A stretch of 64,000 nt of DNA from an uncultured Candidatus Rokubacteria bacterium (lineage in GTDB: Bacteria; Methylomirabilota; Methylomirabilia; Rokubacteriales; CSP1-6). This document shows, one piece after another, positions 1 through 64,000 of this stretch; position 1 is the stretch's first letter; each line of letters starts with the position of its first letter. A program made the translations under genes and the position numbers. The stretch spans positions 352,001-416,000 of the forward strand of contig CAVXJS010000011.1 in the NCBI GenBank assembly GCA_963762145.1. The letters run 5' to 3'. The notes under the pieces are model-generated. The model made no database searches and was not told where the DNA came from. It saw nothing but the letters and a program-made list of their open reading frames with translations.

Positions 1-1
1 G

Positions 2-505
2 CCCATCGGCGCCCTCATCGCGATGGTTTCTCGCCACCGCGGCGCGCGCGTCATCGTGAGCGAGATCAACCCGTACCGGATCGAGCTGCTGCGGGGCCTC
101 GGGCTCGAGGTGATCGGGATGGACGCCGACCCGGTGCGCTTCGTCGACGAGTGGACCGAGGGGCAGGGGGTGGACGTGGCCTTCGAGGTCACCGGCCATC
201 CGGCCGCCGCGCGCGTGATGACCGAGACGGTGCGCGTCTGGGGCACGGTGAGCATCGTGGCCATTCACTCCGAGCCGACGCCGGTGAACCTCTACCCGAT
301 GTTCGCGCGCGAGGTCACCATGCACGGCAGCCGCCTGTACAACCGCGAGGACTGGGAGGAGGCCATCCGCCTGGCCGCCTCCGGCGCGGTGACGCTCGCC
401 CCGCTCGTGAGCCGCAAGATCCCGCTCGAGGGCCTGCAGGAGGGCATGGAGGAGGCGCTGCGCGGGGGGCCGGTGATGAAGGTGCTGGTGGACCTGACCG
501 CCTGA
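2..505 (+). CDS. Zn-dependent alcohol dehydrogenase (MDR family, sorbitol/threonine-DH-like), 5'-truncated by the window edge
   Basis: Frame opens PIGALIAM (end of GxGxxG); also GVDVAFEVTG and C-terminal MKVLV. Confidence 0.85.
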   Translation, partial: PIGALIAMVSRHRGARVIVSEINPYRIELLRGLGLEVIGMDADPVRFVDEWTEGQGVDVAFEVTGHPAAARVMTETVRVWGTVSIVAIHSEPTPVNLYPMFAREVTMHGSRLYNREDWEEAIRLAASGAVTLAPLVSRKIPLEGLQEGMEEALRGGPVMKVLVDLTA

Positions 506-540
506 GTCCTCGAGATCCCCGCAGCGGTACGGCTACTCGA

Positions 541-1260
541 ATGGTTCCCCGGCTGACCGCTCTCGTCGCCGCGGCGGTCGTCGCGGGGTGCGTCGCGAGC
601 GCGCCGCCCGGCGAGTCCCCACCCGGCGTCCGGCGCCTGCTCCCGGCCGAGCCGGCCGCGGCGATCCTCTACGTGGCGCTGGGTGACAGCACGGTCGAAG
701 GCGTCGGCGCTAGCTCTCCCGCCCACAACTACGTGGGCCGGCTTCATGAGCGGCTCCGCGCGGTCTATCCTCAGGCGCGGCTGAGGAACCTCGGGGTGGG
801 GGGCGCCACGGCCTCCGGGGTGTTGAGCCGGCAGCTTCCGCGGGCTCTCGAGCTCCAGCCCGATCTCGTCACGCTCTCGGTCGGCCCCAACGACATCACC
901 GACAAGCGCGATCTCGAGCGCTACGCTCGCGATATCGACGCGATCCTCCGCGCCCTCACCCGTGGGACCAGCGCGGTCGTGGTCGTCAATCTCATCCCCG
1001 ATCTCACGGTCACGCCCCGGTTCAGCGGCACGGAGATCGAGCCGCGCGTGCGCGAGCGGGTGATCGCCTTCAACGAGGTTCTGGTGCGTCAGGCGCGCGC
1101 GTACGGTGCGGAAGTCGTGGACCTCTACGCCGCGAGCCAGCGCGAGGTGCCGGGCCGCCCCGATCTCATCGGGCCCGACCGGTATCATCCGTCGGACGAA
1201 GGGTACGCGCGCTGGGCCGAACTGATGTGGCCAGGTATCGAGGCGCGAATCGGGCGCTGA
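541..1260 (+). CDS. SGNH/GDSL hydrolase, probable lipoprotein
   Basis: ALGDS, GPND and DRYHP catalytic blocks; signal peptide with VAGC lipobox; ATG at 541 lies inside ORF 151..1260. Confidence 0.85.
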   Translation: MVPRLTALVAAAVVAGCVASAPPGESPPGVRRLLPAEPAAAILYVALGDSTVEGVGASSPAHNYVGRLHERLRAVYPQARLRNLGVGGATASGVLSRQLPRALELQPDLVTLSVGPNDITDKRDLERYARDIDAILRALTRGTSAVVVVNLIPDLTVTPRFSGTEIEPRVRERVIAFNEVLVRQARAYGAEVVDLYAASQREVPGRPDLIGPDRYHPSDEGYARWAELMWPGIEARIGR

Positions 1261-1272
1261 GCCGAGCGAAGT

Positions 1273-1314
1273 CCCCTCACCCTGCCCTCTCCCCTCTGGG
1301 GAGAGGGCAGGGTG
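1273..1314. repeat. BoxC/REP-like palindromic repeat, copy 1 (perfect 17-bp stem, 3-nt loop) between convergent genes
   Basis: CACCCTGCCCTCTCCCC-TCT-GGGGAGAGGGCAGGGTG at 1278-1314. Confidence 0.8.
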
Positions 1315-1321
1315 CAGCGGG

Positions 1322-1498
1322 CTACTTGTCCTTGATCGCGGCCTGGACCTTGGCCGCCATGTCGGGCGGGATCGTCGCGATACCGTGATCCTTCCGGGCG
1401 TGCTCGGCGCCCTTGGCCAGCACCTCGGCCACGTCCTTGCCCTCGATCACCGTGTTGCAGCCGGCCATCAGGTCACCACACCGAAGAACCTTCGCCAT
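1322..1498 (-). CDS. DUF1059-like small metal-binding protein (58 aa), absent from the ORF track
   Basis: Manual translation MAKVLRCGDLMAGCNTVIEGKDVAEVLAKGAEHARKDHGIATIPPDMAAKVQAAIKDK; GGAGG RBS upstream; C-x6-C and H-x4-H pattern. Confidence 0.8.
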   Translation of the reverse strand: MAKVLRCGDLMAGCNTVIEGKDVAEVLAKGAEHARKDHGIATIPPDMAAKVQAAIKDK

Positions 1499-1535
1499 GA
1501 TCAGTCCTCCTTCTCGTATCTGCGGTCGGGTTGCG

Positions 1536-2500
1536 CTATCGCCCGGGCGAGACGATCAGGTTGCTCGGCTTGCCCTGGAGGTAGTTCTCGATATTGGCCA
1601 CCGCGGCGAGGAGCCCGTCGCGGATGACCTCGGGCGTCTGGCCCGCGTTGTGGGGCGAGACGACCACGTTGGGCAGGGTCAGGATCGGGTCGTCGGCGGC
1701 CAGCGGCTCCTGGTGGAAGACGTCGAGGCCGGCGCCCAGGAGGCGGCGCTCGCGCAGCGCGGCCAGCAGCGCCTCCCGGTCCACCAGCGCGCCCCGGCCG
1801 GTGTTCACCAGGATGGCGGTGGGCTTCATCATCGCGAGCTCCTTGCGGCCCAGGAAGTTGCGCGTCTCCGGGGTGAGCCGCACGTGCAGGCTCACCACGT
1901 CCGCGGTCGAGAGGATCTCCTCCTTGGAGGCCGGCTTGGCGCCGGTCTTGCGGATGCGCGCCTCGTCGCCCAGCGCGCTCCAGCCGAGCACGTTCATGCC
2001 GATGCCGCGCGCGATGCGTGGCGAGGCGCCCGCCGATGGCGCCCATGCCGAAGACGCCCAGGGTCTTGCCGACGGAGCTGGGTCAGCATCTCGCGCGGCC
2101 AGCGGCCCTGGCGCATCTCCGCGTCGATCGTCAGGATCCGGCGCCCCACCACCAGCATGAGGGTGAGCGCGTGCTCGGCGACCGCGAAGGCGTTGATGCC
2201 GGGGGTGTTGCAGACGGTGATCCCGCGCATGCCCGCCGCGTTGAGATCGATGTTGTCGGTGCCGGTGCCCCACACCGAGACGATCTTGAGCTTGGGGCAG
2301 GCCACGAACACCGCCTCGCTGAAGCGGGCGTGGGCGCGGATATTGAGCGCGGCCTGGGCGTCGCCGATGCGGCGGATCAGCTCCACTTCCTGGTCGGCGC
2401 CGCGCTCGGTGAAGACGCGCACCGCGCCCAGGCGCTTGGCCCGCTGATGCGCCTCGCTGCCGTCGAAGACGGAGGGGAAGTCGTCCGGGGCGACGATCAC
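1536..2500 (-). CDS. D-2-hydroxyacid dehydrogenase (SerA/GhrB-like), frameshifted
   Basis: GTGTDNID, NTPG..AVAEH, VNTGRG, GLDVF..EP and SPHNAG, split over ORFs 1994..2572 and 1536..3515. Confidence 0.8.
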
Positions 2501-3723
2501 GCGGCGGCCCCGAGAACACGGCCTGGGCGGCGGACACGCCGGCGCCCGCCTCGCTCCGGTAGCCGAGGTCACGCAGGGTCATCTCGATCGCGGAGAGCGT
2601 GGGCAGCACGTACATCGGGCTCGAGGTGATGCCCATGTGCCCGACCCGCAGCGTGCTCGTGCGGATCTTGTCGAGGCCGGTGCCGATCAGGATGCCGTAG
2701 CGGTCGCGCATGTGGGTGACCACCGCGGCCGGATCGATCCCGTCCGGCGTCTTGAAGCACGAGACCGTGTTGGACACGAGCGACGCGTCCGGGAACATCT
2801 GCAGGCGCATGGCCTCGACGCCGGCGCGGAACGCGCGTCCCGCGACCGCGTGGCGGCGGAAGCGGTGGGCGAGGCCTTCTTCCAGGATGAGCCGGGCGGC
2901 GACTCCCAGGGCCTGGGTGAGGTGGGTCGGGATCGAGACCGGCTGCCGCCGCGGGCTGCCGTCGGGGATCTGGCCGCCGCGGGAGGTGGGGATCCAGTTC
3001 TCCTTCCAGCGGAGGAGATCGTAGGCCCACGAGCTGGCCTTGTGCTTGCGGCGCTCCATCGCCTCCCACGCGGCGGGGCTCACCGACACGATCGCCATCC
3101 CGAGCGGCGCGGCGAGGCACTTCTGCGAGCCGGTCATGTTGAAGTCCACGCCCCACTCGTCGGTGCGCACGTCGAGGCCGGCGAGGGAGGAGACGGTGTC
3201 GAGCATGAAGAGCGCGCCGTGGCGCTTCACGATGCGGCCCACCTCGGCGGCGGGATAGGTGGTGCCGGTGGACGTTTCGTTGTGGACCATCGAGACGACC
3301 TTGGGCTTCACGCGCTCGACGTCCTTCTCGAGCCGAGCCAGGTCGAGGGGCTGGCCCCACTCCACGGCGTGCTCGGTGACCTCGGCGCCCGCGCGCGTCA
3401 TGATCTCGCGCATGAGGGAGCCGAAGACGCCCGCCACCACCACGAGGGCCCGATCGCCCGGCTCGAGCACCGAGATCGCGGAGGCCTCGAGCGCGGTGCG
3501 GCCCGATCCGGGCATCGCGATGACCTCGCCGCGCGCTCGTCTGGAAGATGTCCCGCAGCGCGAGGGTCACCGGCTCCAGGACCTTCACGTCGAAGTTCAT
3601 GTCGTACTGGATGGTGGCCGGCTGATTCATCGCCTGGACGACCGGGAACGGCAGCTCGGTCGGGCCCGGGATCATCAGGATCGGATGGGAGTGGGTCACT
3701 CCCCACCGGATGGTGGAATCCAT
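2497..3723 (-). CDS. Class V PLP aminotransferase (alanine-glyoxylate/serine-pyruvate type), frameshifted
   Basis: LMIPGPT, HNETSTG, DTVSS, GSQKCL (PLP lysine), RVGHMG; frameshift near 3530. Confidence 0.85.
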
Positions 3724-3753
3724 GAGGCAGCTCCTTTGCCGGCCGGAGCCGGG

Positions 3754-4041
3754 CTACACGCTGGCCTGGGCCAGGCCGCTCTGCTTGCGACGGATCAGGT
3801 AGAGGTTGCGCAGGTACACGAACAGGCCGGCTCCCTGGCCGAGGATGAAGACGGGGTCCAGGCGGTAGATGGCGTAGATCAGCAGGGTGAGGCCGCCGCC
3901 GATGGAGAAGAACCAGAACGAGATGGGGATCACGCTCTCCTTCTTGCGCTCGGAGGCGATCCACTGAACGAGGAAGCGCCCCGAGAAGAACGCCTGTCCG
4001 AGGAATCCCACCGTCAACCAGAGATGCTCTGAGGTCATCAT
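3754..4041 (-). CDS. Lipid-A-disaccharide synthase N-terminal (LAB_N) domain membrane protein
   Basis: GQAFFSGRFLVQWIASE...FWFFS...DPVFILGQ...YLRN signature. Confidence 0.85.
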   Translation of the reverse strand: MMTSEHLWLTVGFLGQAFFSGRFLVQWIASERKKESVIPISFWFFSIGGGLTLLIYAIYRLDPVFILGQGAGLFVYLRNLYLIRRKQSGLAQASV

Positions 4042-4136
4042 AGCTCCACTCTCCACGCTGGCTCGACCCTCCGTGCTAGAATTCAGCCATTCACGTTACC
4101 GGACATCCCCGGGGGCCGCAAGGAGTTTCGTCGACC

Positions 4137-4623
4137 GTGCGACGCATCGATCAGGCGCTGGTGGACGAAGTCTGGCGCGAGACCGCGTCGTACCCGCCCG
4201 GGCGGGTCGACGAGGAGGCGCGCGACTTCCTGGGCCGGCAGCCGCACGTGGCCGCCTTCGCCCACTCGGTCACCCGCGAGCAGGACGCCTCCGTGCAGCG
4301 CGCCGCGCTGGGGCTCTGCTTCCTCCTCTTCAAGGTCCTGGAGCGCAGTCTCGGGCACCCGTTCCCGCTCCTCTCCGAGTCCCGCATCCAGGACGCGCAC
4401 CAGGCGGTGACGGAGTGGCTCGACACGCTGGACGGACGGCGCGGAGTCGGACCGGGTGCTCGAGACGGTGAGCGCGCCCGGCCACCCGACGCTGCCCGCC
4501 TACATCATCGCGGTGTTCTACGGGGAGGGCGCCGAGGGCTGTGACGAGCGGGTCCGCGCCGGGTTCGCGCTGATGCTGCGCACGCTGACCGACGCGCTCG
4601 ACGTGGGCCAGGTGGAAGCCTGA
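4137..4623 (+). CDS. Hypothetical protein, frameshifted near 4440
   Basis: Coding-like ORF 4137..4544 continues in another frame (HPTLPAYIIAVFY...) to TGA at 4621. Confidence 0.55.
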
Positions 4624-4653
4624 AGAGCTGTGACGTCCTGATCGGCGCCGCGT

Positions 4654-4819
4654 CGGGAGGGGGAGGCCGCGGGGGCGAGGGGTGGGCCTCTGATCACGAC
4701 CCGTGGTCTCGTTTCTCGCAGTCAGGAGTTCCCAATCCGGGAGCGATAGATTCCTGGCTTCCGTCGGCGGGGAGCGCATCACCCGGCCCACCCTTCGCCC
4801 CCGCGGCCTCCCCCTCCCG
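4654..4819. repeat. 35-bp inverted repeat pair (1 mismatch) around a 96-bp spacer; MITE/REP-like
   Basis: 4654-4688 matches the reverse complement of 4785-4819. Confidence 0.8.
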
Positions 4820-4853
4820 GTTGCCCGGGATCGAGCACACCGCGGCGGAAGGA

Positions 4854-5180
4854 CTAGACGGGCTCGGTGGGGCCGGACGTGATCGCGATGACGAGCGCGC
4901 CGGTGGGGCTGGTGACGGTGTGGACGCAGCCGGGCGGGCGCCGCGCGTAGTTGCCGGCCGTGCACACGCCGGTGTCGTCCGCGACGCTGCCCTCGAGCAC
5001 GTAGATCTGCTCGTCGCCGAGATGCCGGTGGCGGGGAACGGTCGCCCCGGGCTCGTAGCGCATCAGGATGGCCTTGTGGGGGCCCTCCTCCCAGAGCGTC
5101 TTCCAGAAGACGCCCGGCCGGCGCTCGACCCACGGCACGGTGCTGGTGGTCACGAAGAGGCTGACGGGCGGGGTGGTCAC
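4854..5180 (-). CDS. ChrR-like cupin domain protein
   Basis: PRHRH..DEQIYVLEG...PPGCVH cupin motifs. Confidence 0.8.
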   Translation of the reverse strand: MTTPPVSLFVTTSTVPWVERRPGVFWKTLWEEGPHKAILMRYEPGATVPRHRHLGDEQIYVLEGSVADDTGVCTAGNYARRPPGCVHTVTSPTGALVIAITSGPTEPV

Positions 5181-5205
5181 GGGAGCGGTCTCCTTCCGGG
5201 CGATC

Positions 5206-5760
5206 TCAGCGCCCGGCGTCGCGCAGGGCCTGCTTGATGGCGTCGCGGAACTCCTCGAGGGGCAGGGCGCCCTCGATCTTCCGCTGGTTGATGAAGAACG
5301 TGGGGGTGGCGCGCACGCCGGCCTCGCGCCCCTCGCGCTGCTCGGCCAGGACCGCGTCGCGGAACCGGCCGGTGTCGAGACACTCGGTGAACGCGGGCGC
5401 GTCGAGCCCGAGGCGCCGCGCGTAGCCGATCAGATGGTCGCGGGAGAGGTCGGGCTGGGCCACGAAGAGGAGATCGTGGTACTCCCAGTAGCGTCCCTGG
5501 GCGCCCGCGCAGCGGGCGGCCAGCGCGGCGGGCAGCGCGTTGGGGTGGGAGCGCAGGGGGAAGTCCTTGAACACGAGGCGCACCGTGTCGCGGGAACTCG
5601 GCCTGCAGCCGCTGGAGGACCTCCTGGGCGCGCTTGCAGAAGGGGCACTCGTAGTCGCTCCACTCGAAGATCGGTGACCGGGGCCGAGGCCGGGCCCTTC
5701 GTCATCGCGGGATCCGCGGTGAACCGCGGCGCGTCCTGCGCGCGCCCGCGGTCGCGATCC
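5206..5760 (-). CDS. DsbA/BdbD-like thioredoxin-fold protein, frameshifted; start uncertain
   Basis: KGPASAPVT..EWSDYECPFC (read manually), FKDFPL, GVRATPTFFIN cis-Pro loop. Confidence 0.8.
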   Translation of the reverse strand, partial: GSRPRARAGRAAVHRGSRDDEGPGLGPGHRSSSGATTSAPSASAPRRSSSGCRPSSRDTVRLVFKDFPLRSHPNALPAALAARCAGAQGRYWEYHDLLFVAQPDLSRDHLIGYARRLGLDAPAFTECLDTGRFRDAVLAEQREGREAGVRATPTFFINQRKIEGALPLEEFRDAIKQALRDAGR

Positions 5761-5820
5761 ACAGCGCCAGGGCGACCAGGCCGGCCGCCGACGCGGAGGG
5801 TGTAGACTCGGACGCGAGCG

Positions 5821-6190
5821 ATGGGCTTCGTCCTTCGGATCATCGTGTACACGCTGGCCCTCTTGGTGGCCGCGCACGTGGTGCCGGGCATCCGGCTCGA
5901 CGGCTTGCTTCCGCGCTGGTGGCGGGCTTGCTGCTGGGCCTCGTCAACGCGATCGTGCGGCCGGTCCTGGTCGTGCTCACGTTCCCGATCACGCTGCTGA
6001 CCCTGGGGCTCTTCCTGTTCGTCCTCAACGCCTTCTGCCTGTGGCTGGTCGCCGTCTTCGTCGCCGGCTTCCACGTGGCCGGCTTCTGGTCCGCGTTCTG
6101 GGCGCGCTGGTCGTGAGCGTGGTGAGCTGGATCGTCACCGCGCTGGTCAGCGACAGCGGCCAGGTCGAGGTCCTCGAGCGCCGGCGCTGA
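5821..6190 (+). CDS. YvlD/DUF360 four-TM membrane protein (phage holin family-like), frameshifted
   Basis: LGLVNAIVRPVLVVLTFPITLLTLGLFLFVLNA signature. Confidence 0.8.
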
Positions 6191-6194
6191 GGCG

Positions 6195-6232
6195 CCCCTC
6201 ACCCTGCCGCTCTCCCCAGTGGGGGACGGAGA
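6195..6232. repeat. BoxC/REP-like repeat, copy 2 (degenerate)
   Basis: CCCCTCACCCTGCCGCTCTCCCCAGTGGGGGACGGAGA between convergent genes. Confidence 0.7.
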
Positions 6233-6236
6233 CGGC

Positions 6237-6998
6237 CTAGGCGGCGCGGTCGGACTCGACCGAGGTGATGATGTAGGTGCCGCTCTTGGCGTCGCGCTCG
6301 AGGGTGACGATCTTCTGCTTGGCCGCCTCCTCCAGGAGCTTCGAGAACGTCGAGTAGCCGTAGTAGGACTCGTTGAAGGCGGGGTTCTTCCGGATCATGG
6401 TCTGCTTGACCATCGAGCCCCACAGCGTGTCCTTGTTCTCGCGCTGCAGCGCCTGGACGGCCTCGATGAGCTGGGCGAAGGCCTCGGCCTTCTTCTCGGG
6501 CAGCCCGCGCAGGGCGGTGGTCTTCTTCGACTCGCGGATGAGGTCCTCGTAGAAGATGAACTCGTCGCAGTTGCCGACCAGGAGCTCGGACGAGGAGGAC
6601 TTGACCCCGAGCCCGATCACGTAGCGGTCGTTCTCCCGCAGCTTGGACACGAGCGGCGAGAAGTCGGAGTCGCCCGAGACCAGCGCGAAGCTGTCGACAT
6701 GCTGCTTGGAGTAGGCCAGGTCCATCGCGTCCACCACCATGCGGATGTCGGCCGAGTTCTTGCCGCTGTAGCGGCTCTGGGGGACGTCGATCAGCTCGAT
6801 GGCGTGCTCGTGGAAGGGCCGCTTGTACTCGGCGTAGCGGTTCCAGTCCGCGTAGGCCCGCTTGACCATGATCTTGCCCTTCTCGACCAGCCGCTCCAGC
6901 ACCAGCTTGATCTCGAACTGCTTGTACTGCGCTTCCTTGACGCCGCGGACGATGTTCTCGAAATCCATGAACATCGCCAGCTTCCGGTCGTCACTCAT
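6237..6998 (-). CDS. NYN-domain (LabA/DUF88) protein with C-terminal OST-HTH/LOTUS domain
   Basis: FMDFEN, GKNSADI..VVDA, LVSGDSDF; C-terminal FNESYYGYSTFSKLL. Confidence 0.9.
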   Translation of the reverse strand: MSDDRKLAMFMDFENIVRGVKEAQYKQFEIKLVLERLVEKGKIMVKRAYADWNRYAEYKRPFHEHAIELIDVPQSRYSGKNSADIRMVVDAMDLAYSKQHVDSFALVSGDSDFSPLVSKLRENDRYVIGLGVKSSSSELLVGNCDEFIFYEDLIRESKKTTALRGLPEKKAEAFAQLIEAVQALQRENKDTLWGSMVKQTMIRKNPAFNESYYGYSTFSKLLEEAAKQKIVTLERDAKSGTYIITSVESDRAA

Positions 6999-7153
6999 GC
7001 CTTGCCGTCCCTCCCGCTCCCCAGGGCGTTCCGGCGCCGGTGCTCCAGGGCGGGCCCGTGCCCACCCCCTCGCCGGTCTTCATTATAGGGCCGACATTTG
7101 ACAGCGGCGTGACATCGGGCAGCGCCGCCGGCCGGGTAGACCTCGGCGGAGCC

Positions 7154-7685
7154 ATGAGACGGATCCGCAGCGCTTGCACCTGACGGTGGCCATGCTGCCG
7201 TGGTCGGGTCCGGGCGCCCGGCGAGGCCGCCGGCACCTGGTGACAGGTGGGCCAGCCCGCGCCCGAGATCACCGGCGGGCCCTGGATCAACAGCGAGCCG
7301 CTGTCGCTCGGCGGGGCTGCGCGGGCGCGTGGTGCTTGTGGAGTTCTGGACCTACGGCTGATACAACTGCAAGAACGTGATCCCGCAGTTGCGGGACTGG
7401 CACGCGAAGTACGAGAGGCAGGGGCTGACCATCGTCGGCGTCCACTCGCCCGGAGTTCTTCTGGGAGAAGCCGACCGAGAAGGTGGCCGCGGCGACCGAG
7501 GAGCTGGGCGTGAAGTACCCGGTGGTGCAGGACAATGACTTCGCGATCTGGCGCCGCTACCGCAACTGGGCGTGGCCGGCCGCGGTGCATCGTGGACAAG
7601 AAGGGCGTCGTCCGCTACACCCACATCGGCGAGGGGGCCTACTCCGAGACGGAGCAGCTGATCCGGCGCTCCTGCCGAGCCGTAG
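7154..7685 (+). CDS. DipZ/TlpA-like thioredoxin-fold protein with predicted selenocysteine (UxxC), frameshifted
   Basis: WINSEPLS..GRVVLVEFWTYG-TGA(7359-7361)-YNCKNVIPQL..GVHSPEF..YPVVQDND..WRRY..WAWP..HIGEGAY. Confidence 0.8.
7381..7396 (+). promoter_or_regulatory. Candidate SECIS hairpin downstream of UGA 7359
   Basis: TCCCGC-AGTT-GCGGGA; loop starts 25 nt after the UGA with G at loop position 2; uses the rare TTG Leu codon. Confidence 0.55.
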
Positions 7686-9225
7686 GTGGGTCGCGCGCGC
7701 GAAGCGCTTCGGCTCCTGATCTTCGGCGCGGTCTTCGCCGCCGCCGTCGTGCTGGCCGTGCTCGGCTACTTCTCGCTCCGGCAGTGGGAGGCGTCGGCGG
7801 AGCTGCTGTTCCGCGAGCAGGCGCGCGACATGGCGGCGATGGCGGCCGAGAAGGTGGAGATGGCGGTGCTCAAGGGCCGAGGAGGAGTGCATCGCGCGGC
7901 CTGCAGGCCGCTCGTGCTCGACGCCGGACTTCCGCCCGGACGCGGTGCGAGGCCTGGAAGGCCCAGACACCCGCTCTTCGACGCGTCTACCTCTTCGACC
8001 GCCAGGGCCGGCTGCTCTACCCGGTCGGCTGGACGCGCGACGAGGCGGCGGTCTTCGCCGCGCTCCTCGCGCGAGATCTCCCAGGGCTTCTGGGACCGGG
8101 GCGGGCGGCGCCACTTCGCGGTCGGGCGGCCAGGTGTCCTGGCCGCGGTGATCCCCGGCGCGGCGCGCGGGCCCGTGCTGGTCGGCCCTCGGCCGCAACG
8201 AGGACGCGCTCCGCCGCGACGTGCTGGACAAGACGCTCGGCGGGCTCGAGGGCAAGAGCGTGCTGGCCATCGCTCGACGAGCCGGGCCGGCCCGTCTACA
8301 CCTCGGGGCCGCTCGACGGCGCCGAGCGCGTGCTCACGGTGCCGCTTCGGCGAGGCGCTGCCCGCGTGGCGCGTCGCGCTCTACCAGCCGGCGGGCGCGT
8401 CGCCGCGCGACATGCCGTGCGGCGCCAGGCGATGATCTTCATCGGCCGCCTTCGCGCTGCTGCTCGTCGTGATCGCGCTCGGGCTCGGTCGCGACGTACC
8501 GGCTGGTCCGCCGCGAGTCGGAGATGGCGCGGCTCAAGTCGGACTTCGTGGCCAACGTCTCGCACGACCTCAAGACCCCGCTGTCGCTGATCCGCATGTT
8601 CGCGGAGACCCTCGAGATGGATCGCGTGCCCGACGAGCGCGCGCCGGCGCGAGTACTACGGCGTGATCACGCGCGAGAGCGAGCGGCTCACCCGCCTCAT
8701 CGACAACGTGCTCGACTTCTCCCGGATCGAGAGCGGCCGCCAGCGCTACGACATCGCGCCGGGCCGCGTGGAGCCGATCGTCCACGAGGTGGTGGAGGCG
8801 TTCCGCTATCCGCTCGCCCAGCAGGGCTTCAAGGTCGACGTGGCGATCGCGCCCGACCTGCCGGACGTGCCGCTGGACGGCGCGGCGATGAAGCAGGCGC
8901 TGGCCAACCTGGTGGACAATGCGATCAAGTACTCGGGCGAGCGCCGGCGCCTTCGCGTGGCGGCCCGCCGGGACGGGGGGCGAGGTCGCTGGTCGAGGTC
9001 GCGGACGAGGGCATCGGGATCCCGGCCGCCGAGCGCGAGCGAATCTTCGAGAAGTTCTATCGCATCGGACGGAGCGAGACGCAGGGGCGGCGGGGCAGCG
9101 GCGTCGGGCCTGGCCCTGGTCAAGCACATCGTCGAGGCCCACGGCGGCCGCGTCACGCGTGGAGAGCCGCGCCGGGCGAGGGCAGCCGCTTCACCCTGCA
9201 CCTGCCCCTCGGCGTGAGGGAGTGA
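7686..9225 (+). CDS. Membrane sensor histidine kinase, multiply frameshifted
   Basis: H-box FVANVSHDLKTPL, N-box NLVDNAIKYS, DEGIGI, FEKFYR, GSGVGL. Confidence 0.85.
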
Positions 9226-9230
9226 GCCGG

Positions 9231-9932
9231 ATGCCGCGCATCCTGATCGTGGACGACGAGCCCGAGATGGTGCGCGGGCTGGAGGACAACCTCCGCTTCG
9301 AGGGCTACCAGACCGTCACCGCCGGCGACGGCAAGCAGGGCCTGGCCCTGGCGCTGTCGGAGGCGCCGGACCTGGTCCTGCTCGACGTCATGATGCCGGG
9401 CATGAGCGGCTGGGACGTCTGCCGCGAGCTGCGGCGGCGGGGCCTCGACGTGCCGGTGATCATGCTGACCGCGCGGGGCGAGGAGGTGGACCGCGTGCTG
9501 GGGCTCGAGCTGGGGGCGGACGACTACGTCACCAAGCCGTTCAGCCTGCGCGAGCTGCTGGCGCGCATCCGCGCGGTGCTGCGCCGGCCGGGCCCGCGGC
9601 AGAAGTTCGAGGAGTTCGCCTTCGGCGACGTGCGGGTGCACCTGCGGGCGCGGCAGGCCTTCAAGGCGGGTCACGAGGTGCGGCTCACCCGCAAGGAGTT
9701 CGACCTGCTGCGCTACCTGGTGGAGCACCCGGGCGAGGTGATCACGCGCGATCGGCTGCTGGACGAGGTGTGGGGCTATGAGCGGTTCCCGACCACGCGG
9801 ACGGTGGACACGCATATCCTGAGGCTGCGGCAGAAGTTCGAGCGACGATCCCGGAGCGGCCCGGCGCACATCCTGACCGCGCACGGCCAGGGCTACCGGT
9901 TCGCCGGTACGCCGAGAGGAGCGCGACCATGA
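9231..9932 (+). CDS. OmpR-family response regulator
   Basis: ILIVDD, LLDVMMP, GADDYVTKPF, winged-helix RTVDTHILRLRQK. Confidence 0.9.
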   Translation: MPRILIVDDEPEMVRGLEDNLRFEGYQTVTAGDGKQGLALALSEAPDLVLLDVMMPGMSGWDVCRELRRRGLDVPVIMLTARGEEVDRVLGLELGADDYVTKPFSLRELLARIRAVLRRPGPRQKFEEFAFGDVRVHLRARQAFKAGHEVRLTRKEFDLLRYLVEHPGEVITRDRLLDEVWGYERFPTTRTVDTHILRLRQKFERRSRSGPAHILTAHGQGYRFAGTPRGARP

Positions 9933-10575
9933 GCGAGACCGCCGAGGAGCTGGCCCGGCGCACCCCGCCCGGCCAGGTGCTGACCAAGAAGTGGCCCGTG
10001 CTGACCTACGGCCGCACGCCGCGCTTCGATCCCGCGGCGCTGGCGCTTCCGCTGCTTCGGCCTCGTGGAGGAGGAGGTGAGCTTCACGTGGGAGGAGTTC
10101 CTCGCGCTGCCGCGCACCGAGGTGATCTGCGACATCCACTGCGTCACGCACTGGTCGCGGCTGGACAATCGCTTCGAGGGCGTGTCCATCCGCGAGATCA
10201 TGCGGCGCGTGCGGCTCGAAGCCCGAGGCCCGGCTACGTGCTGATCCACGCCGATCCGGACTACACGACCAACCTGCCGCTCGAGGAGCTGGTCGACGAC
10301 GACGTGCTGCTGGCGCTCAAGCACGACGGCCAGGATCTCGACGCCCGGATCACGGCGGCCCGCTGCGGCTGGTGGTGCCCAAGCTCTACTTCTGGAAGAG
10401 CGCCAAGTGGCTCCGCGGCTTCGAGTTCCTCGACGTCAATCCGCCCGGCTTCTGGGAGATCAACGGCTACCACATGCACGCCGATCCCTGGACCGAGGAG
10501 CGCTACTCCGACCAGGAGACGCGCGCGATGCAGACGATGCGCGCCGAGGCCGCGCGCAAGCTCCGCGCGAAGTAG
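9929..10575 (+). CDS. Molybdopterin-dependent oxidoreductase (sulfite oxidase-like, YuiH type), frameshifted
   Basis: [53 protein letters not shown]. Confidence 0.85.
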
Positions 10576-10577
10576 AT

Positions 10578-10659
10578 CCCTCTCACCCTGCCCTCTCCCC
10601 AGAGGGAGAGGGAGAGCTCGAACACCCTCGCCCCCGGAGCGGACGGGCAGGGTGAGGGG
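10578..10659. repeat. BoxC/REP-like repeat, copy 3, plus an inverted partial copy
   Basis: CTCACCCTGCCCTCTCCCCAGAGGGAGAGGG followed by GGGCAGGGTGAGGGG (10645-10659), between convergent genes. Confidence 0.75.
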
Positions 10660-10664
10660 CGACC

Positions 10665-11497
10665 CTACGCGCCGAGGAAGGCGCGCACGTGCGCGGACGA
10701 AGTCGTCGGGCCGGTCGGCGGGCACGGTGTGCCCGGCGCCGGGAATCTCGACCAGGCGGCCGTCGGGCAGGCGCTCGGTCATCTTCTTGGCGACCTCGGG
10801 CGAGAGGATGTCGCTCTCCGCGCCGCGCACGACCAGCGTCGGGCAGGGGATGCGCGCCAGCGGCTCCCACAGGTCCACCGTGTCGCGCCGGCCCGCGCGC
10901 ATCATGTCGCGCAGCCCCTTGGCGTACTTCCAGGTGAGCTCCGCCGTCGGGCAGGCGCTTGAGGCCGTGGGCGACGCGCTGGCGCAGCAGGTCCACGTCC
11001 TGGAGCGGGTTGGCGCGGCGGATGTACTCGACCGCCTACTCCTCGCTCTCGATCCGCTCCGGGCGACTGCGACATCATGCCGCGCACGCGCTGGAGCCCC
11101 GCGAGCGCGATATCGGGGCCGATGTCCACGATGACGAGCCGCTCGAGCCGCGCCGGCGTGGGCGCGCCGCGTACTGGATCGCGATGCGCCCGCCCATCGA
11201 GTGCCCGAGGAGCGCGAAGCGCTCGAGCTCGAGGCTGCCCGCGAAGGCGGCGACGTCGTCGGCCATGGTGCCCACGCGGTAGTCGTCGTCGGGCGCGGCG
11301 TCGCTGTCGCCGTGGCCGCGCTGGTCGAGCGCGAGCACGCGCCGGCCGGGCACGAGGCGCTCGGCCAGGCGGTCCCAGACGCGCGCGTGGCCGGTGATGC
11401 CGTGGAGCAGGACCACGGGCGGGGCGCCGGCGGGCCCCCAGTCGAGATAGTGCAGCGTGATGCCGTTGACGCGGACGGAGCGCTCGGTGAAGGACAT
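10665..11497 (-). CDS. Alpha/beta hydrolase, frameshifted
   Basis: LLHGIT, DQRGHGDS, GHSMGG nucleophile elbow, RGAESD, GAGH. Confidence 0.85.
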
Positions 11498-11596
11498 GAC
11501 CGACGCAGTCTAGTCCCCGCGACACCGCCGGTCAATCGCGCGCGGCTTGCCTAGCGCGGGAGCCCTGACGGTAGAGTGGGCTACCCCTGACGGTAG

Positions 11597-11636
11597 CCCC
11601 TCACCCTGCCCTCTCCCCCTCCGGGGAGAGGGGAGA
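11597..11636. repeat. BoxC/REP-like repeat, copy 4, preceded by two copies of CCCTGACGGTAG
   Basis: CCCCTCACCCTGCCCTCTCCCCCTCCGGGGAGAGGG; 12-bp direct repeats at 11563 and 11585. Confidence 0.75.
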
Positions 11637-11649
11637 AGAGAGCATAGAC

Positions 11650-13196
11650 ATGGCGACGTTACGCGATCACCGACGTGGCGATCGTGCTGAAGCCCGAGGA
11701 CGACGTGGCCATCGCCAAGAAGGAGATCCCGGCGGGCACCGTGCTCGAGGACGCGGTCGGCCGCATCGAGGTGCGGCAGGACATCAAGCCCGGCCACAAG
11801 GTCGCGCGGCGCGCCCGCCGGATCGGCGAGGCGGTACGCCGCTACGGCCAGCCCATCGGCTTCGCCACCGCGGAGATCGCGGTCGGGCGATCACGTGCAC
11901 ACCCAGAACGTCGCGGTGGGCGAGCGGCACCAGGAGTACGAGGTCGGCACCGACGTGCAGCCGGTGGCGTTCTACCCGCCGGGCCAGATGAGATATTTCG
12001 ACGGATACCTTCGAGAAGACGGCCGGGTCGGGACGCGCAACTACGTGGCGGTGATCTCGGGAGTCAACTGCTCCGCGAGCGTGAGCCAGTTCGTCAAGGA
12101 TCGGTTCCGCGACGTGCAGAAGGACTACCCGAACATCGACGGGGTACTCGCCATCACCCACAAGTCCGGGTGCGGCACCAAGCTCTTCGGCGAGGACCAC
12201 ATGGCGCTGCAGCGGGTGCTCGCCGGCTACGCCAAGCACCCCAACATCGCGGCCTACATCCTGATCGGGCTCGGCTGCGAGGTGAACCAGGCCGCGGTCA
12301 TGGTGGACCGGCAGCGGATGGCCGCGCCCGGGCATCCGGAGCGCAAGCCGTTCGTGGTCAACATCCAGGAGGCGGGCGGGATCCGGAAGACGGTGGAGAC
12401 CGCGGTCCGTGAGGTGGCCAAGCTGCTACCGCTCGCCAACGCGATGAAGCGGACGAAGCAGCCGGTGTCGGAGCTCACGCTCGCCACCAACTGCGGAGGC
12501 TCCGACGGCGCCTCCGGCATCACCGCGAACCCCGCCCTCGGCTGGGCGGTGGACGAGCTGGTGCGCTACGGCGGCACCGGAGTGCTCGCCGAAACGCCCG
12601 AGATCTACGGGGCCGAGCACCTGCTGATCCGGCGCGCGATCAACGAGGGCGTGGCCAAGAAGCTGATCGATCGGTACAAGTGGTGGGAGTGGTATTGCCG
12701 CGGCATCGAGGCGATGGACAACAATCCCGCCCCCGGCAACAAGGCGGGCGGCATCACCACCGTCTACGAGAAGTCGCTGGGCGGCGTGACCAAGGGCGGC
12801 ACCACCCCGATGATGGACGTCTTCCAGTACGGCGAGCCCATCACCACCCGCGGCTTCGTGTTCATGGACACCCCGGGGCACGATCCGGTCTCCATCACCG
12901 GGCTCGTGGCGGGCGGCTGCAACATGATCTGCTTCACCACCGGTCGTGGCTCGGTGTTCGGCTGCAAGCCGGTGCCCTCGATCAAGCTCGCGACTAACAG
13001 CCTCATGTACCGGCACATGTCGGAGGACATGGACATCAACTGCGGGGTGATCCTCGAGGGCACCCCGCTGCCCGAGGTCGGCCGGCAGATCTTCGAGGAG
13101 ATCGTGGCGGTGGCCTCCGGCAAGCGCAGCAAGAGCGAGCTCTCGGGCGTCGGCGAAGAGGAGTTCGCTCCGTGGATCATCGGGCCGGTCATGTAG
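11650..13196 (+). CDS. UxaA/GarD-family sugar-acid dehydratase with N-terminal SAF domain, frameshifted
   Basis: GHKVA..RYGQPIG..HTQN, GRVGTRN, GLGCE, CGGSDG, PGNKAGG, FTTGRGS. Confidence 0.9.
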
Positions 13197-13197
13197 T

Positions 13198-13237
13198 GCG
13201 AGGCGCAGCCAAAGGCGAGCCGAGCGGATCAATAATG
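13198..13237 (+). repeat. Dispersed ~40-bp element, copy 1
   Basis: GCGAGGCGCAGCCAAAGGCGAGCCGAGCGGATCAATAATG matches the reverse complement of 16754-16793. Confidence 0.7.
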
Positions 13238-13299
13238 TCTTGATGAAGTAGACGGTAAACGGGGAACAGGGAACAGCAAACGGGAGCGGGAGAGAGCCG

Positions 13300-13581
13300 A
13301 TGCCAAACCCGGGCATGTACCGCGGCGACCGCCGCCGCAAGGAAGATCAGCGCAAGGCCAAGCTGGAAGCCAAGAGGGCGCGCAAGGCCGAGCGGCGCGA
13401 GACCGGGACGAGTGGGCCCGAGATCGCGGACCAGGCCGAGATGGGGGTCGGCGACAGCGTCGAGTTCGTCTGGTTCTCCCCGAGCAAGGGCCGGACCCAG
13501 ACGACGCCGAACAAGGCGGCGCCGGTGGTGGACGGGATCGACGACTGGATGCTGCTGAGCGAGCCGCCGCCGGAGAGCTAG
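13300..13581 (+). CDS. Hypothetical small protein with basic N-terminus
   Basis: 93-aa ORF with purine-rich RBS and typical codon usage. Confidence 0.6.
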   Translation: MPNPGMYRGDRRRKEDQRKAKLEAKRARKAERRETGTSGPEIADQAEMGVGDSVEFVWFSPSKGRTQTTPNKAAPVVDGIDDWMLLSEPPPES

Positions 13582-14138
13582 CTGCGGACGGGCTCGACCC
13601 GGCGAGGCTCTGGCCGAGGGGACGAACCGGTCGGCGCGCCGTCCGCGACCTGGCCGCCCTTGAAGAATGCGGCCAGAAAGCCGTCGGCGGACACGGGCCG
13701 ACGCGGGCGATCCGTGAAGCGGTCGGCCCGGAATCCGGCGCGGGCCCGCACGATGAAGCTGTAGAAGTGGACGAGGCCGCTCGAGGCGAACTTGCCGTTG
13801 AAGACGATGTCGAGCGGCAGGTGCAGCAGCATGCCGAAGACCCATCCCCAGAGCCAGTCCACGTTGGTGTACCACGCGATCGCGGCCAGCAGGACCAGCA
13901 GCTCGTAGGAGTGCAGCACGAGGACGACCCGCTGCGCCTTGCCGTTGAGGTAGTAGCGGAGGAAGCTGCCGGGACGGAGGTCGCGCTGACGTTCGAAGAG
14001 CACGTAGTCGACCATGTGGTCCACGTCGATCAGGAAGCCGCCGGCCGCGAGGCCCGCGGTGACCGCGAGGCTCCCGGTGCCCGCGTAGACCGCGCCGCAG
14101 GCGATCGCAGTGGTGACGAGATGGCCTCCGGGGCTGAT
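13578..14138 (-). CDS. Membrane metal-dependent hydrolase-like protein (YdjM/DUF457-like); start possibly ATC
   Basis: GGH..TM helices..IDVDH..LHSYE..HLPLD; frame is open upstream of the GTG at 14024. Confidence 0.65.
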   Translation of the reverse strand: MSPGGHLVTTAIACGAVYAGTGSLAVTAGLAAGGFLIDVDHMVDYVLFERQRDLRPGSFLRYYLNGKAQRVVLVLHSYELLVLLAAIAWYTNVDWLWGWVFGMLLHLPLDIVFNGKFASSGLVHFYSFIVRARAGFRADRFTDRPRRPVSADGFLAAFFKGGQVADGAPTGSSPRPEPRRVEPVRS

Positions 14139-14148
14139 GGCGAACCGC

Positions 14149-14271
14149 CTAGCGCAGGGGGTGGCGCCGGCGAATGCGAACGGGAATCGGCCGCCGCGTG
14201 GGCGGCACCAGCCAGCCCAGCGGCACGCTGTCGATCAGCTCCAGGAGGCGGCGCCCGAGTCGCTTCAACAT
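14149..14271 (-). CDS. Possible 40-aa basic peptide
   Basis: MLKRLGRRLLELIDSVPLGWLVPPTRRPIPVRIRRRHPLR; stop lies 10 nt before the next gene. Confidence 0.3.
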   Translation of the reverse strand: MLKRLGRRLLELIDSVPLGWLVPPTRRPIPVRIRRRHPLR

Positions 14272-14403
14272 GCTCCAAGAAAGGAGCAACTCCGATGCCA
14301 GACGCCCCGTGGCGCAAGTAATTGAATTACTGTAGACCCCAGGGTCCGAGCGTGGAAGAGTAAGCCAAAACAGGGAGTCAAGGGGACCAAAATGGGGAGA
14401 GCG

Positions 14404-16386
14404 ATGGCACCGAAAATTACCGAGACCGGGTTCGACGAGATCGTTCGGTCCGACCCTTCGGTCTGGGAGATCGAGACTTCGGGGGCGGGCCCGCAGGGTC
14501 GGCTGCCGCTGACCGCGGAGATGCTGCTCGAGAGCCCGAGCGGCGACATCTTCGGGCTCACCCAGAACGCGGGCATGGGCTGGGATCCGCGCGAGCTTGG
14601 CCGACCACAGTTCCTCATGCTCTCCACCCAGGGCGGCATCCGCGCGCCCGACGGCAAGCCGATCGCGCTCGGCTACCACACGGGACACTGGGAGATCGGG
14701 TTGCTCATGCAGGCGGCCGCCCAGGAGCTGGCCGCGCTCGGCGGCCTGCCGTTCGCCGGCTTCTGCTCGGACCCGTGCGACGGGCGCACCCAGGGCACGC
14801 CGGGCATGATGGACAGCCTGGCCTACCGCAACGACGCGGCGATGGTGCTGCGGCGGCTGGTCCGCTCGCTGCCCACGCGGCGGGGCGTGCTCGGCGTCGC
14901 CACGTGCGACAAGGGCCTGCCCGCGATGATGATGGCGCTGGCCGCGCTGCGCGATCTGCCCTGCGTGCTCGTGCCGGGCGGCGTGACGCTGCCGCCCACC
15001 GAGGGCGAGGACGCGGGGACCGTGCAGTCCATCGGGGCCCGGTTCGCGCACGGCGAGCTCACGCTGGAGCGGGCGGCCGACCTGGGCTGCCGCGCGTGCG
15101 GCTCGCCGGGCGGCGGCTGCCAGTTCCTCGGCACCGCGGCCACGTCCCAGGTCGTCGGCGAGGCGCTCGGGCTGTCGCTGCCGCACACCGCGCTCGCGCC
15201 CTCCGGGCAGCCGATCTGGCTCGACATGGCCCGGCGCTCGGCCCGCGCGTTGACGTCGCTCGCGGCCCGCGGCCTGACCACGCGCGACATCGTCACCGAC
15301 GCCGCGGTGCGGAACGCCATGATGGTGCACGCGGCGTTCGGCGGCTCGACGAATCTGCTGCTCCACCTGCCCGCGATCGCGCACGCCGCGGGGTTGCGTC
15401 GCCCCGTGGTGCAGGACTGGATCGACGTCAACCGGCAGGTGCCGCGGCTGGTGGACGTGCTGCCCAACGGGCCCCGCAACCATCCCACCGTGCGCGTGTT
15501 CCTGGCCGGCGGCGTGCCGGAGGTGATGCTGCACCTGCGCCGCCTGGGCCTGCTGGACGAGACCTGCCTGACCGTGACCGGGGAGGCGCTCGGCCGCGCG
15601 CTCGACTGGTGGGAGGGCTCCGAGCGGCGCACCGCGCTGCGCGAGCGGCTCATGCGGCAGGATGGGGTGGATCCGGACGACGTCATCATGGATCCGGAGC
15701 GGGCGCGCGCGCGCGGGCTCACGAGCACCGTGACCTTCCCGCGCGGCAACCTGGCCCCGGAGGGCGCGGTGATCAAGAGCACCGCGATCGATCCGTCGGT
15801 GGTGGATGCCGACGGCGTCTATCGCAAGACCGGCCCCGCCCGCGTGTTCACGACCGAGCGCGCCGCGATCGCGGCCATCAAGAGCACGGGGCCCGAGCGG
15901 ATCAAGCCGGGCGACGTGCTGGTGCTCATCTGCCGCGGGCCGCTCGGCGCGGGCATGGAGGAGATCTACCAGATCACCTCCGCGCTCAAGCACCTGTCCT
16001 GGGGCAAGCAGGTGGCGGTGCTGACCGACGCGCGCTTCTCCGGCGTCTCGACCGGTGCGTGCATCGGCCACGTCGGGCCCGAGGCGCTCGCGGGTGGACC
16101 CATCGGGCGGCTCCTGGAGGGGGATCTCGTGCAGATCGTGGTGGACCGGCTGCGGCTCGAGGGCAGCGTGGACCTGGTCGGCGCCGAGGGCCGGACGTTC
16201 GGGGCGGCGGAGGGCGCGCGGGTCCTCGCGGCGCGCGTCCCGCGGCCGGATCTCGCGCCGGACCCCGGCCTCCCCGACGACACGCGGCTCTGGGCCGCGC
16301 TGCAGCATGCGGGTGGCGGGGCCTGGGGCGGCTGTGTCTACGACGTGGATGCGATCGTGGCCGCGCTCAGGACTGGGTCACGGTGA
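14404..16386 (+). CDS. YjhG/YagF-family D-xylonate dehydratase (IlvD/Edd family)
   Basis: [60 protein letters not shown]. Confidence 0.9.
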
Positions 16387-16756
16387 CGACGAGGCCGATC
16401 GACGCCAGGATGTTGCCCACGCGCACGCACTCCGTCTCGGGGCCGACCTTCACCACCGCCTTGCCGGTATTGTGCACCTGCCACGCCAGCTCCCAGCCCC
16501 GCTCTTCCGAGCAGGCGATGGCCTTGATGAGCTGCTTCACCACTTCCTCGAACGTGTGGCAGTCGCAGTTGTGGAGCACGGTCATCCAGGGGGGCGCGAC
16601 CTGGACGTCGGTCGCGTCGAGCTCATCGACCTGCGGGCTCTCGGTAGTTTCGGCTTGCGACCGGGGGCTGTTGGCGTGCAACCGTGGGCTGTTGGCTTGC
16701 AACCGGAGCCTGTTGGCTTGCAACCGGGGGCTGTTGGCTTGCAACCGGGACTTCAT
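16367..16756 (-). CDS. clpS: ClpS-family adaptor with repetitive N-terminal extension
   Basis: [32 protein letters not shown] ClpS core. Confidence 0.75.
16652..16749. repeat. 21-bp tandem repeat, about 4.7 copies
   Basis: Unit GGCTTGCAACCGGGGGCTGTT starting at 16652, 16673, 16694, 16715 and 16736; encodes RLQANSP on the minus strand. Confidence 0.9.
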
Positions 16757-16793
16757 TACTTATCCGCTCGGCTCGCCTTCGGCTTCACCTCGC
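16754..16793 (-). repeat. Dispersed ~40-bp element, copy 2
   Basis: 3 mismatches over the first 32 bp versus 13198-13229; ends in the clpS ATG. Confidence 0.7.
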
Positions 16794-16827
16794 CATGCTA
16801 CTGCATCGCGCGAGGCCATGGCCCGCA

Positions 16828-18026
16828 CTACCCGATGACGCCGGTGGCGCGAAGGCGCGCGATGGTGCCGTCGCTGTAGCTCAGGATCTCGCGGAGGATC
16901 TCGTCCGTGTGCTCGCCGAGCCGGGGGGCTCGGGCGGGATGGCGGATCTCGCCTTCGGTGCGGACGGGGCTCCGGACTTCCTTCAGGGGCCCGAACTCGG
17001 GGTGCTCCACCTCCACGATCATATCGCGCGCCAGCACCTGCGGGTCGGCCAGGGCCTGGCGCACGTCGTTGACCGGCGCCGAGGGCACCCGGCCCCGGAG
17101 ACGGGCGAGCCAATCCTCGGTGGTCCGGGTGGTGAAGCGGGCCCGCAGGAGCGGCAGGAGCGTGTCCTTGTTCGCGAACCGGTCGCCGAAGGTGCGGAAG
17201 CGCGCGTCGTCGGCCAGCTCCGGGGCGCCGAGGATCTCCACCAGGTCGCGCCAGAACTTGTCCTTGTTGCAGAAGATCACGATCCAGCCGTCGCGGGTCG
17301 GGAAGTTCTGGGCCGGCACGAGGGTCTGGTGCGCCGAGCTCGCGGTGCGCTCCGCGATCCAGTCGCGGTTGAGCGTCCACACCGCGAAGTACGACAGCAT
17401 GCTGACCGCGGTGTCGAGCAGGGAGATGTCCACGTCCCGGCCCACCCCGGTGCGCTGGGCATCGAAGAGTCCCACCATCAGGCCGACCATCGCGGCGTAG
17501 CCGCCCGCGAAGTCGATCACCGAGACGCCGCACTTGCCCGGAGGGCCGTCGGGCTCGCCGGTCACCGCCATGTAGCCCGCGTAGCCCTGGACCAGGTAGT
17601 CGAAGGCGGGCTCGGCCGCGCGCGGACCGGTGCGCCCGTAGCCGGTGAGCGAGCAGCAGACTATGCGTGGCGTTCACCTCACGCAGGACGGCGTAGGTGA
17701 GGCCGAGCTTGTCGGGCAGGTCACCGCGCGCGTTGTTGAAGACCGCATCCGACACCCGGACGAGGTCGTGGAAGACCGCCTGGCCGTCGGGGTGCCGCAG
17801 GTTGAGCGACACCGAGCGCTTGCCGCGGTTGAACGACTGGAAGTAGGGCGAGTCGGCCTCACCCTGGAAGGGCGGGACGTAGCGGGCGCTGTCGCCGCCC
17901 ACCCCGGGATCCTCGATCTTGATGATGTCGGCGCCGAGGTCGGCCAGCATCTGGGTGCCGAACGGGCCGGCCCCGAACTGCGACACGGCCAGGATGCGCG
18001 ACGCCGTCGAGCGGGGGACGGGTCAT
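16828..18026 (-). CDS. Family III CoA-transferase (CaiB/BaiF), frameshifted
   Basis: AGPFGTQMLADLGADIIKIE, NRGKRS, C-terminal APRLGEHT. Confidence 0.9.
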
Positions 18027-18027
18027 G

Positions 18028-18511
18028 TCAGTAGGGGAGCCGGCCCTCGCCTAGCGTCGCGTGGTTCTTCCGGGGCACGAGCACGGCTCGGGTATAGGAG
18101 CACACGGTTTCGCCTCGCTGGTTGACGCCCTGGGTGTCGACGGTCACGATGCCGCGGTCGCCCTGGCGCGACTCCCGCAGCGCGAGCACGCGGCTCTTCG
18201 CGTAGAGCGTGTCGCCGATGAACGTCGGCTTCTCGTGCTTGAGCTCGGTCGACCTCGAGGTTCGCGATGGCGCGCCCCGAGACGTCGGCGACCGTCATGC
18301 CGATCACCACGCTGAAGACCAGCGGGCCCAGCACCACGCGCTGCCTGTGCTGGGTGTGGGTCTCGGCATAGTGCGCGTCCGAGTGGAGCGGGTGCTGGTT
18401 CATCGTGAGCAGCGCGAACCACGTGCAGTCCGCCTCGGTGATGGTGCGGCCGGGCCAGTGGGTGAACTCCTGGCCGACCGAGAAGTCTTCGAAGTAGCGG
18501 CCGTAGCTCAC
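18028..18511 (-). CDS. MaoC-family (R)-enoyl-CoA hydratase, frameshifted
   Basis: GRYFEDF..GRTITEAD..MNQHPLH. Confidence 0.85.
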
Positions 18512-20747
18512 GGGGCCTCGAGCCGGCGCGCCGCGAGCCGAGCGCCGCTCGCCCGCCTGGTCGCGCGGCCCGACCAGCAGGCGCGGCCGCGTCGCGGTAG
18601 TAGCGCTCGACAGGGAACTCGCTCGTGTACCCGTAGCCCCCGTGGATGCGCATGGACTCGAGCGTGACCATGTCGGCGGTCGTCGCCCGCGGCCACGGCG
18701 GGCCATCGGCGGCGCCCGCGTCGTCGCGCGCGTCGGCGTCGAGGCGCTCGGCCGCGCGCCCGGTCAGGAGGCGCGCCGCGGTGATCGCGGTCGCCATGTC
18801 GGCCAGCTTGAGCTGCACCGCCTGGTGCTGGCAGATCGGCTTGCCGAAGGTGGACCGCTGCTGGGAGTAGCGCAGCGCCGCCTCGAAGGCGGCCTGGGCC
18901 AGCCCCACCGCGGTGGCGGCGGCGCCCACATTGGTGACGGCCTCGAGCAGCGTCTCGCCGCCTTCGCGGAGCGCCGCCGGGGCGCCGAGGCGCACGCCGA
19001 CCAGGACCACGTCCGCCGCGCCGAGGCCGCGCAGGCCGACGGTGTCGGACGCGAGGCCCACGGTCAGGCCGGCCCGGCCCGACTCGACCATGAAGCACGC
19101 GGGCTCCCGCCGTTCTCCAGCGCGGCGTTGACCAGGAACAGCTTGGCCCGGCCCGCGTTCGGCACCACCGGCGCAGACCCGGTGAGGACCCAGTCCGTGC
19201 CCGCGCGGCGCGCCCCGATGGATGCCGCCCACCAGCGACGGCGGTCCACCGCTCGCCCCGCGTCATCGGGGGCAGCAGCCGCTCGCGGGCATCGCGCGGC
19301 ACGCTCCGCGCCACCGCGAGCGTCGCGGCGAGCTGGGCGGCGAGCCAGATGGCGAGGGCGGCCCAGCCGCGCGCGAGCTTCCTCCACGAGCATGGCCGCG
19401 GTGGTGAGCGGCAGGCCGAGCCCGCCGTGCTCGGCGCCGGCCAGGGCGCCGAGGATGCCGAGCTCGGCGAGCTGCGCCACCAGAGCCTCGGGATCGCGCC
19501 GGCCCTGGTCCTGCTCGGCCGCGACCGGCACGACGTCCTTCTCGACGAGCCTGCCGCACCGCCAGCACGAGCTGTTTCTGCTCGTCCGGGCTCGCCCTCG
19601 CGCGAGGTCAGCGCCCCCGGCCGCTCGCCGTAGCGCTCGAGCAGGTTCCGGCAGATGATGAGACGCTGGATCTCGTTGGTGCCCTCGCCGATGATCATGA
19701 GCGGCGCGTCGCGGTAGAGCCGCTCGATCAGGCCCGAGGCGAGCTGGCCGCGCACGCCTTCGATCTTCATGGCCTCCACCGCGACCGCCTGGGCCGCCTC
19801 CGAGGCGTAGAGCTTGGCCATGCCCGCCTCGAGATCGCACCGCTCGCCGCGGTCCTTCATGGCCGCGGCCCAGTAGGTGACGAGCCGAGCCGACTCCACG
19901 CGCGTGGCGATGTCCGCGAGGGCCGCGGGTGGCTCCGGCAGCGTGCGCGCCGCGCGCAGCGCCTCGTCGAGCGCCGCCTGGGCGACGCCCACCGCGCGCG
20001 CCGCGATGTTGATCCGTCCGGCCTCGAGCCCGGACATGACGTGCTTGAACCCGCGGCCCTCCACGCCGCCCACCAGGTTCGCGGCCGGGCAGGGGAAGGA
20101 GTCGAAAAACAGCTCCGCCGTATCCACGCCCTTGTAGCCGAGCTTGGCGATGGACTTGACGACCTCGAGACCGGGGGCGCCCTTCTCGACGATGAAGCAG
20201 GACATGCCGCGGTGACGGGGGACTCGGCGGGATCGGTCAGGGCGAGCAGCGCGAACGTGTTGCCCTCGCGGCCGTTGGTGACGAACATCTTGGACCCGGA
20301 GAGCAGGTAGCGGTCGCCGTCACGCCGGGCCACCGTGCGGATGGCCTGCACGTCGGAGCCGGCGTGGGGCTCGGTGAGGCAGAGGCCGCCACGCGCTTGC
20401 CCGCTCGCGAAGCGGGGCAGCAGGCGGAGCCGCTGCTCGTCGGTGCCGTGGTTGAGGACGATGAGCGCGGCCATGGTGTGGCTGTTGATGACGCCGGCGA
20501 GGGACATGAAGCCCCGGCAGAGCTCCTCGATGATCCGCGCATAGGTGGTGACGTCGAGGCCGAGGCCGCCGTAGTCGGCGGGCACCAGGGCGCCGAAGAG
20601 GCCGAGGCGCTTCATGCGGTCCACCAGCTCGTGCGGGTAGCGGTCGGCGTGCTCGAGGGCAGGGGCCGTTCCCATCACCTCCCGCTCCACGAACTCGCGG
20701 ACGGAGGCCACGATGGCGGGGGCGCGACTGGCGGTGCGTGGACTCAA
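18508..20747 (-). CDS. Acyl-CoA dehydrogenase, apparently two ACAD modules in tandem, frameshifted
   Basis: Module 1: LTEPHAGSD, GSKMFVTNG, IGEGTNEIQ. Module 2: QRSTFGKPI..HQAVQLKLADM, IHGGYGY..EFPVERYYRD. Confidence 0.8.
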
Positions 20748-20869
20748 GGAAACCTCGCGTCGAGACTAGCAAAGCCCGCGCGTTCATTGCAAGGCGTGCC
20801 CCTCCCCGGGGGGGCCGGGCCCGCGGCTTCTTACTTGGTCCGGGTTGCTTCGCCCGGTATGCTTGACGC

Positions 20870-21580
20870 ATGACTCTTACCGTCGCCAGCTACAACATTC
20901 ACAAGTGTGCAGGGCTCGACCGCCGCGTGGACCTCGACCGCATCGCCCAGGTGCTGGAGGAGATCGACGCCGATCTGGTGGGTGTCCAGGAAGTGTTCCA
21001 GCCTCAGGCCGTGAGCCTGGCCGAGCGCCTCGGCATGCAGGTCGCGATGAGCCCCACGCGGGAGCGGGACGGCCTGCCATACGGGAACGCGGTCCTCACC
21101 CGCCTGGCCATCCGCGGCAGCCGCACCTTCGACCTCTCGCGCCCCTCCCGCGAGCCACGGGGCGGCATCCGTCTGGATCTCGAGATGCCCGGCTCCGAGC
21201 GGGGCGAGGGACTCCTGCACGTCTTCAACGTCCACTTCGGCCTCAAGATCCGCGAGCGGGCCGAGCAGGTCCGCATGCTCGTCCGGGAGCACATCCTGCA
21301 CGACGAGCTGACCGGTCCGCGGATCGTCGTAGGCGATCTGAACGAGTGGTTTCCGGGCGCGGTCGGGCGCACCCTGCGCCGCGAGCTCAGCGGGCCGCGC
21401 ATCCGGCGCACGCATCCGGCGCCGCTGCCGATCTTCCCGCTCGACCGTATCTACTGGGACCGCGGTCTGGGCGCCGACGGCTTTCACGTGCACCGCAGCC
21501 GCCTGGCTCGCGTGGCGTCGGATCACCTGCCGGTGGTCGCGCGCCTGCGGCTCATCGTCGCGCACGCCCGCCCGGCATAG
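20870..21580 (+). CDS. Endonuclease/exonuclease/phosphatase family protein
   Basis: SYNIH, VQEV, GDLNEW, LDRIY, ASDHLP. Confidence 0.9.
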   Translation: MTLTVASYNIHKCAGLDRRVDLDRIAQVLEEIDADLVGVQEVFQPQAVSLAERLGMQVAMSPTRERDGLPYGNAVLTRLAIRGSRTFDLSRPSREPRGGIRLDLEMPGSERGEGLLHVFNVHFGLKIRERAEQVRMLVREHILHDELTGPRIVVGDLNEWFPGAVGRTLRRELSGPRIRRTHPAPLPIFPLDRIYWDRGLGADGFHVHRSRLARVASDHLPVVARLRLIVAHARPA

Positions 21581-21637
21581 CGACGGCCAGGGGATAACGA
21601 CGGCCAAGGGGTAACGACGGCCAAGAGGTAACGACGG
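21578..21637 (+). repeat. 17-bp tandem repeat, about 3.5 copies
   Basis: TAACGACGGCCAAGGGG-like units at 21578, 21595, 21612 and 21629. Confidence 0.85.
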
Positions 21638-21773
21638 ATTGTTGCCTGAAGTGCCGCGCTTTGTATGCGAGCGGATCGGCGTAATCTTGCGCGGTCGAAG
21701 AATAGGACAAGGAGATCAATGACTTATCGAGTGCTGGCCGGTGGCAAGCGCCTTGCTCTCCTACAGGCCTGTC

Positions 21774-22232
21774 ATGGAAGAGCACGCGAGAGGGGAGCAC
21801 GTCGCGCTGATCGGGGCATCGCCCGCCACCTGGCAATCACCGGGGACGGAACCGGGGCCCACGCGCCTGCCTTCGCGGGCCCTGGTGGTGGACGATTCGC
21901 TGGTGGTCGCGGAGGTGGTGACCACGCTGCTGCGCCGTACGGGCTGGACGGTGGATGTGGCGACCAGCGTGGACGCGGCCCTCGAGCACGTGCGTGGCGT
22001 GCCCTACGACCTGGTGGTCTGCGACGTCTGCATGCCGGATGGCGGTGGGCCGGCCGTCTACTATGCGGCGACGACGCGGCGACCCGATCTGACCAACCGC
22101 TTCCTCTTCATCACCGGGAACGTGGACGACCCGGAGCCCTGGCGCTTCCTGGCCAAGATCCGCGCCCACGTGCTCGAGAAGCCCTTCACCGGCCGGGCCC
22201 TCCGGCACGCCCTGATCAAGGTCATCGCCTAG
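21774..22232 (+). CDS. Stand-alone receiver-domain response regulator; start uncertain
   Basis: LVVDD, VCDVCMPDGGG, FITG, LEKPF. Confidence 0.8.
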   Translation: MEEHARGEHVALIGASPATWQSPGTEPGPTRLPSRALVVDDSLVVAEVVTTLLRRTGWTVDVATSVDAALEHVRGVPYDLVVCDVCMPDGGGPAVYYAATTRRPDLTNRFLFITGNVDDPEPWRFLAKIRAHVLEKPFTGRALRHALIKVIA

Positions 22233-22804
22233 CCCGGCCGCTCGTCGCGGCCCTTCTCCTGCTGTCGGCCCTCGCCGGCCCCGTCTGGGCTGGTGCCCCC
22301 ACCGAGCAGCTCCGCGCCTACACCGACCGGGTCGTCAAGATCCTGGAAGACCCCGCGCTCGACCAGGCGCAGCGCAAGACCGAGATCCGCGCGGTGGCGC
22401 TGGAGGCCTTCGACGTGGGCGAGGCGGCGCGCCGCGCCCTCGGGACGCACTGGTCCAAGCGCACCCCCGCGGAGCGCGAGGAGTTCGCCGGGCTGTTCCA
22501 GGGGCTGCTCGAGCGCGGCTATCTCTCGCGCATCGGTGAGTACGGCGGCGAGCGCGTGCAGTACGTGGCCGAGCGGGTGGACGGCGAGTTCGCCGTCGTG
22601 CGGGCCCAGATCGTCACCGCCAAGGGGACCCAGATCCCGATCGAGGCCCGCGTGGTGCGAAAGGGCGAGCGCTGGCTCATGTACGACGTGCTGATCGAGA
22701 ACGTGAGCCTGGTGGCGAGCTACCGCTCGCAGTTCGACCGCGTGATCCGCACCTCCTCCTACGAGGACCTGGTGCGTCGTCTCAAGGAGCGCGGGCAGCC
22801 CTAG
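22229..22804 (+). CDS. MlaC/Ttg2D-like periplasmic lipid-binding protein; start codon not found
   Basis: Signal-like LVAALLLLSALAGPVWA, ARRALG.HW, W.MYDVLIENVSLV.SYRSQF. Confidence 0.8.
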   Translation, partial: LARPLVAALLLLSALAGPVWAGAPTEQLRAYTDRVVKILEDPALDQAQRKTEIRAVALEAFDVGEAARRALGTHWSKRTPAEREEFAGLFQGLLERGYLSRIGEYGGERVQYVAERVDGEFAVVRAQIVTAKGTQIPIEARVVRKGERWLMYDVLIENVSLVASYRSQFDRVIRTSSYEDLVRRLKERGQP

Positions 22805-23343
22805 CCGCGCTCCCCGCGCGGGCGCTCCGTGAGGAGCGGCACCAGGAGGCTCACCGCCAGCTCCGCCTTCAGCCGGAGCTCCTCGTCCCGGTTGCCCGCG
22901 ACCGGGTGCGCGATCACCGCGAAGGGGTAGTCGGCCCGGCCGTTCGCCTCGGCCATCGCCCGGGCACTCGCCTCGAACCGGTCGGTGATGACCGCGACGG
23001 CGGGGATGCCGAGCCTTTCGGCGGACATGGCGTCGTGCAGACTGCACGACGAGCAGCTCCCTCAGTCTCCGATCGCGGAGATGATCGCGTCGGCGCCGCT
23101 CATCTCGCCGAGCATCTCCGCGGGCGCGGGGCGGCTCGAGTCGGGCTTGCGCCGGCGAATGAACTCCCGGACGCCGTACCGCGACGCGAGGATCCGCTCG
23201 ACGTGGTTGTAGAAGCCGGCCGTCCCGATCTTGGCGTTGTCGAGGAGGCCGACGACGGTGCCCTCCAGCCCTCGGAGCGGCGCGGCCAGGGTCATGGCGT
23301 CGCCCTCGGCGTCGAGTCGCGGATCCAGCACTCTCAGGCCCAT
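22801..23343 (-). CDS. UGSC-family selenoprotein, copy A (180 aa with Sec)
   Basis: ORFs 23062..23343 and 22801..23028 are in frame across TGA 23062-23064, giving SAIGD-U-GSCSSCSLHDAMSAERLGIP. Confidence 0.9.
23031..23051 (-). promoter_or_regulatory. Candidate SECIS hairpin, copy A
   Basis: CGTCGTGCA-GTC-TGCACGACG, perfect 9-bp stem 10 nt after the UGA. Confidence 0.8.
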
Positions 23344-23355
23344 GGCTTCCCCTTA

Positions 23356-24390
23356 TCAGATCGTCTTGGTGACGGCGAGCGACTTGGCCCCGTACCACGG
23401 CGGCACCACGACTCCGAACCCCCCGGCCGGGCCTCCCGCGGCCACGATCAGCAGGTCGTCGGGCGACCGAAGCGCGGGGTACACCGTCTCCTCGTCCTTC
23501 CGCGCGGCCACCGCGCTCTTGCCGGCCGTGCGCCACTCGCCCCGGCGCACGCGGGCGGCCTCGAAGACGTAGGCACGGATGTCCGCCTTGCTCCACCCCG
23601 CGGCGCCGATCGTGTCGCGCTGCTGCTTGGCGATCACGAGGGCGTAGTTGCCGGCCCAGATGGAGTACGTGAGCATGTTGGCGCGGATGGCGGCCACGTA
23701 GGTATCGAGGATCTCCCGGGGATCGTGTGTCCACTCGTTCATGATCTGGTGCGGCGACTCCGCCGCGAGCACCGTCACCGCCGAGGCGCCCGCCGGCACG
23801 CCCCGCTCGGCCGCGAGCGACGGCCAGGGACTGTCCTCCTCGTCCTCGGCCACGCAGAAGGTGAACTTGCCGGGATGCCCGAGGGTCGACCGATCGAGCC
23901 GGCCGGGAACGCCGCCGAGCACGTTGATGATGAGCAGCCGGAGCGCCCGCCCGATCGTGGCGTTCGCCCGGCTGCCATTGGCGAGCACGTTGTGGGTCGC
24001 GTTCATCCCGATCGCGGTGCGGACCGGGCCGTTGACCACGACGAACGGGGCACTCCCGCCGGTACTCGCGGTGCACCCGTGTAGCCCGTACGCCGGCTCG
24101 CACACCGCCCGCACGAGCGCCATCACGACCGGCATGTACTCGGGGCGGCACCCGGCCATGACCGCGGCGATGGCCGTCTTCTCTGCGGTGATGCGCCGCC
24201 GCCGCACCGGCTCGACCCCGACGACGTCCCCCGCGCCGACGGTGGCCGCGTCGAGGAACCGCCGGACCAGCTCCTCGGTGGGCGGGACGATCGGCAACCC
24301 GTCCGTCCAGCCATTGCGCTGGAACAGCTCGTTCGCCTCGTGAGGGTCGGCCACGTCGTAGGCCGCCGACCGCAGCGCCTGCTCGGTCAT
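23356..24390 (-). CDS. UGSC-associated uncharacterised protein, copy A
   Basis: GWTDGLPIVPPT, AVMAGC, VNGP, RANATIGRALRL, DRSTLGHPGK, AEDE; paralogous to 41631..42674 and to the C-terminal part of 37024..38616. Confidence 0.9.
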   Translation of the reverse strand: MTEQALRSAAYDVADPHEANELFQRNGWTDGLPIVPPTEELVRRFLDAATVGAGDVVGVEPVRRRRITAEKTAIAAVMAGCRPEYMPVVMALVRAVCEPAYGLHGCTASTGGSAPFVVVNGPVRTAIGMNATHNVLANGSRANATIGRALRLLIINVLGGVPGRLDRSTLGHPGKFTFCVAEDEEDSPWPSLAAERGVPAGASAVTVLAAESPHQIMNEWTHDPREILDTYVAAIRANMLTYSIWAGNYALVIAKQQRDTIGAAGWSKADIRAYVFEAARVRRGEWRTAGKSAVAARKDEETVYPALRSPDDLLIVAAGGPAGGFGVVVPPWYGAKSLAVTKTI

Positions 24391-24453
24391 CGCGGAACGA
24401 ATGATGACACCGGGTGCCGCTCGACACCAGCCCGAAGCGCGACGTCGCCGAAG

Positions 24454-25047
24454 CTAGTTGGAGGAGCGGGGCGACGACGACTTGGTGACCCACACCACCC
24501 ACGGCAGCGTCGCCGAGTCCTCCCGGCGCACGTCCACGCGATACCCCTGGCTGCGCATGCTGGCGGCGAGGCGGTCGGCCGCGCCATCGTCCGCGAAGGC
24601 GGCCGCACGCACCCAGGGCGCGGTGTCGCCGGCGACGGACCGGACCGGCTTCGGCTCGAGGTCTTCGCGCCGGGGGGCGAGCGCGAGGGCGTCGTTCAGC
24701 CACGTCTCGCGGAGCTCCGGCGACGCCACGGCCCAGGGCTCGTCGCGGGAAAGCGGAGCCGGAGCCTGCGGGAGGAGATAGGGTAATCCGAGGAAGACGA
24801 TCACGAACGTGGGAACGAATGCCGCGAGGGCGGTCTGGATCCCACGCAGCACAGGCGTGCCGGACTCCGGGACCTCTTCCCCTTCTTCCCCTTCTTCTTC
24901 TTCCTTCTCGTCGTCACTCCCGAGGGGATATCGGGCTTCGAGCGAGAGGCGGACATCGTCGAGGAGATCCCGTTCCGGTGCGAGCCACTCCCCAAGCTCG
25001 GTGGGCTCAACGGGACCCGCGGTACTCGCGATCGCTTCACGTTCCAC
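24454..25047 (-). CDS. Single-TM protein with acidic N-region and C-terminal SPOR-like domain
   Basis: TM segment AAFVPTFVIVFLGLPYLL; WVRAAAFADDGAADRLAASMRSQGY..WVVWV. Confidence 0.6.
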   Translation of the reverse strand: MEREAIASTAGPVEPTELGEWLAPERDLLDDVRLSLEARYPLGSDDEKEEEEGEEGEEVPESGTPVLRGIQTALAAFVPTFVIVFLGLPYLLPQAPAPLSRDEPWAVASPELRETWLNDALALAPRREDLEPKPVRSVAGDTAPWVRAAAFADDGAADRLAASMRSQGYRVDVRREDSATLPWVVWVTKSSSPRSSN

Positions 25048-25187
25048 GGCTGACCACCCCTTGCCTGCCGGGCAGGTCTGACTCGCTGCTGCTCGGGCCG
25101 GGTAAACGTATCCACCCGGGGGCGGCTTGTCAAGCGATGTTTTCGGGAAAGTCGGCGTAAGTATGTGACTCTGTTCATGTATAGCTC

Positions 25188-25206
25188 TGTGGATGAATGT
25201 GGATAA
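25188..25206. promoter_or_regulatory. Tandem DnaA-box-like sites
   Basis: TGTGGATAA (perfect TTATCCACA complement) at 25198-25206 and TGTGGATGA at 25188-25196, in an AT-richer intergenic region. Confidence 0.55.
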
Positions 25207-25231
25207 CATCCCCCACGAGCTGCCGGATCGA

Positions 25232-25966
25232 TCAGAGCGCGACGTCGCCGAGGAAGATGCGCTTGACCTCGGCGGACTGGAGCAGCTCCGCCGACGATCC
25301 GGTCAGGATGGTCCGGCCCGATTCGAGGATGTAGCCGCGATCCGCGAGCCGGAGCGCGAGCTCCACGTTCTGCTCGATGAACACGATGCTGATGCCCTGC
25401 TCGTCGCGGATGCGCCGCATCAGGCCGCCGAGCTGCTGCACGACGAGGGGAGACAGCCCGAGGAACGGCTCGTCGATCATCAGCAGGCGCGGGCGCGCCA
25501 TGAGCCCGCGCGCGATTGCCACCATCTGCTGCTCGCCGCCCGACAGGGTGTGCGCGAGCTGGGTCCGGCGGGACGCGATGATCGGGAACAGGCGCTCGAC
25601 CTGCGCCAGGGACTCCGCCCGGTGGGGGCGCGCGACCGGATTGTGGGCGCCCAGCAGCACGTTGTCGAGCACGGTGAGGAACGGGAACAGGCGCCGGCGC
25701 TCCAGCACGTGCGCGAGGCCTTCCCCCGCGGTGCGGTGGGCGGGCAGTCCGTCGATGCGCTTGCCGAGGAGGGTGATGTGGCCCGCGCGGGGCGCGATCA
25801 GCCCCGAGATCGAGTTCATCAGGGTCGACTTGCCCGCCCCGTTCGGTCCCAGGACCGCGACGATCTCGCCCTCGCCCACGTGCATCGCGGCCTGCCACAG
25901 CACCTGGAAGTCGCCGTAGGCGACGTCGAGGCCGTCGACCGATAGCATGGGCGTCGCGGCGCTCAC
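25232..25966 (-). CDS. Branched-chain amino acid-type ABC ATPase (LivF-like)
   Basis: GPNGAGKST, LSGGEQQM, IDEPFLGL. Confidence 0.9.
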   Translation of the reverse strand: MSAATPMLSVDGLDVAYGDFQVLWQAAMHVGEGEIVAVLGPNGAGKSTLMNSISGLIAPRAGHITLLGKRIDGLPAHRTAGEGLAHVLERRRLFPFLTVLDNVLLGAHNPVARPHRAESLAQVERLFPIIASRRTQLAHTLSGGEQQMVAIARGLMARPRLLMIDEPFLGLSPLVVQQLGGLMRRIRDEQGISIVFIEQNVELALRLADRGYILESGRTILTGSSAELLQSAEVKRIFLGDVAL

Positions 25967-26685
25967 TGGGTGTACGCCTTGCCGAGGTAGGCGTCGACGA
26001 CCCGGGGGTCGCGCGTCACCACGTCGGGCGTGCCGTCGGCGATCTTCTCGCCGAGGTAGAGGGCGACGATGCGCTGGGCCACCGCGGTGATGACCCGCAT
26101 GTTGTGCTCGATGACCAGGAGGGTGAGGCCGCCGCGGTGCAGGTCGCGGACGAGCTGCACCAGGCCGGGAATGCTGCGCTGGTCCACGCCGCCGGTCACC
26201 TCGTCGAGCAGGAGGACCCGCGGCTCGGTGGCCAGCGCGCGGGCCAGCTCGAGGCGCTTGCGCTGGCCGGTGGACAGGGTGCGCGCGTAGGCGTCCGCCT
26301 TCTCGCCGAGCCCCACGCGGTCGAGCAGCTCGCGGGCGCGGGCGCGCGCGTGGCGCACGTCGTGGGTGCGGGTGAGCGCGCCGACCATCACGTTGTCCAC
26401 CACGGTGAGCCCCGCGAACGGCCGCAGCTTCTGGAACGTCCGCGCCACGCCGAGGCGGCATACCCGGTCCGGCGAGAGGCCGGTGAGCGGGCTGCCGTCG
26501 AGCCGCACCAGGCCCGCGTCGGGGCGATAGAATCCGCTGATGATCTCGAACAGGGTCGACTTGCCGGACCCGTTCGGCCCGATGATGCCGACCAGCTCCC
26601 CGGGCGCCACGTCGAAGGAGACGTCGCGATTCGCGGTGACCCCGCCGAAGCTCTTGGTGATCCCCGCGACGGAGAGCAGGCTCAC
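25963..26685 (-). CDS. Branched-chain amino acid-type ABC ATPase (LivG-like)
   Basis: GPNGSGKST, ARTFQ, LLDE, IEHNM, AYLG. Confidence 0.9.
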   Translation of the reverse strand: MSLLSVAGITKSFGGVTANRDVSFDVAPGELVGIIGPNGSGKSTLFEIISGFYRPDAGLVRLDGSPLTGLSPDRVCRLGVARTFQKLRPFAGLTVVDNVMVGALTRTHDVRHARARARELLDRVGLGEKADAYARTLSTGQRKRLELARALATEPRVLLLDEVTGGVDQRSIPGLVQLVRDLHRGGLTLLVIEHNMRVITAVAQRIVALYLGEKIADGTPDVVTRDPRVVDAYLGKAYTQ

Positions 26686-27656
26686 GCGGCCGGCCTCGGG
26701 GCGGGGCGCCGGCGCAGGAGCGCGCCGACCCAGGGGAGCAGGCCTTGCGGCGCGACGCGCATGGTCACGATGAGCGCGGTCCCGTAGATGATCAGGTAGA
26801 TCCCCACGAGCCCGGCCCCGATCCCGCCGAAGCGAGCGCGGAGCGATGTCTCCAGGAGCGTGATGAGGGCGGCGCCGAGGAACGGCCCGAGCGGGGTCCC
26901 GATGCCCCCGAGGATCGCGAACAGGCAGAAGCGGACCGACAGGTCCACCGAGAAGACGTACAGGGGGTCCACGAAGCCGACGTACTGGGTCCAGAGCGTG
27001 CCGCACACCGCGGTGAGCGCGGCGCTGACCGCGATGGCGGCGACCTTGAGGCGGCGGGCCGGCACGCCGAGCGAGAGGGCGGCGTCCTCGTCTTCGCGCA
27101 CCGCGGCGAGCTGATAGCCGCGACGCGAGCGCTCGAGGTACAGCTGGACCAGGTAGAGCACGGCGGCGAGGACGAGGATGAGGTACACCCACACCCGCTT
27201 GTCCACGATCCCCAGCGTCCAGAGGCCTGGGCGGAAGGGAACCGGGATCCCCTCCGATCCGGAGGTGAAGGCGCGCCAGCGGCTCGCCACGATGAGCAGC
27301 ACCTGGGAGAGGGCGATCGTCGCGAGCCCGAAGTAGGGGCCGCGGAGACGGTTGCTGAGAAAGCCGAGGATGACGCCGAACGCGGTGGCGAGCGCGGCGC
27401 CGACCAGCAGGCCGATCCAGGGCGAGACCCCCCAGCGCGTGCCGAGGATCGCCGCCGCGTAGGCGCCGAGCCCGAAGAAGGCGGCGTGGCCGAGCGAGAC
27501 CTGGCCGGCGTAGCCGCCGGCCACGTTCCAGGCCGCCCCGGTCGTGCCCCACAGCAGGATCAGGACCAGGCCGTCGAGGAGGAAGGCGTCGCGGACCACG
27601 AGCGGCCCGAGGGCGGCCGCGGCGAAGAACGCGAGGGCGGGCCACGGGCCTCTCAC
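26682..27656 (-). CDS. ABC permease (LivM-like)
   Basis: GYAGQVSLGHAAFFGLGAY, GPYFGLATIA, AVREDEDAA..LG. Confidence 0.9.
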   Translation of the reverse strand: MRGPWPALAFFAAAALGPLVVRDAFLLDGLVLILLWGTTGAAWNVAGGYAGQVSLGHAAFFGLGAYAAAILGTRWGVSPWIGLLVGAALATAFGVILGFLSNRLRGPYFGLATIALSQVLLIVASRWRAFTSGSEGIPVPFRPGLWTLGIVDKRVWVYLILVLAAVLYLVQLYLERSRRGYQLAAVREDEDAALSLGVPARRLKVAAIAVSAALTAVCGTLWTQYVGFVDPLYVFSVDLSVRFCLFAILGGIGTPLGPFLGAALITLLETSLRARFGGIGAGLVGIYLIIYGTALIVTMRVAPQGLLPWVGALLRRRPAPRPAA

Positions 27657-28534
27657 GTGCCGATCACCTCGGCCCCGCGCTGGCCGAACAGGCCGGCGGG
27701 ACGGATCACGAGGATCGCGATGAACAGGAGCAGGTAGAGCACTTCCTTCCACGCGGTCCCGATGACGTAGGACCCCACGACCTCGACGAAGGCCACGACG
27801 AGGCTGGCGATCAGCGCGCCGACCATGTCCCCGAGTCCGCCCAGCACCACCGCCACGTAGGCGATCAGCACGAACTGGAGCCCGATCGACGGGTAGACGG
27901 GATAGATCGGCGCGAGCACCACCCCGGCCACCCCGACGCAGGTGATGCCGACCGCCCACGTCATGGCGAAGACCCGGCCGGTGTCGATCCCCATGAGCGA
28001 CGCCGCGTGCCGGTCCTGCGCGGTCGCCCGCATGATCTTCCCGGCGTAGGACCACCGCATGAAGGCGAAGAGCCCGGCGGTGAAGAGGACCGCGACCACG
28101 AACGCGGCGATCTGGGCGAGGTTGATCGCCACGCCGCCGAAACGGACGACGACCGCGTAGTAGCTGGTCCGGACGAACTGGGCGTCCGCGCTCCAGAGCA
28201 CGAGGGCGAGCGCCTGGAGCGCGATCGACAGCCCGACGGTCGTGAAGATCTGCACGCTGTGCGAGGCGTGGATCACCGGCTGCATGACCAGGCGGTAGCT
28301 GAGCCATCCGCCCCCGAAGATGACGGGCAGCCCCAGCACGAGCGTCACGTAGGGATCGAGCCCGAGGAGGGTGAATGACCAGAAGGCGAGATACATGCCC
28401 AGCATGAGGAACTCGCCGTGCGCGAAGTTGACCACCCGCATCACCCCGAAGATGAGGGTGAGGCCCACCGCGATGAGCGCGTAGATGCCGCCCAGCAGGA
28501 TGGTGGAGGCGAGAAGCTGGGGAATGACGTGCAT
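27653..28534 (-). CDS. ABC permease (LivH-like)
   Basis: YALIAVGLTLIFGVMRVVNFAHGE, RATAQD..A.LMGI. Confidence 0.9.
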   Translation of the reverse strand: MHVIPQLLASTILLGGIYALIAVGLTLIFGVMRVVNFAHGEFLMLGMYLAFWSFTLLGLDPYVTLVLGLPVIFGGGWLSYRLVMQPVIHASHSVQIFTTVGLSIALQALALVLWSADAQFVRTSYYAVVVRFGGVAINLAQIAAFVVAVLFTAGLFAFMRWSYAGKIMRATAQDRHAASLMGIDTGRVFAMTWAVGITCVGVAGVVLAPIYPVYPSIGLQFVLIAYVAVVLGGLGDMVGALIASLVVAFVEVVGSYVIGTAWKEVLYLLLFIAILVIRPAGLFGQRGAEVIGT

Positions 28535-28618
28535 GGTCGGTTGATCAGCCGACAGCGCGACGCCCCGGGGTGGCGCCCCGGGGCGTACGAGCTGAGATCG
28601 GCGGATCGGCGGGGCGCG

Positions 28619-29893
28619 CTACTTGCGCTGGTCCCACGCGCCGAGCGGGATCCACTTGGCGCGGTTGGTGGTGAACTCCTCCGGCCACACCGTGACGAGC
28701 TGCCCGCCCTGCCACTGGAGCATGTAGTGCTGCACGCGGGCGTTGGTGTTCTGCCCGTTCTCGTCGAACTTCAAGCCCCAGCCGTTGATCGCCGAGCCGA
28801 CCGGCACGTCCATCGCCATGACCGCGGCGCGGAACTTGTCGGGGTCGTCGCTCTTGGCCGCGTCGAGCACGAGCTTGAGGACCCACAGGCCGCCTCCCGC
28901 GAGCTGGTGCCCGCCGGTGGGGATGTCCGAGCCGGTCTTGGTCTTCACCGCGTTCCGGAACGCGCGCTCGATCTGCTGGCCCTCGGGCCGCATCTTCTCG
29001 ATGATCAGGCCGGGGCCGGGCTCGAGGAGCGCGAAGGGACCGTTGCCGTCATTGCCGAAGGCCTTGCCGAAGTCGGGCGAGCCGTAGCCGGTGGCCCCCG
29101 CGTGGACGACCGCCTTGACCTCGAAGTTCTGCTCCCGCGCCTGCCGCCAGAAAAGGATGGCGTCCTGGTTGCGGGCGATGTGGTGCAGGACGTCGGGGTT
29201 GGCGTTCTTGAGCTTGAGGATCACCGGGGTGAGGTCGTTGGTGGTGAAGGTGTAGTACTCCAGCGCCACCTCCTGCATTCCGAACTCGGCCTTGGCCCGC
29301 TGCCGCGCGGACTCGGTCACGCTCTGGCCGTACGAGGAATCCTCCGACAGATACGCGACGCGCAGCTCGCTCGTCTTCTTGCCGAGACGGTGCGCGAGAT
29401 GCTTCGCGATGAACTCGACGTTGTACCAGCCGAACCCGGTACCGTCGATCTCGGTCCGGTACACGTTCTTGAGCCCGCGCTTGGTGAGCCGCGGATCGAC
29501 GCAGGACGTCTCCCAGTAGATGACGTTCTGCCGCGCGGCCGCCTCGCTGGCCGCGCCGCACAGGGTGGAGGAGAAGGTGCCGGTGATGATCTTGACCCCT
29601 TCCCGGGTGGCCAGCCGGGTGGCCTCGGAGGCGGCCACGGTCGGATCGACCGCGTCCCCGACCACGAAGACCAGCTTCTTGCCCATCACGCCGCCGCGCT
29701 CGTTGATGAGGTCGCGGACGATCTCGTAGCCCTCGAGGTGCCGCTTGCCCTCGGCCGCGAGGTTGCCGGTCAGCGGCTCCAGCACCCCGATCTTGTACTC
29801 GCCACTCAGCGGCTGCTGCGCCTGGAGGGCGCCGACGGCACCGACGGCCAGCGCGACGAGACCCACCACCACCGTCCACTTCATTCGCCTCAT
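28619..29893 (-). CDS. ABC substrate-binding protein (LivJ/LivK-type)
   Basis: Signal peptide, KIGVLEPLTG, INERGGV.GKK, EDSSYG. Confidence 0.9.
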   Translation of the reverse strand: MRRMKWTVVVGLVALAVGAVGALQAQQPLSGEYKIGVLEPLTGNLAAEGKRHLEGYEIVRDLINERGGVMGKKLVFVVGDAVDPTVAASEATRLATREGVKIITGTFSSTLCGAASEAAARQNVIYWETSCVDPRLTKRGLKNVYRTEIDGTGFGWYNVEFIAKHLAHRLGKKTSELRVAYLSEDSSYGQSVTESARQRAKAEFGMQEVALEYYTFTTNDLTPVILKLKNANPDVLHHIARNQDAILFWRQAREQNFEVKAVVHAGATGYGSPDFGKAFGNDGNGPFALLEPGPGLIIEKMRPEGQQIERAFRNAVKTKTGSDIPTGGHQLAGGGLWVLKLVLDAAKSDDPDKFRAAVMAMDVPVGSAINGWGLKFDENGQNTNARVQHYMLQWQGGQLVTVWPEEFTTNRAKWIPLGAWDQRK

Positions 29894-29993
29894 GCCTGCT
29901 CTCCTCTCGTTGGTCCGGGGCACTGCGATTGGGACGGGCGGCGGCAGCGACAACCCGACGCACCGGGCGGCCAGTGTACCGCAGGTGGCCGCC

Positions 29994-30968
29994 CTACTGC
30001 TCCTGCTCCTGCTGCTGCTGGGCCGCGATCTCCTCGGCGGCCAGCTTGAGCCGGTCCCTCCGGCGCTCCGGGATCTCCTGGTAGACCGGGACGTCGATCT
30101 GCTCCATCTCCTCGTGCAGCGCCGAGATGTCCTTGGGGGTGGATTCCTGGGTGCGCACCTCGGTGCGCAGGGTCTCGTCCGCGTTGCCGCGGAAGATGCC
30201 CTTGTTGGGCGGCACGTCGTCGTAGTGCCGGCCGTGGCCCACCACCACGTAGTGGCCGTCGATCTCGCGGTTGTGGGTCGGATCGAACGGCACCCAGCCC
30301 GCGGTGGGAGAGTAGAACTCCACCCACGCGTGGCTCTGGGCCGTCTCCCCGTCGCGCGCCGGCATGTGCAGGTAGCCGCTCACGTAGCGGCACGGGATCT
30401 GGCGCAGCCGCAGGAGGCCGAGCATGAGGTGGGTGAAGTCCTGGCAGACGCCCGCCCCCGCGGCGAGGAAGTCGTCGCTGGTGGATTCGTAGCTGGTCAC
30501 GTTCTTCCGGTAAGTGAAGTGCTCGCCGATGTGCCGTCCGCACGCGCGCACCAGCTCGCCGAGCGGCGCGGTCGCCGGGACGGGCACCCCCTGCGCGAAC
30601 TTGCGCAGCGCCGCGCTCGCCCGCACCGGCCCGTCGAAGGCCAGGAAGTCGAGCAGAGGGTAGGGCGGCTCCGGATACGGACGCGGGTCGGTGACGCTGG
30701 CCAGCGCGGGCGCGGCCGGATGGGTGCTCACCGCGGAGCGAGCCACCACCTCGATGCGGTCGTGGAAGTGGACGATCGTGAAGTGGTGCACCACGTTGTG
30801 GTTCCAGTCCCGGTAGCGCGAGGTCTTGGTCGGCGGGCCCACCGCGAGCACGAAGGACTGGAGCGTCTGGTCCCCGGTGGTCTTGGGCTGCATGCGCAGC
30901 TCGAGGAATGACTCCCGGATGTAGGCGTCGTAGGCCAGCGACAGGGTGTGCTCGATCTCGACGAACAT
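29994..30968 (-). CDS. Transglutaminase-like protein with Gln-rich C-terminal tail
   Basis: GVCQDFTH, RYVSGYL, SHAWVE, FDPTH, GR.YDDVPP; ends QQQQEQEQ. Confidence 0.9.
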   Translation of the reverse strand: MFVEIEHTLSLAYDAYIRESFLELRMQPKTTGDQTLQSFVLAVGPPTKTSRYRDWNHNVVHHFTIVHFHDRIEVVARSAVSTHPAAPALASVTDPRPYPEPPYPLLDFLAFDGPVRASAALRKFAQGVPVPATAPLGELVRACGRHIGEHFTYRKNVTSYESTSDDFLAAGAGVCQDFTHLMLGLLRLRQIPCRYVSGYLHMPARDGETAQSHAWVEFYSPTAGWVPFDPTHNREIDGHYVVVGHGRHYDDVPPNKGIFRGNADETLRTEVRTQESTPKDISALHEEMEQIDVPVYQEIPERRRDRLKLAAEEIAAQQQQEQEQ

Positions 30969-30973
30969 GGCGC

Positions 30974-31933
30974 TCAGGAGCCGAAGTACACCGCGGACAG
31001 CGCGTCGTGGGCGCGGCCCAGCTCGGCGAGGACGTGATCGAGGAAGGACAGGCTCTGGCCCTCGCGGATGAGGTCGTGCCCCTGGTAGGAGAGCTCGGCG
31101 GCGAGCTTGCCCACGATCCGGACCGGCTGGCTGAGATCGCTCGCGCTCGAGATGCGGTCGAGGTGCTCCTTGACGGTGGCCACCCCGTAGCGCACCGAGC
31201 GCGGGGTCTGCGGATCGAAGAGGAGGAACTGGAGCACATCGATCGGCTCGAGGCGCGCGCCGAAGACCTTGCGGTAGTTCTCGAGCGAGGAGAGCCCGCG
31301 CAGGAGGCTGCGCCACTGGCTGTAGAAGAGCGGCAGGTCGATCTTGGGCTCGGCGGTCACCAGAGCGGGCAGCTTGGTGCGGAGGATCACGGTGGTGCGG
31401 AACACCCGCTCGAAGGACTCGCCGAGCTTGAGGAAGAGCCAGCCCGCGTCGCGCGTGAGGGTGTGCTCGATCGCGCCGACCGTGCTCAGGATCCCGCGAT
31501 GGGTCGACTGCATCGCGGTCCGGAAGGTCGCGGGATCCGAGAGGCGGCGGCGATTGTAGGCTTCGAGCTCCCGGTAGGTCTCGTTGAGATTGATGAAGCA
31601 CTCCAGCGTCAGGGCCTCGCGCACCGAGCGGGCGTTGTCGCGCGCCTTCTTGAGCGAGTGGAACACCGAGTAGCGGTTGTCGGGATCGATCGAGAGCCCC
31701 AGCAGGGTGGTGGCGGCGAGGCCGGCCAGGTGGCGGGCGGGCGGCTCGTTCTCCGAGAAGCCCGGGAAGATCGTGCGGAGGTCGTCCCACTCGCAGCGGG
31801 CCAGCTGCTCGTCGAGGCCGAGCACCTCGGTGGAGAGCTCCTCGGTCACCAGGAGCAGCCGCGTGGTGTTCTCGGCGCGCTCCAGATAGCGCCCCATCCA
31901 GTAGAGGCCGTCCGCGACGCGGGAGAGGATCAT
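30974..31933 (-). CDS. Alpha-E domain protein (DUF403)
   Basis: LSRVAD.LYWMGRYLERAENTTRLL, ARDNARSVRE, FLLFD..PRSV. Confidence 0.9.
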   Translation of the reverse strand: MILSRVADGLYWMGRYLERAENTTRLLLVTEELSTEVLGLDEQLARCEWDDLRTIFPGFSENEPPARHLAGLAATTLLGLSIDPDNRYSVFHSLKKARDNARSVREALTLECFINLNETYRELEAYNRRRLSDPATFRTAMQSTHRGILSTVGAIEHTLTRDAGWLFLKLGESFERVFRTTVILRTKLPALVTAEPKIDLPLFYSQWRSLLRGLSSLENYRKVFGARLEPIDVLQFLLFDPQTPRSVRYGVATVKEHLDRISSASDLSQPVRIVGKLAAELSYQGHDLIREGQSLSFLDHVLAELGRAHDALSAVYFGS

Positions 31934-33366
31934 GGCTCGCGCGGCGCGAGGACCCAGGTGTCCTTGCTGCCCCCGCCCTGGGAGGAGTTCACCACGTAGG
32001 AGCCCTCGCGCAGGGCGACCCGGGTGAGGCCGCCGGGCAGGACCCGGATGCGATCGCCGTAGAGGATGAACGGCCGCAGGTCCACCCGGCGCGGCGCGAA
32101 CTTGCCCTCGATGTGGGTGGGATGCGTGGAGAGCTGGACGAGCGGCTGGGCGATGTAGTTGCCCGGGTTCTTCTTCATCGCGGCCAGGTAGGTCTCGCGC
32201 TCCCTGGCGGCCGCGAACGGGCCCATGAGCATGCCGTAGCCGCCCGCGTCCCCGGTGGTCTTCACCACCAGCTCGTCGAGGTGCTCGCCGATGTACTTGA
32301 AGTCGTCCTTGCGGAACCCGAGGTAGGTCGGCACCTGGGGCAGGAGCGCGTCCTCGCCCAGGTAGTACTTGATGAGGTGCGGCATGAACGCGTAGACCGA
32401 CTTGTCGTCGGCGACCCCCGCGCCGGGCGCGTTGGCGAGCGCCACGTTGCCCTCGCGGTAGACGTTGAGCAGCCCGGGCACGCCCAGCATGCTGTCGCGC
32501 CGGAAGGCGAGGGGATCGAGGAAATCGTCGTCGATCCTCCGGTAGATCACGTCCACCTGGCGCTTGCCGTGCGTGCGCCGCATGAAGAGGTGGTTGCCCT
32601 CCACCAGCAGGTCGCGCCCCTCCACCAGCGGCACCCCCATCTCGCGCGCGAGGAACGAGTGCTCGAAGTAGGCCGAGTTGTGGATGCCCGGGCTCAGGAC
32701 CACCACCACCGGGTTCTGGCCGCGCCGCGGGGCCACGAACCGCAGCGTCTCGAGCAGCAGGGTCGGGTAGTCCTTGATCGGGCGCACCGGGTAGGAGCCG
32801 AGGAACTCGGGGAAGACGCGGCTCAGGAGGTTGCGGTTCTCCAGCACGTAGGAGACGCCGCTCGGCACGCGGCAGTTGTCCTCCAGGACGAGGTACTCCC
32901 CCTTGTCGTCGCGGATGATGTCGGTCCCGACCACGTGGGTGAAGATCTTCCGGGCCGGGACCACGCCCAAAAGCTGCCGCTTGTACTCCTTGCGCGACAG
33001 GATGAGCTCCGCGGGCACGATGCCGTCCTTGATGCACTTCTGGTCCTGGTAGATGTCGGCGAGAAAGAGGTTGAGCGTGGTGATGCGCTGGACGAGGCCG
33101 TCCTGGATGCTCTTCCACTCGGCGGCGGGGATGATGCGGGGGACGAAGTCGAAGGGGAAGATGCGCTCGAGCCCCTCCTTCTCCCCGTAGACCGTGAAGG
33201 TGATGCCCTGGCTTCGCAGGGTGAGCTGCTGCAGCCGCTCGCGGCGCTCCACGTCCTCCTTGGTGAAGGTCTCGAGGATGGAGATCAGGGCCTCGTAGTG
33301 GGCGCGGGGCTGGCCGTGGTGATCGAAGACCTCGTCGAAGCCGCTCCGGGGCGCGACCCACTTCAT
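31930..33366 (-). CDS. Circularly permuted type 2 ATP-grasp protein
   Basis: GITFTVY, VLEDN.RVPSGVSY, NSAYFEH, YRRIDDDFLDP, DLRPF, VVNSSQGGGSKDTWV. Confidence 0.92.
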   Translation of the reverse strand: MKWVAPRSGFDEVFDHHGQPRAHYEALISILETFTKEDVERRERLQQLTLRSQGITFTVYGEKEGLERIFPFDFVPRIIPAAEWKSIQDGLVQRITTLNLFLADIYQDQKCIKDGIVPAELILSRKEYKRQLLGVVPARKIFTHVVGTDIIRDDKGEYLVLEDNCRVPSGVSYVLENRNLLSRVFPEFLGSYPVRPIKDYPTLLLETLRFVAPRRGQNPVVVVLSPGIHNSAYFEHSFLAREMGVPLVEGRDLLVEGNHLFMRRTHGKRQVDVIYRRIDDDFLDPLAFRRDSMLGVPGLLNVYREGNVALANAPGAGVADDKSVYAFMPHLIKYYLGEDALLPQVPTYLGFRKDDFKYIGEHLDELVVKTTGDAGGYGMLMGPFAAARERETYLAAMKKNPGNYIAQPLVQLSTHPTHIEGKFAPRRVDLRPFILYGDRIRVLPGGLTRVALREGSYVVNSSQGGGSKDTWVLAPREP

Positions 33367-33458
33367 GGACGCGTCGCCTCCTCTGAGCCCAGAGCCTCTC
33401 CCGCGCGCCGGCCGGGTGTCAAGGCGGCGCGGGCCCGCGTGGTAGACTGGCCGCCGTC

Positions 33459-34010
33459 ATGTCGGCCGACGCGGCCCATCCGCCGCACACCCACCTCACG
33501 CCGGAGACGATCCGCTTCTGCCCGCTCTGCGGCGCGGGCCTCGTTCGCCAGCCGGTCGGGCCCGACAAGCGGCCCGAGATGGTCTGCCCCGGCTGCAACT
33601 TCATCTACTACGTGAACCAGAAGGTCGTCGCGGGCACCATTCCCTGGCAGGACGGCCGCCTCCTGCTCACCCGCCGGGCGATCACGCCCGCCCTCGGCAA
33701 GTGGACGTTCCCGGGCGGCTACGTGGACTGGGGCGAGACGGTGGACGCGGGCGCGCTCCGCGAGACGTGGGAGGAGACCGGGCTCACCGTCGAGCTGGGC
33801 GAGCTGGTCGGGGTGTATTCCTACGCGGGAGCCCCGGTGGTGATCGTGGTGTACGAGGCGGTCGTGACCGGGGGCACCCTGACGCTCTGCCACGAGAACG
33901 ATCGCCTCGAGTGGGTGACACCCGCGGAGGTGCCGTGGGACGAGCTGGCCTTCCCGTCCACGGTGGCGGCGGTGCGGGACTTCCTGGCGCGCCGGACCGC
34001 CCGCGGCTGA
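33459..34010 (+). CDS. NUDIX hydrolase with N-terminal zinc ribbon
   Basis: FCPLCG..CPGC; Nudix box GGYVDWGETVDAGALRETWEETG. Confidence 0.9.
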   Translation: MSADAAHPPHTHLTPETIRFCPLCGAGLVRQPVGPDKRPEMVCPGCNFIYYVNQKVVAGTIPWQDGRLLLTRRAITPALGKWTFPGGYVDWGETVDAGALRETWEETGLTVELGELVGVYSYAGAPVVIVVYEAVVTGGTLTLCHENDRLEWVTPAEVPWDELAFPSTVAAVRDFLARRTARG

Positions 34011-34165
34011 CCGGATCCGGCTCAAGACAACGCGCTACCCACGTGACCTCGGTGTCACGGTCGCTCGTCCGCGGACCGCCAGCTCGCCCTTCTGATTCTC
34101 GGGCTGATTCTCGGGTCTCACGCGTAGCGCCATTGGATTGCGCTCGCCTCGCCGCTCGACGCGGC

Positions 34166-34564
34166 TCAGCTCGCCCTGCCCTTGGCGGCGGCGCGCTCGA
34201 GGAAGCGGGCGAGGTCGGCCACCATGAACCGCTCGTGCCGTCCCTCCGCGATCTTCTCCACCTCGTCCCACGCCTCGACCTCGAAGAGGAAGCGCCGGCC
34301 GTCGGTCTCCCGCAGCACCGCCTTGGCGCGCACGCGCATGCCCGGCGGCGTGGCGGCCAGGTGACGCACGTCCACCCCGGTGCCCACGGTGGCCGCGCCG
34401 GGCGCCAGGTGCGGGACCATCACCGCGTGAGCCGCGTGCTCGAGCAGGTTGATCACGAACGGGGTGGCGAAGACGGTGACGCCGGGATTCCCGAGGGCGT
34501 CGGCGGTGAGCTGGCGCGTGACGACGCGCTCGACGGTGGCGGCCTGCCCGGGCTCGAGCGGCAT
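34166..34564 (-). CDS. FlK-type (fluoroacetyl-CoA) hot-dog thioesterase
   Basis: VFATP...E, TVG..V.VRHLAATP.G, G.HER. Confidence 0.85.
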   Translation of the reverse strand: MPLEPGQAATVERVVTRQLTADALGNPGVTVFATPFVINLLEHAAHAVMVPHLAPGAATVGTGVDVRHLAATPPGMRVRAKAVLRETDGRRFLFEVEAWDEVEKIAEGRHERFMVADLARFLERAAAKGRAS

Positions 34565-34626
34565 GGGTGTTCTTCTACCCCGATTGCCGCGCCAGGTCAA
34601 CGGGCCGGGGCACGTATACTTGCCCG

Positions 34627-35805
34627 GTGCCCGTCCTCCTGGCCGCCCTCGGCGCGCTGCTCGTCTCGCTCGACTCCGCGATCAACATCGCGCTTCCCGC
34701 GATGGCCACCGCCTTCGGGGTCGGCCCGGCGGAGATCCGCTGGGTCATCATCTGCTACGTCCTCACCTACGCCTTCACCGCGTTCGCGGCGGGCCTCCTC
34801 GCGGATCGTCTCGGCCCCGGGCCGGTCTTCACGGCCGGGCTCTGGCTCTGCGCGGCCACCTTCATCGGCTACGGATTCTCCTCCTCCTACGGCGTGACGC
34901 TGCTCCTGCGCGTGGCGCAGGGTGTGGGCAGCGGGATGGTCTACGGGACCGCGCCCGCGCTGGTGACGCTGTCGCTCCCGCCCGCGCGGCACGGCCGCGG
35001 GCTCGGCACGATGAGCCTGGGCATCGGGGTCGGCCTCGGTGTGGGCCCGGTGGTCGGCGGTTTGCTCGTGGACGCCTTCGGCTGGCCCGCATCCTTCGTG
35101 TTCCGCGCGCCGCTGTTCCTGCTCCTGGCGGTGCTCGCCCTCACCTCCTTCGGCCGGGTCGCCGGCACCGCGCCCACGCCGCGCCGGCTCGCGATGGCCG
35201 ATCTGCTGCGCCTGCCCGTGCTCCGCGCCGGCACGCTCGCGTTCCTCTCGCAGTACGCGCAGTTCGCGGTCTGGCTGCTCATGCCCTTCTTCCTGGTGAC
35301 CGCGCGCGGCCTCTCGCCCAGCGTGGGCGGGGTCGTCTTCGTGCTCACGCCGCTCGCCACCGCGCTCGCGGCGCCGCTCGGCGGGGCGCTCACCGATCGC
35401 ATCGGTCCGCGGTGGCCGCTGCGCATCGGGCTGGCGGTCGAGGCGGCGGGGCTGCTCGCGATCGGCACGGTCGGTGAGGCGACGCCGATCGCGCTCGTGG
35501 GCGCCGCGATGGCCATGGTGGGCCTCGGGGCCGGCCTCTTCCAGGTGCCCAACCTGGCCCTCATGATGGCGGCGTTCCCGCCCGCGCAGCAGGGCGCAGC
35601 GGGCGGGCTCGCATTCCTCGGGCGCACGCTGGGCAGCGCGGTGGGCGTGCAGATGACCGCGCTGCTCTTCGACGCGCGACTGCCGCGCGACGGCTTCCTC
35701 GCCGCCTTCCACGCCGCCTTCGTGGCCGCCGGTCTCGTCTGCCTGCTCGCGGCGGCTCTGGCGCTGCTCCCGACGCGGTCGTCCGCCCCCCGCGGCGGCC
35801 GGTGA
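34627..35805 (+). CDS. MFS transporter (DHA2-like, shortened)
   Basis: LDSAINIALP, GLLADRLG, RVAQGVG, GPVVGGLL. Confidence 0.85.
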   Translation: MPVLLAALGALLVSLDSAINIALPAMATAFGVGPAEIRWVIICYVLTYAFTAFAAGLLADRLGPGPVFTAGLWLCAATFIGYGFSSSYGVTLLLRVAQGVGSGMVYGTAPALVTLSLPPARHGRGLGTMSLGIGVGLGVGPVVGGLLVDAFGWPASFVFRAPLFLLLAVLALTSFGRVAGTAPTPRRLAMADLLRLPVLRAGTLAFLSQYAQFAVWLLMPFFLVTARGLSPSVGGVVFVLTPLATALAAPLGGALTDRIGPRWPLRIGLAVEAAGLLAIGTVGEATPIALVGAAMAMVGLGAGLFQVPNLALMMAAFPPAQQGAAGGLAFLGRTLGSAVGVQMTALLFDARLPRDGFLAAFHAAFVAAGLVCLLAAALALLPTRSSAPRGGR

Positions 35806-37015
35806 GCGAGCCCGGCTCGCCGTACCGCTGGGCGATCCTCGCGGTCTGCGTCGCGGGTTTCATGCAGACCCACGTGCACCGCGTGGGCTTCGCTCCGCTC
35901 ATCCCGACCTTCATCGCGGACATGGGCCTCACCTACGCGGCGGCCGGGACGATCATGGCCGCGTACTTCTGGAGCTACGCGGTGATGCAGATCCCGGTGG
36001 GCGTGCTCACCGATCGGCTCGGAGCGCGCCGGGTGATGCTCGGCTGCATGGGGGTGCTGGCGGTGGGCGCGGTGGCCTTCTCGCTGAGCCAGACCTACGC
36101 GCAGAGCCTCATTGCGCGCTGCCTGCTCGGCACGGGCGCGGCGGCCACGTGGCTGCCGGGTCTGCGGCTGATCCAGGAGTGGTTCGCGCCGCGCGAGCGC
36201 GGGCTCGCCACCGGGCTCTTCTCGGCGGGCGGCGGCGTGGGCGGCACCGCCGCGCTGCTGCTCCTGCCGGTCATGGCGGAGCATCTCGGCTGGCGGGTGG
36301 GCTACGCGCTGCTCGCGGTGCCGGTGCTGGCCACGATGGTCGCGGTCTGGCTCCTGGTGCGGGCCGAGCCTCGCGCGCGCGACGGGGGGCGGTGGCGGGC
36401 CTGCCCACCCAGTTCCTCGCCGGCATGCGGGAGGTGCTCGCGACGCCCGCGCTCTGGCCCTTCAACCTCTATGTGCTCTTCTCCTACGGCGGTTACTTCG
36501 CGCTCCTCACCTGGCTGCCCACCTTCCTCGTGAAGTCGGAAGGGCTGACGCAGGCGGGCGCGGGCTTCGTGACCGCGCTCATCACCGGCGGCACCATCGT
36601 GTCGTGGCCGCTGGCCGGGTACCTCTCGGATCGCTTCGGGCGCCGCAAGCCGATCTTCCTGGTGAGCCAGGCCACGAGCGTGCTGGTGTGCCTGGCCTTC
36701 GCCTATCTGGTGCCGGGCGCCGGGCTCGCGGGCACCGCGGCGGTCGCCGCGCTCACCGGGCTCCTGCTCGGAGGGTTGATCACTCCGTTCGTGATGGTGA
36801 CCGAGCTGGTGCCCCCGCGGCTGATGGGGACCGCGTCCGGCGTGGTCAACGCGTTCTGCTTCGTGGGCGGGTTGCTGGTGCCGGTGGCGCTCGGCTACGC
36901 CCTCGACGTGACCGGGAGCTTTCCCGCCGCCTTCACGGCCTGCGCGGTCTTCGAGCTGGTCGCCCTCGGCATCGCGGTGTTTGCGCGGGAAACCGGACGC
37001 CGGGCCGCGGTATGA
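35802..37015 (+). CDS. MFS transporter, frameshifted near 36400
   Basis: QIPVGVLTDRLGARR, WF.PRERG.A.G, GYLSDRFGRRK. Confidence 0.85.
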
Positions 37016-37023
37016 TGGCGGCC

Positions 37024-38616
37024 ATGGAGATCCTCGACCCGGTCGGCTCGACGTCCGCGGCATCCCGGACGCTGGCTCCACGGCCCGCGACGCTGGCGGG
37101 CGCGGTCATCGGCGTGCTCGACAACTCGAAGCCCAATGCCCGCGTCCTGCTGGAAGGCGTGGCCCGCGCGCTCGCGCAGCAGGTCGGGGCCCGTGATGTG
37201 CGGATCTGGGGCAAGCCCGGCGCCTCCATCGGCGCCACGCCCGCCGTCCTGGACGAGATCGCCGCGCAGTGCGGCGCCGTCCTCACCGCCTCCGCCGACT
37301 GAGGGTCGTGCACGTCGTGGAGTATCCACGACGCCACGCAGCTCGAAGGGCGGGGGATCGCCACCGTCGTCCTGGGCACGCATGAGTTCCGCCCCCTCGC
37401 GCTCGCCGAGGCGAAGGCCAAGGGGCTCCCCGACCTGGGAATCGTCACGGTGCCGCATCCCATCGGCGGCATCGCCGAGAAGCTCGTCACCGGCAAGGCC
37501 CTGAACGCGGTGGACGCGGTGCTGGCCGCGCTCACGCGCGGCCCCGCGGGCGGGGTCGGCGCGGGCGCGGTCGAGGGCACGGTCGCGCGGCACCGGATCC
37601 CCGACGACCTGCTCGAGTTCCAGGGCTTCATGATGGAGCGGGGCTGGGGGGACGGCCTGCCCATGATCCCGGCCACGCCCGAGCGCGTCGCGGCCATGCT
37701 CGCGGGCACCGGCCGGCCCGCGGGCGATCTGGTGGCGATCCTGCCGCCGCGGCTCGGCCGGGCGACGGTGGAGCGCGTCGCGGTCAACGCGGTGCTGGCC
37801 GGCGCGCTGCCCGAGCATTTCCCGGTCATCCTCGCCGCGGTCGAGGCGGTGGCGCAGCCCGCGTTCAACCTCCAGGCGATCCAGACCACCACCCATCCCT
37901 GCTCGCCGCTGATCATCGTCAACGGGCCGATCGCGGCCCGGCTCGGCATCAACGGCGCGGGCAACGCGCTCGGGCAGGGCCATCGCGCCAACGCGGTGAT
38001 CGGGCGGGCGCTGCGGCTCGTGCTGCAGAACACGGGCGGGGCGCGGCCGGGGAGCGAGGACCGGGCCACCCAGGGCCATCCCGGCAAGTACAGCTACTGC
38101 GTCGCCGAGAACGAGGCCGCCTCGCCGTGGGAGCCGCTCTCGGTCGAGCGCGGATTTCCCGCGACGGTGAGCACGGTGACGGTGTGCGCCTCCGAGAGCC
38201 CGCACAACATCAACGACCACGGCTCGTCCACCCCGGAGGGCATTCTCACCACGGTGGCGGGCACCGCCGCGACGGTGGGCTCCAACAATATCTACCTGGG
38301 CGGCGAGCCGCTGGTGATCCTGGGGCCGGAGCACGCGGCCACCGTGGCGGGCGGAGGCTGGAGCAAGGCGGACTTCAAGCGCGCGCTCTGGGAGCGGGCG
38401 CAGGTCCCGCTCTCGCGCTTCGATCCGGCCAACCTGGCCCGCTTCGAGGTGATCCACCCGGCCGGGTTCAAGGACCAACCGCCGGAGACGCTGGCCCCGC
38501 TCGCGCGGGCGTGGACCGACCTCATGATCGTGGTGGCGGGCGGGGCCGGGAAGCACTCCGTGCTGATCCCCACCTTCGGAGCCACGCGCTCCGTCACGCT
38601 GCGGATCGAGGCCTGA
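37024..38616 (+). CDS. Fusion of UGSC selenoprotein domain and partner domain, copy B (about 530 aa with Sec)
   Basis: MEILDP..LDNSKPN..TASAD-TGA(37300-37302)-GSCTSWSIHDA..PHP continues in frame into ORF 37450..38616 (GWGDGLPMIPAT, GHPGK, AENE). Confidence 0.9.
37313..37333 (+). promoter_or_regulatory. Candidate SECIS hairpin, copy B
   Basis: CGTCGTGGA-GTA-TCCACGACG, perfect 9-bp stem 10 nt after the UGA. Confidence 0.8.
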
Positions 38617-38619
38617 GGG

Positions 38620-40248
38620 CTAGCGCGCGGGCGCGTAGAGGCGGGCGAAGTACTCCTGCACCATGCGGTCCGAGCTGAAGCGCTCGGTCGCCATCCGGAT
38701 CGAGGCGCGCATCATCGTGGTCCAGCGCGCGGGATCCGCGAACGCGGGCAGGACCTCTCCCTCGAGCGTCTCGTAGAGCGCGCGCAGGTCGCGCGCGTCC
38801 GGGTCGGGCGGGGTCGACTCGTCGCCGATCGCCCAGCCGGTGACGCCGTGCTCGCAGCCTTCCGGCCACCAGCCGTCCAGCACCGAGAGGTTCAGCGTGC
38901 CGTTCATCGCCGCCTTCATCCCGGAGGTGCCGCTCGCCTCCATCGGACGGCGGGGCGTGTTCAGCCACACGTCGGCGCCGCGGGTGAGCACGCGGCCCAG
39001 GGCCATGTCGTAGTCCTCGAGGAACGCCATGCTCTCGGGCCACTGCCGCAGCGCCGCCACCAGCCGCGCGATCACCGCCTTGCCCTCGTGATCCGCGGGG
39101 TGCGCCTTGCCCGCGAAGAGCACCTGGACGCGATGGCGCTTGACCAGCGCCGCGAAGCGCTCCGGGTCGCGCAGGAGCAGGTCGGGCCGCTTGTAGGTGG
39201 CCGCGCGGCGCGCGAAGCCGATGGTCGGCGCGGCCGGGTCGAGCCGCACGCCGGTGCGCCTGCGGACCTCCGCGAGCATCTCGGTCTTGAGGGCGCGCTT
39301 GGCCGCCAGCAGCCGCTCGTCGCTGCCCAGCCCGGCGGGGATGCGGGCGTCCTGCCAGGTTCCGGGGTGGACCCCGTTGGTGATCGCGATGATGGGCGCC
39401 GCCTCCTTCACGTGCGCCCACATGGCGCGCGCGGTCTCCCCGTGCAGCTGCGCCACCGCGTTGGCCAGGTGGGCCAGGCGCAGGCCGGCCACCGTCATGT
39501 TGAACGGGTCGCCGCCGATCTCGGCCAGCTCGCTCGGCACCAGCTCGCAGCCGGCTCCGAGGCGCCGCAGGTCCGCGAGCGAGTGCACCTCGTTGCCCGC
39601 GGGGACCGGGGTGTGGGTGGTGAAGACGATGCGCTCCCGCGCGGCCAGCCACGCGTCCCGGAAGGTCTGCCCGGCTTCCATGCGGTCGGCGATCATCTCG
39701 ATGCCCGCGAAGACGGCGTGGCCCTCGTTGAAGTGGTAGCGCTCGACCGGCAGGTGGAGCGCGCGCAGCGCCCGCACCCCGCCGATCCCGAGCAGCATCT
39801 CCTGCGCCACGCGACAGTCTGGCCGCGGGTCGTAGAGTCGCCGGGTGATCCACAGGTCGCGCGGATCGGTGGGCTCGAGCAGGTAGAGAGGCGCGATCGC
39901 GTAGCGGCCCACGCGCCAGACGCGGCACTCGACCTCGCGCGCCGCAACGCGCACGCGCACCCGCGCGCCGGTGTCGGTGAGGACGTCGGGCTTCTGATCG
40001 GTCCACTCGTCGTGGGGATAGCCGTCGGCGCCGATGTGCTGGGAGGTGTAGCCCTGGCTCCAGCGGAGTCCGATGCCGACGACGGGCAGGCCGAGGTCGC
40101 CCGCCGACTTCATGAAGTCGCCCGCGAGCACGCCGAGGCCGCCCGCGTAGGAGTGGAAGGCCTCGTGCAGGCCGTACTCCATCGAGAAGTAGGCGACCAG
40201 CGGAGGGCGGGCCGGGGCGTTCAACGAGGCGGTCACGTCTTCGAGCAT
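38620..40248 (-). CDS. glgP: Alpha-glucan phosphorylase (compact form)
   Basis: YFSMEYG, YAGGLG.LAGD, NEGH, ARR..YKR, AGKAHP, EASGTSGMKAAMNG. Confidence 0.9.
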   Translation of the reverse strand: MLEDVTASLNAPARPPLVAYFSMEYGLHEAFHSYAGGLGVLAGDFMKSAGDLGLPVVGIGLRWSQGYTSQHIGADGYPHDEWTDQKPDVLTDTGARVRVRVAAREVECRVWRVGRYAIAPLYLLEPTDPRDLWITRRLYDPRPDCRVAQEMLLGIGGVRALRALHLPVERYHFNEGHAVFAGIEMIADRMEAGQTFRDAWLAARERIVFTTHTPVPAGNEVHSLADLRRLGAGCELVPSELAEIGGDPFNMTVAGLRLAHLANAVAQLHGETARAMWAHVKEAAPIIAITNGVHPGTWQDARIPAGLGSDERLLAAKRALKTEMLAEVRRRTGVRLDPAAPTIGFARRAATYKRPDLLLRDPERFAALVKRHRVQVLFAGKAHPADHEGKAVIARLVAALRQWPESMAFLEDYDMALGRVLTRGADVWLNTPRRPMEASGTSGMKAAMNGTLNLSVLDGWWPEGCEHGVTGWAIGDESTPPDPDARDLRALYETLEGEVLPAFADPARWTTMMRASIRMATERFSSDRMVQEYFARLYAPAR

Positions 40249-40273
40249 ACAACGGGGCGGGCCGGAGGCGGGC

Positions 40274-41539
40274 TCAGGGGCGGGGCTTCCAGGGGTGGGT
40301 GATGAGGCGGGCGCCTCGCTGCCAGGTCAGGTAGGCCCAGGCCCACTCGAAGAGGACGAGGAACCGATTGCGGAAGCCGATGAGGAACAGGATGTGCACG
40401 AAGACCCAGGCGAGCCACGCGGGCAGGCCGTGGATCTGGAGACGGCCGACCACCGCCACCGCGGCCGCGCGGCCGATGGTGGCCATGGTCCCGCGATCCC
40501 GGTAGCGGAACGGCCGGGTCGGCAGGCCGGCCAGGAGCCGGCGCACGTTCGCCGCGACGGCCTGCCCTTGCTGGATCGCCACCGGCGCCAGGCCCGGGAG
40601 CGGCTGCCCGTCGGGTCCCGGACAGCTCGACATGTCGCCGATCGCGAACACCATCGCGTGGCCGGGGATGGAGAGATCCGGCTCCACGAGCACCCGGCCC
40701 GCACGATCGAGCGGCGTCCCGAGCGCGCGGGCGAGGGGGGAGGCGGCCACGCCCGCCGCCCACAGCACGGTGCGGGCGCGGATCTGCTCGCCGCCGAGCC
40801 AGACCGCGTCGTGGGTCACCCGCGTGACCGGCGTCCCGGTGCGAATCTCCACGCCGAGACGGGCGAGGGCGGCGGCCGCGTGGCCGGACAGCGGATCGGG
40901 AAAGCTCGCGAGCAGGCGCGGACCGGCCTCGACGAGGACGATCCGCGCCTTCGTGGGATCGATGACCCGGAAGTCCCGCGCGATCGTCTCGCGCGAGATC
41001 TCCGCCAGCGCGCCCGCGAGCTCGACGCCGGTCGGTCCGCCGCCGATGACGACGTAGGTCAGGAGCGCCCGCTGCTCGGCCCCGTCCCGCTCGCGCTCCG
41101 CCTCCTCGTAGGCCAGGAGCACGCGTCGCCGGATCTCGAGCGCGTCCTCCAGGCTCTTGAGGCTCGGGGCCAGCTCCTCCCAGTCGCCGTGGCCGAAGTA
41201 CGAGTTGCCCGCGCCCGCGGCCAGCACCAGCGCGTCGTAGGTCAGCTCGCCGTCGTCCAGGATCACGCGACGGCCGGCCACGTCCACCGACCGGACCTCG
41301 GCGAGCAGGACGGTGACGTTGGCGGCGCGCCTCAGGACGGAGCGGAGCGGGGTCGCGATGTTCGACGGATTGAGGGCGGCGGTGGCGACCTGGTAGAGCA
41401 GGGGCTGGAAGAGGTGGTGGTTGCGCCGGTCGAGCAGCGTGACACGCGCCCAGCTTCCGGTGAGCGCGCGGGCGGCGGAGAGCCCGCCGAATCCGCCGCC
41501 GACGATGACCACGTGCGGTCGCTGCGCTCCCGTGCTCAC
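40274..41539 (-). CDS. ndh: Type II NADH dehydrogenase-family FAD oxidoreductase
   Basis: GGGFGG, NHHLFQPLLYQVAT, GGGPTGVELAG, A.QQG, G.MATIGR. Confidence 0.85.
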   Translation of the reverse strand: MSTGAQRPHVVIVGGGFGGLSAARALTGSWARVTLLDRRNHHLFQPLLYQVATAALNPSNIATPLRSVLRRAANVTVLLAEVRSVDVAGRRVILDDGELTYDALVLAAGAGNSYFGHGDWEELAPSLKSLEDALEIRRRVLLAYEEAERERDGAEQRALLTYVVIGGGPTGVELAGALAEISRETIARDFRVIDPTKARIVLVEAGPRLLASFPDPLSGHAAAALARLGVEIRTGTPVTRVTHDAVWLGGEQIRARTVLWAAGVAASPLARALGTPLDRAGRVLVEPDLSIPGHAMVFAIGDMSSCPGPDGQPLPGLAPVAIQQGQAVAANVRRLLAGLPTRPFRYRDRGTMATIGRAAAVAVVGRLQIHGLPAWLAWVFVHILFLIGFRNRFLVLFEWAWAYLTWQRGARLITHPWKPRP

Positions 41540-41630
41540 CCGGCCATCTTCCGAGCGCGCCCGGGGGGTGTCAACCCTTGACAGGACGCGGGGTTGGACA
41601 TAGGGTGACCCCGGACAGGAGGATCTGGGC

Positions 41631-42674
41631 ATGGCCACGCGGATCAGCTCCCAGCGGTACGCCGTCGAGGACTTCAACGAGGCGCTCGAGCTCTGCTACA
41701 CCCGCGGCTGGACCGACGGGCTGCCGGTCGTGCCGCCCACGGAGCCGGCGGTGCGCGCGATGCTGGACGCGGTGGGGCTCGAGGCCGACGCGCAGGTCGC
41801 CTTCATCACGAATCGTCAGGTCGCCATCAGCGCCGAGAAGGTGGCGATCAACACGGTGATGGCCGGCTGCCGGCCCGAGCACATGCCGGTGGTGCTGGCC
41901 GCGGTCGAGGGCATCGCCGATCCGCGCTGGGGCTATCACGGACCGGCCACGTCCACCGGCGGCGCGGGCGTGCTGATGATCGTCAACGGGCCCATCGCGC
42001 GGCGGCTCGACTTCAACTGCGGCGACAACCTCTTCGGCCCGGGCTGGCGCTCCAACGCCACGGTGGGCCGCGCGGTGCGCCTCGTGATGCGCAACGTGAT
42101 CGGCACCATTCCGGGGCGCCTCGATCGCGGCACGGTCGGCCACCCCGGCAAGTACACCTACGTGATCGCGGAGAACGAGGCGGAGAGCCCGTGGACGCCG
42201 CTGCACGCGGAGCGCGGCTGCCGGCCGGAGGACAGCGCGGTGACCGTCATGGCCGCGCTGGGACCGAACCAGTTCTACAATCAGCTCTCGAGCACCGCGG
42301 CGGGTGTCCTGGGCACGATGTGCGACGCCATGCGCTACCCCGGCATGGTGGGCCAGCCGAACTACTGCGTGGTGCTGGCCGGCGAGCACATGCGGACCAT
42401 CGCGGCGGACGGCTGGTCCAAGTCCGACATCCGCAAGTACGTCTTCGAGAACACCACGAACACGATCGCGCATCTCAAGCGGACCGGGCGGCTGCCCGGC
42501 GCGATCAAGCCGGAGGACGAGACCGCGACCCGGCCCCTGGTGTTGACCCCGGACGACCTCCTGGTGGTGGCGGCGGGCGGTCGCGCGGGCTCATTCTCGT
42601 GCTACATCCCGGGCTGGGCGAGCCGGACGTCGTCGCAGGCGGTAACCACCGTGATCAAAGAGAGGAGAACATGA
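41631..42674 (+). CDS. UGSC-associated uncharacterised protein, copy C
   Basis: GWTDGLPVVPPT, VMAGC, VNGP, RSNATVGRAVRL, DRGTVGHPGK, AENE; AGGAGG RBS. Confidence 0.9.
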   Translation: MATRISSQRYAVEDFNEALELCYTRGWTDGLPVVPPTEPAVRAMLDAVGLEADAQVAFITNRQVAISAEKVAINTVMAGCRPEHMPVVLAAVEGIADPRWGYHGPATSTGGAGVLMIVNGPIARRLDFNCGDNLFGPGWRSNATVGRAVRLVMRNVIGTIPGRLDRGTVGHPGKYTYVIAENEAESPWTPLHAERGCRPEDSAVTVMAALGPNQFYNQLSSTAAGVLGTMCDAMRYPGMVGQPNYCVVLAGEHMRTIAADGWSKSDIRKYVFENTTNTIAHLKRTGRLPGAIKPEDETATRPLVLTPDDLLVVAAGGRAGSFSCYIPGWASRTSSQAVTTVIKERRT

Positions 42675-43213
42675 TGGCGGGCTTCGAGATCCTGGATCCG
42701 ACGGTCGAGCCCCGGCGCCAGCCGCTGACGTACGTGGCGCGGCCGGACTCGCTCAAGGGCAAGCGCATCGGCCTAGTGGAGAACACCAAGTACAACTCCG
42801 ACAAGCTGCTGGTCAAGATCGGCGACATCCTGAAGCAGGAGTACGGGGCGTCCGAGACCCGGATGTGGCGAAAGCACAACGCCGGCGTGCCCGCGCACGC
42901 GGAGATCCTCGAGGAGGCCAAGCGTACCGTCGACGTCGTCGTCGCCGGCATCGGGGACTGAGGGTCCTGCTCGTCGGGCAGTGTGCTCGACGGAATCGTG
43001 TTCGAGAAGGTCGGAATCCCGGCCGCGTCCATCGTCACCGATGTGTTCGAGGGTACCGGACACGCCATGGCCCAGTCCTGGGGCGTCCCGGAGTACCGTT
43101 TCCTGGCCCTGCCGCATCCGATCGCAAACCTGAGCGAGGCCGACCTCGACGCCCGCGCCCGCGCGATCGCGCCAGAGGTCGTCCGACTGCTATTGAAAGG
43201 CCAAGAAGGCTAA
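42671..43213 (+). CDS. UGSC-family selenoprotein, copy C (180 aa with Sec)
   Basis: GAGGAG RBS and ATGA overlap with the partner stop; AGIGD-TGA(42959-42961)-GSCSSGSVLDG in frame with ORF 42983..43213. Confidence 0.9.
42972..42992 (+). promoter_or_regulatory. Candidate SECIS hairpin, copy C
   Basis: CGTCGGGCA-GTG-TGCTCGACG, 9-bp stem with one G-U pair, 10 nt after the UGA. Confidence 0.8.
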
Positions 43214-43222
43214 GCAAGCACA

Positions 43223-43369
43223 ACGGTTGTCCGCAGCTGGGGGAGTGCGGGGGCCATGTCTGGGCCCCCGCAGATGAAGGGCTTGAAGAAGTAAACGGTT
43301 GTCCGCCAGAAGCAGTAGACGGTTGTCCGCCATCTGGGGGAGTGCGGGGGCCATTTCTGGGCCCCCGCA
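43223..43369. repeat. REP-like doublet of a 36-bp hairpin unit plus three ACGGTTGTCCGC motifs
   Basis: CTGGGGGAGTGCGGGGGCCAT(G/T)TCTGGGCCCCCGCA at 43237 and 43334; 12-mers at 43223, 43295 and 43319. Confidence 0.85.
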
Positions 43370-43396
43370 TTAACCAGAGCCTGAAGAACTAACCGA

Positions 43397-44368
43397 ATGT
43401 CCGCGGACTACCGCCCCCCGTTCTGGTACCGCGGCCGGCATCTCCAGACGCTCTGGGGGCCGATGCTACGTCACTGGCGGCGCCCGCCGCTCCGCCGCGA
43501 GCGTCTGCACACGCCCGACGGCGATTTCCTCGACCTCGACTGGCTGGCCCGCGCGCCCGAGCGGGGCCCGCTTCTGCTGATCCTCCACGGGCTCGAGGGC
43601 TCGGCCCGCTCGCACTACGCGCGCGGGCTGCTGCGGAGCGCGGAGGCCCTCGGCTGGCGGGCGGCGGTCCTGCACTTCCGCTCGTGCAGCGGGGAGGTCA
43701 ACCGGCTGCCGAAGCTCTACCACTCGGGCGAGACGTCGGACCTGGAGTGGGTGCTCGGCGAGCTGGCCGGGCGGGAGCCGGCGCCGCGCATCGGCCTGGT
43801 GGGCGTCTCCCTCGGGGGCAACGTCGCGCTCAAGTGGCTCGGCGAGCAGGGGAACTCGGCGCCCGCCGAGATCCGGGCCGCCGTCGCCATCTCGACGCCC
43901 TTCGACCTCGCCGCCTGCGCCCGCGTGCTCGATCGGGGCTTCAACCGCGTGATCTACACCGGGAGCTTCCTGCGCACCATGCGGGCCAAGATCCGCGCCA
44001 AGCGGCACCTCTACGACGGCCGCCTCGACGTGGACGCCGCGCTCCGGGCGCGGACCTTCACGGAGTACGACCGGTTCTTCACGGCCCCGGTGAACGGCTT
44101 CGCCGACGAGGTCGACTACTGGACGCGGGCGAGCAGCGCGCCCTATCTCGAGCGCATCCGGCGTCCCGTGCTCCTGATCAACGCGATCAACGATCCGTTC
44201 ATGCCCGCCGCGAGCCTGCCCACCGCGGTGGTGGAGCGGTCGCGGTGGCTCGAGGCGGCCTTCGTCGCCGAAGGCGGGCACGTGGGGTTTCTCGACGGGG
44301 CGTTCGGGCGCGCCTCGTGGGCGGAGCGCCGCGCGCTCGCCTTCCTGTCGCGCCATCTGCTACGATGA
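43397..44368 (+). CDS. YheT-family alpha/beta hydrolase
   Basis: HLQT, DGDFLDLDW, HGLEGS, YHSG, GVSLGG, NDPF, GGHVGF. Confidence 0.9.
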   Translation: MSADYRPPFWYRGRHLQTLWGPMLRHWRRPPLRRERLHTPDGDFLDLDWLARAPERGPLLLILHGLEGSARSHYARGLLRSAEALGWRAAVLHFRSCSGEVNRLPKLYHSGETSDLEWVLGELAGREPAPRIGLVGVSLGGNVALKWLGEQGNSAPAEIRAAVAISTPFDLAACARVLDRGFNRVIYTGSFLRTMRAKIRAKRHLYDGRLDVDAALRARTFTEYDRFFTAPVNGFADEVDYWTRASSAPYLERIRRPVLLINAINDPFMPAASLPTAVVERSRWLEAAFVAEGGHVGFLDGAFGRASWAERRALAFLSRHLLR

Positions 44369-45657
44369 CCGGCGTGATTCGTGACGCGTACGGCCTGACC
44401 GTCTCGACCGACTCGCGCGCCGCGGTGGACGCGCACGACCGTGGGGTGCGCGCGCTGCTCGGCTTCGGCGCCGAGGCGGTGGACGAGTTCCGCCGCGCGG
44501 TGGAGGCGGACCCCGATTTCGTGCTCGCCCGCGCGGCCCTCGCGGTCGCGCTCTACCTGGACGAGCAGATCCCGGAGGGACGCGCGGAGATGGAGCGCGC
44601 GACGGCCGATGGGGCCGCGCTGACCGGCCGGGAGCGGCGGCACCTGGAGGCCCTGCGGCTCTTCGTGGGCGGGCGCGGGAACGACGCCATCCCGGTGATG
44701 AAGGAGATCCTGGCCGAGCACCCGCGCGACGTGCTCCTGATGCAGCGCCTCTACTTCCTCTACTTCTGGCAGGGTCGCTCGGCCGACATGCTCGCGCTCA
44801 CGAGCGAGCTGCGCCCCGCGCTCGAGGGCGACGGCTACGCGCTCGGCTACCACGCCTTCGCCCTCGAGGAGAACCGGCGGTTCGCCGAGGCCCTGCCCCT
44901 GGCCGAGCGGGCGTTGGCCCGGAACCCGCGCGACGCGTGGGCGGTACACGCCATCGCGCACGTGCACTACGAGCGGGGCGACAACCGGCGCGGCATCGAG
45001 AGCCTGCCGCCGCAGATCCATCCGTGCGACCACCTCGGCTACTTCCGGAACCATCTTCTGTGGCACCTGGCCCTGCTCCACCTGGCCGAGGGCGACTACG
45101 AGCGCGGCGGGCGCCTCTTCGAGAGCGTGTTCGGCCGCATCCCGATCACGATCGCCTCCGATCTCCAGGATTCGGTGGCGCTGGCCTGGCGGCTCGACCT
45201 GTTCGGCCATCCCGACCCGAAGCGATGGAGCCAGCTCGCGACGGCCGCCCGCCGCTGGATCGAGATGCCGCTCCTGCTGTTCCACGATCTGCACGTGGGC
45301 ATGGCGCTCTCCGCGGCGGAGGACTGGGCGGCCGCGGAGGAGCACCTCGAGCGGCTGCGCGCGCGCGGGAAGAAGTCGAGGAACGCCACCCTGCCCGAGG
45401 TGGTGGTGCCGCTGCTGGAAGGCCTCCACGCCTTCGCCCGGGGTGACTACGCCGGGTGCGTGGCCCGGATGGAGCCGGTGGACGCGCGCGTGGTCGAGGT
45501 GGGCGGCAGCCACGCCCAGCGCGAGGTGTTCCACGACACGCTCCTGGCCGGCGCCCTGCGCGGCCGGCTGCGCGAGCCGGCCGTGGCGCTCCTCGAGCGC
45601 CGCCTCGCCAAGCGCCCGAACCCCGGGCACTTCTGGGAGAAATCACGCGCCTCATGA
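44365..45657 (+). CDS. TTC38-like tetratricopeptide repeat protein
   Basis: AFALEE, NPRDAWAVHAIAHV, HLLWHLAL, GGSHAQREVF. Confidence 0.75.
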   Translation: MTGVIRDAYGLTVSTDSRAAVDAHDRGVRALLGFGAEAVDEFRRAVEADPDFVLARAALAVALYLDEQIPEGRAEMERATADGAALTGRERRHLEALRLFVGGRGNDAIPVMKEILAEHPRDVLLMQRLYFLYFWQGRSADMLALTSELRPALEGDGYALGYHAFALEENRRFAEALPLAERALARNPRDAWAVHAIAHVHYERGDNRRGIESLPPQIHPCDHLGYFRNHLLWHLALLHLAEGDYERGGRLFESVFGRIPITIASDLQDSVALAWRLDLFGHPDPKRWSQLATAARRWIEMPLLLFHDLHVGMALSAAEDWAAAEEHLERLRARGKKSRNATLPEVVVPLLEGLHAFARGDYAGCVARMEPVDARVVEVGGSHAQREVFHDTLLAGALRGRLREPAVALLERRLAKRPNPGHFWEKSRAS

Positions 45658-46982
45658 ACTGGCCCGGCCTCGGCCGCGAGACGGTGGACCTGCTGCGGCA
45701 GTACCTCATGCTCGACACCACGAATCCGCCCGGCAACGAGACGGTCGGCGCGCGCTTTCTGGAGACGGTGCTCGGGGGCGAGGGCATCGCCACCGAGACG
45801 GTGGAGTCGGCCCCCGGCCGCGGCAACCTGGTGGCGCGCCTCCGGGGCGACGGGTCCGAGGGCGGGATCGTGCTGCACCACCACATCGACGTGGTCTACG
45901 CCGACCGGCGCTACTGGACGGTGGATCCCTTCGGCGGGGAGATCCGCGACGGGTTTCTCTACGGACGCGGCGCCATCGACATGAAATCCACCGGCGTCCT
46001 CCACCTGGCCGGGATCCTCGCGATCAAGCGCGCGAAGGTGCCCCTCAAGCGCGACCTCATCCTGCTCGCCACCGCGGACGAGGAAGCGGGCAGCCGCTTC
46101 GGCGCGCAGTTCGTGGCCGACCGGCACCGCGACTGGCTGGCCGGGGCGGAATACGCGCTGTCCGAGCTCGGCGGCATCTATCCGGAAGAGGGCGCGACCG
46201 CGCCGTTCGGGAGCATCGTCACCTCGGAGAAGACGGGTCTGCCCCTCCGCCTCACGGCGCGGAGCGAGCCCGGCCACGGCTCGATGCCCTGGCCCGACAC
46301 CGCGCCGAACCGGCTGATCCGCGCCCTCGGCCGCCTGCTCGAGGCGGAGCGCCCGCTGCGCGTCCTGCCCGACGTGCAGGAATACTTCGCCCGGCTCGGC
46401 TCGGTGCTGCCGGGCGAGGCGGGGCGGGGCTACGACGACCTCGAGCGCTCGCTGCGCGACGCGGGCTTCCGGCGCGCCTTCCTGGCCAAGCGCCTGAACG
46501 CAGCGATGCTGCGGACCACGTTCGCGGTCACGATGCTCAAGGGCAGCGAGAAGCGCAACGTGATCCCTCCCGAGGCGGTCGCCGACATCGATTGCCGCAT
46601 GCTGCGGGGGGACGACCCGGAGGAGATCGTGAGCTGGGTACGCGGCGTGATCGACGACGAGCGAGTGGAGGTGACCCTCTCCAACCCGCCGCCCAAGATC
46701 CCGAACTCCTCGCCGCCCGACACCCCGCTCTACAAGGCCCTCGGCCAGGCGCTGACGCGGCGCGCTCCGGGCGTGGTGGTGGCGCCCGACATCCTGGTGG
46801 GGTTCACCGACAACTGGGTATTCCGCAACTGCGGCCTGCACGGCTACGGGTTCAGCCCGTTCATTCTCGGCGACGACGAGTGGCGGCGCGTGCACGGCAA
46901 CGACGAGCGGATCTCGCTCGAGAACCTGACCGAAGGCGTGCGGTGTCACACCGAGATGCTGCTCGACGTGGCGGCCGCGTGA
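45654..46982 (+). CDS. M20/M25/M40 metallo-hydrolase
   Basis: HIDVV, YGRGAIDMK, ADEEAG, GHGS, HGNDERI. Confidence 0.9.
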   Translation: MNWPGLGRETVDLLRQYLMLDTTNPPGNETVGARFLETVLGGEGIATETVESAPGRGNLVARLRGDGSEGGIVLHHHIDVVYADRRYWTVDPFGGEIRDGFLYGRGAIDMKSTGVLHLAGILAIKRAKVPLKRDLILLATADEEAGSRFGAQFVADRHRDWLAGAEYALSELGGIYPEEGATAPFGSIVTSEKTGLPLRLTARSEPGHGSMPWPDTAPNRLIRALGRLLEAERPLRVLPDVQEYFARLGSVLPGEAGRGYDDLERSLRDAGFRRAFLAKRLNAAMLRTTFAVTMLKGSEKRNVIPPEAVADIDCRMLRGDDPEEIVSWVRGVIDDERVEVTLSNPPPKIPNSSPPDTPLYKALGQALTRRAPGVVVAPDILVGFTDNWVFRNCGLHGYGFSPFILGDDEWRRVHGNDERISLENLTEGVRCHTEMLLDVAAA

Positions 46983-47467
46983 TGGCGCGCCGGGCGCTGA
47001 CGATCCGGCGGGGCACCGAGCGGGACGTGCCCACCATCCTGGCGCTGATCCGCGGCCTCGCCGAGTACGAGCGGCTCGCGCACGAGATGGAGGCCACCGC
47101 GGCGCGGGTGCGGGCTCACGGGTTCGGGCGCCGGCGCTACTTCGAGACGATCATCTGCCGGCGCGGCGGCCGGCCGATCGGGTTCGCGCTCTACTTCTTC
47201 ACCTATTCCACGTTCCTGGCCCGCCCGACGCTGTATCTGGAGGACCTGTTCGTCCTGCCCGAGGAGCGCGGGACCGGGGCGGGGAAGGCGCTGCTCCGCG
47301 CGCTGGCGCGCATCGCGGTCCGCCGCGGGTGCGGACGCCTCGAGTGGGCGGTGCTCGACTGGAACCGTCCCGCGATCGGCTTCTACAAGCGGCTGGGCGC
47401 GAAGCTGCGCCGGCAGTGGATCCTCACGCGGCTGACCGGGCCGCCGCTCCGCCGCCTGGCGCGCTGA
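46982..47467 (+). CDS. GNAT N-acetyltransferase (SSAT-like)
   Basis: LAEYE, YSTF..LYLEDLFV..RGTGAGK, LEWAVLDWN..AIGFY. Confidence 0.9.
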   Translation: MARRALTIRRGTERDVPTILALIRGLAEYERLAHEMEATAARVRAHGFGRRRYFETIICRRGGRPIGFALYFFTYSTFLARPTLYLEDLFVLPEERGTGAGKALLRALARIAVRRGCGRLEWAVLDWNRPAIGFYKRLGAKLRRQWILTRLTGPPLRRLAR

Positions 47468-47513
47468 GGGCAACCTCGACGATGCTGCGGGTGGCCGCGA
47501 TCTGGATCGCCGA

Positions 47514-48023
47514 GTGAGCATCCGCCTCGCGCTCGCGCTCCTGACCCTGATCGTCGGCGCGCCGGTTCCGGCGCTCGCTCAGTCCATCACGTGCCCGCCC
47601 GGCAGCACACGCGGCGGCACCGAGAGCGAGGTCGGGAAGTTCCACTGGTGCGAGCAGGTCACGGCCAGCGGGCCGATCCGCCAGGGCCCGATGGTGGGCT
47701 TCCATCCCAACGGCCGGCGGAGCTTCGAGCTCACCTTTGTGGACGGCACCCCCCGCGGGACCATTCGCGCCTGGTACGAGGGCGGCCAGCCGAGCATGAC
47801 CGGCGAGACGCGCCCCGACAACGGCACGCTCGTCCTCTGGGACGACCGCGGCCGGAAGCGGGCGCAGGTGGACGTGCGCGACCGGCAGGTCGTGACGCGC
47901 GCGTGGGACGAGGCCGGGCAAGAGGAGCGCTACCAGGAGGCGAAGCTCGCGAAGGCGATGCCCACCAACCGCAACCTCGGCTTCATCATGCAGCTCTGGG
48001 CGGTGGGGATCGGCATCCAGTAG
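47514..48023 (+). CDS. Exported protein with MORN-variant-like repeats
   Basis: Signal peptide, CPPG, GPMVGFHPNG, DG..RAWYEGG, WDDRG. Confidence 0.65.
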   Translation: MSIRLALALLTLIVGAPVPALAQSITCPPGSTRGGTESEVGKFHWCEQVTASGPIRQGPMVGFHPNGRRSFELTFVDGTPRGTIRAWYEGGQPSMTGETRPDNGTLVLWDDRGRKRAQVDVRDRQVVTRAWDEAGQEERYQEAKLAKAMPTNRNLGFIMQLWAVGIGIQ

Positions 48024-48038
48024 CGCAGGCCGCTCACC

Positions 48039-49475
48039 TCACGATGCCGCGGCGGACACCACCGGCGGGATCCGGTCCGCCCAGGGCGCGGCCGCCTCGA
48101 AGGCGGCGGCGGCCCGGAGCACCGCGGCCTCCTGGTGACGCCGTCCGACGATCTGCAGGCCGACCGGCAGCCCGCTCCGAGTGAAGCCGCACGGCACCGA
48201 GATGACCGGCAGCGCGGTGACCGTGATGCCGTAGGTGAGGAAGAACCACTGGGTGTAGTTCTCCGCGGTCTTCCCGTTGATCTCGGTGGGATAGGGCTGC
48301 TCCACCGGGAAGGGAGGCATCGCGACGGTGGGCAGGATCAGCAGGTCGCGCGTCTCCATGAAGGCGCGCACCCGCTGCCAGAGCTGGGTGCGGAGCCTCT
48401 CGCCCCGGCCGATCTGCTCGGGCGTCAGCGAGAGCCCCTGCTTGATGTTCCACACGAGCCCCTTCTGCATCTCCGATTCCCAGCGCGCGAGCTTGTCGGC
48501 GTGGCGCGCGACCATGCCGAGCCCGCGGGTGGCCAGCACGATGTCGTTGACCTCGGTGAAGTCCGGGCAGGCGCGCTCGACCTTGGCGCCCAGGGTCCGG
48601 AACACCGCGAGCGCGCGCTCCGCGACCGCGGCCACCTCGTGGTCCACCGGGATGAGCCCGTTGAGATCGGGCGTCCACGCGACCCGCCAGCCCTTGACGG
48701 ACGGCCGCTTCACCGCCGCGGGGAACTGTCGCGGGTCGACGTCGTAGGAGAGCGGGGCCCGATCGTCCGGCCCCGCCATCGCGGCCAGCATGAGGGCGAC
48801 GTCGCCCACGGTGCGGGCCATGGGGCCGGTCACGCTGAGGGAATCCCATCCCAGATCCGCCGGGTAGACCGGGATGAGGCCGGGGGAGGTGCGGAAGCCG
48901 ACGACGCCGCAGAAGGCGGCGGGCGTCCGCAGCGAACCGCCGAGGTCCGAGCCCTGAGCGAGGGGGCCCATCCCGGTCGCGAGGGCGACCGCCGCGCCCC
49001 CGCTCGAGCCGCCGCAGGTGAGCGCGGTATTCCACGGATTGCGAGTGGCGCCGAAGACCGCGTTGAAGGTGTTGCCCCCGGCCCCGAACTCGGGCGTGTT
49101 GGTCTTGCCGACCACGATCGCGCCGGCTCGCTTGAGACGGTCCACGTAGAGCGCGTCCTCGTCCGGCACGTGGTGCTCGAAGATCTTGGAGCCCCAGGTG
49201 GTGCGGATACCCTTGGTCGGCGTCAGGTCCTTGATCGACACCGGGACCCCGTGCAGAGGCCCGAGCGGAGCCCGCCGGCCGAGCGCGGCGGTGGCCTTCT
49301 TCGCGGCCGCGAGCGCGGACTCCCGCGCCACCGTGACGTAGGCGTTGACCCGCGGGTTGACCGCGTCGATGCGCGCGAGCACCGCCTGCATGACCTCGAG
49401 CGGGGACGCCTTGCGCGTGCGGTAGAGACGCTGGAGCTCGGTGGCGGGGACATAGCACAGGTCACGGTCGGGCAC
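48039..49475 (-). CDS. Amidase-signature family protein
   Basis: GVPVSIKD, GKTNTPEF, GGSSGG, GSDLGGSLR. Confidence 0.92.
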   Translation of the reverse strand: MPDRDLCYVPATELQRLYRTRKASPLEVMQAVLARIDAVNPRVNAYVTVARESALAAAKKATAALGRRAPLGPLHGVPVSIKDLTPTKGIRTTWGSKIFEHHVPDEDALYVDRLKRAGAIVVGKTNTPEFGAGGNTFNAVFGATRNPWNTALTCGGSSGGAAVALATGMGPLAQGSDLGGSLRTPAAFCGVVGFRTSPGLIPVYPADLGWDSLSVTGPMARTVGDVALMLAAMAGPDDRAPLSYDVDPRQFPAAVKRPSVKGWRVAWTPDLNGLIPVDHEVAAVAERALAVFRTLGAKVERACPDFTEVNDIVLATRGLGMVARHADKLARWESEMQKGLVWNIKQGLSLTPEQIGRGERLRTQLWQRVRAFMETRDLLILPTVAMPPFPVEQPYPTEINGKTAENYTQWFFLTYGITVTALPVISVPCGFTRSGLPVGLQIVGRRHQEAAVLRAAAAFEAAAPWADRIPPVVSAAAS

Positions 49476-49500
49476 GGAGGCTCTCCTCGGGCGGTGAGGG

Positions 49501-50499
49501 TTACGCGTCTGCCACCGCGGCGGAGCCGGTATCGTGGCCCGCCTTCCCGGCGGATAGAACCTTGCGGGGGTCGAGGGCGTCGCGGAGGCCGTCCCCGATG
49601 TAGTTGATGCTGAGCACCGCGAGGAAGATGGCGGTGCCCGGGAAGATGGCCCAGTGCGGGGCGAAATCGAGGTTGTCCTTGGCGTCGAAGAGGATGCGGC
49701 CCCAGGTCGGGATGTCGGGCGGAAAGCCCAGCCCCAGGAAGGAGAGCGACGACTCCGCGATGATGGCGGCGGCCACGTCGATGGTGCCGGCCACGATGAC
49801 CGGGCCGACCGCGTTGGGCAGGATGTGGCGCACGACCTGGCGCAGCGGCGGCGCGCCGAGGCCGCGCGCGGCCTCCACGAACTCCTTCTCGCGCAGCGAC
49901 AGGAACTGGGCGCGCACCAGCCGGGCCACCGGCATCCAGCGCAGCCCGCCGATCACGATGACGACCAGGACAAAGACTCCGGCCTCGGGTCCGAGGGCCT
50001 TCTTGAGGGCGTCCCGGAAAAGGTAGACCAGGAGCAGGAGGAGCGGGAGCTGAGGCAGGGACAGGAAGAGATCGGTGATCCGCATCAGGGTGTGATCGGT
50101 GACGCCGCCGACGTGACCGGCGGTCGCTCCCATGATGGTGCCGACCGAGATCGCGATGAGCATCGCGGCCACGCCCACCGCGAGCGAGATCCGGCCTCCG
50201 TAGAGCATCCGGGCCAGGAGATCCTGCCCCAGATCGTCGGTGCCGAGCGGGTGGGCCCAGGAGGGGCCCTTCAGCTTGGCCCTGAAGTCGATCTCGTCGA
50301 TCGGGACCCGGTAGACGAGGGGTCCGACCAGCACCGCCACGACCATCACCAGCAGCACGACCATCCCGATGGTCGCGAGCCGGTGCTTGCGGAAGCGGCG
50401 CCACGCGTCGCTCCAGAGTGTCTCCACCCGGGGCCGGCGCGCGACCGGCACCGTCCGCCGGACCGTCTGCGACGCCACGCCGTTGGGGGGAGGGGTCAT
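49501..50499 (-). CDS. Peptide/nickel ABC permease (DppC-like)
   Basis: HPLGTDDLG, EFVEAARGLG..RHILPN, LSFLGLG, GDGLRDALDP. Confidence 0.92.
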   Translation of the reverse strand: MTPPPNGVASQTVRRTVPVARRPRVETLWSDAWRRFRKHRLATIGMVVLLVMVVAVLVGPLVYRVPIDEIDFRAKLKGPSWAHPLGTDDLGQDLLARMLYGGRISLAVGVAAMLIAISVGTIMGATAGHVGGVTDHTLMRITDLFLSLPQLPLLLLLVYLFRDALKKALGPEAGVFVLVVIVIGGLRWMPVARLVRAQFLSLREKEFVEAARGLGAPPLRQVVRHILPNAVGPVIVAGTIDVAAAIIAESSLSFLGLGFPPDIPTWGRILFDAKDNLDFAPHWAIFPGTAIFLAVLSINYIGDGLRDALDPRKVLSAGKAGHDTGSAAVADA

Positions 50500-50500
50500 G

Positions 50501-51460
50501 TCAGCGGTACGAGATGCGCGGATCGAGCCATCCGTAGAGCAGATCCGCCACCAGGTTGAAGATCACCACGAGGCAGGAGAACACGAAGGTGATGGCCATG
50601 ATCACCGGGGTGTCGTTGGCGAGGATCGAGGTGATCAGGAGCGAGCCGATGCCGGGCACCCGGAAGATCTGCTCGGTGATGACCGCGCCGGTGAAGATGC
50701 CGGGGATCTGGAGCGCGATCAGGGTGACGACCGGGATCAGCGCGTTGCGCACCACGTGCTTGAGGATCGTGACCCGCTCGGACAGCCCCTTGGCCCGCGC
50801 GGTGTTGATGTAGTCGAGCCGGATCACCTCCAGCACTGCGGAGCGCACGTAGCGGGTCATGGCCGCGCCCTGGAAGAGCCCGAGCACCGTCACCGGCATG
50901 ATGACCTGGCGGATGTTCTCCCAGTACCAGCGCCAGCCCGAGCCGCCGATGTCCGCGCGGTAGATGAACGGCAGCCAGTCCAGGTAGATGCTGAAGAACA
51001 GGATGAAGAGGATCCCGGTGAAGAAGGTGGGCAGCGAGAAGCCGACGAACGCGAAGGTGGTCGAGATCTGGTCGAAGAGCGAGTAGGGGCGCATGGCCGC
51101 GTAGATGCCCACCGGCAGCGCCACCATGAGCCCGAGGAGCTGGGCCAGACCCAGCACCCAGAGGGTGGTGGGCAGCCGCTGCAGGATGAGCGTGCCCACG
51201 TCGATGCGGCTCACGAAGGAGAAGCCCCAGTCTCCCTTGAGCATGGACATGAACCATCGCGCGTAGCGCAGCGGGATCGGATCGTCGAGGCCGAACTGGG
51301 CACGCAGGTTCGCGCGCACCTCCGGCGGGACGTTGGGGTTGGTGGCCAGCTCCTCGAACGGATCGCCCGGAGCCATGGCGAGGATGGTGAACAGCACCAG
51401 GCTGATCCCCGCGAGCACGGGGAGCATGATCAGCACGCGCCGCAGCAGATACTTTGACAT
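50501..51460 (-). CDS. Peptide/nickel ABC permease (DppB-like)
   Basis: PGDP, GLDDP, DYINTARAKG..KHVVRNAL, DLLY..LDPRI. Confidence 0.92.
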   Translation of the reverse strand: MSKYLLRRVLIMLPVLAGISLVLFTILAMAPGDPFEELATNPNVPPEVRANLRAQFGLDDPIPLRYARWFMSMLKGDWGFSFVSRIDVGTLILQRLPTTLWVLGLAQLLGLMVALPVGIYAAMRPYSLFDQISTTFAFVGFSLPTFFTGILFILFFSIYLDWLPFIYRADIGGSGWRWYWENIRQVIMPVTVLGLFQGAAMTRYVRSAVLEVIRLDYINTARAKGLSERVTILKHVVRNALIPVVTLIALQIPGIFTGAVITEQIFRVPGIGSLLITSILANDTPVIMAITFVFSCLVVIFNLVADLLYGWLDPRISYR

Positions 51461-51475
51461 CTACCTCGTACGACC

Positions 51476-51518
51476 GGGCGGGCGAGAGAGGACGGTCATC
51501 GACCTCTCTCGCCCGCCC
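51476..51518 (-). terminator. 16-bp perfect hairpin between the binding-protein gene and the permease (attenuator or mRNA stabiliser)
   Basis: GGGCGGGCGAGAGAGG, 11-nt loop, CCTCTCTCGCCCGCCC; no U-tract. Confidence 0.6.
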
Positions 51519-51522
51519 GCTC

Positions 51523-53319
51523 TCACGCCTCCTTGTACCAGAAGGGGAGGTGCCAGAAATCGGAGTCCCAGCCGCTCTGGGTCGCCCGGAGCTTGTTGCT
51601 GATCGCGGCCACCCGCGGGCGCCAGGCCACCGGGATCGCCACCACGTTCTTGATCACGAGGTCGTTCATCTGGATGAAGATCGCGGCCCGCTTGACCGGA
51701 TCCATCTCGCTCTCGGTCGCCCGGAAGAGCTTGCCGTACTCCTCGCTCTGCCAGCGCGTGATGTTGCGCCCCTGCCACTTGTTCTCCTTGGTGGAGACCT
51801 CCCAGGGGGTGAACTGCAGCATGAAGGTCTGCGGGTCCGGCACGGTCTGGGTGACCGTGTACATCTGGATGTCGGTGTAGAAGTGCGGGTAGGTGTCCGG
51901 GTTGGCCGGATCGGACGAGAAGTACACCGACGCGGTCACCGACTTGATCTCGATCTCGATGCCCGCCTTGGCCGCGGCCTGCTTGACGATGGCCTGGGTC
52001 TTCTGGCGGGGAGCGTTGATCGAGGTCTGGTACACGATCTTGAGCTTCTTGCCGTCCTTGGCCCGGACCCCGTCGGCGCCCTTCTTCCAGCCCGCGGCCT
52101 CCAGGATCTGGTTGGCCTTGTCCACGTTGAACTCCCACTTCGTGTTCTTGGACGCGAAGCGGGCGGGCGCGTTCAGGAAGTTCGCGGTGGTGATCGCGGT
52201 GCGCCCGTAGATCTGCTCCTGGATCGAGGCCCGGTCCACCAGCAGGCTGAGCGCCTGGCGCACCGCGGGGTCGGTCAGGAAGGGGTGCTTGGTCTTGAGG
52301 CTGGAGCGCTCGCCGTCCACCTCGGTCCACGGGTCGGTGTTGTTGAGCTGGATGTGCTCCATGTTGCCGCCGGTGACCATGTCGGCCTTGCCGCGGCCGT
52401 TCTGCTCGAAGCGCAGGAGGATCTCGTCCTCCACCTGCATGTTCCAGGCGTAGTCGTACTCGCCGGTCTGCATGACCGCCCGCGCGGCCGAGACCGCGTC
52501 GCCGCCGCCCTTCATCTCGATCGAGTCGAAGAACGGCCGGTTCGCGACGTGGTAGTTGGGGTTGATGTCGCCCCGCACGATGTCGCCCGGCTTGAAGTCC
52601 ACGAACTTGTACGGACCGGTGCCGACCGGCTTGAGGTTGTTCGGCGCCTCGCGCGACTTCTCGCCCTTGTAGGCCTCGAAGAGGTGCTTCGGGATGATCA
52701 TCCCGTCCACGCCGCAGAAGGCCTCACCCCAGAACGGGACCGGCTTCTTGAAGACGAGCCGCACGGTGTGGGGGTCCAGCACGTCGATCTTCTCGATGTC
52801 GGTGTACGAGCCGATCGTCCGCGCCGCGGTCTTGGGATCGCGCACGAACTCCCAGTTGAACACCACGTCGTCGGCGGTGAAGGGCTTGCCGTCGTGCCAG
52901 GTGACGCCCTTCTTGAGCTTCCAGGTCACGGAGCGGCCGTCGCGGGCGACGCCCCCGTTCTGAACCGACGGGATCTCGGCGGCGAGCACCGGGAAGAGGT
53001 TGCCCTCCGGATCGTAGGCCGCGAGCGGCTCGTAGAAGATCCGCGAGCCGTCCTGGTCCTTGGTGCCGGTGGCGAAGTGCGGGTTGAGGAGCGTCGGGGC
53101 CTGCCACCACAGCACCTTGAGCTGGCCGCCGCCCCCGCGCTTGGTCGGCGTGAACATCCCGCCCTTCGGCTGCGCCTGCGCGACCCCCGCGGAGGCGAGC
53201 ATCTGCGCGGCCAGCGGGGCGGTCAGCCCGAGCGCCATCATGCCCTGTACGAACTCCCGACGGCTCAAGCTCCCGGCCTTGACTCGGCCGATCATGTCCC
53301 TCAGTTCACGCTCTTGCAT
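51523..53319 (-). CDS. Family 5 ABC substrate-binding protein, Tat-exported
   Basis: SRREFV twin-arginine motif, WHDGKPFTADDV, PVGTGPY. Confidence 0.92.
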   Translation of the reverse strand: MQERELRDMIGRVKAGSLSRREFVQGMMALGLTAPLAAQMLASAGVAQAQPKGGMFTPTKRGGGGQLKVLWWQAPTLLNPHFATGTKDQDGSRIFYEPLAAYDPEGNLFPVLAAEIPSVQNGGVARDGRSVTWKLKKGVTWHDGKPFTADDVVFNWEFVRDPKTAARTIGSYTDIEKIDVLDPHTVRLVFKKPVPFWGEAFCGVDGMIIPKHLFEAYKGEKSREAPNNLKPVGTGPYKFVDFKPGDIVRGDINPNYHVANRPFFDSIEMKGGGDAVSAARAVMQTGEYDYAWNMQVEDEILLRFEQNGRGKADMVTGGNMEHIQLNNTDPWTEVDGERSSLKTKHPFLTDPAVRQALSLLVDRASIQEQIYGRTAITTANFLNAPARFASKNTKWEFNVDKANQILEAAGWKKGADGVRAKDGKKLKIVYQTSINAPRQKTQAIVKQAAAKAGIEIEIKSVTASVYFSSDPANPDTYPHFYTDIQMYTVTQTVPDPQTFMLQFTPWEVSTKENKWQGRNITRWQSEEYGKLFRATESEMDPVKRAAIFIQMNDLVIKNVVAIPVAWRPRVAAISNKLRATQSGWDSDFWHLPFWYKEA

Positions 53320-53418
53320 GGATGGTCCTCCCTGGGTAGGTCGACGATGACCGGTTGGATGGCCTCTTATACGGCTTCACCGGCAAAACTGTCAAGTTCG
53401 CCGCCGGGTTCCGGCCGG

Positions 53419-55218
53419 TCACGACTGCTTGTACCAGTAGGGTAGGCGCCAGAACGTGGAGTCCCACCCGGTCAGGTCCATGCCCTGCAGCGCGTTGGCC
53501 GCGCCCGAGACGCCGTTGCGCCACAGGACCGGGATCACCACCGCGTTGGTGATCACGATGTCGTTCATCTTGATGAACAGCGCCGCGCGCTTGACCGGAT
53601 CGAGCTCGCTGTCCGCCGCGTTGTAGGTGCGGTCGTACTCGTCGTTGCGGAAGCGGGTGATGTTCCGGCCCTGCCACTTGTTGGCCTTCTGGGAGGCCTC
53701 CCAGGAGCAGAACTGGTTCATGAAGTACTGCGGGTCCGGCGCGGTCATGGTGGTGTTGTACATCTGCAGATCGGCGTAGAAGTGCGGGTAGGTATCAGGG
53801 TTCGCGGGGTCCGACGAGAAGAAGACCGAGGCCACCACCGACTTGATCTCGATCTCGATGCCGGCCTTGGCCGCCGCCTGCTTGACGATGGCCTGGTTCT
53901 TCTGGCGGGGGGCGTTGATCGACGTCTGGAACAGGAACTTGAGCCGCTTGCCGTCCTTGGCCCGGATCCCGTCGGCGCCGCGCTTCCAGCCCGCCGCGTC
54001 GAGGACCTGGTTGGCCTTGTCCACGCTGAATTCCCAGCGCGTGTTTTTCGAGAAGAAGCGGGACGGTGCGTTGAGGAAGTTGGCGCTGGTCTGCCCGCCG
54101 CGCCCGTAGATCTCCTCCTGGACCGCGGCGCGGTCCACGAGCAGGGTCAGGGCCTGGCGGACCGCCGGGTCCGAGAGGACCGGGTGGGTCGTCTTGATGC
54201 TGGAGCGCTCGCCGTCCACCTCGGTCCACGGGTCGGTGAAGTTGCACTGCATGTGCTCCGGGTTCCCGGTGGGCCAGAGGTTGACGCGCCCCTTGCCGCC
54301 CTGCTCCATCCGGCGCAGGATGTCGTCCTCCACCTGCAGGTTCCAGGCGTAGTCGTACTCCCCGGTCTGCAGCACCGCGCGCGCGGCGGACACCGCGTCG
54401 CCTCCGCCCTTCATCTCGATGGCGTCGAAGAACGGGCGGTTGGCCACGTGGTAGGCGGGGTTCGCCTCGCCGCGCACGATGTCGCCCGGCTTGAAGTCGG
54501 TGAGCCGGTAGGGACCGGTGCCGACCGGCTTCAGGTTGGCGGGCGCCTCGCGGCTCTTCGCGCCCTTGAACGCGTCGAACACGTGCTTGGGCAGGATGGA
54601 GCCCCGCGTGCCGCAGAACGGGTCGGCCCAGAACGGCTGAGGCTTGGCGAAGGTGAGCTTGACGGTGTGGCTGTCCACCTTCTCGATCTTCGAGATCTCC
54701 CGGTAGGAGCCGCTGCTCACCGCGGCGGTGGCCGGGTCCGAGGCGAACTCGTAGGTGAAGATCACGTCGTCGGCGGTGAGCGGCTTGCCGTCGTGCCAGG
54801 TCACGCCTTTCTTGAGGCGCCACGTGACCGAGGTGAGATCGCGGGAGAGCCCGCCGTTCTGGATGGTCGGGGCCTCCGCGGCCAGGATCGGGATCAGGTT
54901 GCCGTCGGGATCGAAGCCGCCCAGGGGCTCGTAGAAGATGCGCGAGGCATCCTGGTCCTTGGTGCCGGTGGCGAAGTGCGGATTCAGGAGGGTGGGAGCC
55001 TGCCACCACAGCGTCTTGAGCAGCCCACCGCCGCCCCGCTTGGTCGGGGTGAAGGCCGGCGCCTTGGGCTGGGCCTGGGCGATCCCGGCCGAGGCCAGCA
55101 TCTGGGCGGCCAGGGGCGCGGTGAGGCCGAGCCCGATCATCGTCTGTACGAAGGCGCGGCGGCTCAGGCGGCCCGCCTTCACTTCGGAGATCATTCCGCG
55201 GAGCGCATGCTCGTCCAT
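53419..55218 (-). CDS. Family 5 ABC substrate-binding protein, Tat-exported, paralog of the previous gene
   Basis: MDEHALR..SRRAFV; long shared blocks such as WWQAPTLLNPHFATGTKDQD. Confidence 0.92.
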   Translation of the reverse strand: MDEHALRGMISEVKAGRLSRRAFVQTMIGLGLTAPLAAQMLASAGIAQAQPKAPAFTPTKRGGGGLLKTLWWQAPTLLNPHFATGTKDQDASRIFYEPLGGFDPDGNLIPILAAEAPTIQNGGLSRDLTSVTWRLKKGVTWHDGKPLTADDVIFTYEFASDPATAAVSSGSYREISKIEKVDSHTVKLTFAKPQPFWADPFCGTRGSILPKHVFDAFKGAKSREAPANLKPVGTGPYRLTDFKPGDIVRGEANPAYHVANRPFFDAIEMKGGGDAVSAARAVLQTGEYDYAWNLQVEDDILRRMEQGGKGRVNLWPTGNPEHMQCNFTDPWTEVDGERSSIKTTHPVLSDPAVRQALTLLVDRAAVQEEIYGRGGQTSANFLNAPSRFFSKNTRWEFSVDKANQVLDAAGWKRGADGIRAKDGKRLKFLFQTSINAPRQKNQAIVKQAAAKAGIEIEIKSVVASVFFSSDPANPDTYPHFYADLQMYNTTMTAPDPQYFMNQFCSWEASQKANKWQGRNITRFRNDEYDRTYNAADSELDPVKRAALFIKMNDIVITNAVVIPVLWRNGVSGAANALQGMDLTGWDSTFWRLPYWYKQS

Positions 55219-55229
55219 GGGAATCCTCG

Positions 55230-56276
55230 TCAGGGGTTGGAGGGTTTCGGGCTCAGCATGCGGACGGCCACGTCGATGGCCTCGAGCATGCTCTCGGGAT
55301 TGGCGATGCCCTTCCAGGCGCGGTCGAACGCGGTGCCGTGGTCCACCGACACGCGCAGGAACGGCAGGCCGACGGTGACGTTGACGCCGGAGAGGCCGGT
55401 CCAGGTGCCGGTCTGCTCGTCGTAGTTGAAGCCGAGGGTCTTCACCGGCACGTGGCCCTGGTCGTGGTACATCGCGATCACGATGTCGAACTCGCCGCCG
55501 CGCGCGCGCGAGAACAGGGTGTCGGCGGGCAGGGGGCCGTACACGTCGAGCCCCTCGCGCCGCGCGTCCTCCACCGCCGGGATGATCTGGGTCTTCTCCT
55601 CGTCGCCGAAGAGGCCGTCCTCGCCCGCGTGTGGGTTGAGGCCGCACACCGCGATCCGCGCCCGGGGCCGACCGAGGCCGGTCATGGTCTGCTGCGCGAG
55701 CCGGATGACCCGGCCCACCCGCTCGCGCGTCACCAGGTCGGGGACGCGGCGGAGCGCCACGTGCGTGGTGACGTGGATGACCTTGAGCTCCTTGCCCATC
55801 AGGAGCATCGCGAAGTCCTTCGTGCCGGTGAGGCGGGCCAGGATCTCGGTGTGTCCCGAGTGCTGGACGCCCGCGGCGGCGAGCGCCTCCTTGTTGACCG
55901 GCGCGGTCACCATGCCGTCGATCGCGCCGGCCTGGCAGAGCCGGACGCCGGTCTCGATGTAGGCGTAGGCGGCGCGCCCCGCCTCGGCGCTCACCGCGGA
56001 CTTGGGCAGCGTGGCGCAGTCCACGTTCGCGAGGTCGAAGCACTCGAGCCGGCCCGGCTCGAACGTGCACTCGGCCACCGACTTCACCGCGTGCAGGGCG
56101 AGCGGGGAGCGCAGGAGCGCCAGCGTCGCCGCCATCACCGAGCGGTCGCCGATCACGACCGGCCGGCAGGCGGCGGTGACCTCGGGGTGCGCCAGGGCCT
56201 TGGCGGTGATCTCGGGCCCGACGCCGGCGGGGTCGCCCATGGTGATGCCGAGCACGGGAAGGCGGGCGGTGGTCAC
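55230..56276 (-). CDS. pdxA: PdxA-family dehydrogenase (PdxA2, D-threonate/erythronate-4-phosphate type by context)
   Basis: GDPAGVGPE, TAPVNK, GHTE, GLNPHAGE, MYHDQG, SVDHGTAFD. Confidence 0.9.
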   Translation of the reverse strand: MTTARLPVLGITMGDPAGVGPEITAKALAHPEVTAACRPVVIGDRSVMAATLALLRSPLALHAVKSVAECTFEPGRLECFDLANVDCATLPKSAVSAEAGRAAYAYIETGVRLCQAGAIDGMVTAPVNKEALAAAGVQHSGHTEILARLTGTKDFAMLLMGKELKVIHVTTHVALRRVPDLVTRERVGRVIRLAQQTMTGLGRPRARIAVCGLNPHAGEDGLFGDEEKTQIIPAVEDARREGLDVYGPLPADTLFSRARGGEFDIVIAMYHDQGHVPVKTLGFNYDEQTGTWTGLSGVNVTVGLPFLRVSVDHGTAFDRAWKGIANPESMLEAIDVAVRMLSPKPSNP

Positions 56277-57472
56277 GGGGTTTCTCCCAGGATCGTGGCG
56301 AGGAGATCGGCGGCGCCGAATCCGCCCGCCTTGGTGAGCAGCGCGAGGGAGCGGCCGTCGTCCCGCAGGACGAGGCGCCCGAGGGCCAGTCCGTCCGCGG
56401 GAGCGCCGGTCAGGTCGAATCGCCGCGGCCGGAGCGCGCGGAGGAGCGCGTAGGCGGTGTCGCCCCCGGTGACCACGACGAGATCCGGGGTGGCGCGCTC
56501 GAGGATCCGGGCGGCCGCCGCGGCCAGGTGGCGGGCGATCGTCTCGCGGTCCGCCGGCGTGGTCGCGCTGGCCACGACCGCGCCCCGTCCGCCCGCGAGC
56601 GCGGCCACCGCGGGCGCGGGATCGTCGTGGCCCCGCACGTCCGCGGTGACGAGCGGGACGCCCGCGGCGCGCAGGGCCTCGAGCTGGGCGCGGCTCGCGG
56701 GGTGGAGGCTCCCGACGATCACGAGGCGCGCGCGGCCCGGCGGCAGCGCGACGGCGGGCGCCTCGCACCCGAGCGCGCGGCTCAGCGCGCGCCCGAGGCC
56801 GGCCGATCCCGCGATCAGCGTGCCGGGCGCGGCGAGGGCGGCCTCCGCGAGGGTCGCGAGGTCGTCGTCGGTCTCCGCGTCGGCGGCCACGAGGGCGCCC
56901 CGGTGACGCTCGAGCAGGTGCGCGACCTTCAGGGCGCCCGCGCGGACGTCGTCGAGCCCGAGCGTGACCGCGGGGGCGCCGCCCGCGAGCAGCGCGGCCA
57001 CGTCGGCGGTGGCGCCGCGGAACGCGGGGTCGCGGGCGATCGCCGATTCGTGCACGGGAACGGAGTCGACCAGGAGACGGCCGTGCCGGACGACGCGGCG
57101 CTGGGCCGGGAAGGAAGGGCACACGAGTGCGCCGGTGAACGGCGGGCCGTGCTCGAGCAGCGCGGTCAGCTCGACGCCGGCCGCCCCCCGCAGGGTGGAG
57201 TCGATCTTCTTGAACACGCGGCCCTCGGCGAGCCGCCGGCCCAGGGATCGCGCCGCGGCGTGAATCGCGTCGGTGGCCTCCCGGGAGGCCAGGGCGCGGC
57301 TCTCGGTGTCGATCGCGATCACCGGCATCGAGCTCGAGTCGTCGGGGCCGGTGAGCGCGGGAGCGGCCAGGACGCCGACCGGCCCGGGGCCCGCGAAGAG
57401 GCAGCCCGTATCGCAGGCGCCGGTCAGGTCATCGGCGATGATCGTGACCACCTGGGATGCCGTTGCCGCCAT
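56273..57472 (-). CDS. DUF1537 four-carbon acid sugar kinase
   Basis: IADDLTGA.D, DTESR, KKIDSTLRG, TGGDTA, TKAGGFG. Confidence 0.9.
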   Translation of the reverse strand: MAATASQVVTIIADDLTGACDTGCLFAGPGPVGVLAAPALTGPDDSSSMPVIAIDTESRALASREATDAIHAAARSLGRRLAEGRVFKKIDSTLRGAAGVELTALLEHGPPFTGALVCPSFPAQRRVVRHGRLLVDSVPVHESAIARDPAFRGATADVAALLAGGAPAVTLGLDDVRAGALKVAHLLERHRGALVAADAETDDDLATLAEAALAAPGTLIAGSAGLGRALSRALGCEAPAVALPPGRARLVIVGSLHPASRAQLEALRAAGVPLVTADVRGHDDPAPAVAALAGGRGAVVASATTPADRETIARHLAAAAARILERATPDLVVVTGGDTAYALLRALRPRRFDLTGAPADGLALGRLVLRDDGRSLALLTKAGGFGAADLLATILGETP

Positions 57473-57558
57473 GCGTGGCTAACCGTATCACAGAACGGCC
57501 CGTTCACGGACCGCGCCCGGGGCAAGGAGGCCGCGGGCCCGGGGTGTATACTCTGCCC

Positions 57559-58089
57559 GTGAAAACCCGCGTCGTGATGGCGCTCCTCGCCCTTGCCGCG
57601 GTGCTGGCGCCCGGCGGGGCCGCGGGAGAAGACCCGGTGGCGGCCCTCTCGCTGATCCGGCCGAAACCGGCCAAGGATGCGCCCGATTTCGACCTCCGGA
57701 CTCCCGACGACCGCGTCGTCCGCCTCGCCGATCTCAAGGGCAAGGTGGTGTTCCTGAACTTCTGGGCCACCTGGTGCGAGCCGTGCCGGGAGGAGATGCC
57801 GGGCATGGAGCGGCTGCACCGGGCCTACAAGGACCGCGGCCTGGTGGTGCTGGCGGTCTCCCTCGACTCGCAGGGCGCAAGCGTGGTGAACCCGTTCGTC
57901 AAGAAATTCGGGCTCACGTTCCCGGTCGCGCTCGATCCCAAGATGGCGGTGCGCGAGCGCTACGGGGTGTGGGCGGTGCCGTCCACCTTCCTGATCGACC
58001 GCAAGGGCAAGCGCGTGCTGTTCGCGAACGGGGCGCGCGAGTGGGACGGCAAGGCTTCTCACGCGGTCATCGAGTCGCTGCTGAAGTGA
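57559..58089 (+). CDS. TlpA/ResA-family thiol-disulfide oxidoreductase
   Basis: Signal peptide, NFWATWCEPC, VPSTFLID. Confidence 0.9.
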   Translation: MKTRVVMALLALAAVLAPGGAAGEDPVAALSLIRPKPAKDAPDFDLRTPDDRVVRLADLKGKVVFLNFWATWCEPCREEMPGMERLHRAYKDRGLVVLAVSLDSQGASVVNPFVKKFGLTFPVALDPKMAVRERYGVWAVPSTFLIDRKGKRVLFANGAREWDGKASHAVIESLLK

Positions 58090-58823
58090 GCGAATCGCTC
58101 GGGATCTTCGTCGCGTTCTCGGCGGGCCTCTTCTCGTTCCTGTCTCCGTGCGTGCTGCCGCTCTTCCCGTCGTATCTCTCGTTCATCACCGGCATGTCGG
58201 TGGACCGGCTGACCAACGAGGTGACCGCGGGCGCCCGGACCCGGGTGCTCGTGCACTCGCTCGCCTTCATCCTGGGCTTCAGCGTGGTCTTCGTGAGCCT
58301 GGGCGCGTCGTTCAGCGCGGCGGGCCAGTTCCTGCTCGACTACCGCGAGTGGATCCGCATCGCGGGCGGCGTGCTGATCATCGTGTTCGGGCTCTACATC
58401 GCGGGCGTCCTGCGCATCGGGATCTTCGGCCGCACTCAGCAGCTGCAGATCCAGAGCAAGCCGGCCGGGCTGCTGGGCTCCTTTCTGGTCGGTCTCACGT
58501 TCGCGATCGGCTGGACGCCCTGCGTGGGCCCGATCCTGGGCTCGATCTTGACCCTGGCCAGCAGCGACCGGACGGTCGGTCAGGGCGTGACGCTCCTGCT
58601 CTTCTACTCGGCCGGCCTCGGGCTGCCGTTCCTGCTCTCCTCGGTGGCCCTCGGGGCCTTCCTGCGCTTCTTCAAGCGCTATCGCCCCTTCATCCCGACC
58701 GTGGAGCGCGCGGCGGGAGTCCTGCTGGTGCTCGTCGGGATCCTGGTCGTGACGAACTACTACGTGCTGCTGAACTCGTGGGCGATCAGCCTGACGCCGG
58801 AGTGGTTGCTCAAGCGGCTCTGA
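58086..58823 (+). CDS. ccdA: Cytochrome c biogenesis protein CcdA
   Basis: AG.FSFLSPCVLPL.P.Y, GWTPCVGPILG. Confidence 0.9.
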   Translation: MSESLGIFVAFSAGLFSFLSPCVLPLFPSYLSFITGMSVDRLTNEVTAGARTRVLVHSLAFILGFSVVFVSLGASFSAAGQFLLDYREWIRIAGGVLIIVFGLYIAGVLRIGIFGRTQQLQIQSKPAGLLGSFLVGLTFAIGWTPCVGPILGSILTLASSDRTVGQGVTLLLFYSAGLGLPFLLSSVALGAFLRFFKRYRPFIPTVERAAGVLLVLVGILVVTNYYVLLNSWAISLTPEWLLKRL

Positions 58824-59503
58824 CCGCCAGCCCGCCGATCCAGCGGTCGATCTCGTCCTGGACCCGCTCGAAGACCTCCTCCTGCGTGGCCGGTCCCGCG
58901 CTCGGGGCACCTTGAACGAGTGGTCGCCGCCCTCGACGACGTACAGGGTCGCCGTGCCGCCGAGCGAGGCGCAGCGCGGGCCGCAGCTCCTCGGGCGTGC
59001 CGAAGGCATCGCGCGAGCCCTGCACGATCAGCAGCGGCTGGCGGATCCGCGCCAGGTGCTCGGCCCGAAGCTGCTCCGGCCGGCCGGGCGGGTGCAGGGG
59101 ATAGCCCAGCGCCACGAGCCCCGCCAGGTCCGGGAGGCCCTGGGCCGCCAGGTGCGAGGCCATGCGGCCGCCCATGGACTTGCCGCCGATCACGAGCGGG
59201 GCCGCCGCGAGATCGGGTCGGGCGCGGATGGCGGTGATGACGTCGCGGAAGCAGGCCTCGAGGGTGGGGGCGCGGTCGGGCAGGCGCCGGCCCTGCTCGG
59301 TGTACGGGAAATTGAACGTCACGGCGTGGCAGCCGCGCCGGGCGAGGGCCAGGGCGAAGGCCACCATGAAGGCGCTCGACTGCGGCGCCCCCGCGCCGTG
59401 GGCCAGGATGAGGGTGGCGAGGGCGCGCGACGGGTCGGGGGGGCGGATACACGAGCGCGGTCACCGTCCCCGAGGCGACGGTGACGCGGACCGACTCGGC
59501 CAG
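58810..59503 (-). CDS. Alpha/beta hydrolase (KANL3/Tex30-like), frameshifted; start uncertain
   Basis: LAHGAG, FNFPY, GGKSMGGR, GYPLHPPG, QGSRD.FG, GGDHSF. Confidence 0.8.
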
Positions 59504-59518
59504 GACCGGTCCTCCGCC

Positions 59519-60914
59519 TCAGCCGCCGAGGAGATGCTCGGCGGCCTCCATCAGACTCTCGGACAGGGTGGGGTGCGCGTGGATGGTCACGGCCAGATCT
59601 TCGACCAGCGCGGCGGTCTCCACCGCCAGCGCGGCCTCGGCGATCAGCTCGCCCGCGCCGGGCCCGACGATGCCGACGCCACATACCCGCCCGGATGCCG
59701 CATCGGCGACGAGCTTGGTGAGCCCGTCCGCCCGGCCGAGTGTCGCCGCTCGACCTGATGCCGCCCACTGGAATTTCGCCACCTTGACCGATAGCCCCTG
59801 AGCTTTGGCCTGAGCCTCGCTCAGCCCGCACCAGGCAATCTCCGGGTCGGTGAAGACCACCGCCGGGATCGCCACGTTGTCGAACGCGGCGGGCCGTCCG
59901 GCCAGCACCTCCGCGGCGACCTTGCCCTGCCGCATCGCGCGGTGGGCGAGCATCGGCTCGCCGGTGACGTCACCGACCGCGTAGATGCGCGGGTCCTCGG
60001 TGCGGCAGCGCTCGTCCACCTGGATGAAGCGGCCGTGCTCGGTGAGCCGGACGCGGGTGGCCTCGAGGCCGAGGCCGTCGCTCTGGGCGCGCCGGCCCAC
60101 CGCCACCAGCACCCGGTCGAACCGCTCCGTGCCCCGACCCTCGAGATCGGCCTCGATCTCCGAGCCGAGCTCCCGGAGGCCGGCCACCCTGGTCGCGAGG
60201 TGGATCGTGCTGAAGATCTGCGTGACTCGCCGCTGGAGCGGCTGGACGAGGTCACGATCCACGCCGGGCAGCAGGCCGTCCGTCATCTCGACCAGGGTCA
60301 CACGGCTGCCCAGCATCGCGTAGACCGTGCCCAGCTCGAGGCCGATGTACCCGCCGCCGATCACGAGCAGCCGCTCCGGGATGTCGGGAAGCTCGAGCGC
60401 GGACGTGGAGTCCATGATCCGCTCGCTCTCGATCGTGAGGCCGGGCAGGCCGCTCGGACGTGAGCCGGTGGCCACGATCGCGTGCTTGAAGCGGACCTTC
60501 CGGAGCGTCTCGCCGGCCTCGATCCGCAGCGTGCTCGAGTCCTCGAAGATGCCCCGCCCCCCGATGACCTCGACCCCCTTGGCCTTCGCCACCGAGGCGA
60601 GCCCCCGCGCCAGCTTGCCGACGACCCGCTCCTGCTTCCACTTCCGCAGGGGGTCGAGCGAGATGCGCGGCTCGCCGAAGTCCACCCCGAACTCCTTCGC
60701 GCGCTCGGCCTCGCTCAGGACCGCGGCCACGTGCAGGAGGGCCTTGCTGGGGATGCAGCCCTCGAACAGGCATGCCCCGCCGAGGCGCTGCCGCCGCGTC
60801 GATCACCACGGTCTCGAGGCCGAGCTCGGCGCAGCGGAAGGCGGCGGAGTAGCCGCCCGGGCCGCCGCCCAGCACGGCCACGTCCACCTCGTCCACCAGC
60901 TCGCCCATGACCAT
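59519..60914 (-). CDS. lpdA: Dihydrolipoyl dehydrogenase (E3), frameshifted near 60790
   Basis: GGGPGGY, GGACLFEGCIPSK (read manually), GGGYIGLE, HAHPTLSE. Confidence 0.9.
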
Positions 60915-60917
60915 CGC

Positions 60918-62236
60918 TCAGCCCTCCCAGAGGAGCCGCTCGGGCGCCTCGAGGAGCTGCACGATCTCGGTCGCGAAGCGGGCGCCGTCGGCACCGTCGG
61001 CGACGCGATGGTCGAAGGTGAGGGTGAGCGGCAGCATGAGGCGCGGCACGATCTGGCCCTGCCGCACCACCGCCTCCTGGCGGGCGCGCGCCACGCCGAG
61101 GATGGCGACCTCGGGGTAGTTGATGATGGGGATCGCGGCGGTGCCGCCCAGGGCCCCGATATTGGTGATCGTGAAGGTGCCGCCGCGCAGGTCGTCGAGG
61201 GTGGCCTTGCCGTCGCGGACGCGCTGGGCCAGGGCGCCCAGCTCCCGGCCGATCTCCAGCACCGGCTTGCGATCGATGTCGCGCAGCACCGGCACGATGA
61301 GGCCGCGCTCGGTCGCCACCGCCACGCCGAGGTGGTAATAGCGCTTGAGCACCAGCTCACCCGCGCCGGGATCGAGGCTCGCGTTGAAGGTGGGATGGCG
61401 CAGCCAGGGCGAGCGCCGCCGCCTTCAGCAGGAACGCGGTCAAGGTGAGCGTCACACCCTTGGCCCGTGCGCGCCTCGAGGTTCCGGGCGATGATCGCGT
61501 CCAGGTCGGTGATGTCGGCGCGGTCGAAATGGGTGACGTGGGGAATCAGGGTCGCCGAGAGGGTCATGCGCTCGGCGATGGTGCGGCGCAGGTGCGAGAG
61601 CGGCGCGCGCTCCACCGGGCCCCACTGCTCGAAGCGCGGCAGCGGCGGGGTCTCGAGGCCTACGGTGGCCAGCGGCTTGGCGGGACCCGGCGGCGCGGCG
61701 GCCTTCGCGGCTGGCGCGGGAGCTGCGGCGCCCGGCGGAGTGGCCGCCGCGGCACGCACGTCCTCGTCGAGCACGCGGCCGCCCGGGCCGGTGCCGCGCA
61801 CCGCCTTGAGATCCACGCCCAGCTCGCGAGCCAGGCGCCGCGTGGCCGGCGTCGCGGGCGTCGGGCCTTCCGTGCGCGGGGCGGCCGCGGGAGCCGTCGC
61901 CGGGGCAGCGGCCGTCCGCGTGGCAGCCGCGGGCATCGGCGCCTTGGCCGGCGGCGTCGCGGGTGCGCTCCGGGTCGGTGCGGGCGCGCGCCGGCCGGGG
62001 CGCCATCGGCGAACGTGACGAGCGGCGCGCCGACCTTGACGCGTCTGGCCGGGCGCCACGTGGATCTTCTCCACCCGCCCGCCAATGGGCGAGGGAATCT
62101 CGACCTGCGCCTTGTCGGTCTCGACCTCGAGGAGCGGGGCGTCTTCCGCGATGACGTCGCCCTCACGCACGAGGACCGCGACGATCTCGGCCTCCGTCAA
62201 GCCTTCTCCTAGGTCAGGGAGGCTAAACGTCCGCAT
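60918..62236 (-). CDS. Dihydrolipoamide acyltransferase (E2), frameshifted
   Basis: LPDLGEG..VETDKA lipoyl site, PATRRLARELGVDL, FDHRVADG. Confidence 0.9.
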
Positions 62237-62250
62237 TTATTATATCCGCA

Positions 62251-63232
62251 TCAGTAGGACAGAGTCTCTCGGCAGGCGTCGACGAGCCGGGCCAGGTCGG
62301 GCAGGTTCGCGCGCTCGCGGGCGAATCCCACGAAGGGCACGTCATGGGCCGTCACCCGGCGGATCGGCGCCTCCAGCGACAGGAAGGCGCCCTCCATGAT
62401 GCTGGTCGCGATCTCGGCGCCGGGGCCGAAGCTCTTCGGCGCCTCGTGGACCACGACCGCGCGGCCCGTCTTCTGCACCGAGGCGGTCAACGTCTCGCGG
62501 TCCAGCGGCGAGATCGTGAGCAGGTCCACGATCTCGATCTCGGCCCCGTCCTCCTCCTTCAGGCGGTCGGCCGCCTCCCGGGCCATGCGGACCATGGCGC
62601 CGTAGGCGACCAGCGTGAGGTCCGTGCCGGCCCGGTCCACGTGGGCCCGCCCGATCTCCATGGTCTCGATCTCGTCCGGCACATCCTCCTTGGCCGCGTG
62701 GTAGAGCGCCTTGGCCTCGAAGAAGATCACCGGGTCGGGATCGCGGATCGCGGCGGCCAGCAGGGCCCGGGCATTGCGCGGACCCGAGGGGATCACCATC
62801 TTGAGCCCGGGGACGTGGGCGTAGAACTGCTCCTCGCTCTCCGAGTGATGCTCGAGGGCCCGCACCCCGCCGCCGAAGGGCATGCGCACCACCATCTGGC
62901 AGCCGAACCGCCCCTGGGTGCGCATGCGATAGCGCGCGACATGGTTCTCGATCTGATGGAAGCACTGGAAGGCGAAGCCCGAGAACTGGATCTCGCAGAC
63001 CGGCTTGAGGCCGTAGAGGGCCATGCCCACCGAGGCCCCGATGATGCCCGCCTCGGCGAGGGGGCTGTCCATCACCCGCGTACCGCCGAACTTGCGGTGG
63101 AGGTCCTCGGTGACGCGGAAGACGCCCGCCGTCCACCCCCACGTCCTCGCCGATCACGAGCACGTCCGGATCGCGCTCCATCTCCTGGAGCAGCGCCAGG
63201 TTCAGGGCCTTCACCATGTTCAGCTTGGCCAC
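62251..63232 (-). CDS. pdhB: 2-oxoacid dehydrogenase E1 beta subunit, frameshifted near 63125
   Basis: GEDVG..GGVFR, DSPLAE, EIQF, EHHSES, DPVIFFE. Confidence 0.85.
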
Positions 63233-64000
63233 GAGCGTCTCTGTCCTCTCATGGGTGGGCTGGGCGGGCCGGTCTCCGTTTGCGGCGCGCGGCCGAGCCG
63301 CGCCGCCATCTCGGCGCGCTGGACGGCGAGCGCGGCCGGCGGGTTGCCGTAGGCGTGATCGAACATGACGAGCGGATCCGGCGGCCCGGCCGCCTCGAAG
63401 GCGGCCACGTCGCGCGCGATCTCCGCGTCCACCGCCTCTTCCAGGCCGGGCTCCAGCAGGTTTCGCGACTCGAGATAGGCGCGGAAGCGGGTGAGCGGAT
63501 CCTTCCGCTCCCACGCCTCCACCTCCTCGGCCGAGCGGTACTTGGTGGGATCGTCGGAGGTGGTGTGCACGCCCAGGCGATAGGTGACGCATTCGATGAG
63601 GGTCGGGCCGTCGCCGCGGCGCGCCCGCTCGACCGCCTCGCGGCTGGCCGCGTACACCGCGAGCACGTCGTTGCCGTCCACCTGGAGACCCGGGAAGCCG
63701 TAGGCCAGCGCCTTCTGGGCGATCGTCCGCGAGTGGGTCTGCTTCTTGAGCGGAATCGAGATCGCCCACTGGTTGTTCTGCACGATGAAGACCACCGGCA
63801 CGTGCCACACGCCGGCGAAGTTCATGGCCTCGTGGAAGTCGCCCTCGGAGGTGGCCCCGTCGCCGCAGTACGCCATCACCACCGCGTCGTCCCCGCGGTA
63901 CTGCGCGGCGTAGGCCAGGCCCACCGCGTGCGGGACCTGGGTGGCGACCGGGATGCAGATCGGGAGGTCGAGCTGATCGGGCTCGGGCCGTCCGCCCTCG
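63220..64000 (-). CDS. pdhA: 2-oxoacid dehydrogenase E1 alpha subunit, 5'-truncated by the window edge
   Basis: GDGATSEGDFHE..N TPP motif, QNNQWAIS, VDGND, YR..HTTSDDP. Confidence 0.85.
   Translation of the reverse strand, partial: EGGRPEPDQLDLPICIPVATQVPHAVGLAYAAQYRGDDAVVMAYCGDGATSEGDFHEAMNFAGVWHVPVVFIVQNNQWAISIPLKKQTHSRTIAQKALAYGFPGLQVDGNDVLAVYAASREAVERARRGDGPTLIECVTYRLGVHTTSDDPTKYRSAEEVEAWERKDPLTRFRAYLESRNLLEPGLEEAVDAEIARDVAAFEAAGPPDPLVMFDHAYGNPPAALAVQRAEMAARLGRAPQTETGPPSPPMRGQRRSWPS

Follow-up and report, generated by a model that had tools for sequence, protein, structure and literature searches.

The window analysed here, a 64,000-nucleotide stretch of an uncultured Candidatus Rokubacteria genome, contains three loci that each encode a protein with a U-G-S-C motif (hereafter UGSC) and a second protein of about 345 residues (hereafter the partner). 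In locus A, on the reverse strand, partner A (344 aa, 23356–24390) and UGSC A (180 aa, 22801–23343) are separated by 12 nt carrying a Shine-Dalgarno-like AAGGGGA, and the TGA at 23064–23062 would encode U94. Locus B, on the forward strand, is a single 530-aa frame (37024–38616; fusion B) with the UGSC domain at the N-terminus (about 37024–37560; residues 2–171 match Pfam UGSC), a linker, and the partner domain at the C-terminus (about 37594–38613). The C-terminal 340 residues of fusion B are 40–45% identical to partners A and C, and its putative selenocysteine (Sec) codon, codon 93 (37300–37302), is the sole internal stop of a frame that itself terminates in TGA. Locus C, also on the forward strand, consists of partner C (347 aa, 41631–42674) and UGSC C (180 aa, 42671–43213; TGA at 42959–42961 for U97), and the stop codon of the former overlaps the start codon of the latter in an ATGA read directly in the sequence. 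Each locus has one in-frame TGA, which lies within D-U-G-S-C, and this invariant motif occupies identical columns in the alignment of the three UGSC parts. Translation and alignment thus bear out every coordinate and feature that a first-pass annotation had given for the three loci, including the shared position of the TGA.

Two MFS transporter genes (34567–37015, forward strand) lie directly upstream of fusion B and end 9 nt before its start; the second is split over two frames (35802–36533 and 36149–37015). A gene for an NDH-2-like pyridine nucleotide-disulphide oxidoreductase (40274–41677, reverse strand), divergent from locus C, and an alpha/beta-hydrolase gene (43397–44368, forward strand), downstream of UGSC C, are regarded as context only. 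The first-pass annotation had called the module triplicated. The pairs are real, but the count was too low, as the genome contains eight UGSC loci, all with a partner copy adjacent or fused; in one of the copies, on contig 14, the reading frame changes four times. Because each window copy has close orthologs elsewhere and the copies are 35–45% identical to each other across the UGSC and the partner alignments, the three copies are old paralogs and not the result of a recent local triplication.

The three UGSC copies match Pfam PF24696 far beyond chance, with scores of 162.3, 167.3, and 195.4 bits (cut-off, 25 bits; E = 1e-47 to 1e-57; 1.5e-47 for UGSC A). Two copies also pass the cut-off of 125 bits for NCBIfam NF041046 (127.6 and 141.3 bits), and UGSC A falls just under it (124.7 bits). 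As the first-pass annotation had noted, UGSC is a predicted selenoprotein family without a function. In the available text of its description, it ranks within the five most numerous selenoprotein families of the GOS ocean data, with 255 Sec and 21 Cys forms, and no function is given (Zhang and Gladyshev 2008, PMC2398784); reviews of selenoproteins, in the parts available, still enter it without one. UGSC, which is among the most abundant selenoproteins of ocean metagenomes, has thus gone about 20 years with no assigned role. UGSC is therefore an already known family, and the find is only partly new. A fusion of UGSC with a domain termed Unknown_1 was also mentioned in 2008 (Fig. S1A of PMC2398784), and Unknown_1, matched by its mention in the text alone, is probably the partner domain of locus B. 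Neither the split operon form nor the pairing across the genome is described in the available text of that paper, and the same holds for the paralog sets, the remaining redox fusions, and the structure.

The small component is thus the same as in the published family: it passes the Pfam cut-off, carries U-G-S-C, and is Sec-encoded. What differs here is the fixed partner gene and a fold predicted to be flavodoxin-like. The AF2 model of UGSC C (pLDDT 92.2) has five beta-alpha units, with the U-G-S-C loop at the start of a helix, and its best fold matches in the PDB are WrbA, MsuE, and flavodoxins (TM 0.37–0.47). A thioredoxin fold for UGSC was considered and rejected on the basis of this model and its matches. 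Among 66 UGSC matches in other genomes, the motif is UGSC in 62, UGGC in two, and CGSC in two. Thus, the aligned position, at which the first-pass annotation had expected either TGA or Cys, holds TGA in 64 and Cys in two. Three fused UGSC domains (P0167, P0263, and P0234) have neither Cys nor Sec there.

A SECIS-like hairpin with a 9-bp stem and a triloop follows the TGA in each copy: at 23031–23051 on the reverse strand in copy A (GUC; z −1.7 to −2.6), at 37313–37333 on the forward strand in copy B (GUA; z −1.4 and −2.9), and at 42972–42992 on the forward strand in copy C (GUG), whose folding energy is weak by itself (z −0.2 to −0.7). Counted from the U of UGA, the stem spans +14 to +34 of the RNA and is found in all three window copies and in seven of the eight genome copies; in copies A and C, it is present in both the MFE and the centroid structures. 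Across 66 sequences, G23 and U24 are invariant, and pair 19–29 occurs as UA (46), GU (7), AU (6), CG (2), and UG (1). The covariation score of 0.140, compared with 0.063 for shuffles, was reached by none of 500 shuffles, and the hairpin is absent from both Cys-type UGSC genes. An Rfam search of the window matched no family. The hairpin resembles the SECIS of E. coli fdhF in lying within the coding sequence a few nucleotides behind the UGA and in having G and U in the apical loop, but its loop consists of three bases on a stem of 6–9 bp. In fdhF, G23 and U24 presumably form the contact with SelB. The Sec machinery, proposed as a check in the first-pass annotation, is present in the genome with all scores above the cut-offs (selA, 577 bits; selB, 363; tRNA-Sec, 69.3; selD, 341), and its selD is of the Sec type. 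With both the hairpin and the machinery in place, the window UGSC genes are predicted to be genuine selenoprotein genes, in which the UGA would be decoded as selenocysteine with the aid of a hairpin beginning 13 nt behind it.

The partner is a widespread, unnamed family without a recognisable structural relative, comprising 5,076 clusters at 50% identity. Profile searches with partners A and C and the partner domain of fusion B gave no Pfam or NCBIfam match, partner C matched no Pfam family at E values up to 10, and no relative of the partner was found among the PDB sequences. The AF2 model of partner C is well defined (pLDDT 95.8). A Foldseek search of the PDB folds gave no convincing relative (best E 1e-3, TM 0.29), and the weak leads, all at TM 0.3 or less, were class I fumarate hydratase, cyanuric acid hydrolase, and PrpD. 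The ESM Atlas contained no informative named cluster; one was auto-named "Thioredoxin family protein" and has no Pfam family. The family conserves Arg, Asn, Asp, and Glu residues, together with a nearly invariant Cys in an MAGC motif. Partner A has both conserved Cys residues (MAGC and FCVAE), which are not universal: fusion B lacks the first, MAGC being replaced in LAGALPE, partner C keeps the MAGC Cys and has Val at the second position, and neither Cys is present in the contig 19 copy.

Pairing of the two families extends well beyond this genome. Of the 121 genomes of the phylum, 98 carry UGSC and 97 carry the partner, and presence or absence agrees in 120; the sole discordant genome (G105) is 76% complete, and its match lies at a contig edge. 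Partners mostly without UGSC, a pattern that the first-pass annotation had set against its own reading, were not what we found. Of the 80 best partner loci that the genome collection yielded, which span Methylomirabilota, Chloroflexota, Pseudomonadota, Binatota, Acidobacteriota, and others, 65 contain UGSC, and 62 of 66 UGSC matches at partner loci lie just downstream on the same strand, at distances of 2–737 nt. The remaining 15 loci have no UGSC within 4 kb, and four of these end at contig edges; in a Poribacteria clade, the partner stands alone.

Fusion, the other association highlighted in the first-pass annotation, is also recurrent, with UGSC present in 32 of 54 long partner representatives and in 73 of 95 longer partner relatives. 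The partner's other fusion modules are thioredoxin reductase-like, thioredoxin/peroxiredoxin-like, and ferredoxin-thioredoxin reductase (FTR)-like: three of the 54 carry Redoxin/AhpC-TSA, two FeThRed_B, and two Thioredoxin_8, and 13 of the 95 carry a thioredoxin reductase-like flavoprotein. A C-A-x-C-D active-site motif was found in all three thioredoxin reductase-like fusions inspected. These fusions suggest that thioredoxin reductase-like proteins are the likely electron source, and a separate gene of this type within 4 kb is rare (4 of 80 partner loci). The first-pass annotation had proposed an obligate two-subunit redox enzyme. Pairing, fusion, and the binding model described below favor two subunits. 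"Obligate" is too strong a term given the 15 loci without UGSC, the solitary Poribacteria partners, and the other fusions, and it is by inference that we speak of a redox enzyme.

Modeling of a complex supports binding of UGSC to the partner with the redox loop at the interface, in line with the first-pass suggestion that U/C might face a conserved partner pocket. The two halves of the natural Cys-type fusion P0198, which is a relative of the window proteins and whose halves, coming from one chain, may be known to the language model as a single fold, scored 0.81 (0.80–0.81 in three runs), compared with 0.00 for the best control. Of 78 solved complexes, 51 reach the mark for this score, as do 2 of 108 mismatched pairs. 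Contacts agree in at least 93% between the P0198 runs, in which the pLDDT of the partner does not fall below 87. In the model, the interface is formed on the UGSC side by the N-terminal tail, Gly95, Thr98, and Ser99 around Cys94/Cys97, and an invariant Phe, and on the partner side by the Trp of GWTDGLP, Asn261 and Met264 beside the MAGC Cys, Thr295/Thr296, and Asn342. The U-G-S-C loop would thus face the most conserved residues of the partner.

We consider, with a probability of roughly 0.6, that each locus encodes a two-part selenol/thiol reductase for an unnamed substrate, composed of the large partner and UGSC. The redox chemistry, its reductive direction, the electron donor, and the substrates are what we infer. 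The partner most likely forms the substrate pocket. The selenolate of UGSC would attack a substrate held by the partner or an oxidised Cys of the partner, the Cys of U-G-S-C would resolve the adduct to leave an Se-S bond, and a donor of the thioredoxin reductase/thioredoxin type would reduce this bond. The many old paralogs, eight in this genome, may serve different small imported compounds, as the first-pass annotation had proposed in suggesting different substrates.

In outline, this arrangement resembles the GrdB/GrdE and PrdB/PrdA systems of the glycine, betaine, sarcosine, and D-proline reductases, in which a UxxC selenoprotein works with a substrate-binding protein larger than itself. 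These reductases exist as several substrate-specific sets and take their electrons from the thioredoxin system. The PrdB motif is tabulated as UxxC in the available text of PMC2398784. Unlike in these systems, the pyruvoyl proprotein family is not seen here, and the module is found mostly in aerobic lineages of soil and ocean. Assignment of the two components to selenoprotein B (PF07355) and the pyruvoyl partner of the glycine/proline reductases was rejected, as UGSC C matches PF24696 only and partner C matches nothing at E values up to 10. The thioredoxin reductase–thioredoxin–client relays (for instance, those of Msr, Prx, and ArsC) offer a second comparison: they share the dithiol or selenol-thiol exchange, the CxxC/UxxC loop at a helix start, and, in some lineages, fusion of the client to the reductase, whereas the UGSC carrier does not have a thioredoxin fold and the partner, as the client, has no recognised fold relative. 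A bolder version of the two-part reductase, which we put forward tentatively and would not expect to hold in full, is that UGSC is the subunit that carries the selenium in a new class of two-component reductases, whose catalytic subunit has a fold new to the PDB and whose paralogs differ in the small organic compound that they reduce in oligotrophs of soil and ocean; the substrate would be attacked by Sec itself, as in the glycine and proline reductases, on an unrelated framework. The oligotroph groups named for such a class are Rokubacteria, SAR202-type Dehalococcoidia, Binatia, and SAR324.

An unlikely alternative is that the partner is a non-redox enzyme with carboxylate substrates (for example, a hydrolase, an isomerase, or a dehydratase), and that UGSC, as its dedicated keeper, stays outside the substrate chemistry and either maintains a catalytic Cys of the partner in the reduced form or turns the partner on or off according to the redox state. 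The nearly invariant MAGC Cys and the conserved Arg, Asn, Asp, and Glu would suit such an enzyme, and the fold leads are all carboxylate-handling dehydratases or hydrolases, albeit at TM 0.3 or less. The interchangeable redox modules fused to the partner and the loss of Cys/Sec from some fused UGSC domains point the same way. On the other hand, retention of Sec in 64 of 66 genes despite the SECIS constraint seems more than a keeper needs, and Sec is still present where the MAGC Cys is absent (copy B and the contig 19 copy). Less probable still is an antioxidant or detoxifying system (for example, a peroxidase, a sulfoxide or sulfenate reductase, or a metal/metalloid handler) instead of a catabolic enzyme set. 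The UxxC selenoproteins of bacteria are mostly entered as thiol oxidoreductases in the available parts of two sources (PMC2398784 and PMC13188914), and AhpC/TSA-Redoxin domains are fused to some partners; however, eight old paralogs per genome would be unusual for a detoxifier, and the neighbouring genes (transporters, SDR, NHL-propeller, luciferase-like monooxygenase, CoA-transferase, and FMN-dehydrogenase) better fit a substrate-diversified metabolism. That the two genes are mere neighbours without a joint function, or that translation ends at the TGA, leaving the UGSC halves as remnants of genes, might be read from the splitting of these genes by public callers and from the frame changes of the contig 14 copy, but this is already contradicted by profile matches on both sides of the TGA in every copy, by order, strand, and spacing conserved over phyla, and by the fusions, the covarying hairpin, the Sec machinery, and the predicted binding.

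To return to the two-part reductase, UGSC now has a fixed partner, a likely source of electrons, and hosts in culture, and a function-less selenoprotein thereby becomes a testable enzyme system. Among these hosts, Candidimonas nitroreducens and Parapusillimonas granuli have the Cys-type pair, and Sheuella amnicola has the Sec-type pair. Public gene calls split or truncate these genes, as the first-pass annotation had anticipated, and the error is systematic: fused genes are begun behind the TGA, and free UGSC genes are split likewise. Among the 120 relatives of fusion B listed, none covers more than 80% of the query, and all were called from behind the TGA.

The observation of three UGSC/partner loci was confirmed. 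At locus A, the 344-residue partner (24390-23356, minus strand) is followed after a 12-nt gap by the UGSC gene (23343-22801, minus strand), with Sec at position 94. At locus C, the end of the partner gene (41631-42674, plus strand) overlaps the start of the UGSC gene (42671-43213, plus strand; Sec at position 97) by ATGA, and at locus B a single frame (37024-38616, plus strand; Sec at position 93) carries the UGSC domain at the N-terminus and the partner domain at the C-terminus. Translation with TGA as Sec bore out the coordinates, the ATGA overlap and the fusion described in the first-pass annotation, and alignment placed D-U-G-S-C of all three UGSC parts in identical columns, as had also been claimed for the in-frame TGA. 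The three small parts match PF24696 'UGSC' (Pfam, E 1e-47 to 1e-57) and NF041046 (NCBIfam; copy A lies 0.3 bits below the cut-off), and the small protein is a plain member of the UGSC family. The large parts share 40-45% mutual identity.

The module had been called triplicated, which holds for the window; however, a six-frame search of the whole genome (G000; 6.26 Mb in 25 contigs, 88% complete) found eight UGSC loci with exactly one TGA within each match. Close protein relatives carry the labels Methylomirabilota or Rokubacteria. A search with the partner alignment placed a partner copy next to every one of the eight. Four copies are split in the order partner-UGSC (window A, window C, contig 21 and contig 14), and three are fused in the order UGSC-partner (window B, contig 7 and the diverged contig 19 copy, which has U-G-T-C). 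The eighth (L015; contig 14, 370128-371656, minus strand) is also fused and retains U-G-S-C, the hairpin described below and the MAGC motif of the partner despite four frame changes, which would reflect either a pseudogene or an assembly error. The Sec machinery is present in the same genome: selA and selB lie side by side with a tRNA-Sec (69.3 bits) nearby, and selD (L022; contig 11, 419505-420437) is located 3.5 kb past the window end. This selD carries an in-frame TGA of its own, which makes it a selenophosphate synthetase of the Sec type. Contig 14 holds another selD-like match, in which TGA is absent.

RNA folding revealed the same hairpin behind the UGA of A, B and C: nine base pairs at +14 to +34 (numbered from the U of UGA), capped by a G-U-N triloop. 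It is kept in seven of the eight UGSC copies of the genome, while the contig 19 copy folds another stem. We aligned 45 nt from the TGA of the three window copies and 63 TGA-type homologs of other genomes (63 distinct sequences). G23 and U24 are invariant in this alignment of 66, and among the distinct sequences the six inner pairs are intact in 59-63 of 63 and the three outer pairs in only 27 to 38. Pair 19-29 is UA in 46 cases, GU in 7, AU in 6, CG in 2 and UG in 1. The covariation score is 0.140 versus a shuffled mean of 0.063, and slid registers gave 0.004-0.090; none of 500 shuffles reached 0.140, a count that is not a probability, the shuffles not keeping relatedness. By folding energy alone, copy C does not stand out (z -0.2 to -0.7), and A and B score better (z -1.4 to -2.9). 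The hairpin is not formed in either of the two Cys-type homologs (Candidimonas nitroreducens and Parapusillimonas granuli), and Rfam gave zero family matches anywhere in the window. The stem sits within the codons for S-x-S-V-(H/L)-D. At 42971-42990 of the window and in the same codons of 66 homologs, Gly or Ser after S-x-S pairs with Leu two codons on, and Cys pairs with His; the position of the stem explains this coupling, which is protein covariation imposed by the RNA through SECIS pair 19-29.

The partner family comprises 5076 clusters at 50% identity (E up to 1e-3), and its members are called 'hypothetical protein' wherever the source supplies a name. A one-genome-per-species scan returned at least 597 partner relatives among the 600 matched stretches listed, and the best 80 of these, with 4 kb on each side, were searched for UGSC with purpose-built HMMs. 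These loci come from Methylomirabilota, Dehalococcoidia and other Chloroflexota, Burkholderiales, Binatia, Poribacteria, Acidobacteriota, SAR324, Entotheonella and others. In line with the proposed pairing, for which 'obligate' is too strong a word, 65 of the 80 best loci hold both genes. Of the 66 UGSC matches in total, 62 lie downstream of the partner on the same strand (gaps of 2-737 nt, mostly below 150 nt), three upstream on the same strand and one on the opposite strand, and the U position is kept as TGA in 64 and as Cys in two. Fifteen loci have no UGSC within 4 kb; in four of them the contig ends close to the partner gene, and five Dehalococcoidia and six Poribacteria loci truly lack UGSC within this distance by HMM. 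The Poribacteria clade (loci L046, L049, L051, L053, L057 and L065) has shorter partners with a deletion at about profile positions 282-310 and neighbours Trx/Prx-fused forms in the partner tree.

In 121 genomes sampled evenly from the phylum, UGSC was found in 98 and the partner in 97, counts in which kin are not independent and which become 95 and 94 of 118 when the unpublished G029, G058 and G101 are subtracted. The tallies of UGSC and partner are equal family by family; both are 73 of 73 in the family to which the window belongs, for instance, and 0 of 15 in a different one. The sole discordant genome is 76% complete with its UGSC match at a contig edge. On a contig labelled Candidatus Acidoferrum sp. 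(locus L024), a partner-UGSC pair is 95% identical to locus C, and another partner copy lies upstream of it, as far away as locus B is from locus C in the window; this contig may be mis-binned or recently transferred.

The partner has no Pfam or NCBIfam match at default thresholds, no Pfam match at E up to 10, no match in a PDB profile search at E up to 10 and no usable match among the named clusters of the ESM Atlas. Its predicted structure is confident (pLDDT of 95.8, pTM of 0.94), but Foldseek against the PDB returned no convincing relative and nothing below E 1e-3 (top match E 1e-3, TM 0.29). Foldseek leads to class I fumarate hydratase, cyanuric acid hydrolase, PrpD and PurM-like proteins have TM scores of 0.3 or less and were not relied on. 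The UGSC model (pLDDT 92.2) is built from five beta-alpha units, the third helix having Sec in its first turn. Among PDB folds, flavodoxin, WrbA and MsuE come closest to it (TM 0.37-0.47). This architecture and its flavodoxin-type neighbours rule out the thioredoxin fold guessed for UGSC in the text of a 2008 paper (PMC2398784).

For the complex, the halves of a natural Cys-type fusion (P0198) were modelled as two chains. The score was 0.81 (runs 0.80, 0.81 and 0.81) versus 0.00 for the best control, a mark that 51 of 78 solved complexes attain, as do 2 of 108 mismatched pairs. The runs share at least 93% of their contacts, with a partner pLDDT of 87 or more. The model supports, but does not show, binding of UGSC and partner to each other; two halves taken from a single natural protein may pass for the reason that the model recognises them as one fold. 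UGSC contributes to the predicted interface its conserved N-terminal tail (residues 1-12), G95, T98 and S99 around C94-G-S-C97, and an invariant Phe. On the partner side, the interface involves the Trp of GWTDGLP, the PPTP stretch, R249, E256, N261, M264 (three residues ahead of the MAGC Cys), T295/T296, N342 and R353, and the majority of these columns are conserved. The heterodimer prediction asked for in the first-pass annotation places the C-G-S-C loop at an interface with mostly conserved partner columns, in a model of the halves of P0198, a relative of the window pairs.

Fusions of the partner were collected from 54 representatives of at least 400 aa and from 95 relatives of at least 609 aa. 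The first set contains UGSC (32), Redoxin/AhpC-TSA (3), the ferredoxin-thioredoxin reductase catalytic chain (2) and Thioredoxin_8 (2); many of the 32 UGSC-bearing representatives begin right behind the Sec codon, the mark of a truncated gene call. In the second set, UGSC is found in 73, a C-terminal low-molecular-weight thioredoxin reductase-like flavoprotein in 13 and Redoxin in one, and the remainder comprises three proteins with odd single domains, two of them apparently frame-shifted calls, and five proteins without any domain. The active-site motif C-A-x-C-D is present in all three reductase fusions inspected. By these matches, every module fused to the partner is an electron carrier of the dithiol or selenol-thiol type or the reductase of such a carrier. 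It is mainly on this ground that the partner is read as the far end of a redox relay, where electrons arrive and substrate is handled. We consider that a thiol/selenol relay between a known selenoprotein family and a predicted catalytic partner is supported. It is unlikely that UGSC merely guards or regulates a partner enzyme that is itself non-redox, yet this explanation stays viable since neither of the two conserved Cys residues of the partner (in MAGC and FCVAE) is kept in all copies and the contig 19 copy has lost both, three fused UGSC domains lack the redox residue, some partner clades occur without UGSC, and only 4 of the 80 loci have a free-standing thioredoxin reductase-like gene within 4 kb, too few for such a neighbour to be the rule. 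The missing Cys residues also mean that a partner disulfide cannot be the universal target of the relay.

Several fused or repeated forms stand apart. A diverged Cys-type fused subfamily (P0427-P0487, 615-717 aa; the only taxon label is Kiritimatiellae), in which the partner part spans only about 55% of the query, has a signal-like N-terminal segment and C-G-L-C in place of U-G-S-C in P0475, P0461 and P0485. Three proteins (P0199, P0254 and P0425) join a Trx-like CxxC domain to the partner and have another conserved motif in common, P-G-C-G-S, located in the linker that precedes the partner part. Tandem partner-partner proteins of about 710-890 aa (P0126, P0138, P0139, P0141, P0150, P0179, P0397 and P0398) and three consecutive partner genes on one Chloroflexota contig (L101) hint that the partner may act as a dimer.

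In outline, the UGSC/partner pair resembles the substrate-specific selenoprotein B components of glycine and proline reductases, but it fails every Pfam test for membership; by this comparison, which used Pfam only, a GrdB/PrdB relative is improbable, with no such match at E up to 10. The UGSC family is known from metagenome selenoproteome surveys and, in the text consulted, is listed without function up to a 2026 review, and a 'UGSC/Unknown_1' fusion is given one sentence and supplementary Fig. S1A in the 2008 GOS paper (PMC2398784). In the searched portions of the UGSC selenoprotein literature, Fig. S1A excepted, the UGSC-partner pairing was not found. Nor did these portions contain the operon form as a rule, the near-perfect co-occurrence, the multi-copy paralog sets, the SECIS hairpin, the flavodoxin-like fold of UGSC, the orphan fold of the partner, the thioredoxin reductase fusions or the modelled interface.

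A quick FastTree build of 111 partner domains (SH-like support, midpoint root) dispersed the copies of the window's genome over the family. Copy A falls beside Sheuella and a further Burkholderiales copy (74% identity), that of contig 21 beside Binatia, and the fused copies in basal UGSC-first groups; architecture clusters strongly on the tree, with 16 changes versus 41.9 for shuffles. By this distribution the copies are old paralogs with some transfer between phyla, which would fit the substrate diversification proposed in the first-pass annotation, without proving it.

Clustering of 1910 ORFs from the 80 loci gave no universal third gene: once the pair and its antisense frames are set aside, even the most frequent families reach only 16 loci. 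The recurrent neighbours are SDR (16), NHL propeller (16), luciferase-like monooxygenase (11) and CoA-transferase (6). In Candidimonas, the gene order is partner, UGSC, CoA-transferase, reductase and binding protein, and in the cultured Sheuella amnicola (L090, 6771-8995) a thioredoxin reductase-like gene and then selB follow within 2.2 kb behind the pair. In the window, fusion B starts 9 nt behind two MFS transporter genes, and locus C has a divergent gene for an NDH-2-like flavoprotein on one side and an alpha/beta-hydrolase gene on the other. A Liv-type ABC transporter set is found upstream of locus A, a link weakened because an unrelated 251-aa ORF with lower GC3 intervenes. Some window genes look frame-shifted or cut, which may reflect assembly errors of the metagenome bin or real decay: an acyl-CoA dehydrogenase spans two overlapping ORFs (18508-20747, minus strand), an MFS transporter spans two frames (35802-37015, plus strand), and a CoA-transferase III matches only the last 222 profile positions (16828-17571, minus strand). 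Between the transporter set of locus A and locus B, a circularly permuted ATP-grasp gene lies beside a transglutaminase-like gene (29994-33366, minus strand).

Follow-up and report, generated by a model that had tools for sequence, protein, structure and literature searches.

The in-frame UGA codons of three UGSC-family genes are each followed, at a fixed distance, by a hairpin that is very probably the SECIS of the corresponding selenoprotein mRNA, with SelB binding and selenocysteine (Sec) insertion predicted from sequence comparison. The genes, here called A, B and C, lie in a 64-kb stretch of DNA (the window) from a Rokubacteria/Methylomirabilota MAG. The hairpin is a normal bacterial signal in a catalogued family and does not represent a novel type of element; the UGSC family and the SECIS model have both been published already, and these hairpins reveal no new recoding mechanism.

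UGSC genes and partner genes in the window

Genes A, B and C scored 162.3, 167.3 and 195.4 bits, respectively, against PF24696 (cut-off 25), and B and C scored 127.6 and 141.3 bits against NF041046, above its cut-off of 125; gene A, with 124.7 bits, fell 0.3 under this equivalog cut-off. All three encode the D-U-G-S-C motif at the conserved position, and on profile scores and motif they are assigned to the known UGSC selenoprotein family PF24696/NF041046. The features of the three loci are as follows.

22801–23343, minus strand: gene A, predicted UGSC-family selenoprotein of 180 aa, Sec at residue 94 (translated with TGA as U)
23031–23051, minus strand: putative SECIS hairpin of gene A, 9-bp stem, loop GUC, 10 nt after the UGA
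23062–23064, minus strand: predicted Sec codon UGA of gene A, in frame, within D-U-G-S-C
23356–24390, minus strand: partner gene of A (344 aa), in the same orientation and immediately upstream
37012–38616, plus strand: gene B, predicted selenoprotein of 534 aa in which a UGSC domain is fused to the partner domain, Sec at residue 97
37300–37302, plus strand: predicted Sec codon UGA of gene B, from the in-frame translation
37313–37333, plus strand: putative SECIS hairpin of gene B, 9-bp stem, loop GUA
41631–42674, plus strand: partner gene of C (347 aa), with a TGA stop that overlaps the gene C start codon
42671–43213, plus strand: gene C, predicted UGSC-family selenoprotein of 180 aa, Sec at residue 97
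42959–42961, plus strand: predicted Sec codon UGA of gene C, from the in-frame translation
42972–42992, plus strand: putative SECIS hairpin of gene C, 9-bp stem including one G.U pair, loop GUG

Gene B ends at an ordinary TGA stop (38614–38616), and its partner domain was detected by tblastn. The 344-aa partner of A matched no Pfam or NCBIfam family, a search of the Atlas with the partner returned unnamed clusters only, and PDB sequence searches with UGSC and with the partner gave no matches.

Were the TGAs true stops, each gene would be two ORFs, a pseudogene or the product of a sequencing error. In favour of this reading, standard gene callers would break these genes at the UGA, and the MAG has 88% completeness and 5.4% contamination. 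However, the reading frame stays open and looks like coding sequence both before and after the TGA, and the alignment places Cys at the UGA position in the 30 Cys-form homologues described below. The in-frame TGA also recurs in all eight UGSC paralogs of this genome, in all 150 matches listed (of 341) across 61 related genomes and in all 150 matches listed (of 1,116) for the phylum, which makes termination at these codons extremely improbable. The main value of recognizing them lies in annotation, since callers split genes at UGA and a single genome holds eight such genes.

Layout and stability of the three hairpins

The preliminary description had reported that in each of the three UGSC genes the UGA is followed by exactly 10 nt and then a 9-bp stem with a GUN loop. 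A degenerate pattern built from that description matched the 64-kb window at exactly three places, 23031–23064 (minus strand), 37300–37333 (plus strand) and 42959–42992 (plus strand), and matched none of 100 dinucleotide-preserving shuffles. Reading the sequence gave the same layout in A, B and C: TGA, 10 nt, a 9-nt arm, GTC, GTA or GTG, and the complementary 9-nt arm. The loops are accordingly GUC, GUA and GUG, each on an A-U closing pair and each starting 19 nt after the UGA. The fixed spacing of 10 nt between UGA and stem is partly due to the lack of indels in the protein alignment. No comparable hairpin follows the TGA at which gene B or the partner of C ends, and these two stops serve as internal controls.

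The differences between the copies preserve pairing, as had been claimed: stem pair 8 is C-G in gene A and G-C in gene B, and pair 6 is U-A in gene A and G.U in gene C. The peptides encoded after the UGA vary with the stem (SCSLHD, SWSIHD and SGSVLD in A, B and C). The Ser codon at the loop, AGT, had been called rare, and this holds, as AGT makes up 1.8% of Ser codons in 1,893 long high-GC3 ORFs of the same genome.

RNAfold placed the 9-bp hairpin in the minimum free energy (MFE) structure of all three genes, and the 21-nt hairpins folded alone gave −13.3 (A), −13.5 (B) and −12.6 (C) kcal/mol. The z-scores for folding of 60 nt were weak (−2.58, −1.40 and −0.23, those of B and C being unremarkable) because sequence of about 71% GC folds well whatever its kind. 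Single-sequence z-scores being too weak at this GC content, comparative tests were used instead. They bear on a highly unlikely alternative, namely that the palindrome is a by-product of the conserved peptide S-x-S-[VLI]-[HL]-D in a GC-rich genome, without selection on RNA structure. The non-significant z-scores of B and C would agree with it.

Sec forms and Cys forms across relatives

We fetched 137 UGSC loci from several phyla, drawn from matches that included 1,116 for the phylum and 177 from Burkholderiales. After removal of 11 spurious regular-expression matches before the first site count, and leaving out one locus (L146) in which the regular expression found no U/C-G-x-C site, 136 sites were compared, 106 Sec-form and 30 Cys-form. 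A hairpin in the same register was present at 103 of the 106 Sec-form sites, either as a GUN loop at +19 on at least 6 bp (96 sites) or as a UGUAY loop at +18 (7 sites). The remaining three, including the eighth paralog of this genome, have other hairpins farther downstream. Codon +7 is AGT in 95 of the 106 Sec forms. Among the 30 Cys forms, in contrast, neither the hairpin nor AGT occurred even once. The preliminary description had named equal retention of hairpin and AGT codon in Cys-encoding orthologues as the observation that would speak against it, and the two forms proved to differ sharply in both.

Two Burkholderiales Cys forms share the identical peptide GSCSSGSVLD; in them the Ser in question is encoded by TCG and the stem is interrupted. 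Such identical-peptide Cys forms nevertheless keep 7 of the 9 in-register pairs, as a by-product of the peptide would, but the near-fixation of a rare Ser codon in Sec forms alone would not follow from the peptide.

Hairpin-bearing Sec forms carry the labels Methylomirabilota, Actinomycetota, Burkholderiales, Entotheonella, Binatia, Nitrospinota, SAR324 and Desulfobacteraceae/Syntrophaceae. The motif had been put forward as a candidate lineage-specific consensus; it is instead tied to the gene family and shared between phyla. The Sec-form UGSC signature, consisting of UGA, 13 nt, a 6-bp stem and an A-GUN-U top with the rare AGU Ser codon, offers a cheap and specific test.

Covariation and constraint on synonymous sites

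Across 56 distinct Sec 40-mers, the inner six pairs of the stem are paired in all cells but three, and loop positions G23 and T24 are invariant (56/56). Three pairs vary in type: 19:29 (GU 25, UA 17, GC 12, AU 2), 20:28 (GC 44, CG 12) and 21:27 (CG 52, GC 4). The outer three pairs are paired in only 18, 25 and 44 of the 56 sequences, so the 9-bp stem of the preliminary description is not the conserved unit; family-wide, that unit is the inner 6 bp. The observed covariation score was reached by none of 500 shuffles, and pairing was 83% in the true register vs 28–47% in slid registers. Compensatory changes occur at three stem pairs whose encoded residues differ, although the cells concerned belong to related sequences and amount to no more than a few independent events.

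Peptide and base composition by themselves produce some of the pairing, as both the Cys forms and the column-composition shuffles indicate, the latter still giving 73.7% paired cells. In Cys 40-mers pairing was 56%, vs 53.9% in their shuffles. The suggested RNAalifold comparison separated the two forms: run unguided on the Sec forms it returned the same helix (−8.44 kcal/mol, three of five pairs compensatory, none broken), whereas on 26 Cys 40-mers it gave −1.29 kcal/mol and no helix at that place.

Synonymous sites show the same contrast. In 39 distinct Sec windows encoding SSGSVLD, codons +5 to +9 show a diversity of 0.0, vs 0.38 in Cys forms, and mean codon diversity over +1 to +10 is 0.178, vs 0.444 elsewhere. 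Within Actinomycetota, diversity at +1 to +10 vs elsewhere was 0.082 vs 0.231 for Sec forms and 0.379 vs 0.380 for Cys forms. When codons were resampled from the genome's own usage with the peptide fixed, the in-register stem was reached in only 2–5% of draws per paralog, a figure that excludes the AGT requirement (1.8% of Ser codons). A by-product of the peptide would account for neither this rarity, nor the freezing of synonymous sites in Sec forms only, nor compensatory changes that alter the residues. RNA-level selection on the hairpin, as originally proposed, is thus well supported by the sequence comparisons, through the contrast between Sec and Cys forms, the three compensatory pairs and the zero synonymous variation at +5 to +9. 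This contrast provides a clean natural example of an in-frame RNA signal that constrains both codon choice and encoded residues.

Sec machinery and other selenoprotein genes of the host genome

The MAG encodes the Sec machinery: selB (363 bits, full length), tRNA-Sec (69.3 bits), selA (577 bits) and selD. The co-occurrence of SelB with Sec forms in five other genomes is mixed. One Sec-form genome (G253) has a full-length SelB, and a second (G254), with both Sec and Cys forms, has a match of 241.6 bits, just under the cut-off of 242.25 bits and covering the N-terminal part only. Of three Cys-only genomes, one (G252) has SelB fragments on two contigs and two (G251 and G255) have EF-Tu-level matches only.

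A genome-wide scan with TGA-N10-stem-AGT had been suggested as a way to find further selenoprotein genes. The exact-pattern scan of the 6.26-Mb genome gave eight matches, seven of them UGSC paralogs, and control anchors in the same scan gave 0–2 matches; it therefore recovered the paralogs rather than other selenoprotein genes. The eighth UGSC paralog lacks the family hairpin and has a different, distal one farther downstream with a GGUC loop. An ab initio scan identified 155 TGAs flanked by coding-like frame both upstream and downstream; a perfect hairpin of 6 bp or more follows 43 of these. Among these 43 are all six TGA-containing CMD/AhpD-like genes, with loops 18–20 nt after the UGA and other sequences. 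The other selenoprotein genes of this genome thus share a similar geometry, with G-containing loops at that distance, but use different hairpins.

Comparison with known SECIS elements and proposed mechanism

The bacterial SECIS model of Zhang and Gladyshev (bSECISearch), as excerpted in PMC13188914, has a loop of 3–9 nt, a stem of 4–16 bp, a G within the first two loop positions (mostly GG or GU) flanked by the pairing bases N1/N2, a UGA-to-loop distance of 16–37 nt and an MFE of at most −7.5 kcal/mol. The UGSC hairpins lie within this excerpted model on every sequence criterion, with a loop of 3 nt, a stem of 9 bp, a distance of 19 nt, a G-U loop start, A-U as N1/N2 and an MFE of −12.6 to −13.5 kcal/mol, and they differed from it in nothing that was tested. 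The fit to the model anticipated in the preliminary description is borne out to this extent. At 3 nt, or 5 nt with the A-U pair open, the loop is among the smaller ones that the model allows, and sequence conservation between phyla is unusually high for a bacterial SECIS.

The SECIS of Escherichia coli fdhF, in the account excerpted from PMC11431864, has a minimal 17-nt upper stem-loop 11 nt from the UGA; for its sequence we relied on the minimal element as quoted in PMC10945757. Judged against these excerpts, the two resemble each other in their 10–13-nt spacing to the stem, in a loop that starts with G then U and, in gene A, in a stem top (UGCA/UGCA) that is the same tetranucleotide pair as in the fdhF minimal element. 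The UGSC stem, however, has no bulged U, has greater length and complete pairing, begins 10 nt past the UGA (its core 13 nt) instead of 11, and carries a GUN loop where fdhF has GGUC; its cognate SelB would be that of the Rokubacterium. Full pairing, the GUN loop and the 10-nt start rule out identity with the fdhF-type SECIS; the UGSC hairpin would work in a similar way as a distinct element. Rfam release 15 gave no match at the hairpins in the window at gathering score, nor at the SECIS sites of the eight paralog loci at E ≤ 10.

The UGSC-containing selenoprotein family was published in 2007–2008, with 255 Sec vs 21 Cys homologues in the GOS data according to the parts of PMC1976440 and PMC2398784 consulted. 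The genes described here share its U-G-S-C motif and, at 106 vs 30 in the fetched loci, its dominance by Sec; fusion to an unnamed domain also recurs (the 'UGSC/Unknown_1 fusion' in the legend of GOS Figure S1A). These parts of the two papers give no SECIS consensus, covariation analysis or synonymous contrast between Sec and Cys forms, and the supplements may hold SECIS drawings.

We propose that, once the ribosome has arrived at the in-frame UGA, the hairpin's apical part, comprising the inner 6 bp and the A-GUN-U top with its loop start 19 nt after the UGA, would sit just outside the mRNA channel. SelB carrying Sec-tRNA(Sec) would bind the hairpin top through its C-terminal domain and deliver selenocysteine, so that release factor 2 would not terminate. 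As the signal lies inside the reading frame, the codons, and in part the residues, of S-x-S-[VLI]-[HL]-D after U-G-S-C would be fixed.

A real RNA element might also serve mainly for something other than SelB recruitment, such as pausing at the UGA, mRNA protection or attenuation upon stalling when selenium is lacking. A stable hairpin 10–13 nt past a slow codon would pause ribosomes, and sequence data do not separate SelB binding from such effects. We regard this as very unlikely, however: the loop, in both position and identity (G-U closed by A-U), agrees with the SelB-binding consensus in the excerpted sources, the invariance of loop G and U is stricter than stability alone would need, and G-containing loops at a similar distance recur in the other selenoprotein genes of the genome.

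Stem variation among paralogs

The paralogs of this genome differ in their stems: pair 8 is G-C or C-G, pair 6 is U-A, G.U or A-U, the stem has 7 or 9 bp, and one copy carries the distal hairpin with a GGUC loop instead. There is a slim chance that these differences set SelB affinities and, through them, a hierarchy of selenium allocation among the eight UGSC/partner pairs under scarcity. In a milder form, this may be an unusually sequence-conserved, family-specific SECIS whose loss at Sec-to-Cys conversion frees the peptide (Ser to Thr at +7). The GG/CC stem type follows gene order in this genome, being found in all three hairpin-type copies with the UGSC domain ahead of the partner or fused to it, but not in any of the four copies with the partner upstream.

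UGSC genes and their partner family

The three genes A, B and C each carry an in-frame UGA, read here as a selenocysteine (Sec) codon, and match PF24696 ("UGSC family", Pfam) at 162–195 bits. With NF041046 ("UGSC family (seleno)protein", NCBIfam), B and C score above the cut-off of 125 bits and A falls just short of it at 124.7. Gene coordinates in the following list come from translation with TGA as Sec, and those of the hairpins from matches to a degenerate pattern.

22801–23343, minus strand: gene A, UGSC family, 180 aa
23031–23064, minus strand: UGA and hairpin of gene A
23356–24390, minus strand: partner gene of A, directly upstream of A
37012–38616, plus strand: gene B, fusion of a UGSC domain with a second domain, 534 aa
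37300–37333, plus strand: UGA and hairpin of gene B
37560–38616, plus strand: C-terminal partner domain of gene B, of the same family as the partners of A and C
41631–42674, plus strand: partner gene of C, directly upstream of C
42671–43213, plus strand: gene C, UGSC family, 180 aa
42959–42992, plus strand: UGA and hairpin of gene C

The partner family (~345 aa) had no sequence match in Pfam, NCBIfam or PDB. The genome contains exactly eight copies, in 1:1 correspondence with its eight UGSC paralogs and adjacent or fused to them, upstream in four cases and downstream or fused in the other four. The partner gene of A has tandem stops, TGA then TAA (23353–23358, minus strand), and gene A begins 10 nt beyond them.

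Lists of selenoprotein families have included the "UGSC-containing protein" since 2007 (PMC1976440). In the GOS survey, UGSC ranked among the most abundant families (255 Sec homologues and 21 Cys homologues), and both its pairing with the partner and a "UGSC/Unknown_1 fusion" are recorded there (PMC2398784). A 2026 review lists the family under NF041046 and also cites a Methylomirabilota MAG with 63 predicted selenoprotein genes (PMC13188914). A, B and C are new members of this known selenoprotein family, and their SECIS is of the ordinary type.

A hairpin at a fixed distance from each UGA

The preliminary description of these hairpins was correct in its observations. In A, B and C, the TGA is followed by exactly 10 nt, a 9-nt arm, GTC, GTA or GTG, respectively, and a complementary 9-nt arm. 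At pair 8, A has C-G where B has G-C; at pair 6, A has U-A where C has G·U. The encoded peptides are SCSLHD (A), SWSIHD (B) and SGSVLD (C). The degenerate pattern derived from that layout has these three matches in the 64-kb window and no others, and none of 100 dinucleotide-preserving shuffles contained one. The ordinary terminal TGA of gene B and the TGA stop of the partner of C lack such a hairpin. The minimum-energy fold (RNAfold) of each of the three sites contains the 9-bp hairpin, and the 21-nt hairpins have energies of −12.6 to −13.5 kcal/mol. Folding z-scores of 60-nt stretches were weak (−2.58, −1.40 and −0.23), as expected at ~71% GC.

The bSECIS model specifies an apical loop of 3–9 nt on a stem of 4–16 bp, a UGA-to-loop distance of 16–37 nt, a minimum free energy of at most −7.5 kcal/mol and a G in the first two loop positions, mostly as N1-G[G|U]N-N2 with N1 and N2 pairing, as set out in the 2026 review (PMC13188914). 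The hairpins of A, B and C fall within all of these bounds (A-GUN-U, 9 bp, 19 nt, −12.6 to −13.5 kcal/mol). The minimal element of Escherichia coli is a 17-nt upper stem-loop located 11 nt from the UGA (PMC11431864); the top of the gene A stem, UGCA/UGCA, is the same as in the fdhF minimal element, whose loop, GGUC, is different (PMC10945757). Rfam release 15 contained no model matching the hairpin. A UGSC SECIS consensus or Sec/Cys contrast was not encountered in the UGSC selenoprotein literature consulted and may be in print.

Sec and Cys forms across the family

PF24696 was present in all 61 related genomes, in 211 of 251 genomes of the phylum and in 39 of 401 sampled Burkholderiales genomes. 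Exactly one TGA was found in all 150 matches listed of 341 from the related genomes and in all 150 listed of 1,116 from the phylum, one match in each set also having a TAG; among 150 matches listed of 177 from Burkholderiales, 148 had one TGA and two had none. We fetched 138 loci, of which 137 had one recognizable U/C-G-x-C site (the exception being L146), and after removal of a duplicate (L118, identical to L046) there remained 136 sites, 106 with Sec and 30 with Cys.

Of the 106 Sec sites, 96 have a stem of six or more contiguous pairs capped by a GUN loop that begins 19 nt downstream of the UGA; in a further seven, six or more pairs carry a UGUAY loop at 18 nt. The seventh codon after the UGA was AGT in 95 Sec sites, TGT in eight and another codon in three. 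In contrast, none of the 30 Cys sites had the hairpin or AGT, their codon at this position being for Thr in 27, Ser (TCG) in two and Ala in one. Equal conservation of the hairpin and AGT in Cys orthologues would have refuted the reading as an RNA-level signal, and the opposite was found.

Two Cys forms from Burkholderiales-labelled MAGs (L045 and L046) encode the peptide GSCSSGSVLD, identical to that of gene C, and keep seven of the nine in-register pairs, with TCG instead of AGT and an internal mismatch. From their sequences, they look like a SECIS decaying after Sec-to-Cys conversion. SelB fragments are still present in one of the two genomes (G252).

The three Sec sites with neither loop type have other hairpins further downstream. 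They belong to a divergent subfamily (UG[ST]CATACGR...) without the AGU hairpin, comprising L024 (contig C19 of the genome, 53033–53467, minus strand) and L153 and L154 from a Bordetella-labelled MAG. Their stem is based on GCGGC/GCCGC, with a GGUC or CGUGCU loop starting 24–25 nt after the UGA, still inside the limits of the bSECIS model.

Covariation and synonymous constraint

For covariation, 56 distinct Sec 40-mers were aligned without gaps, leaving out L024 (unalignable) and L124 (one of the 106 Sec sites, from a genome flagged as unpublished). Pairing reached 83.3% of cells against 73.7% in column shuffles, a level attained in 0 of 500 shuffles, though cells count sequences rather than events and independent compensatory events are few; slid registers gave 28–47%. 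The inner six pairs are formed in every cell but three, the closing pairs of UGUAY variants. Changes on both sides occur at three pairs: 19:29 (GU 25, UA 17, GC 12, AU 2), 20:28 (GC 44, CG 12) and 21:27 (CG 52, GC 4). The outer three pairs are formed in only 18, 25 and 44 of the 56 sequences, so the 9-bp stem initially proposed as the conserved unit was overstated: this unit is 6 bp (7 in most), beginning 13 nt after the UGA. Given no structure, RNAalifold returned the same helix (columns 17–21 with 27–31, −8.44 kcal/mol), with three of five pairs compensatory and none broken. On 26 distinct Cys 40-mers it gave no helix at that place (−1.29 kcal/mol), and pairing in the named structure was 56.0% against 53.9% in shuffles, 60 of 500 being as high.

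Among the Ser codons of 1,893 long high-GC3 ORFs in the genome, AGT accounts for 1.8%. When synonymous codons were redrawn by genome usage with the peptide of each paralog fixed (20,000 draws each, the loop U not counted), 2.0–5.1% of draws per paralog attained the contiguous in-register stem seen in the genome. A set of 39 distinct Sec "SSGSVLD" windows drawn from several phyla showed a codon diversity of 0.0 at codons +5 to +9 after the UGA; the mean was 0.178 over +1 to +10 against 0.444 in the remainder of the 91-codon window. In Actinomycetota, the corresponding values were 0.082 and 0.231 for Sec forms (24 windows), but 0.379 and 0.380 for Cys forms (27 windows). Low synonymous diversity in Sec but not Cys forms points to a constraint on the RNA only where the codon is UGA. 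The Sec/Cys contrast, covariation and synonymous sites together lend strong comparative support to the RNA-level selection first suggested from the three genes, and to reading the hairpins as ordinary bacterial SECIS elements. We infer that SelB would bind them and that Sec would be inserted at these UGAs.

A family-specific rather than lineage-specific element

The proposal of a lineage-specific consensus proved wrong, since the hairpin with AGU spans phyla and its matches in the genome are nearly all UGSC. It occurs in Sec-form UGSC records labelled Methylomirabilota/Rokubacteria, Entotheonella, Binatia, Nitrospinota, SAR324, Desulfobacteraceae, Syntrophaceae, Actinomycetota (Trebonia, Streptosporangiaceae) and Burkholderiales. 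A scan of the genome for the exact pattern (TGA-N18-A|GTN|T, at least six contiguous pairs) gave eight matches, seven of them UGSC paralogs, and eight other anchor trinucleotides gave 0–2. Each of the eight UGSC copies has one in-frame TGA. In seven of them the hairpin keeps its register and comprises 7–9 contiguous pairs below a GUN loop. In the remaining copy (contig C19, motif UGTC), the stem is 6 bp long and carries a GGUC loop that begins ~25 nt after the UGA. All three hairpin-type copies in which UGSC comes first or is fused to the partner have the GG/CC stem type (peptide SWS[IL]H).

Sec machinery and other candidate selenoprotein genes

The genome (6.26 Mb, 25 contigs, 88% complete, 5.4% contamination) encodes a full-length selB (363 bits), tRNA-Sec (69.3 bits), selA (577 bits) and two selD (selenophosphate synthetase) genes. 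One selD has one in-frame TGA and adjoins the UGSC-rich region, ~3.5 kb past the right end of the window:

C11 (the contig containing the window), 419505–420437, plus strand: selD with one in-frame TGA

The second, on contig C14, has no in-frame TGA.

In an ab initio scan of the genome, 155 TGAs had a coding-like frame both before and after them, and 43 of these precede a perfect hairpin of 6 bp or more that has a G in the first two loop positions. All six CMD/AhpD-like genes with an in-frame TGA, the set checked with family models, fall among the 43. Their loops (GGC, GUC, GUG, GUU, CGUG and CGGGAA) start 18–20 nt after the UGA on stems unrelated to those of UGSC. Geometry is thus common to the bacterial SECIS elements of this organism, and sequence is what distinguishes the gene family. 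Judging by these predictions, the selenoproteome looks large. The ab initio list includes CxxU AhpD/CMD-like genes, the Prx/Trx-like motifs WUPYC, PGUT, WUTTC and WUGC, and two similar genes with T/S-U-P-[FV]-C (C8:72084 and C11:603672).
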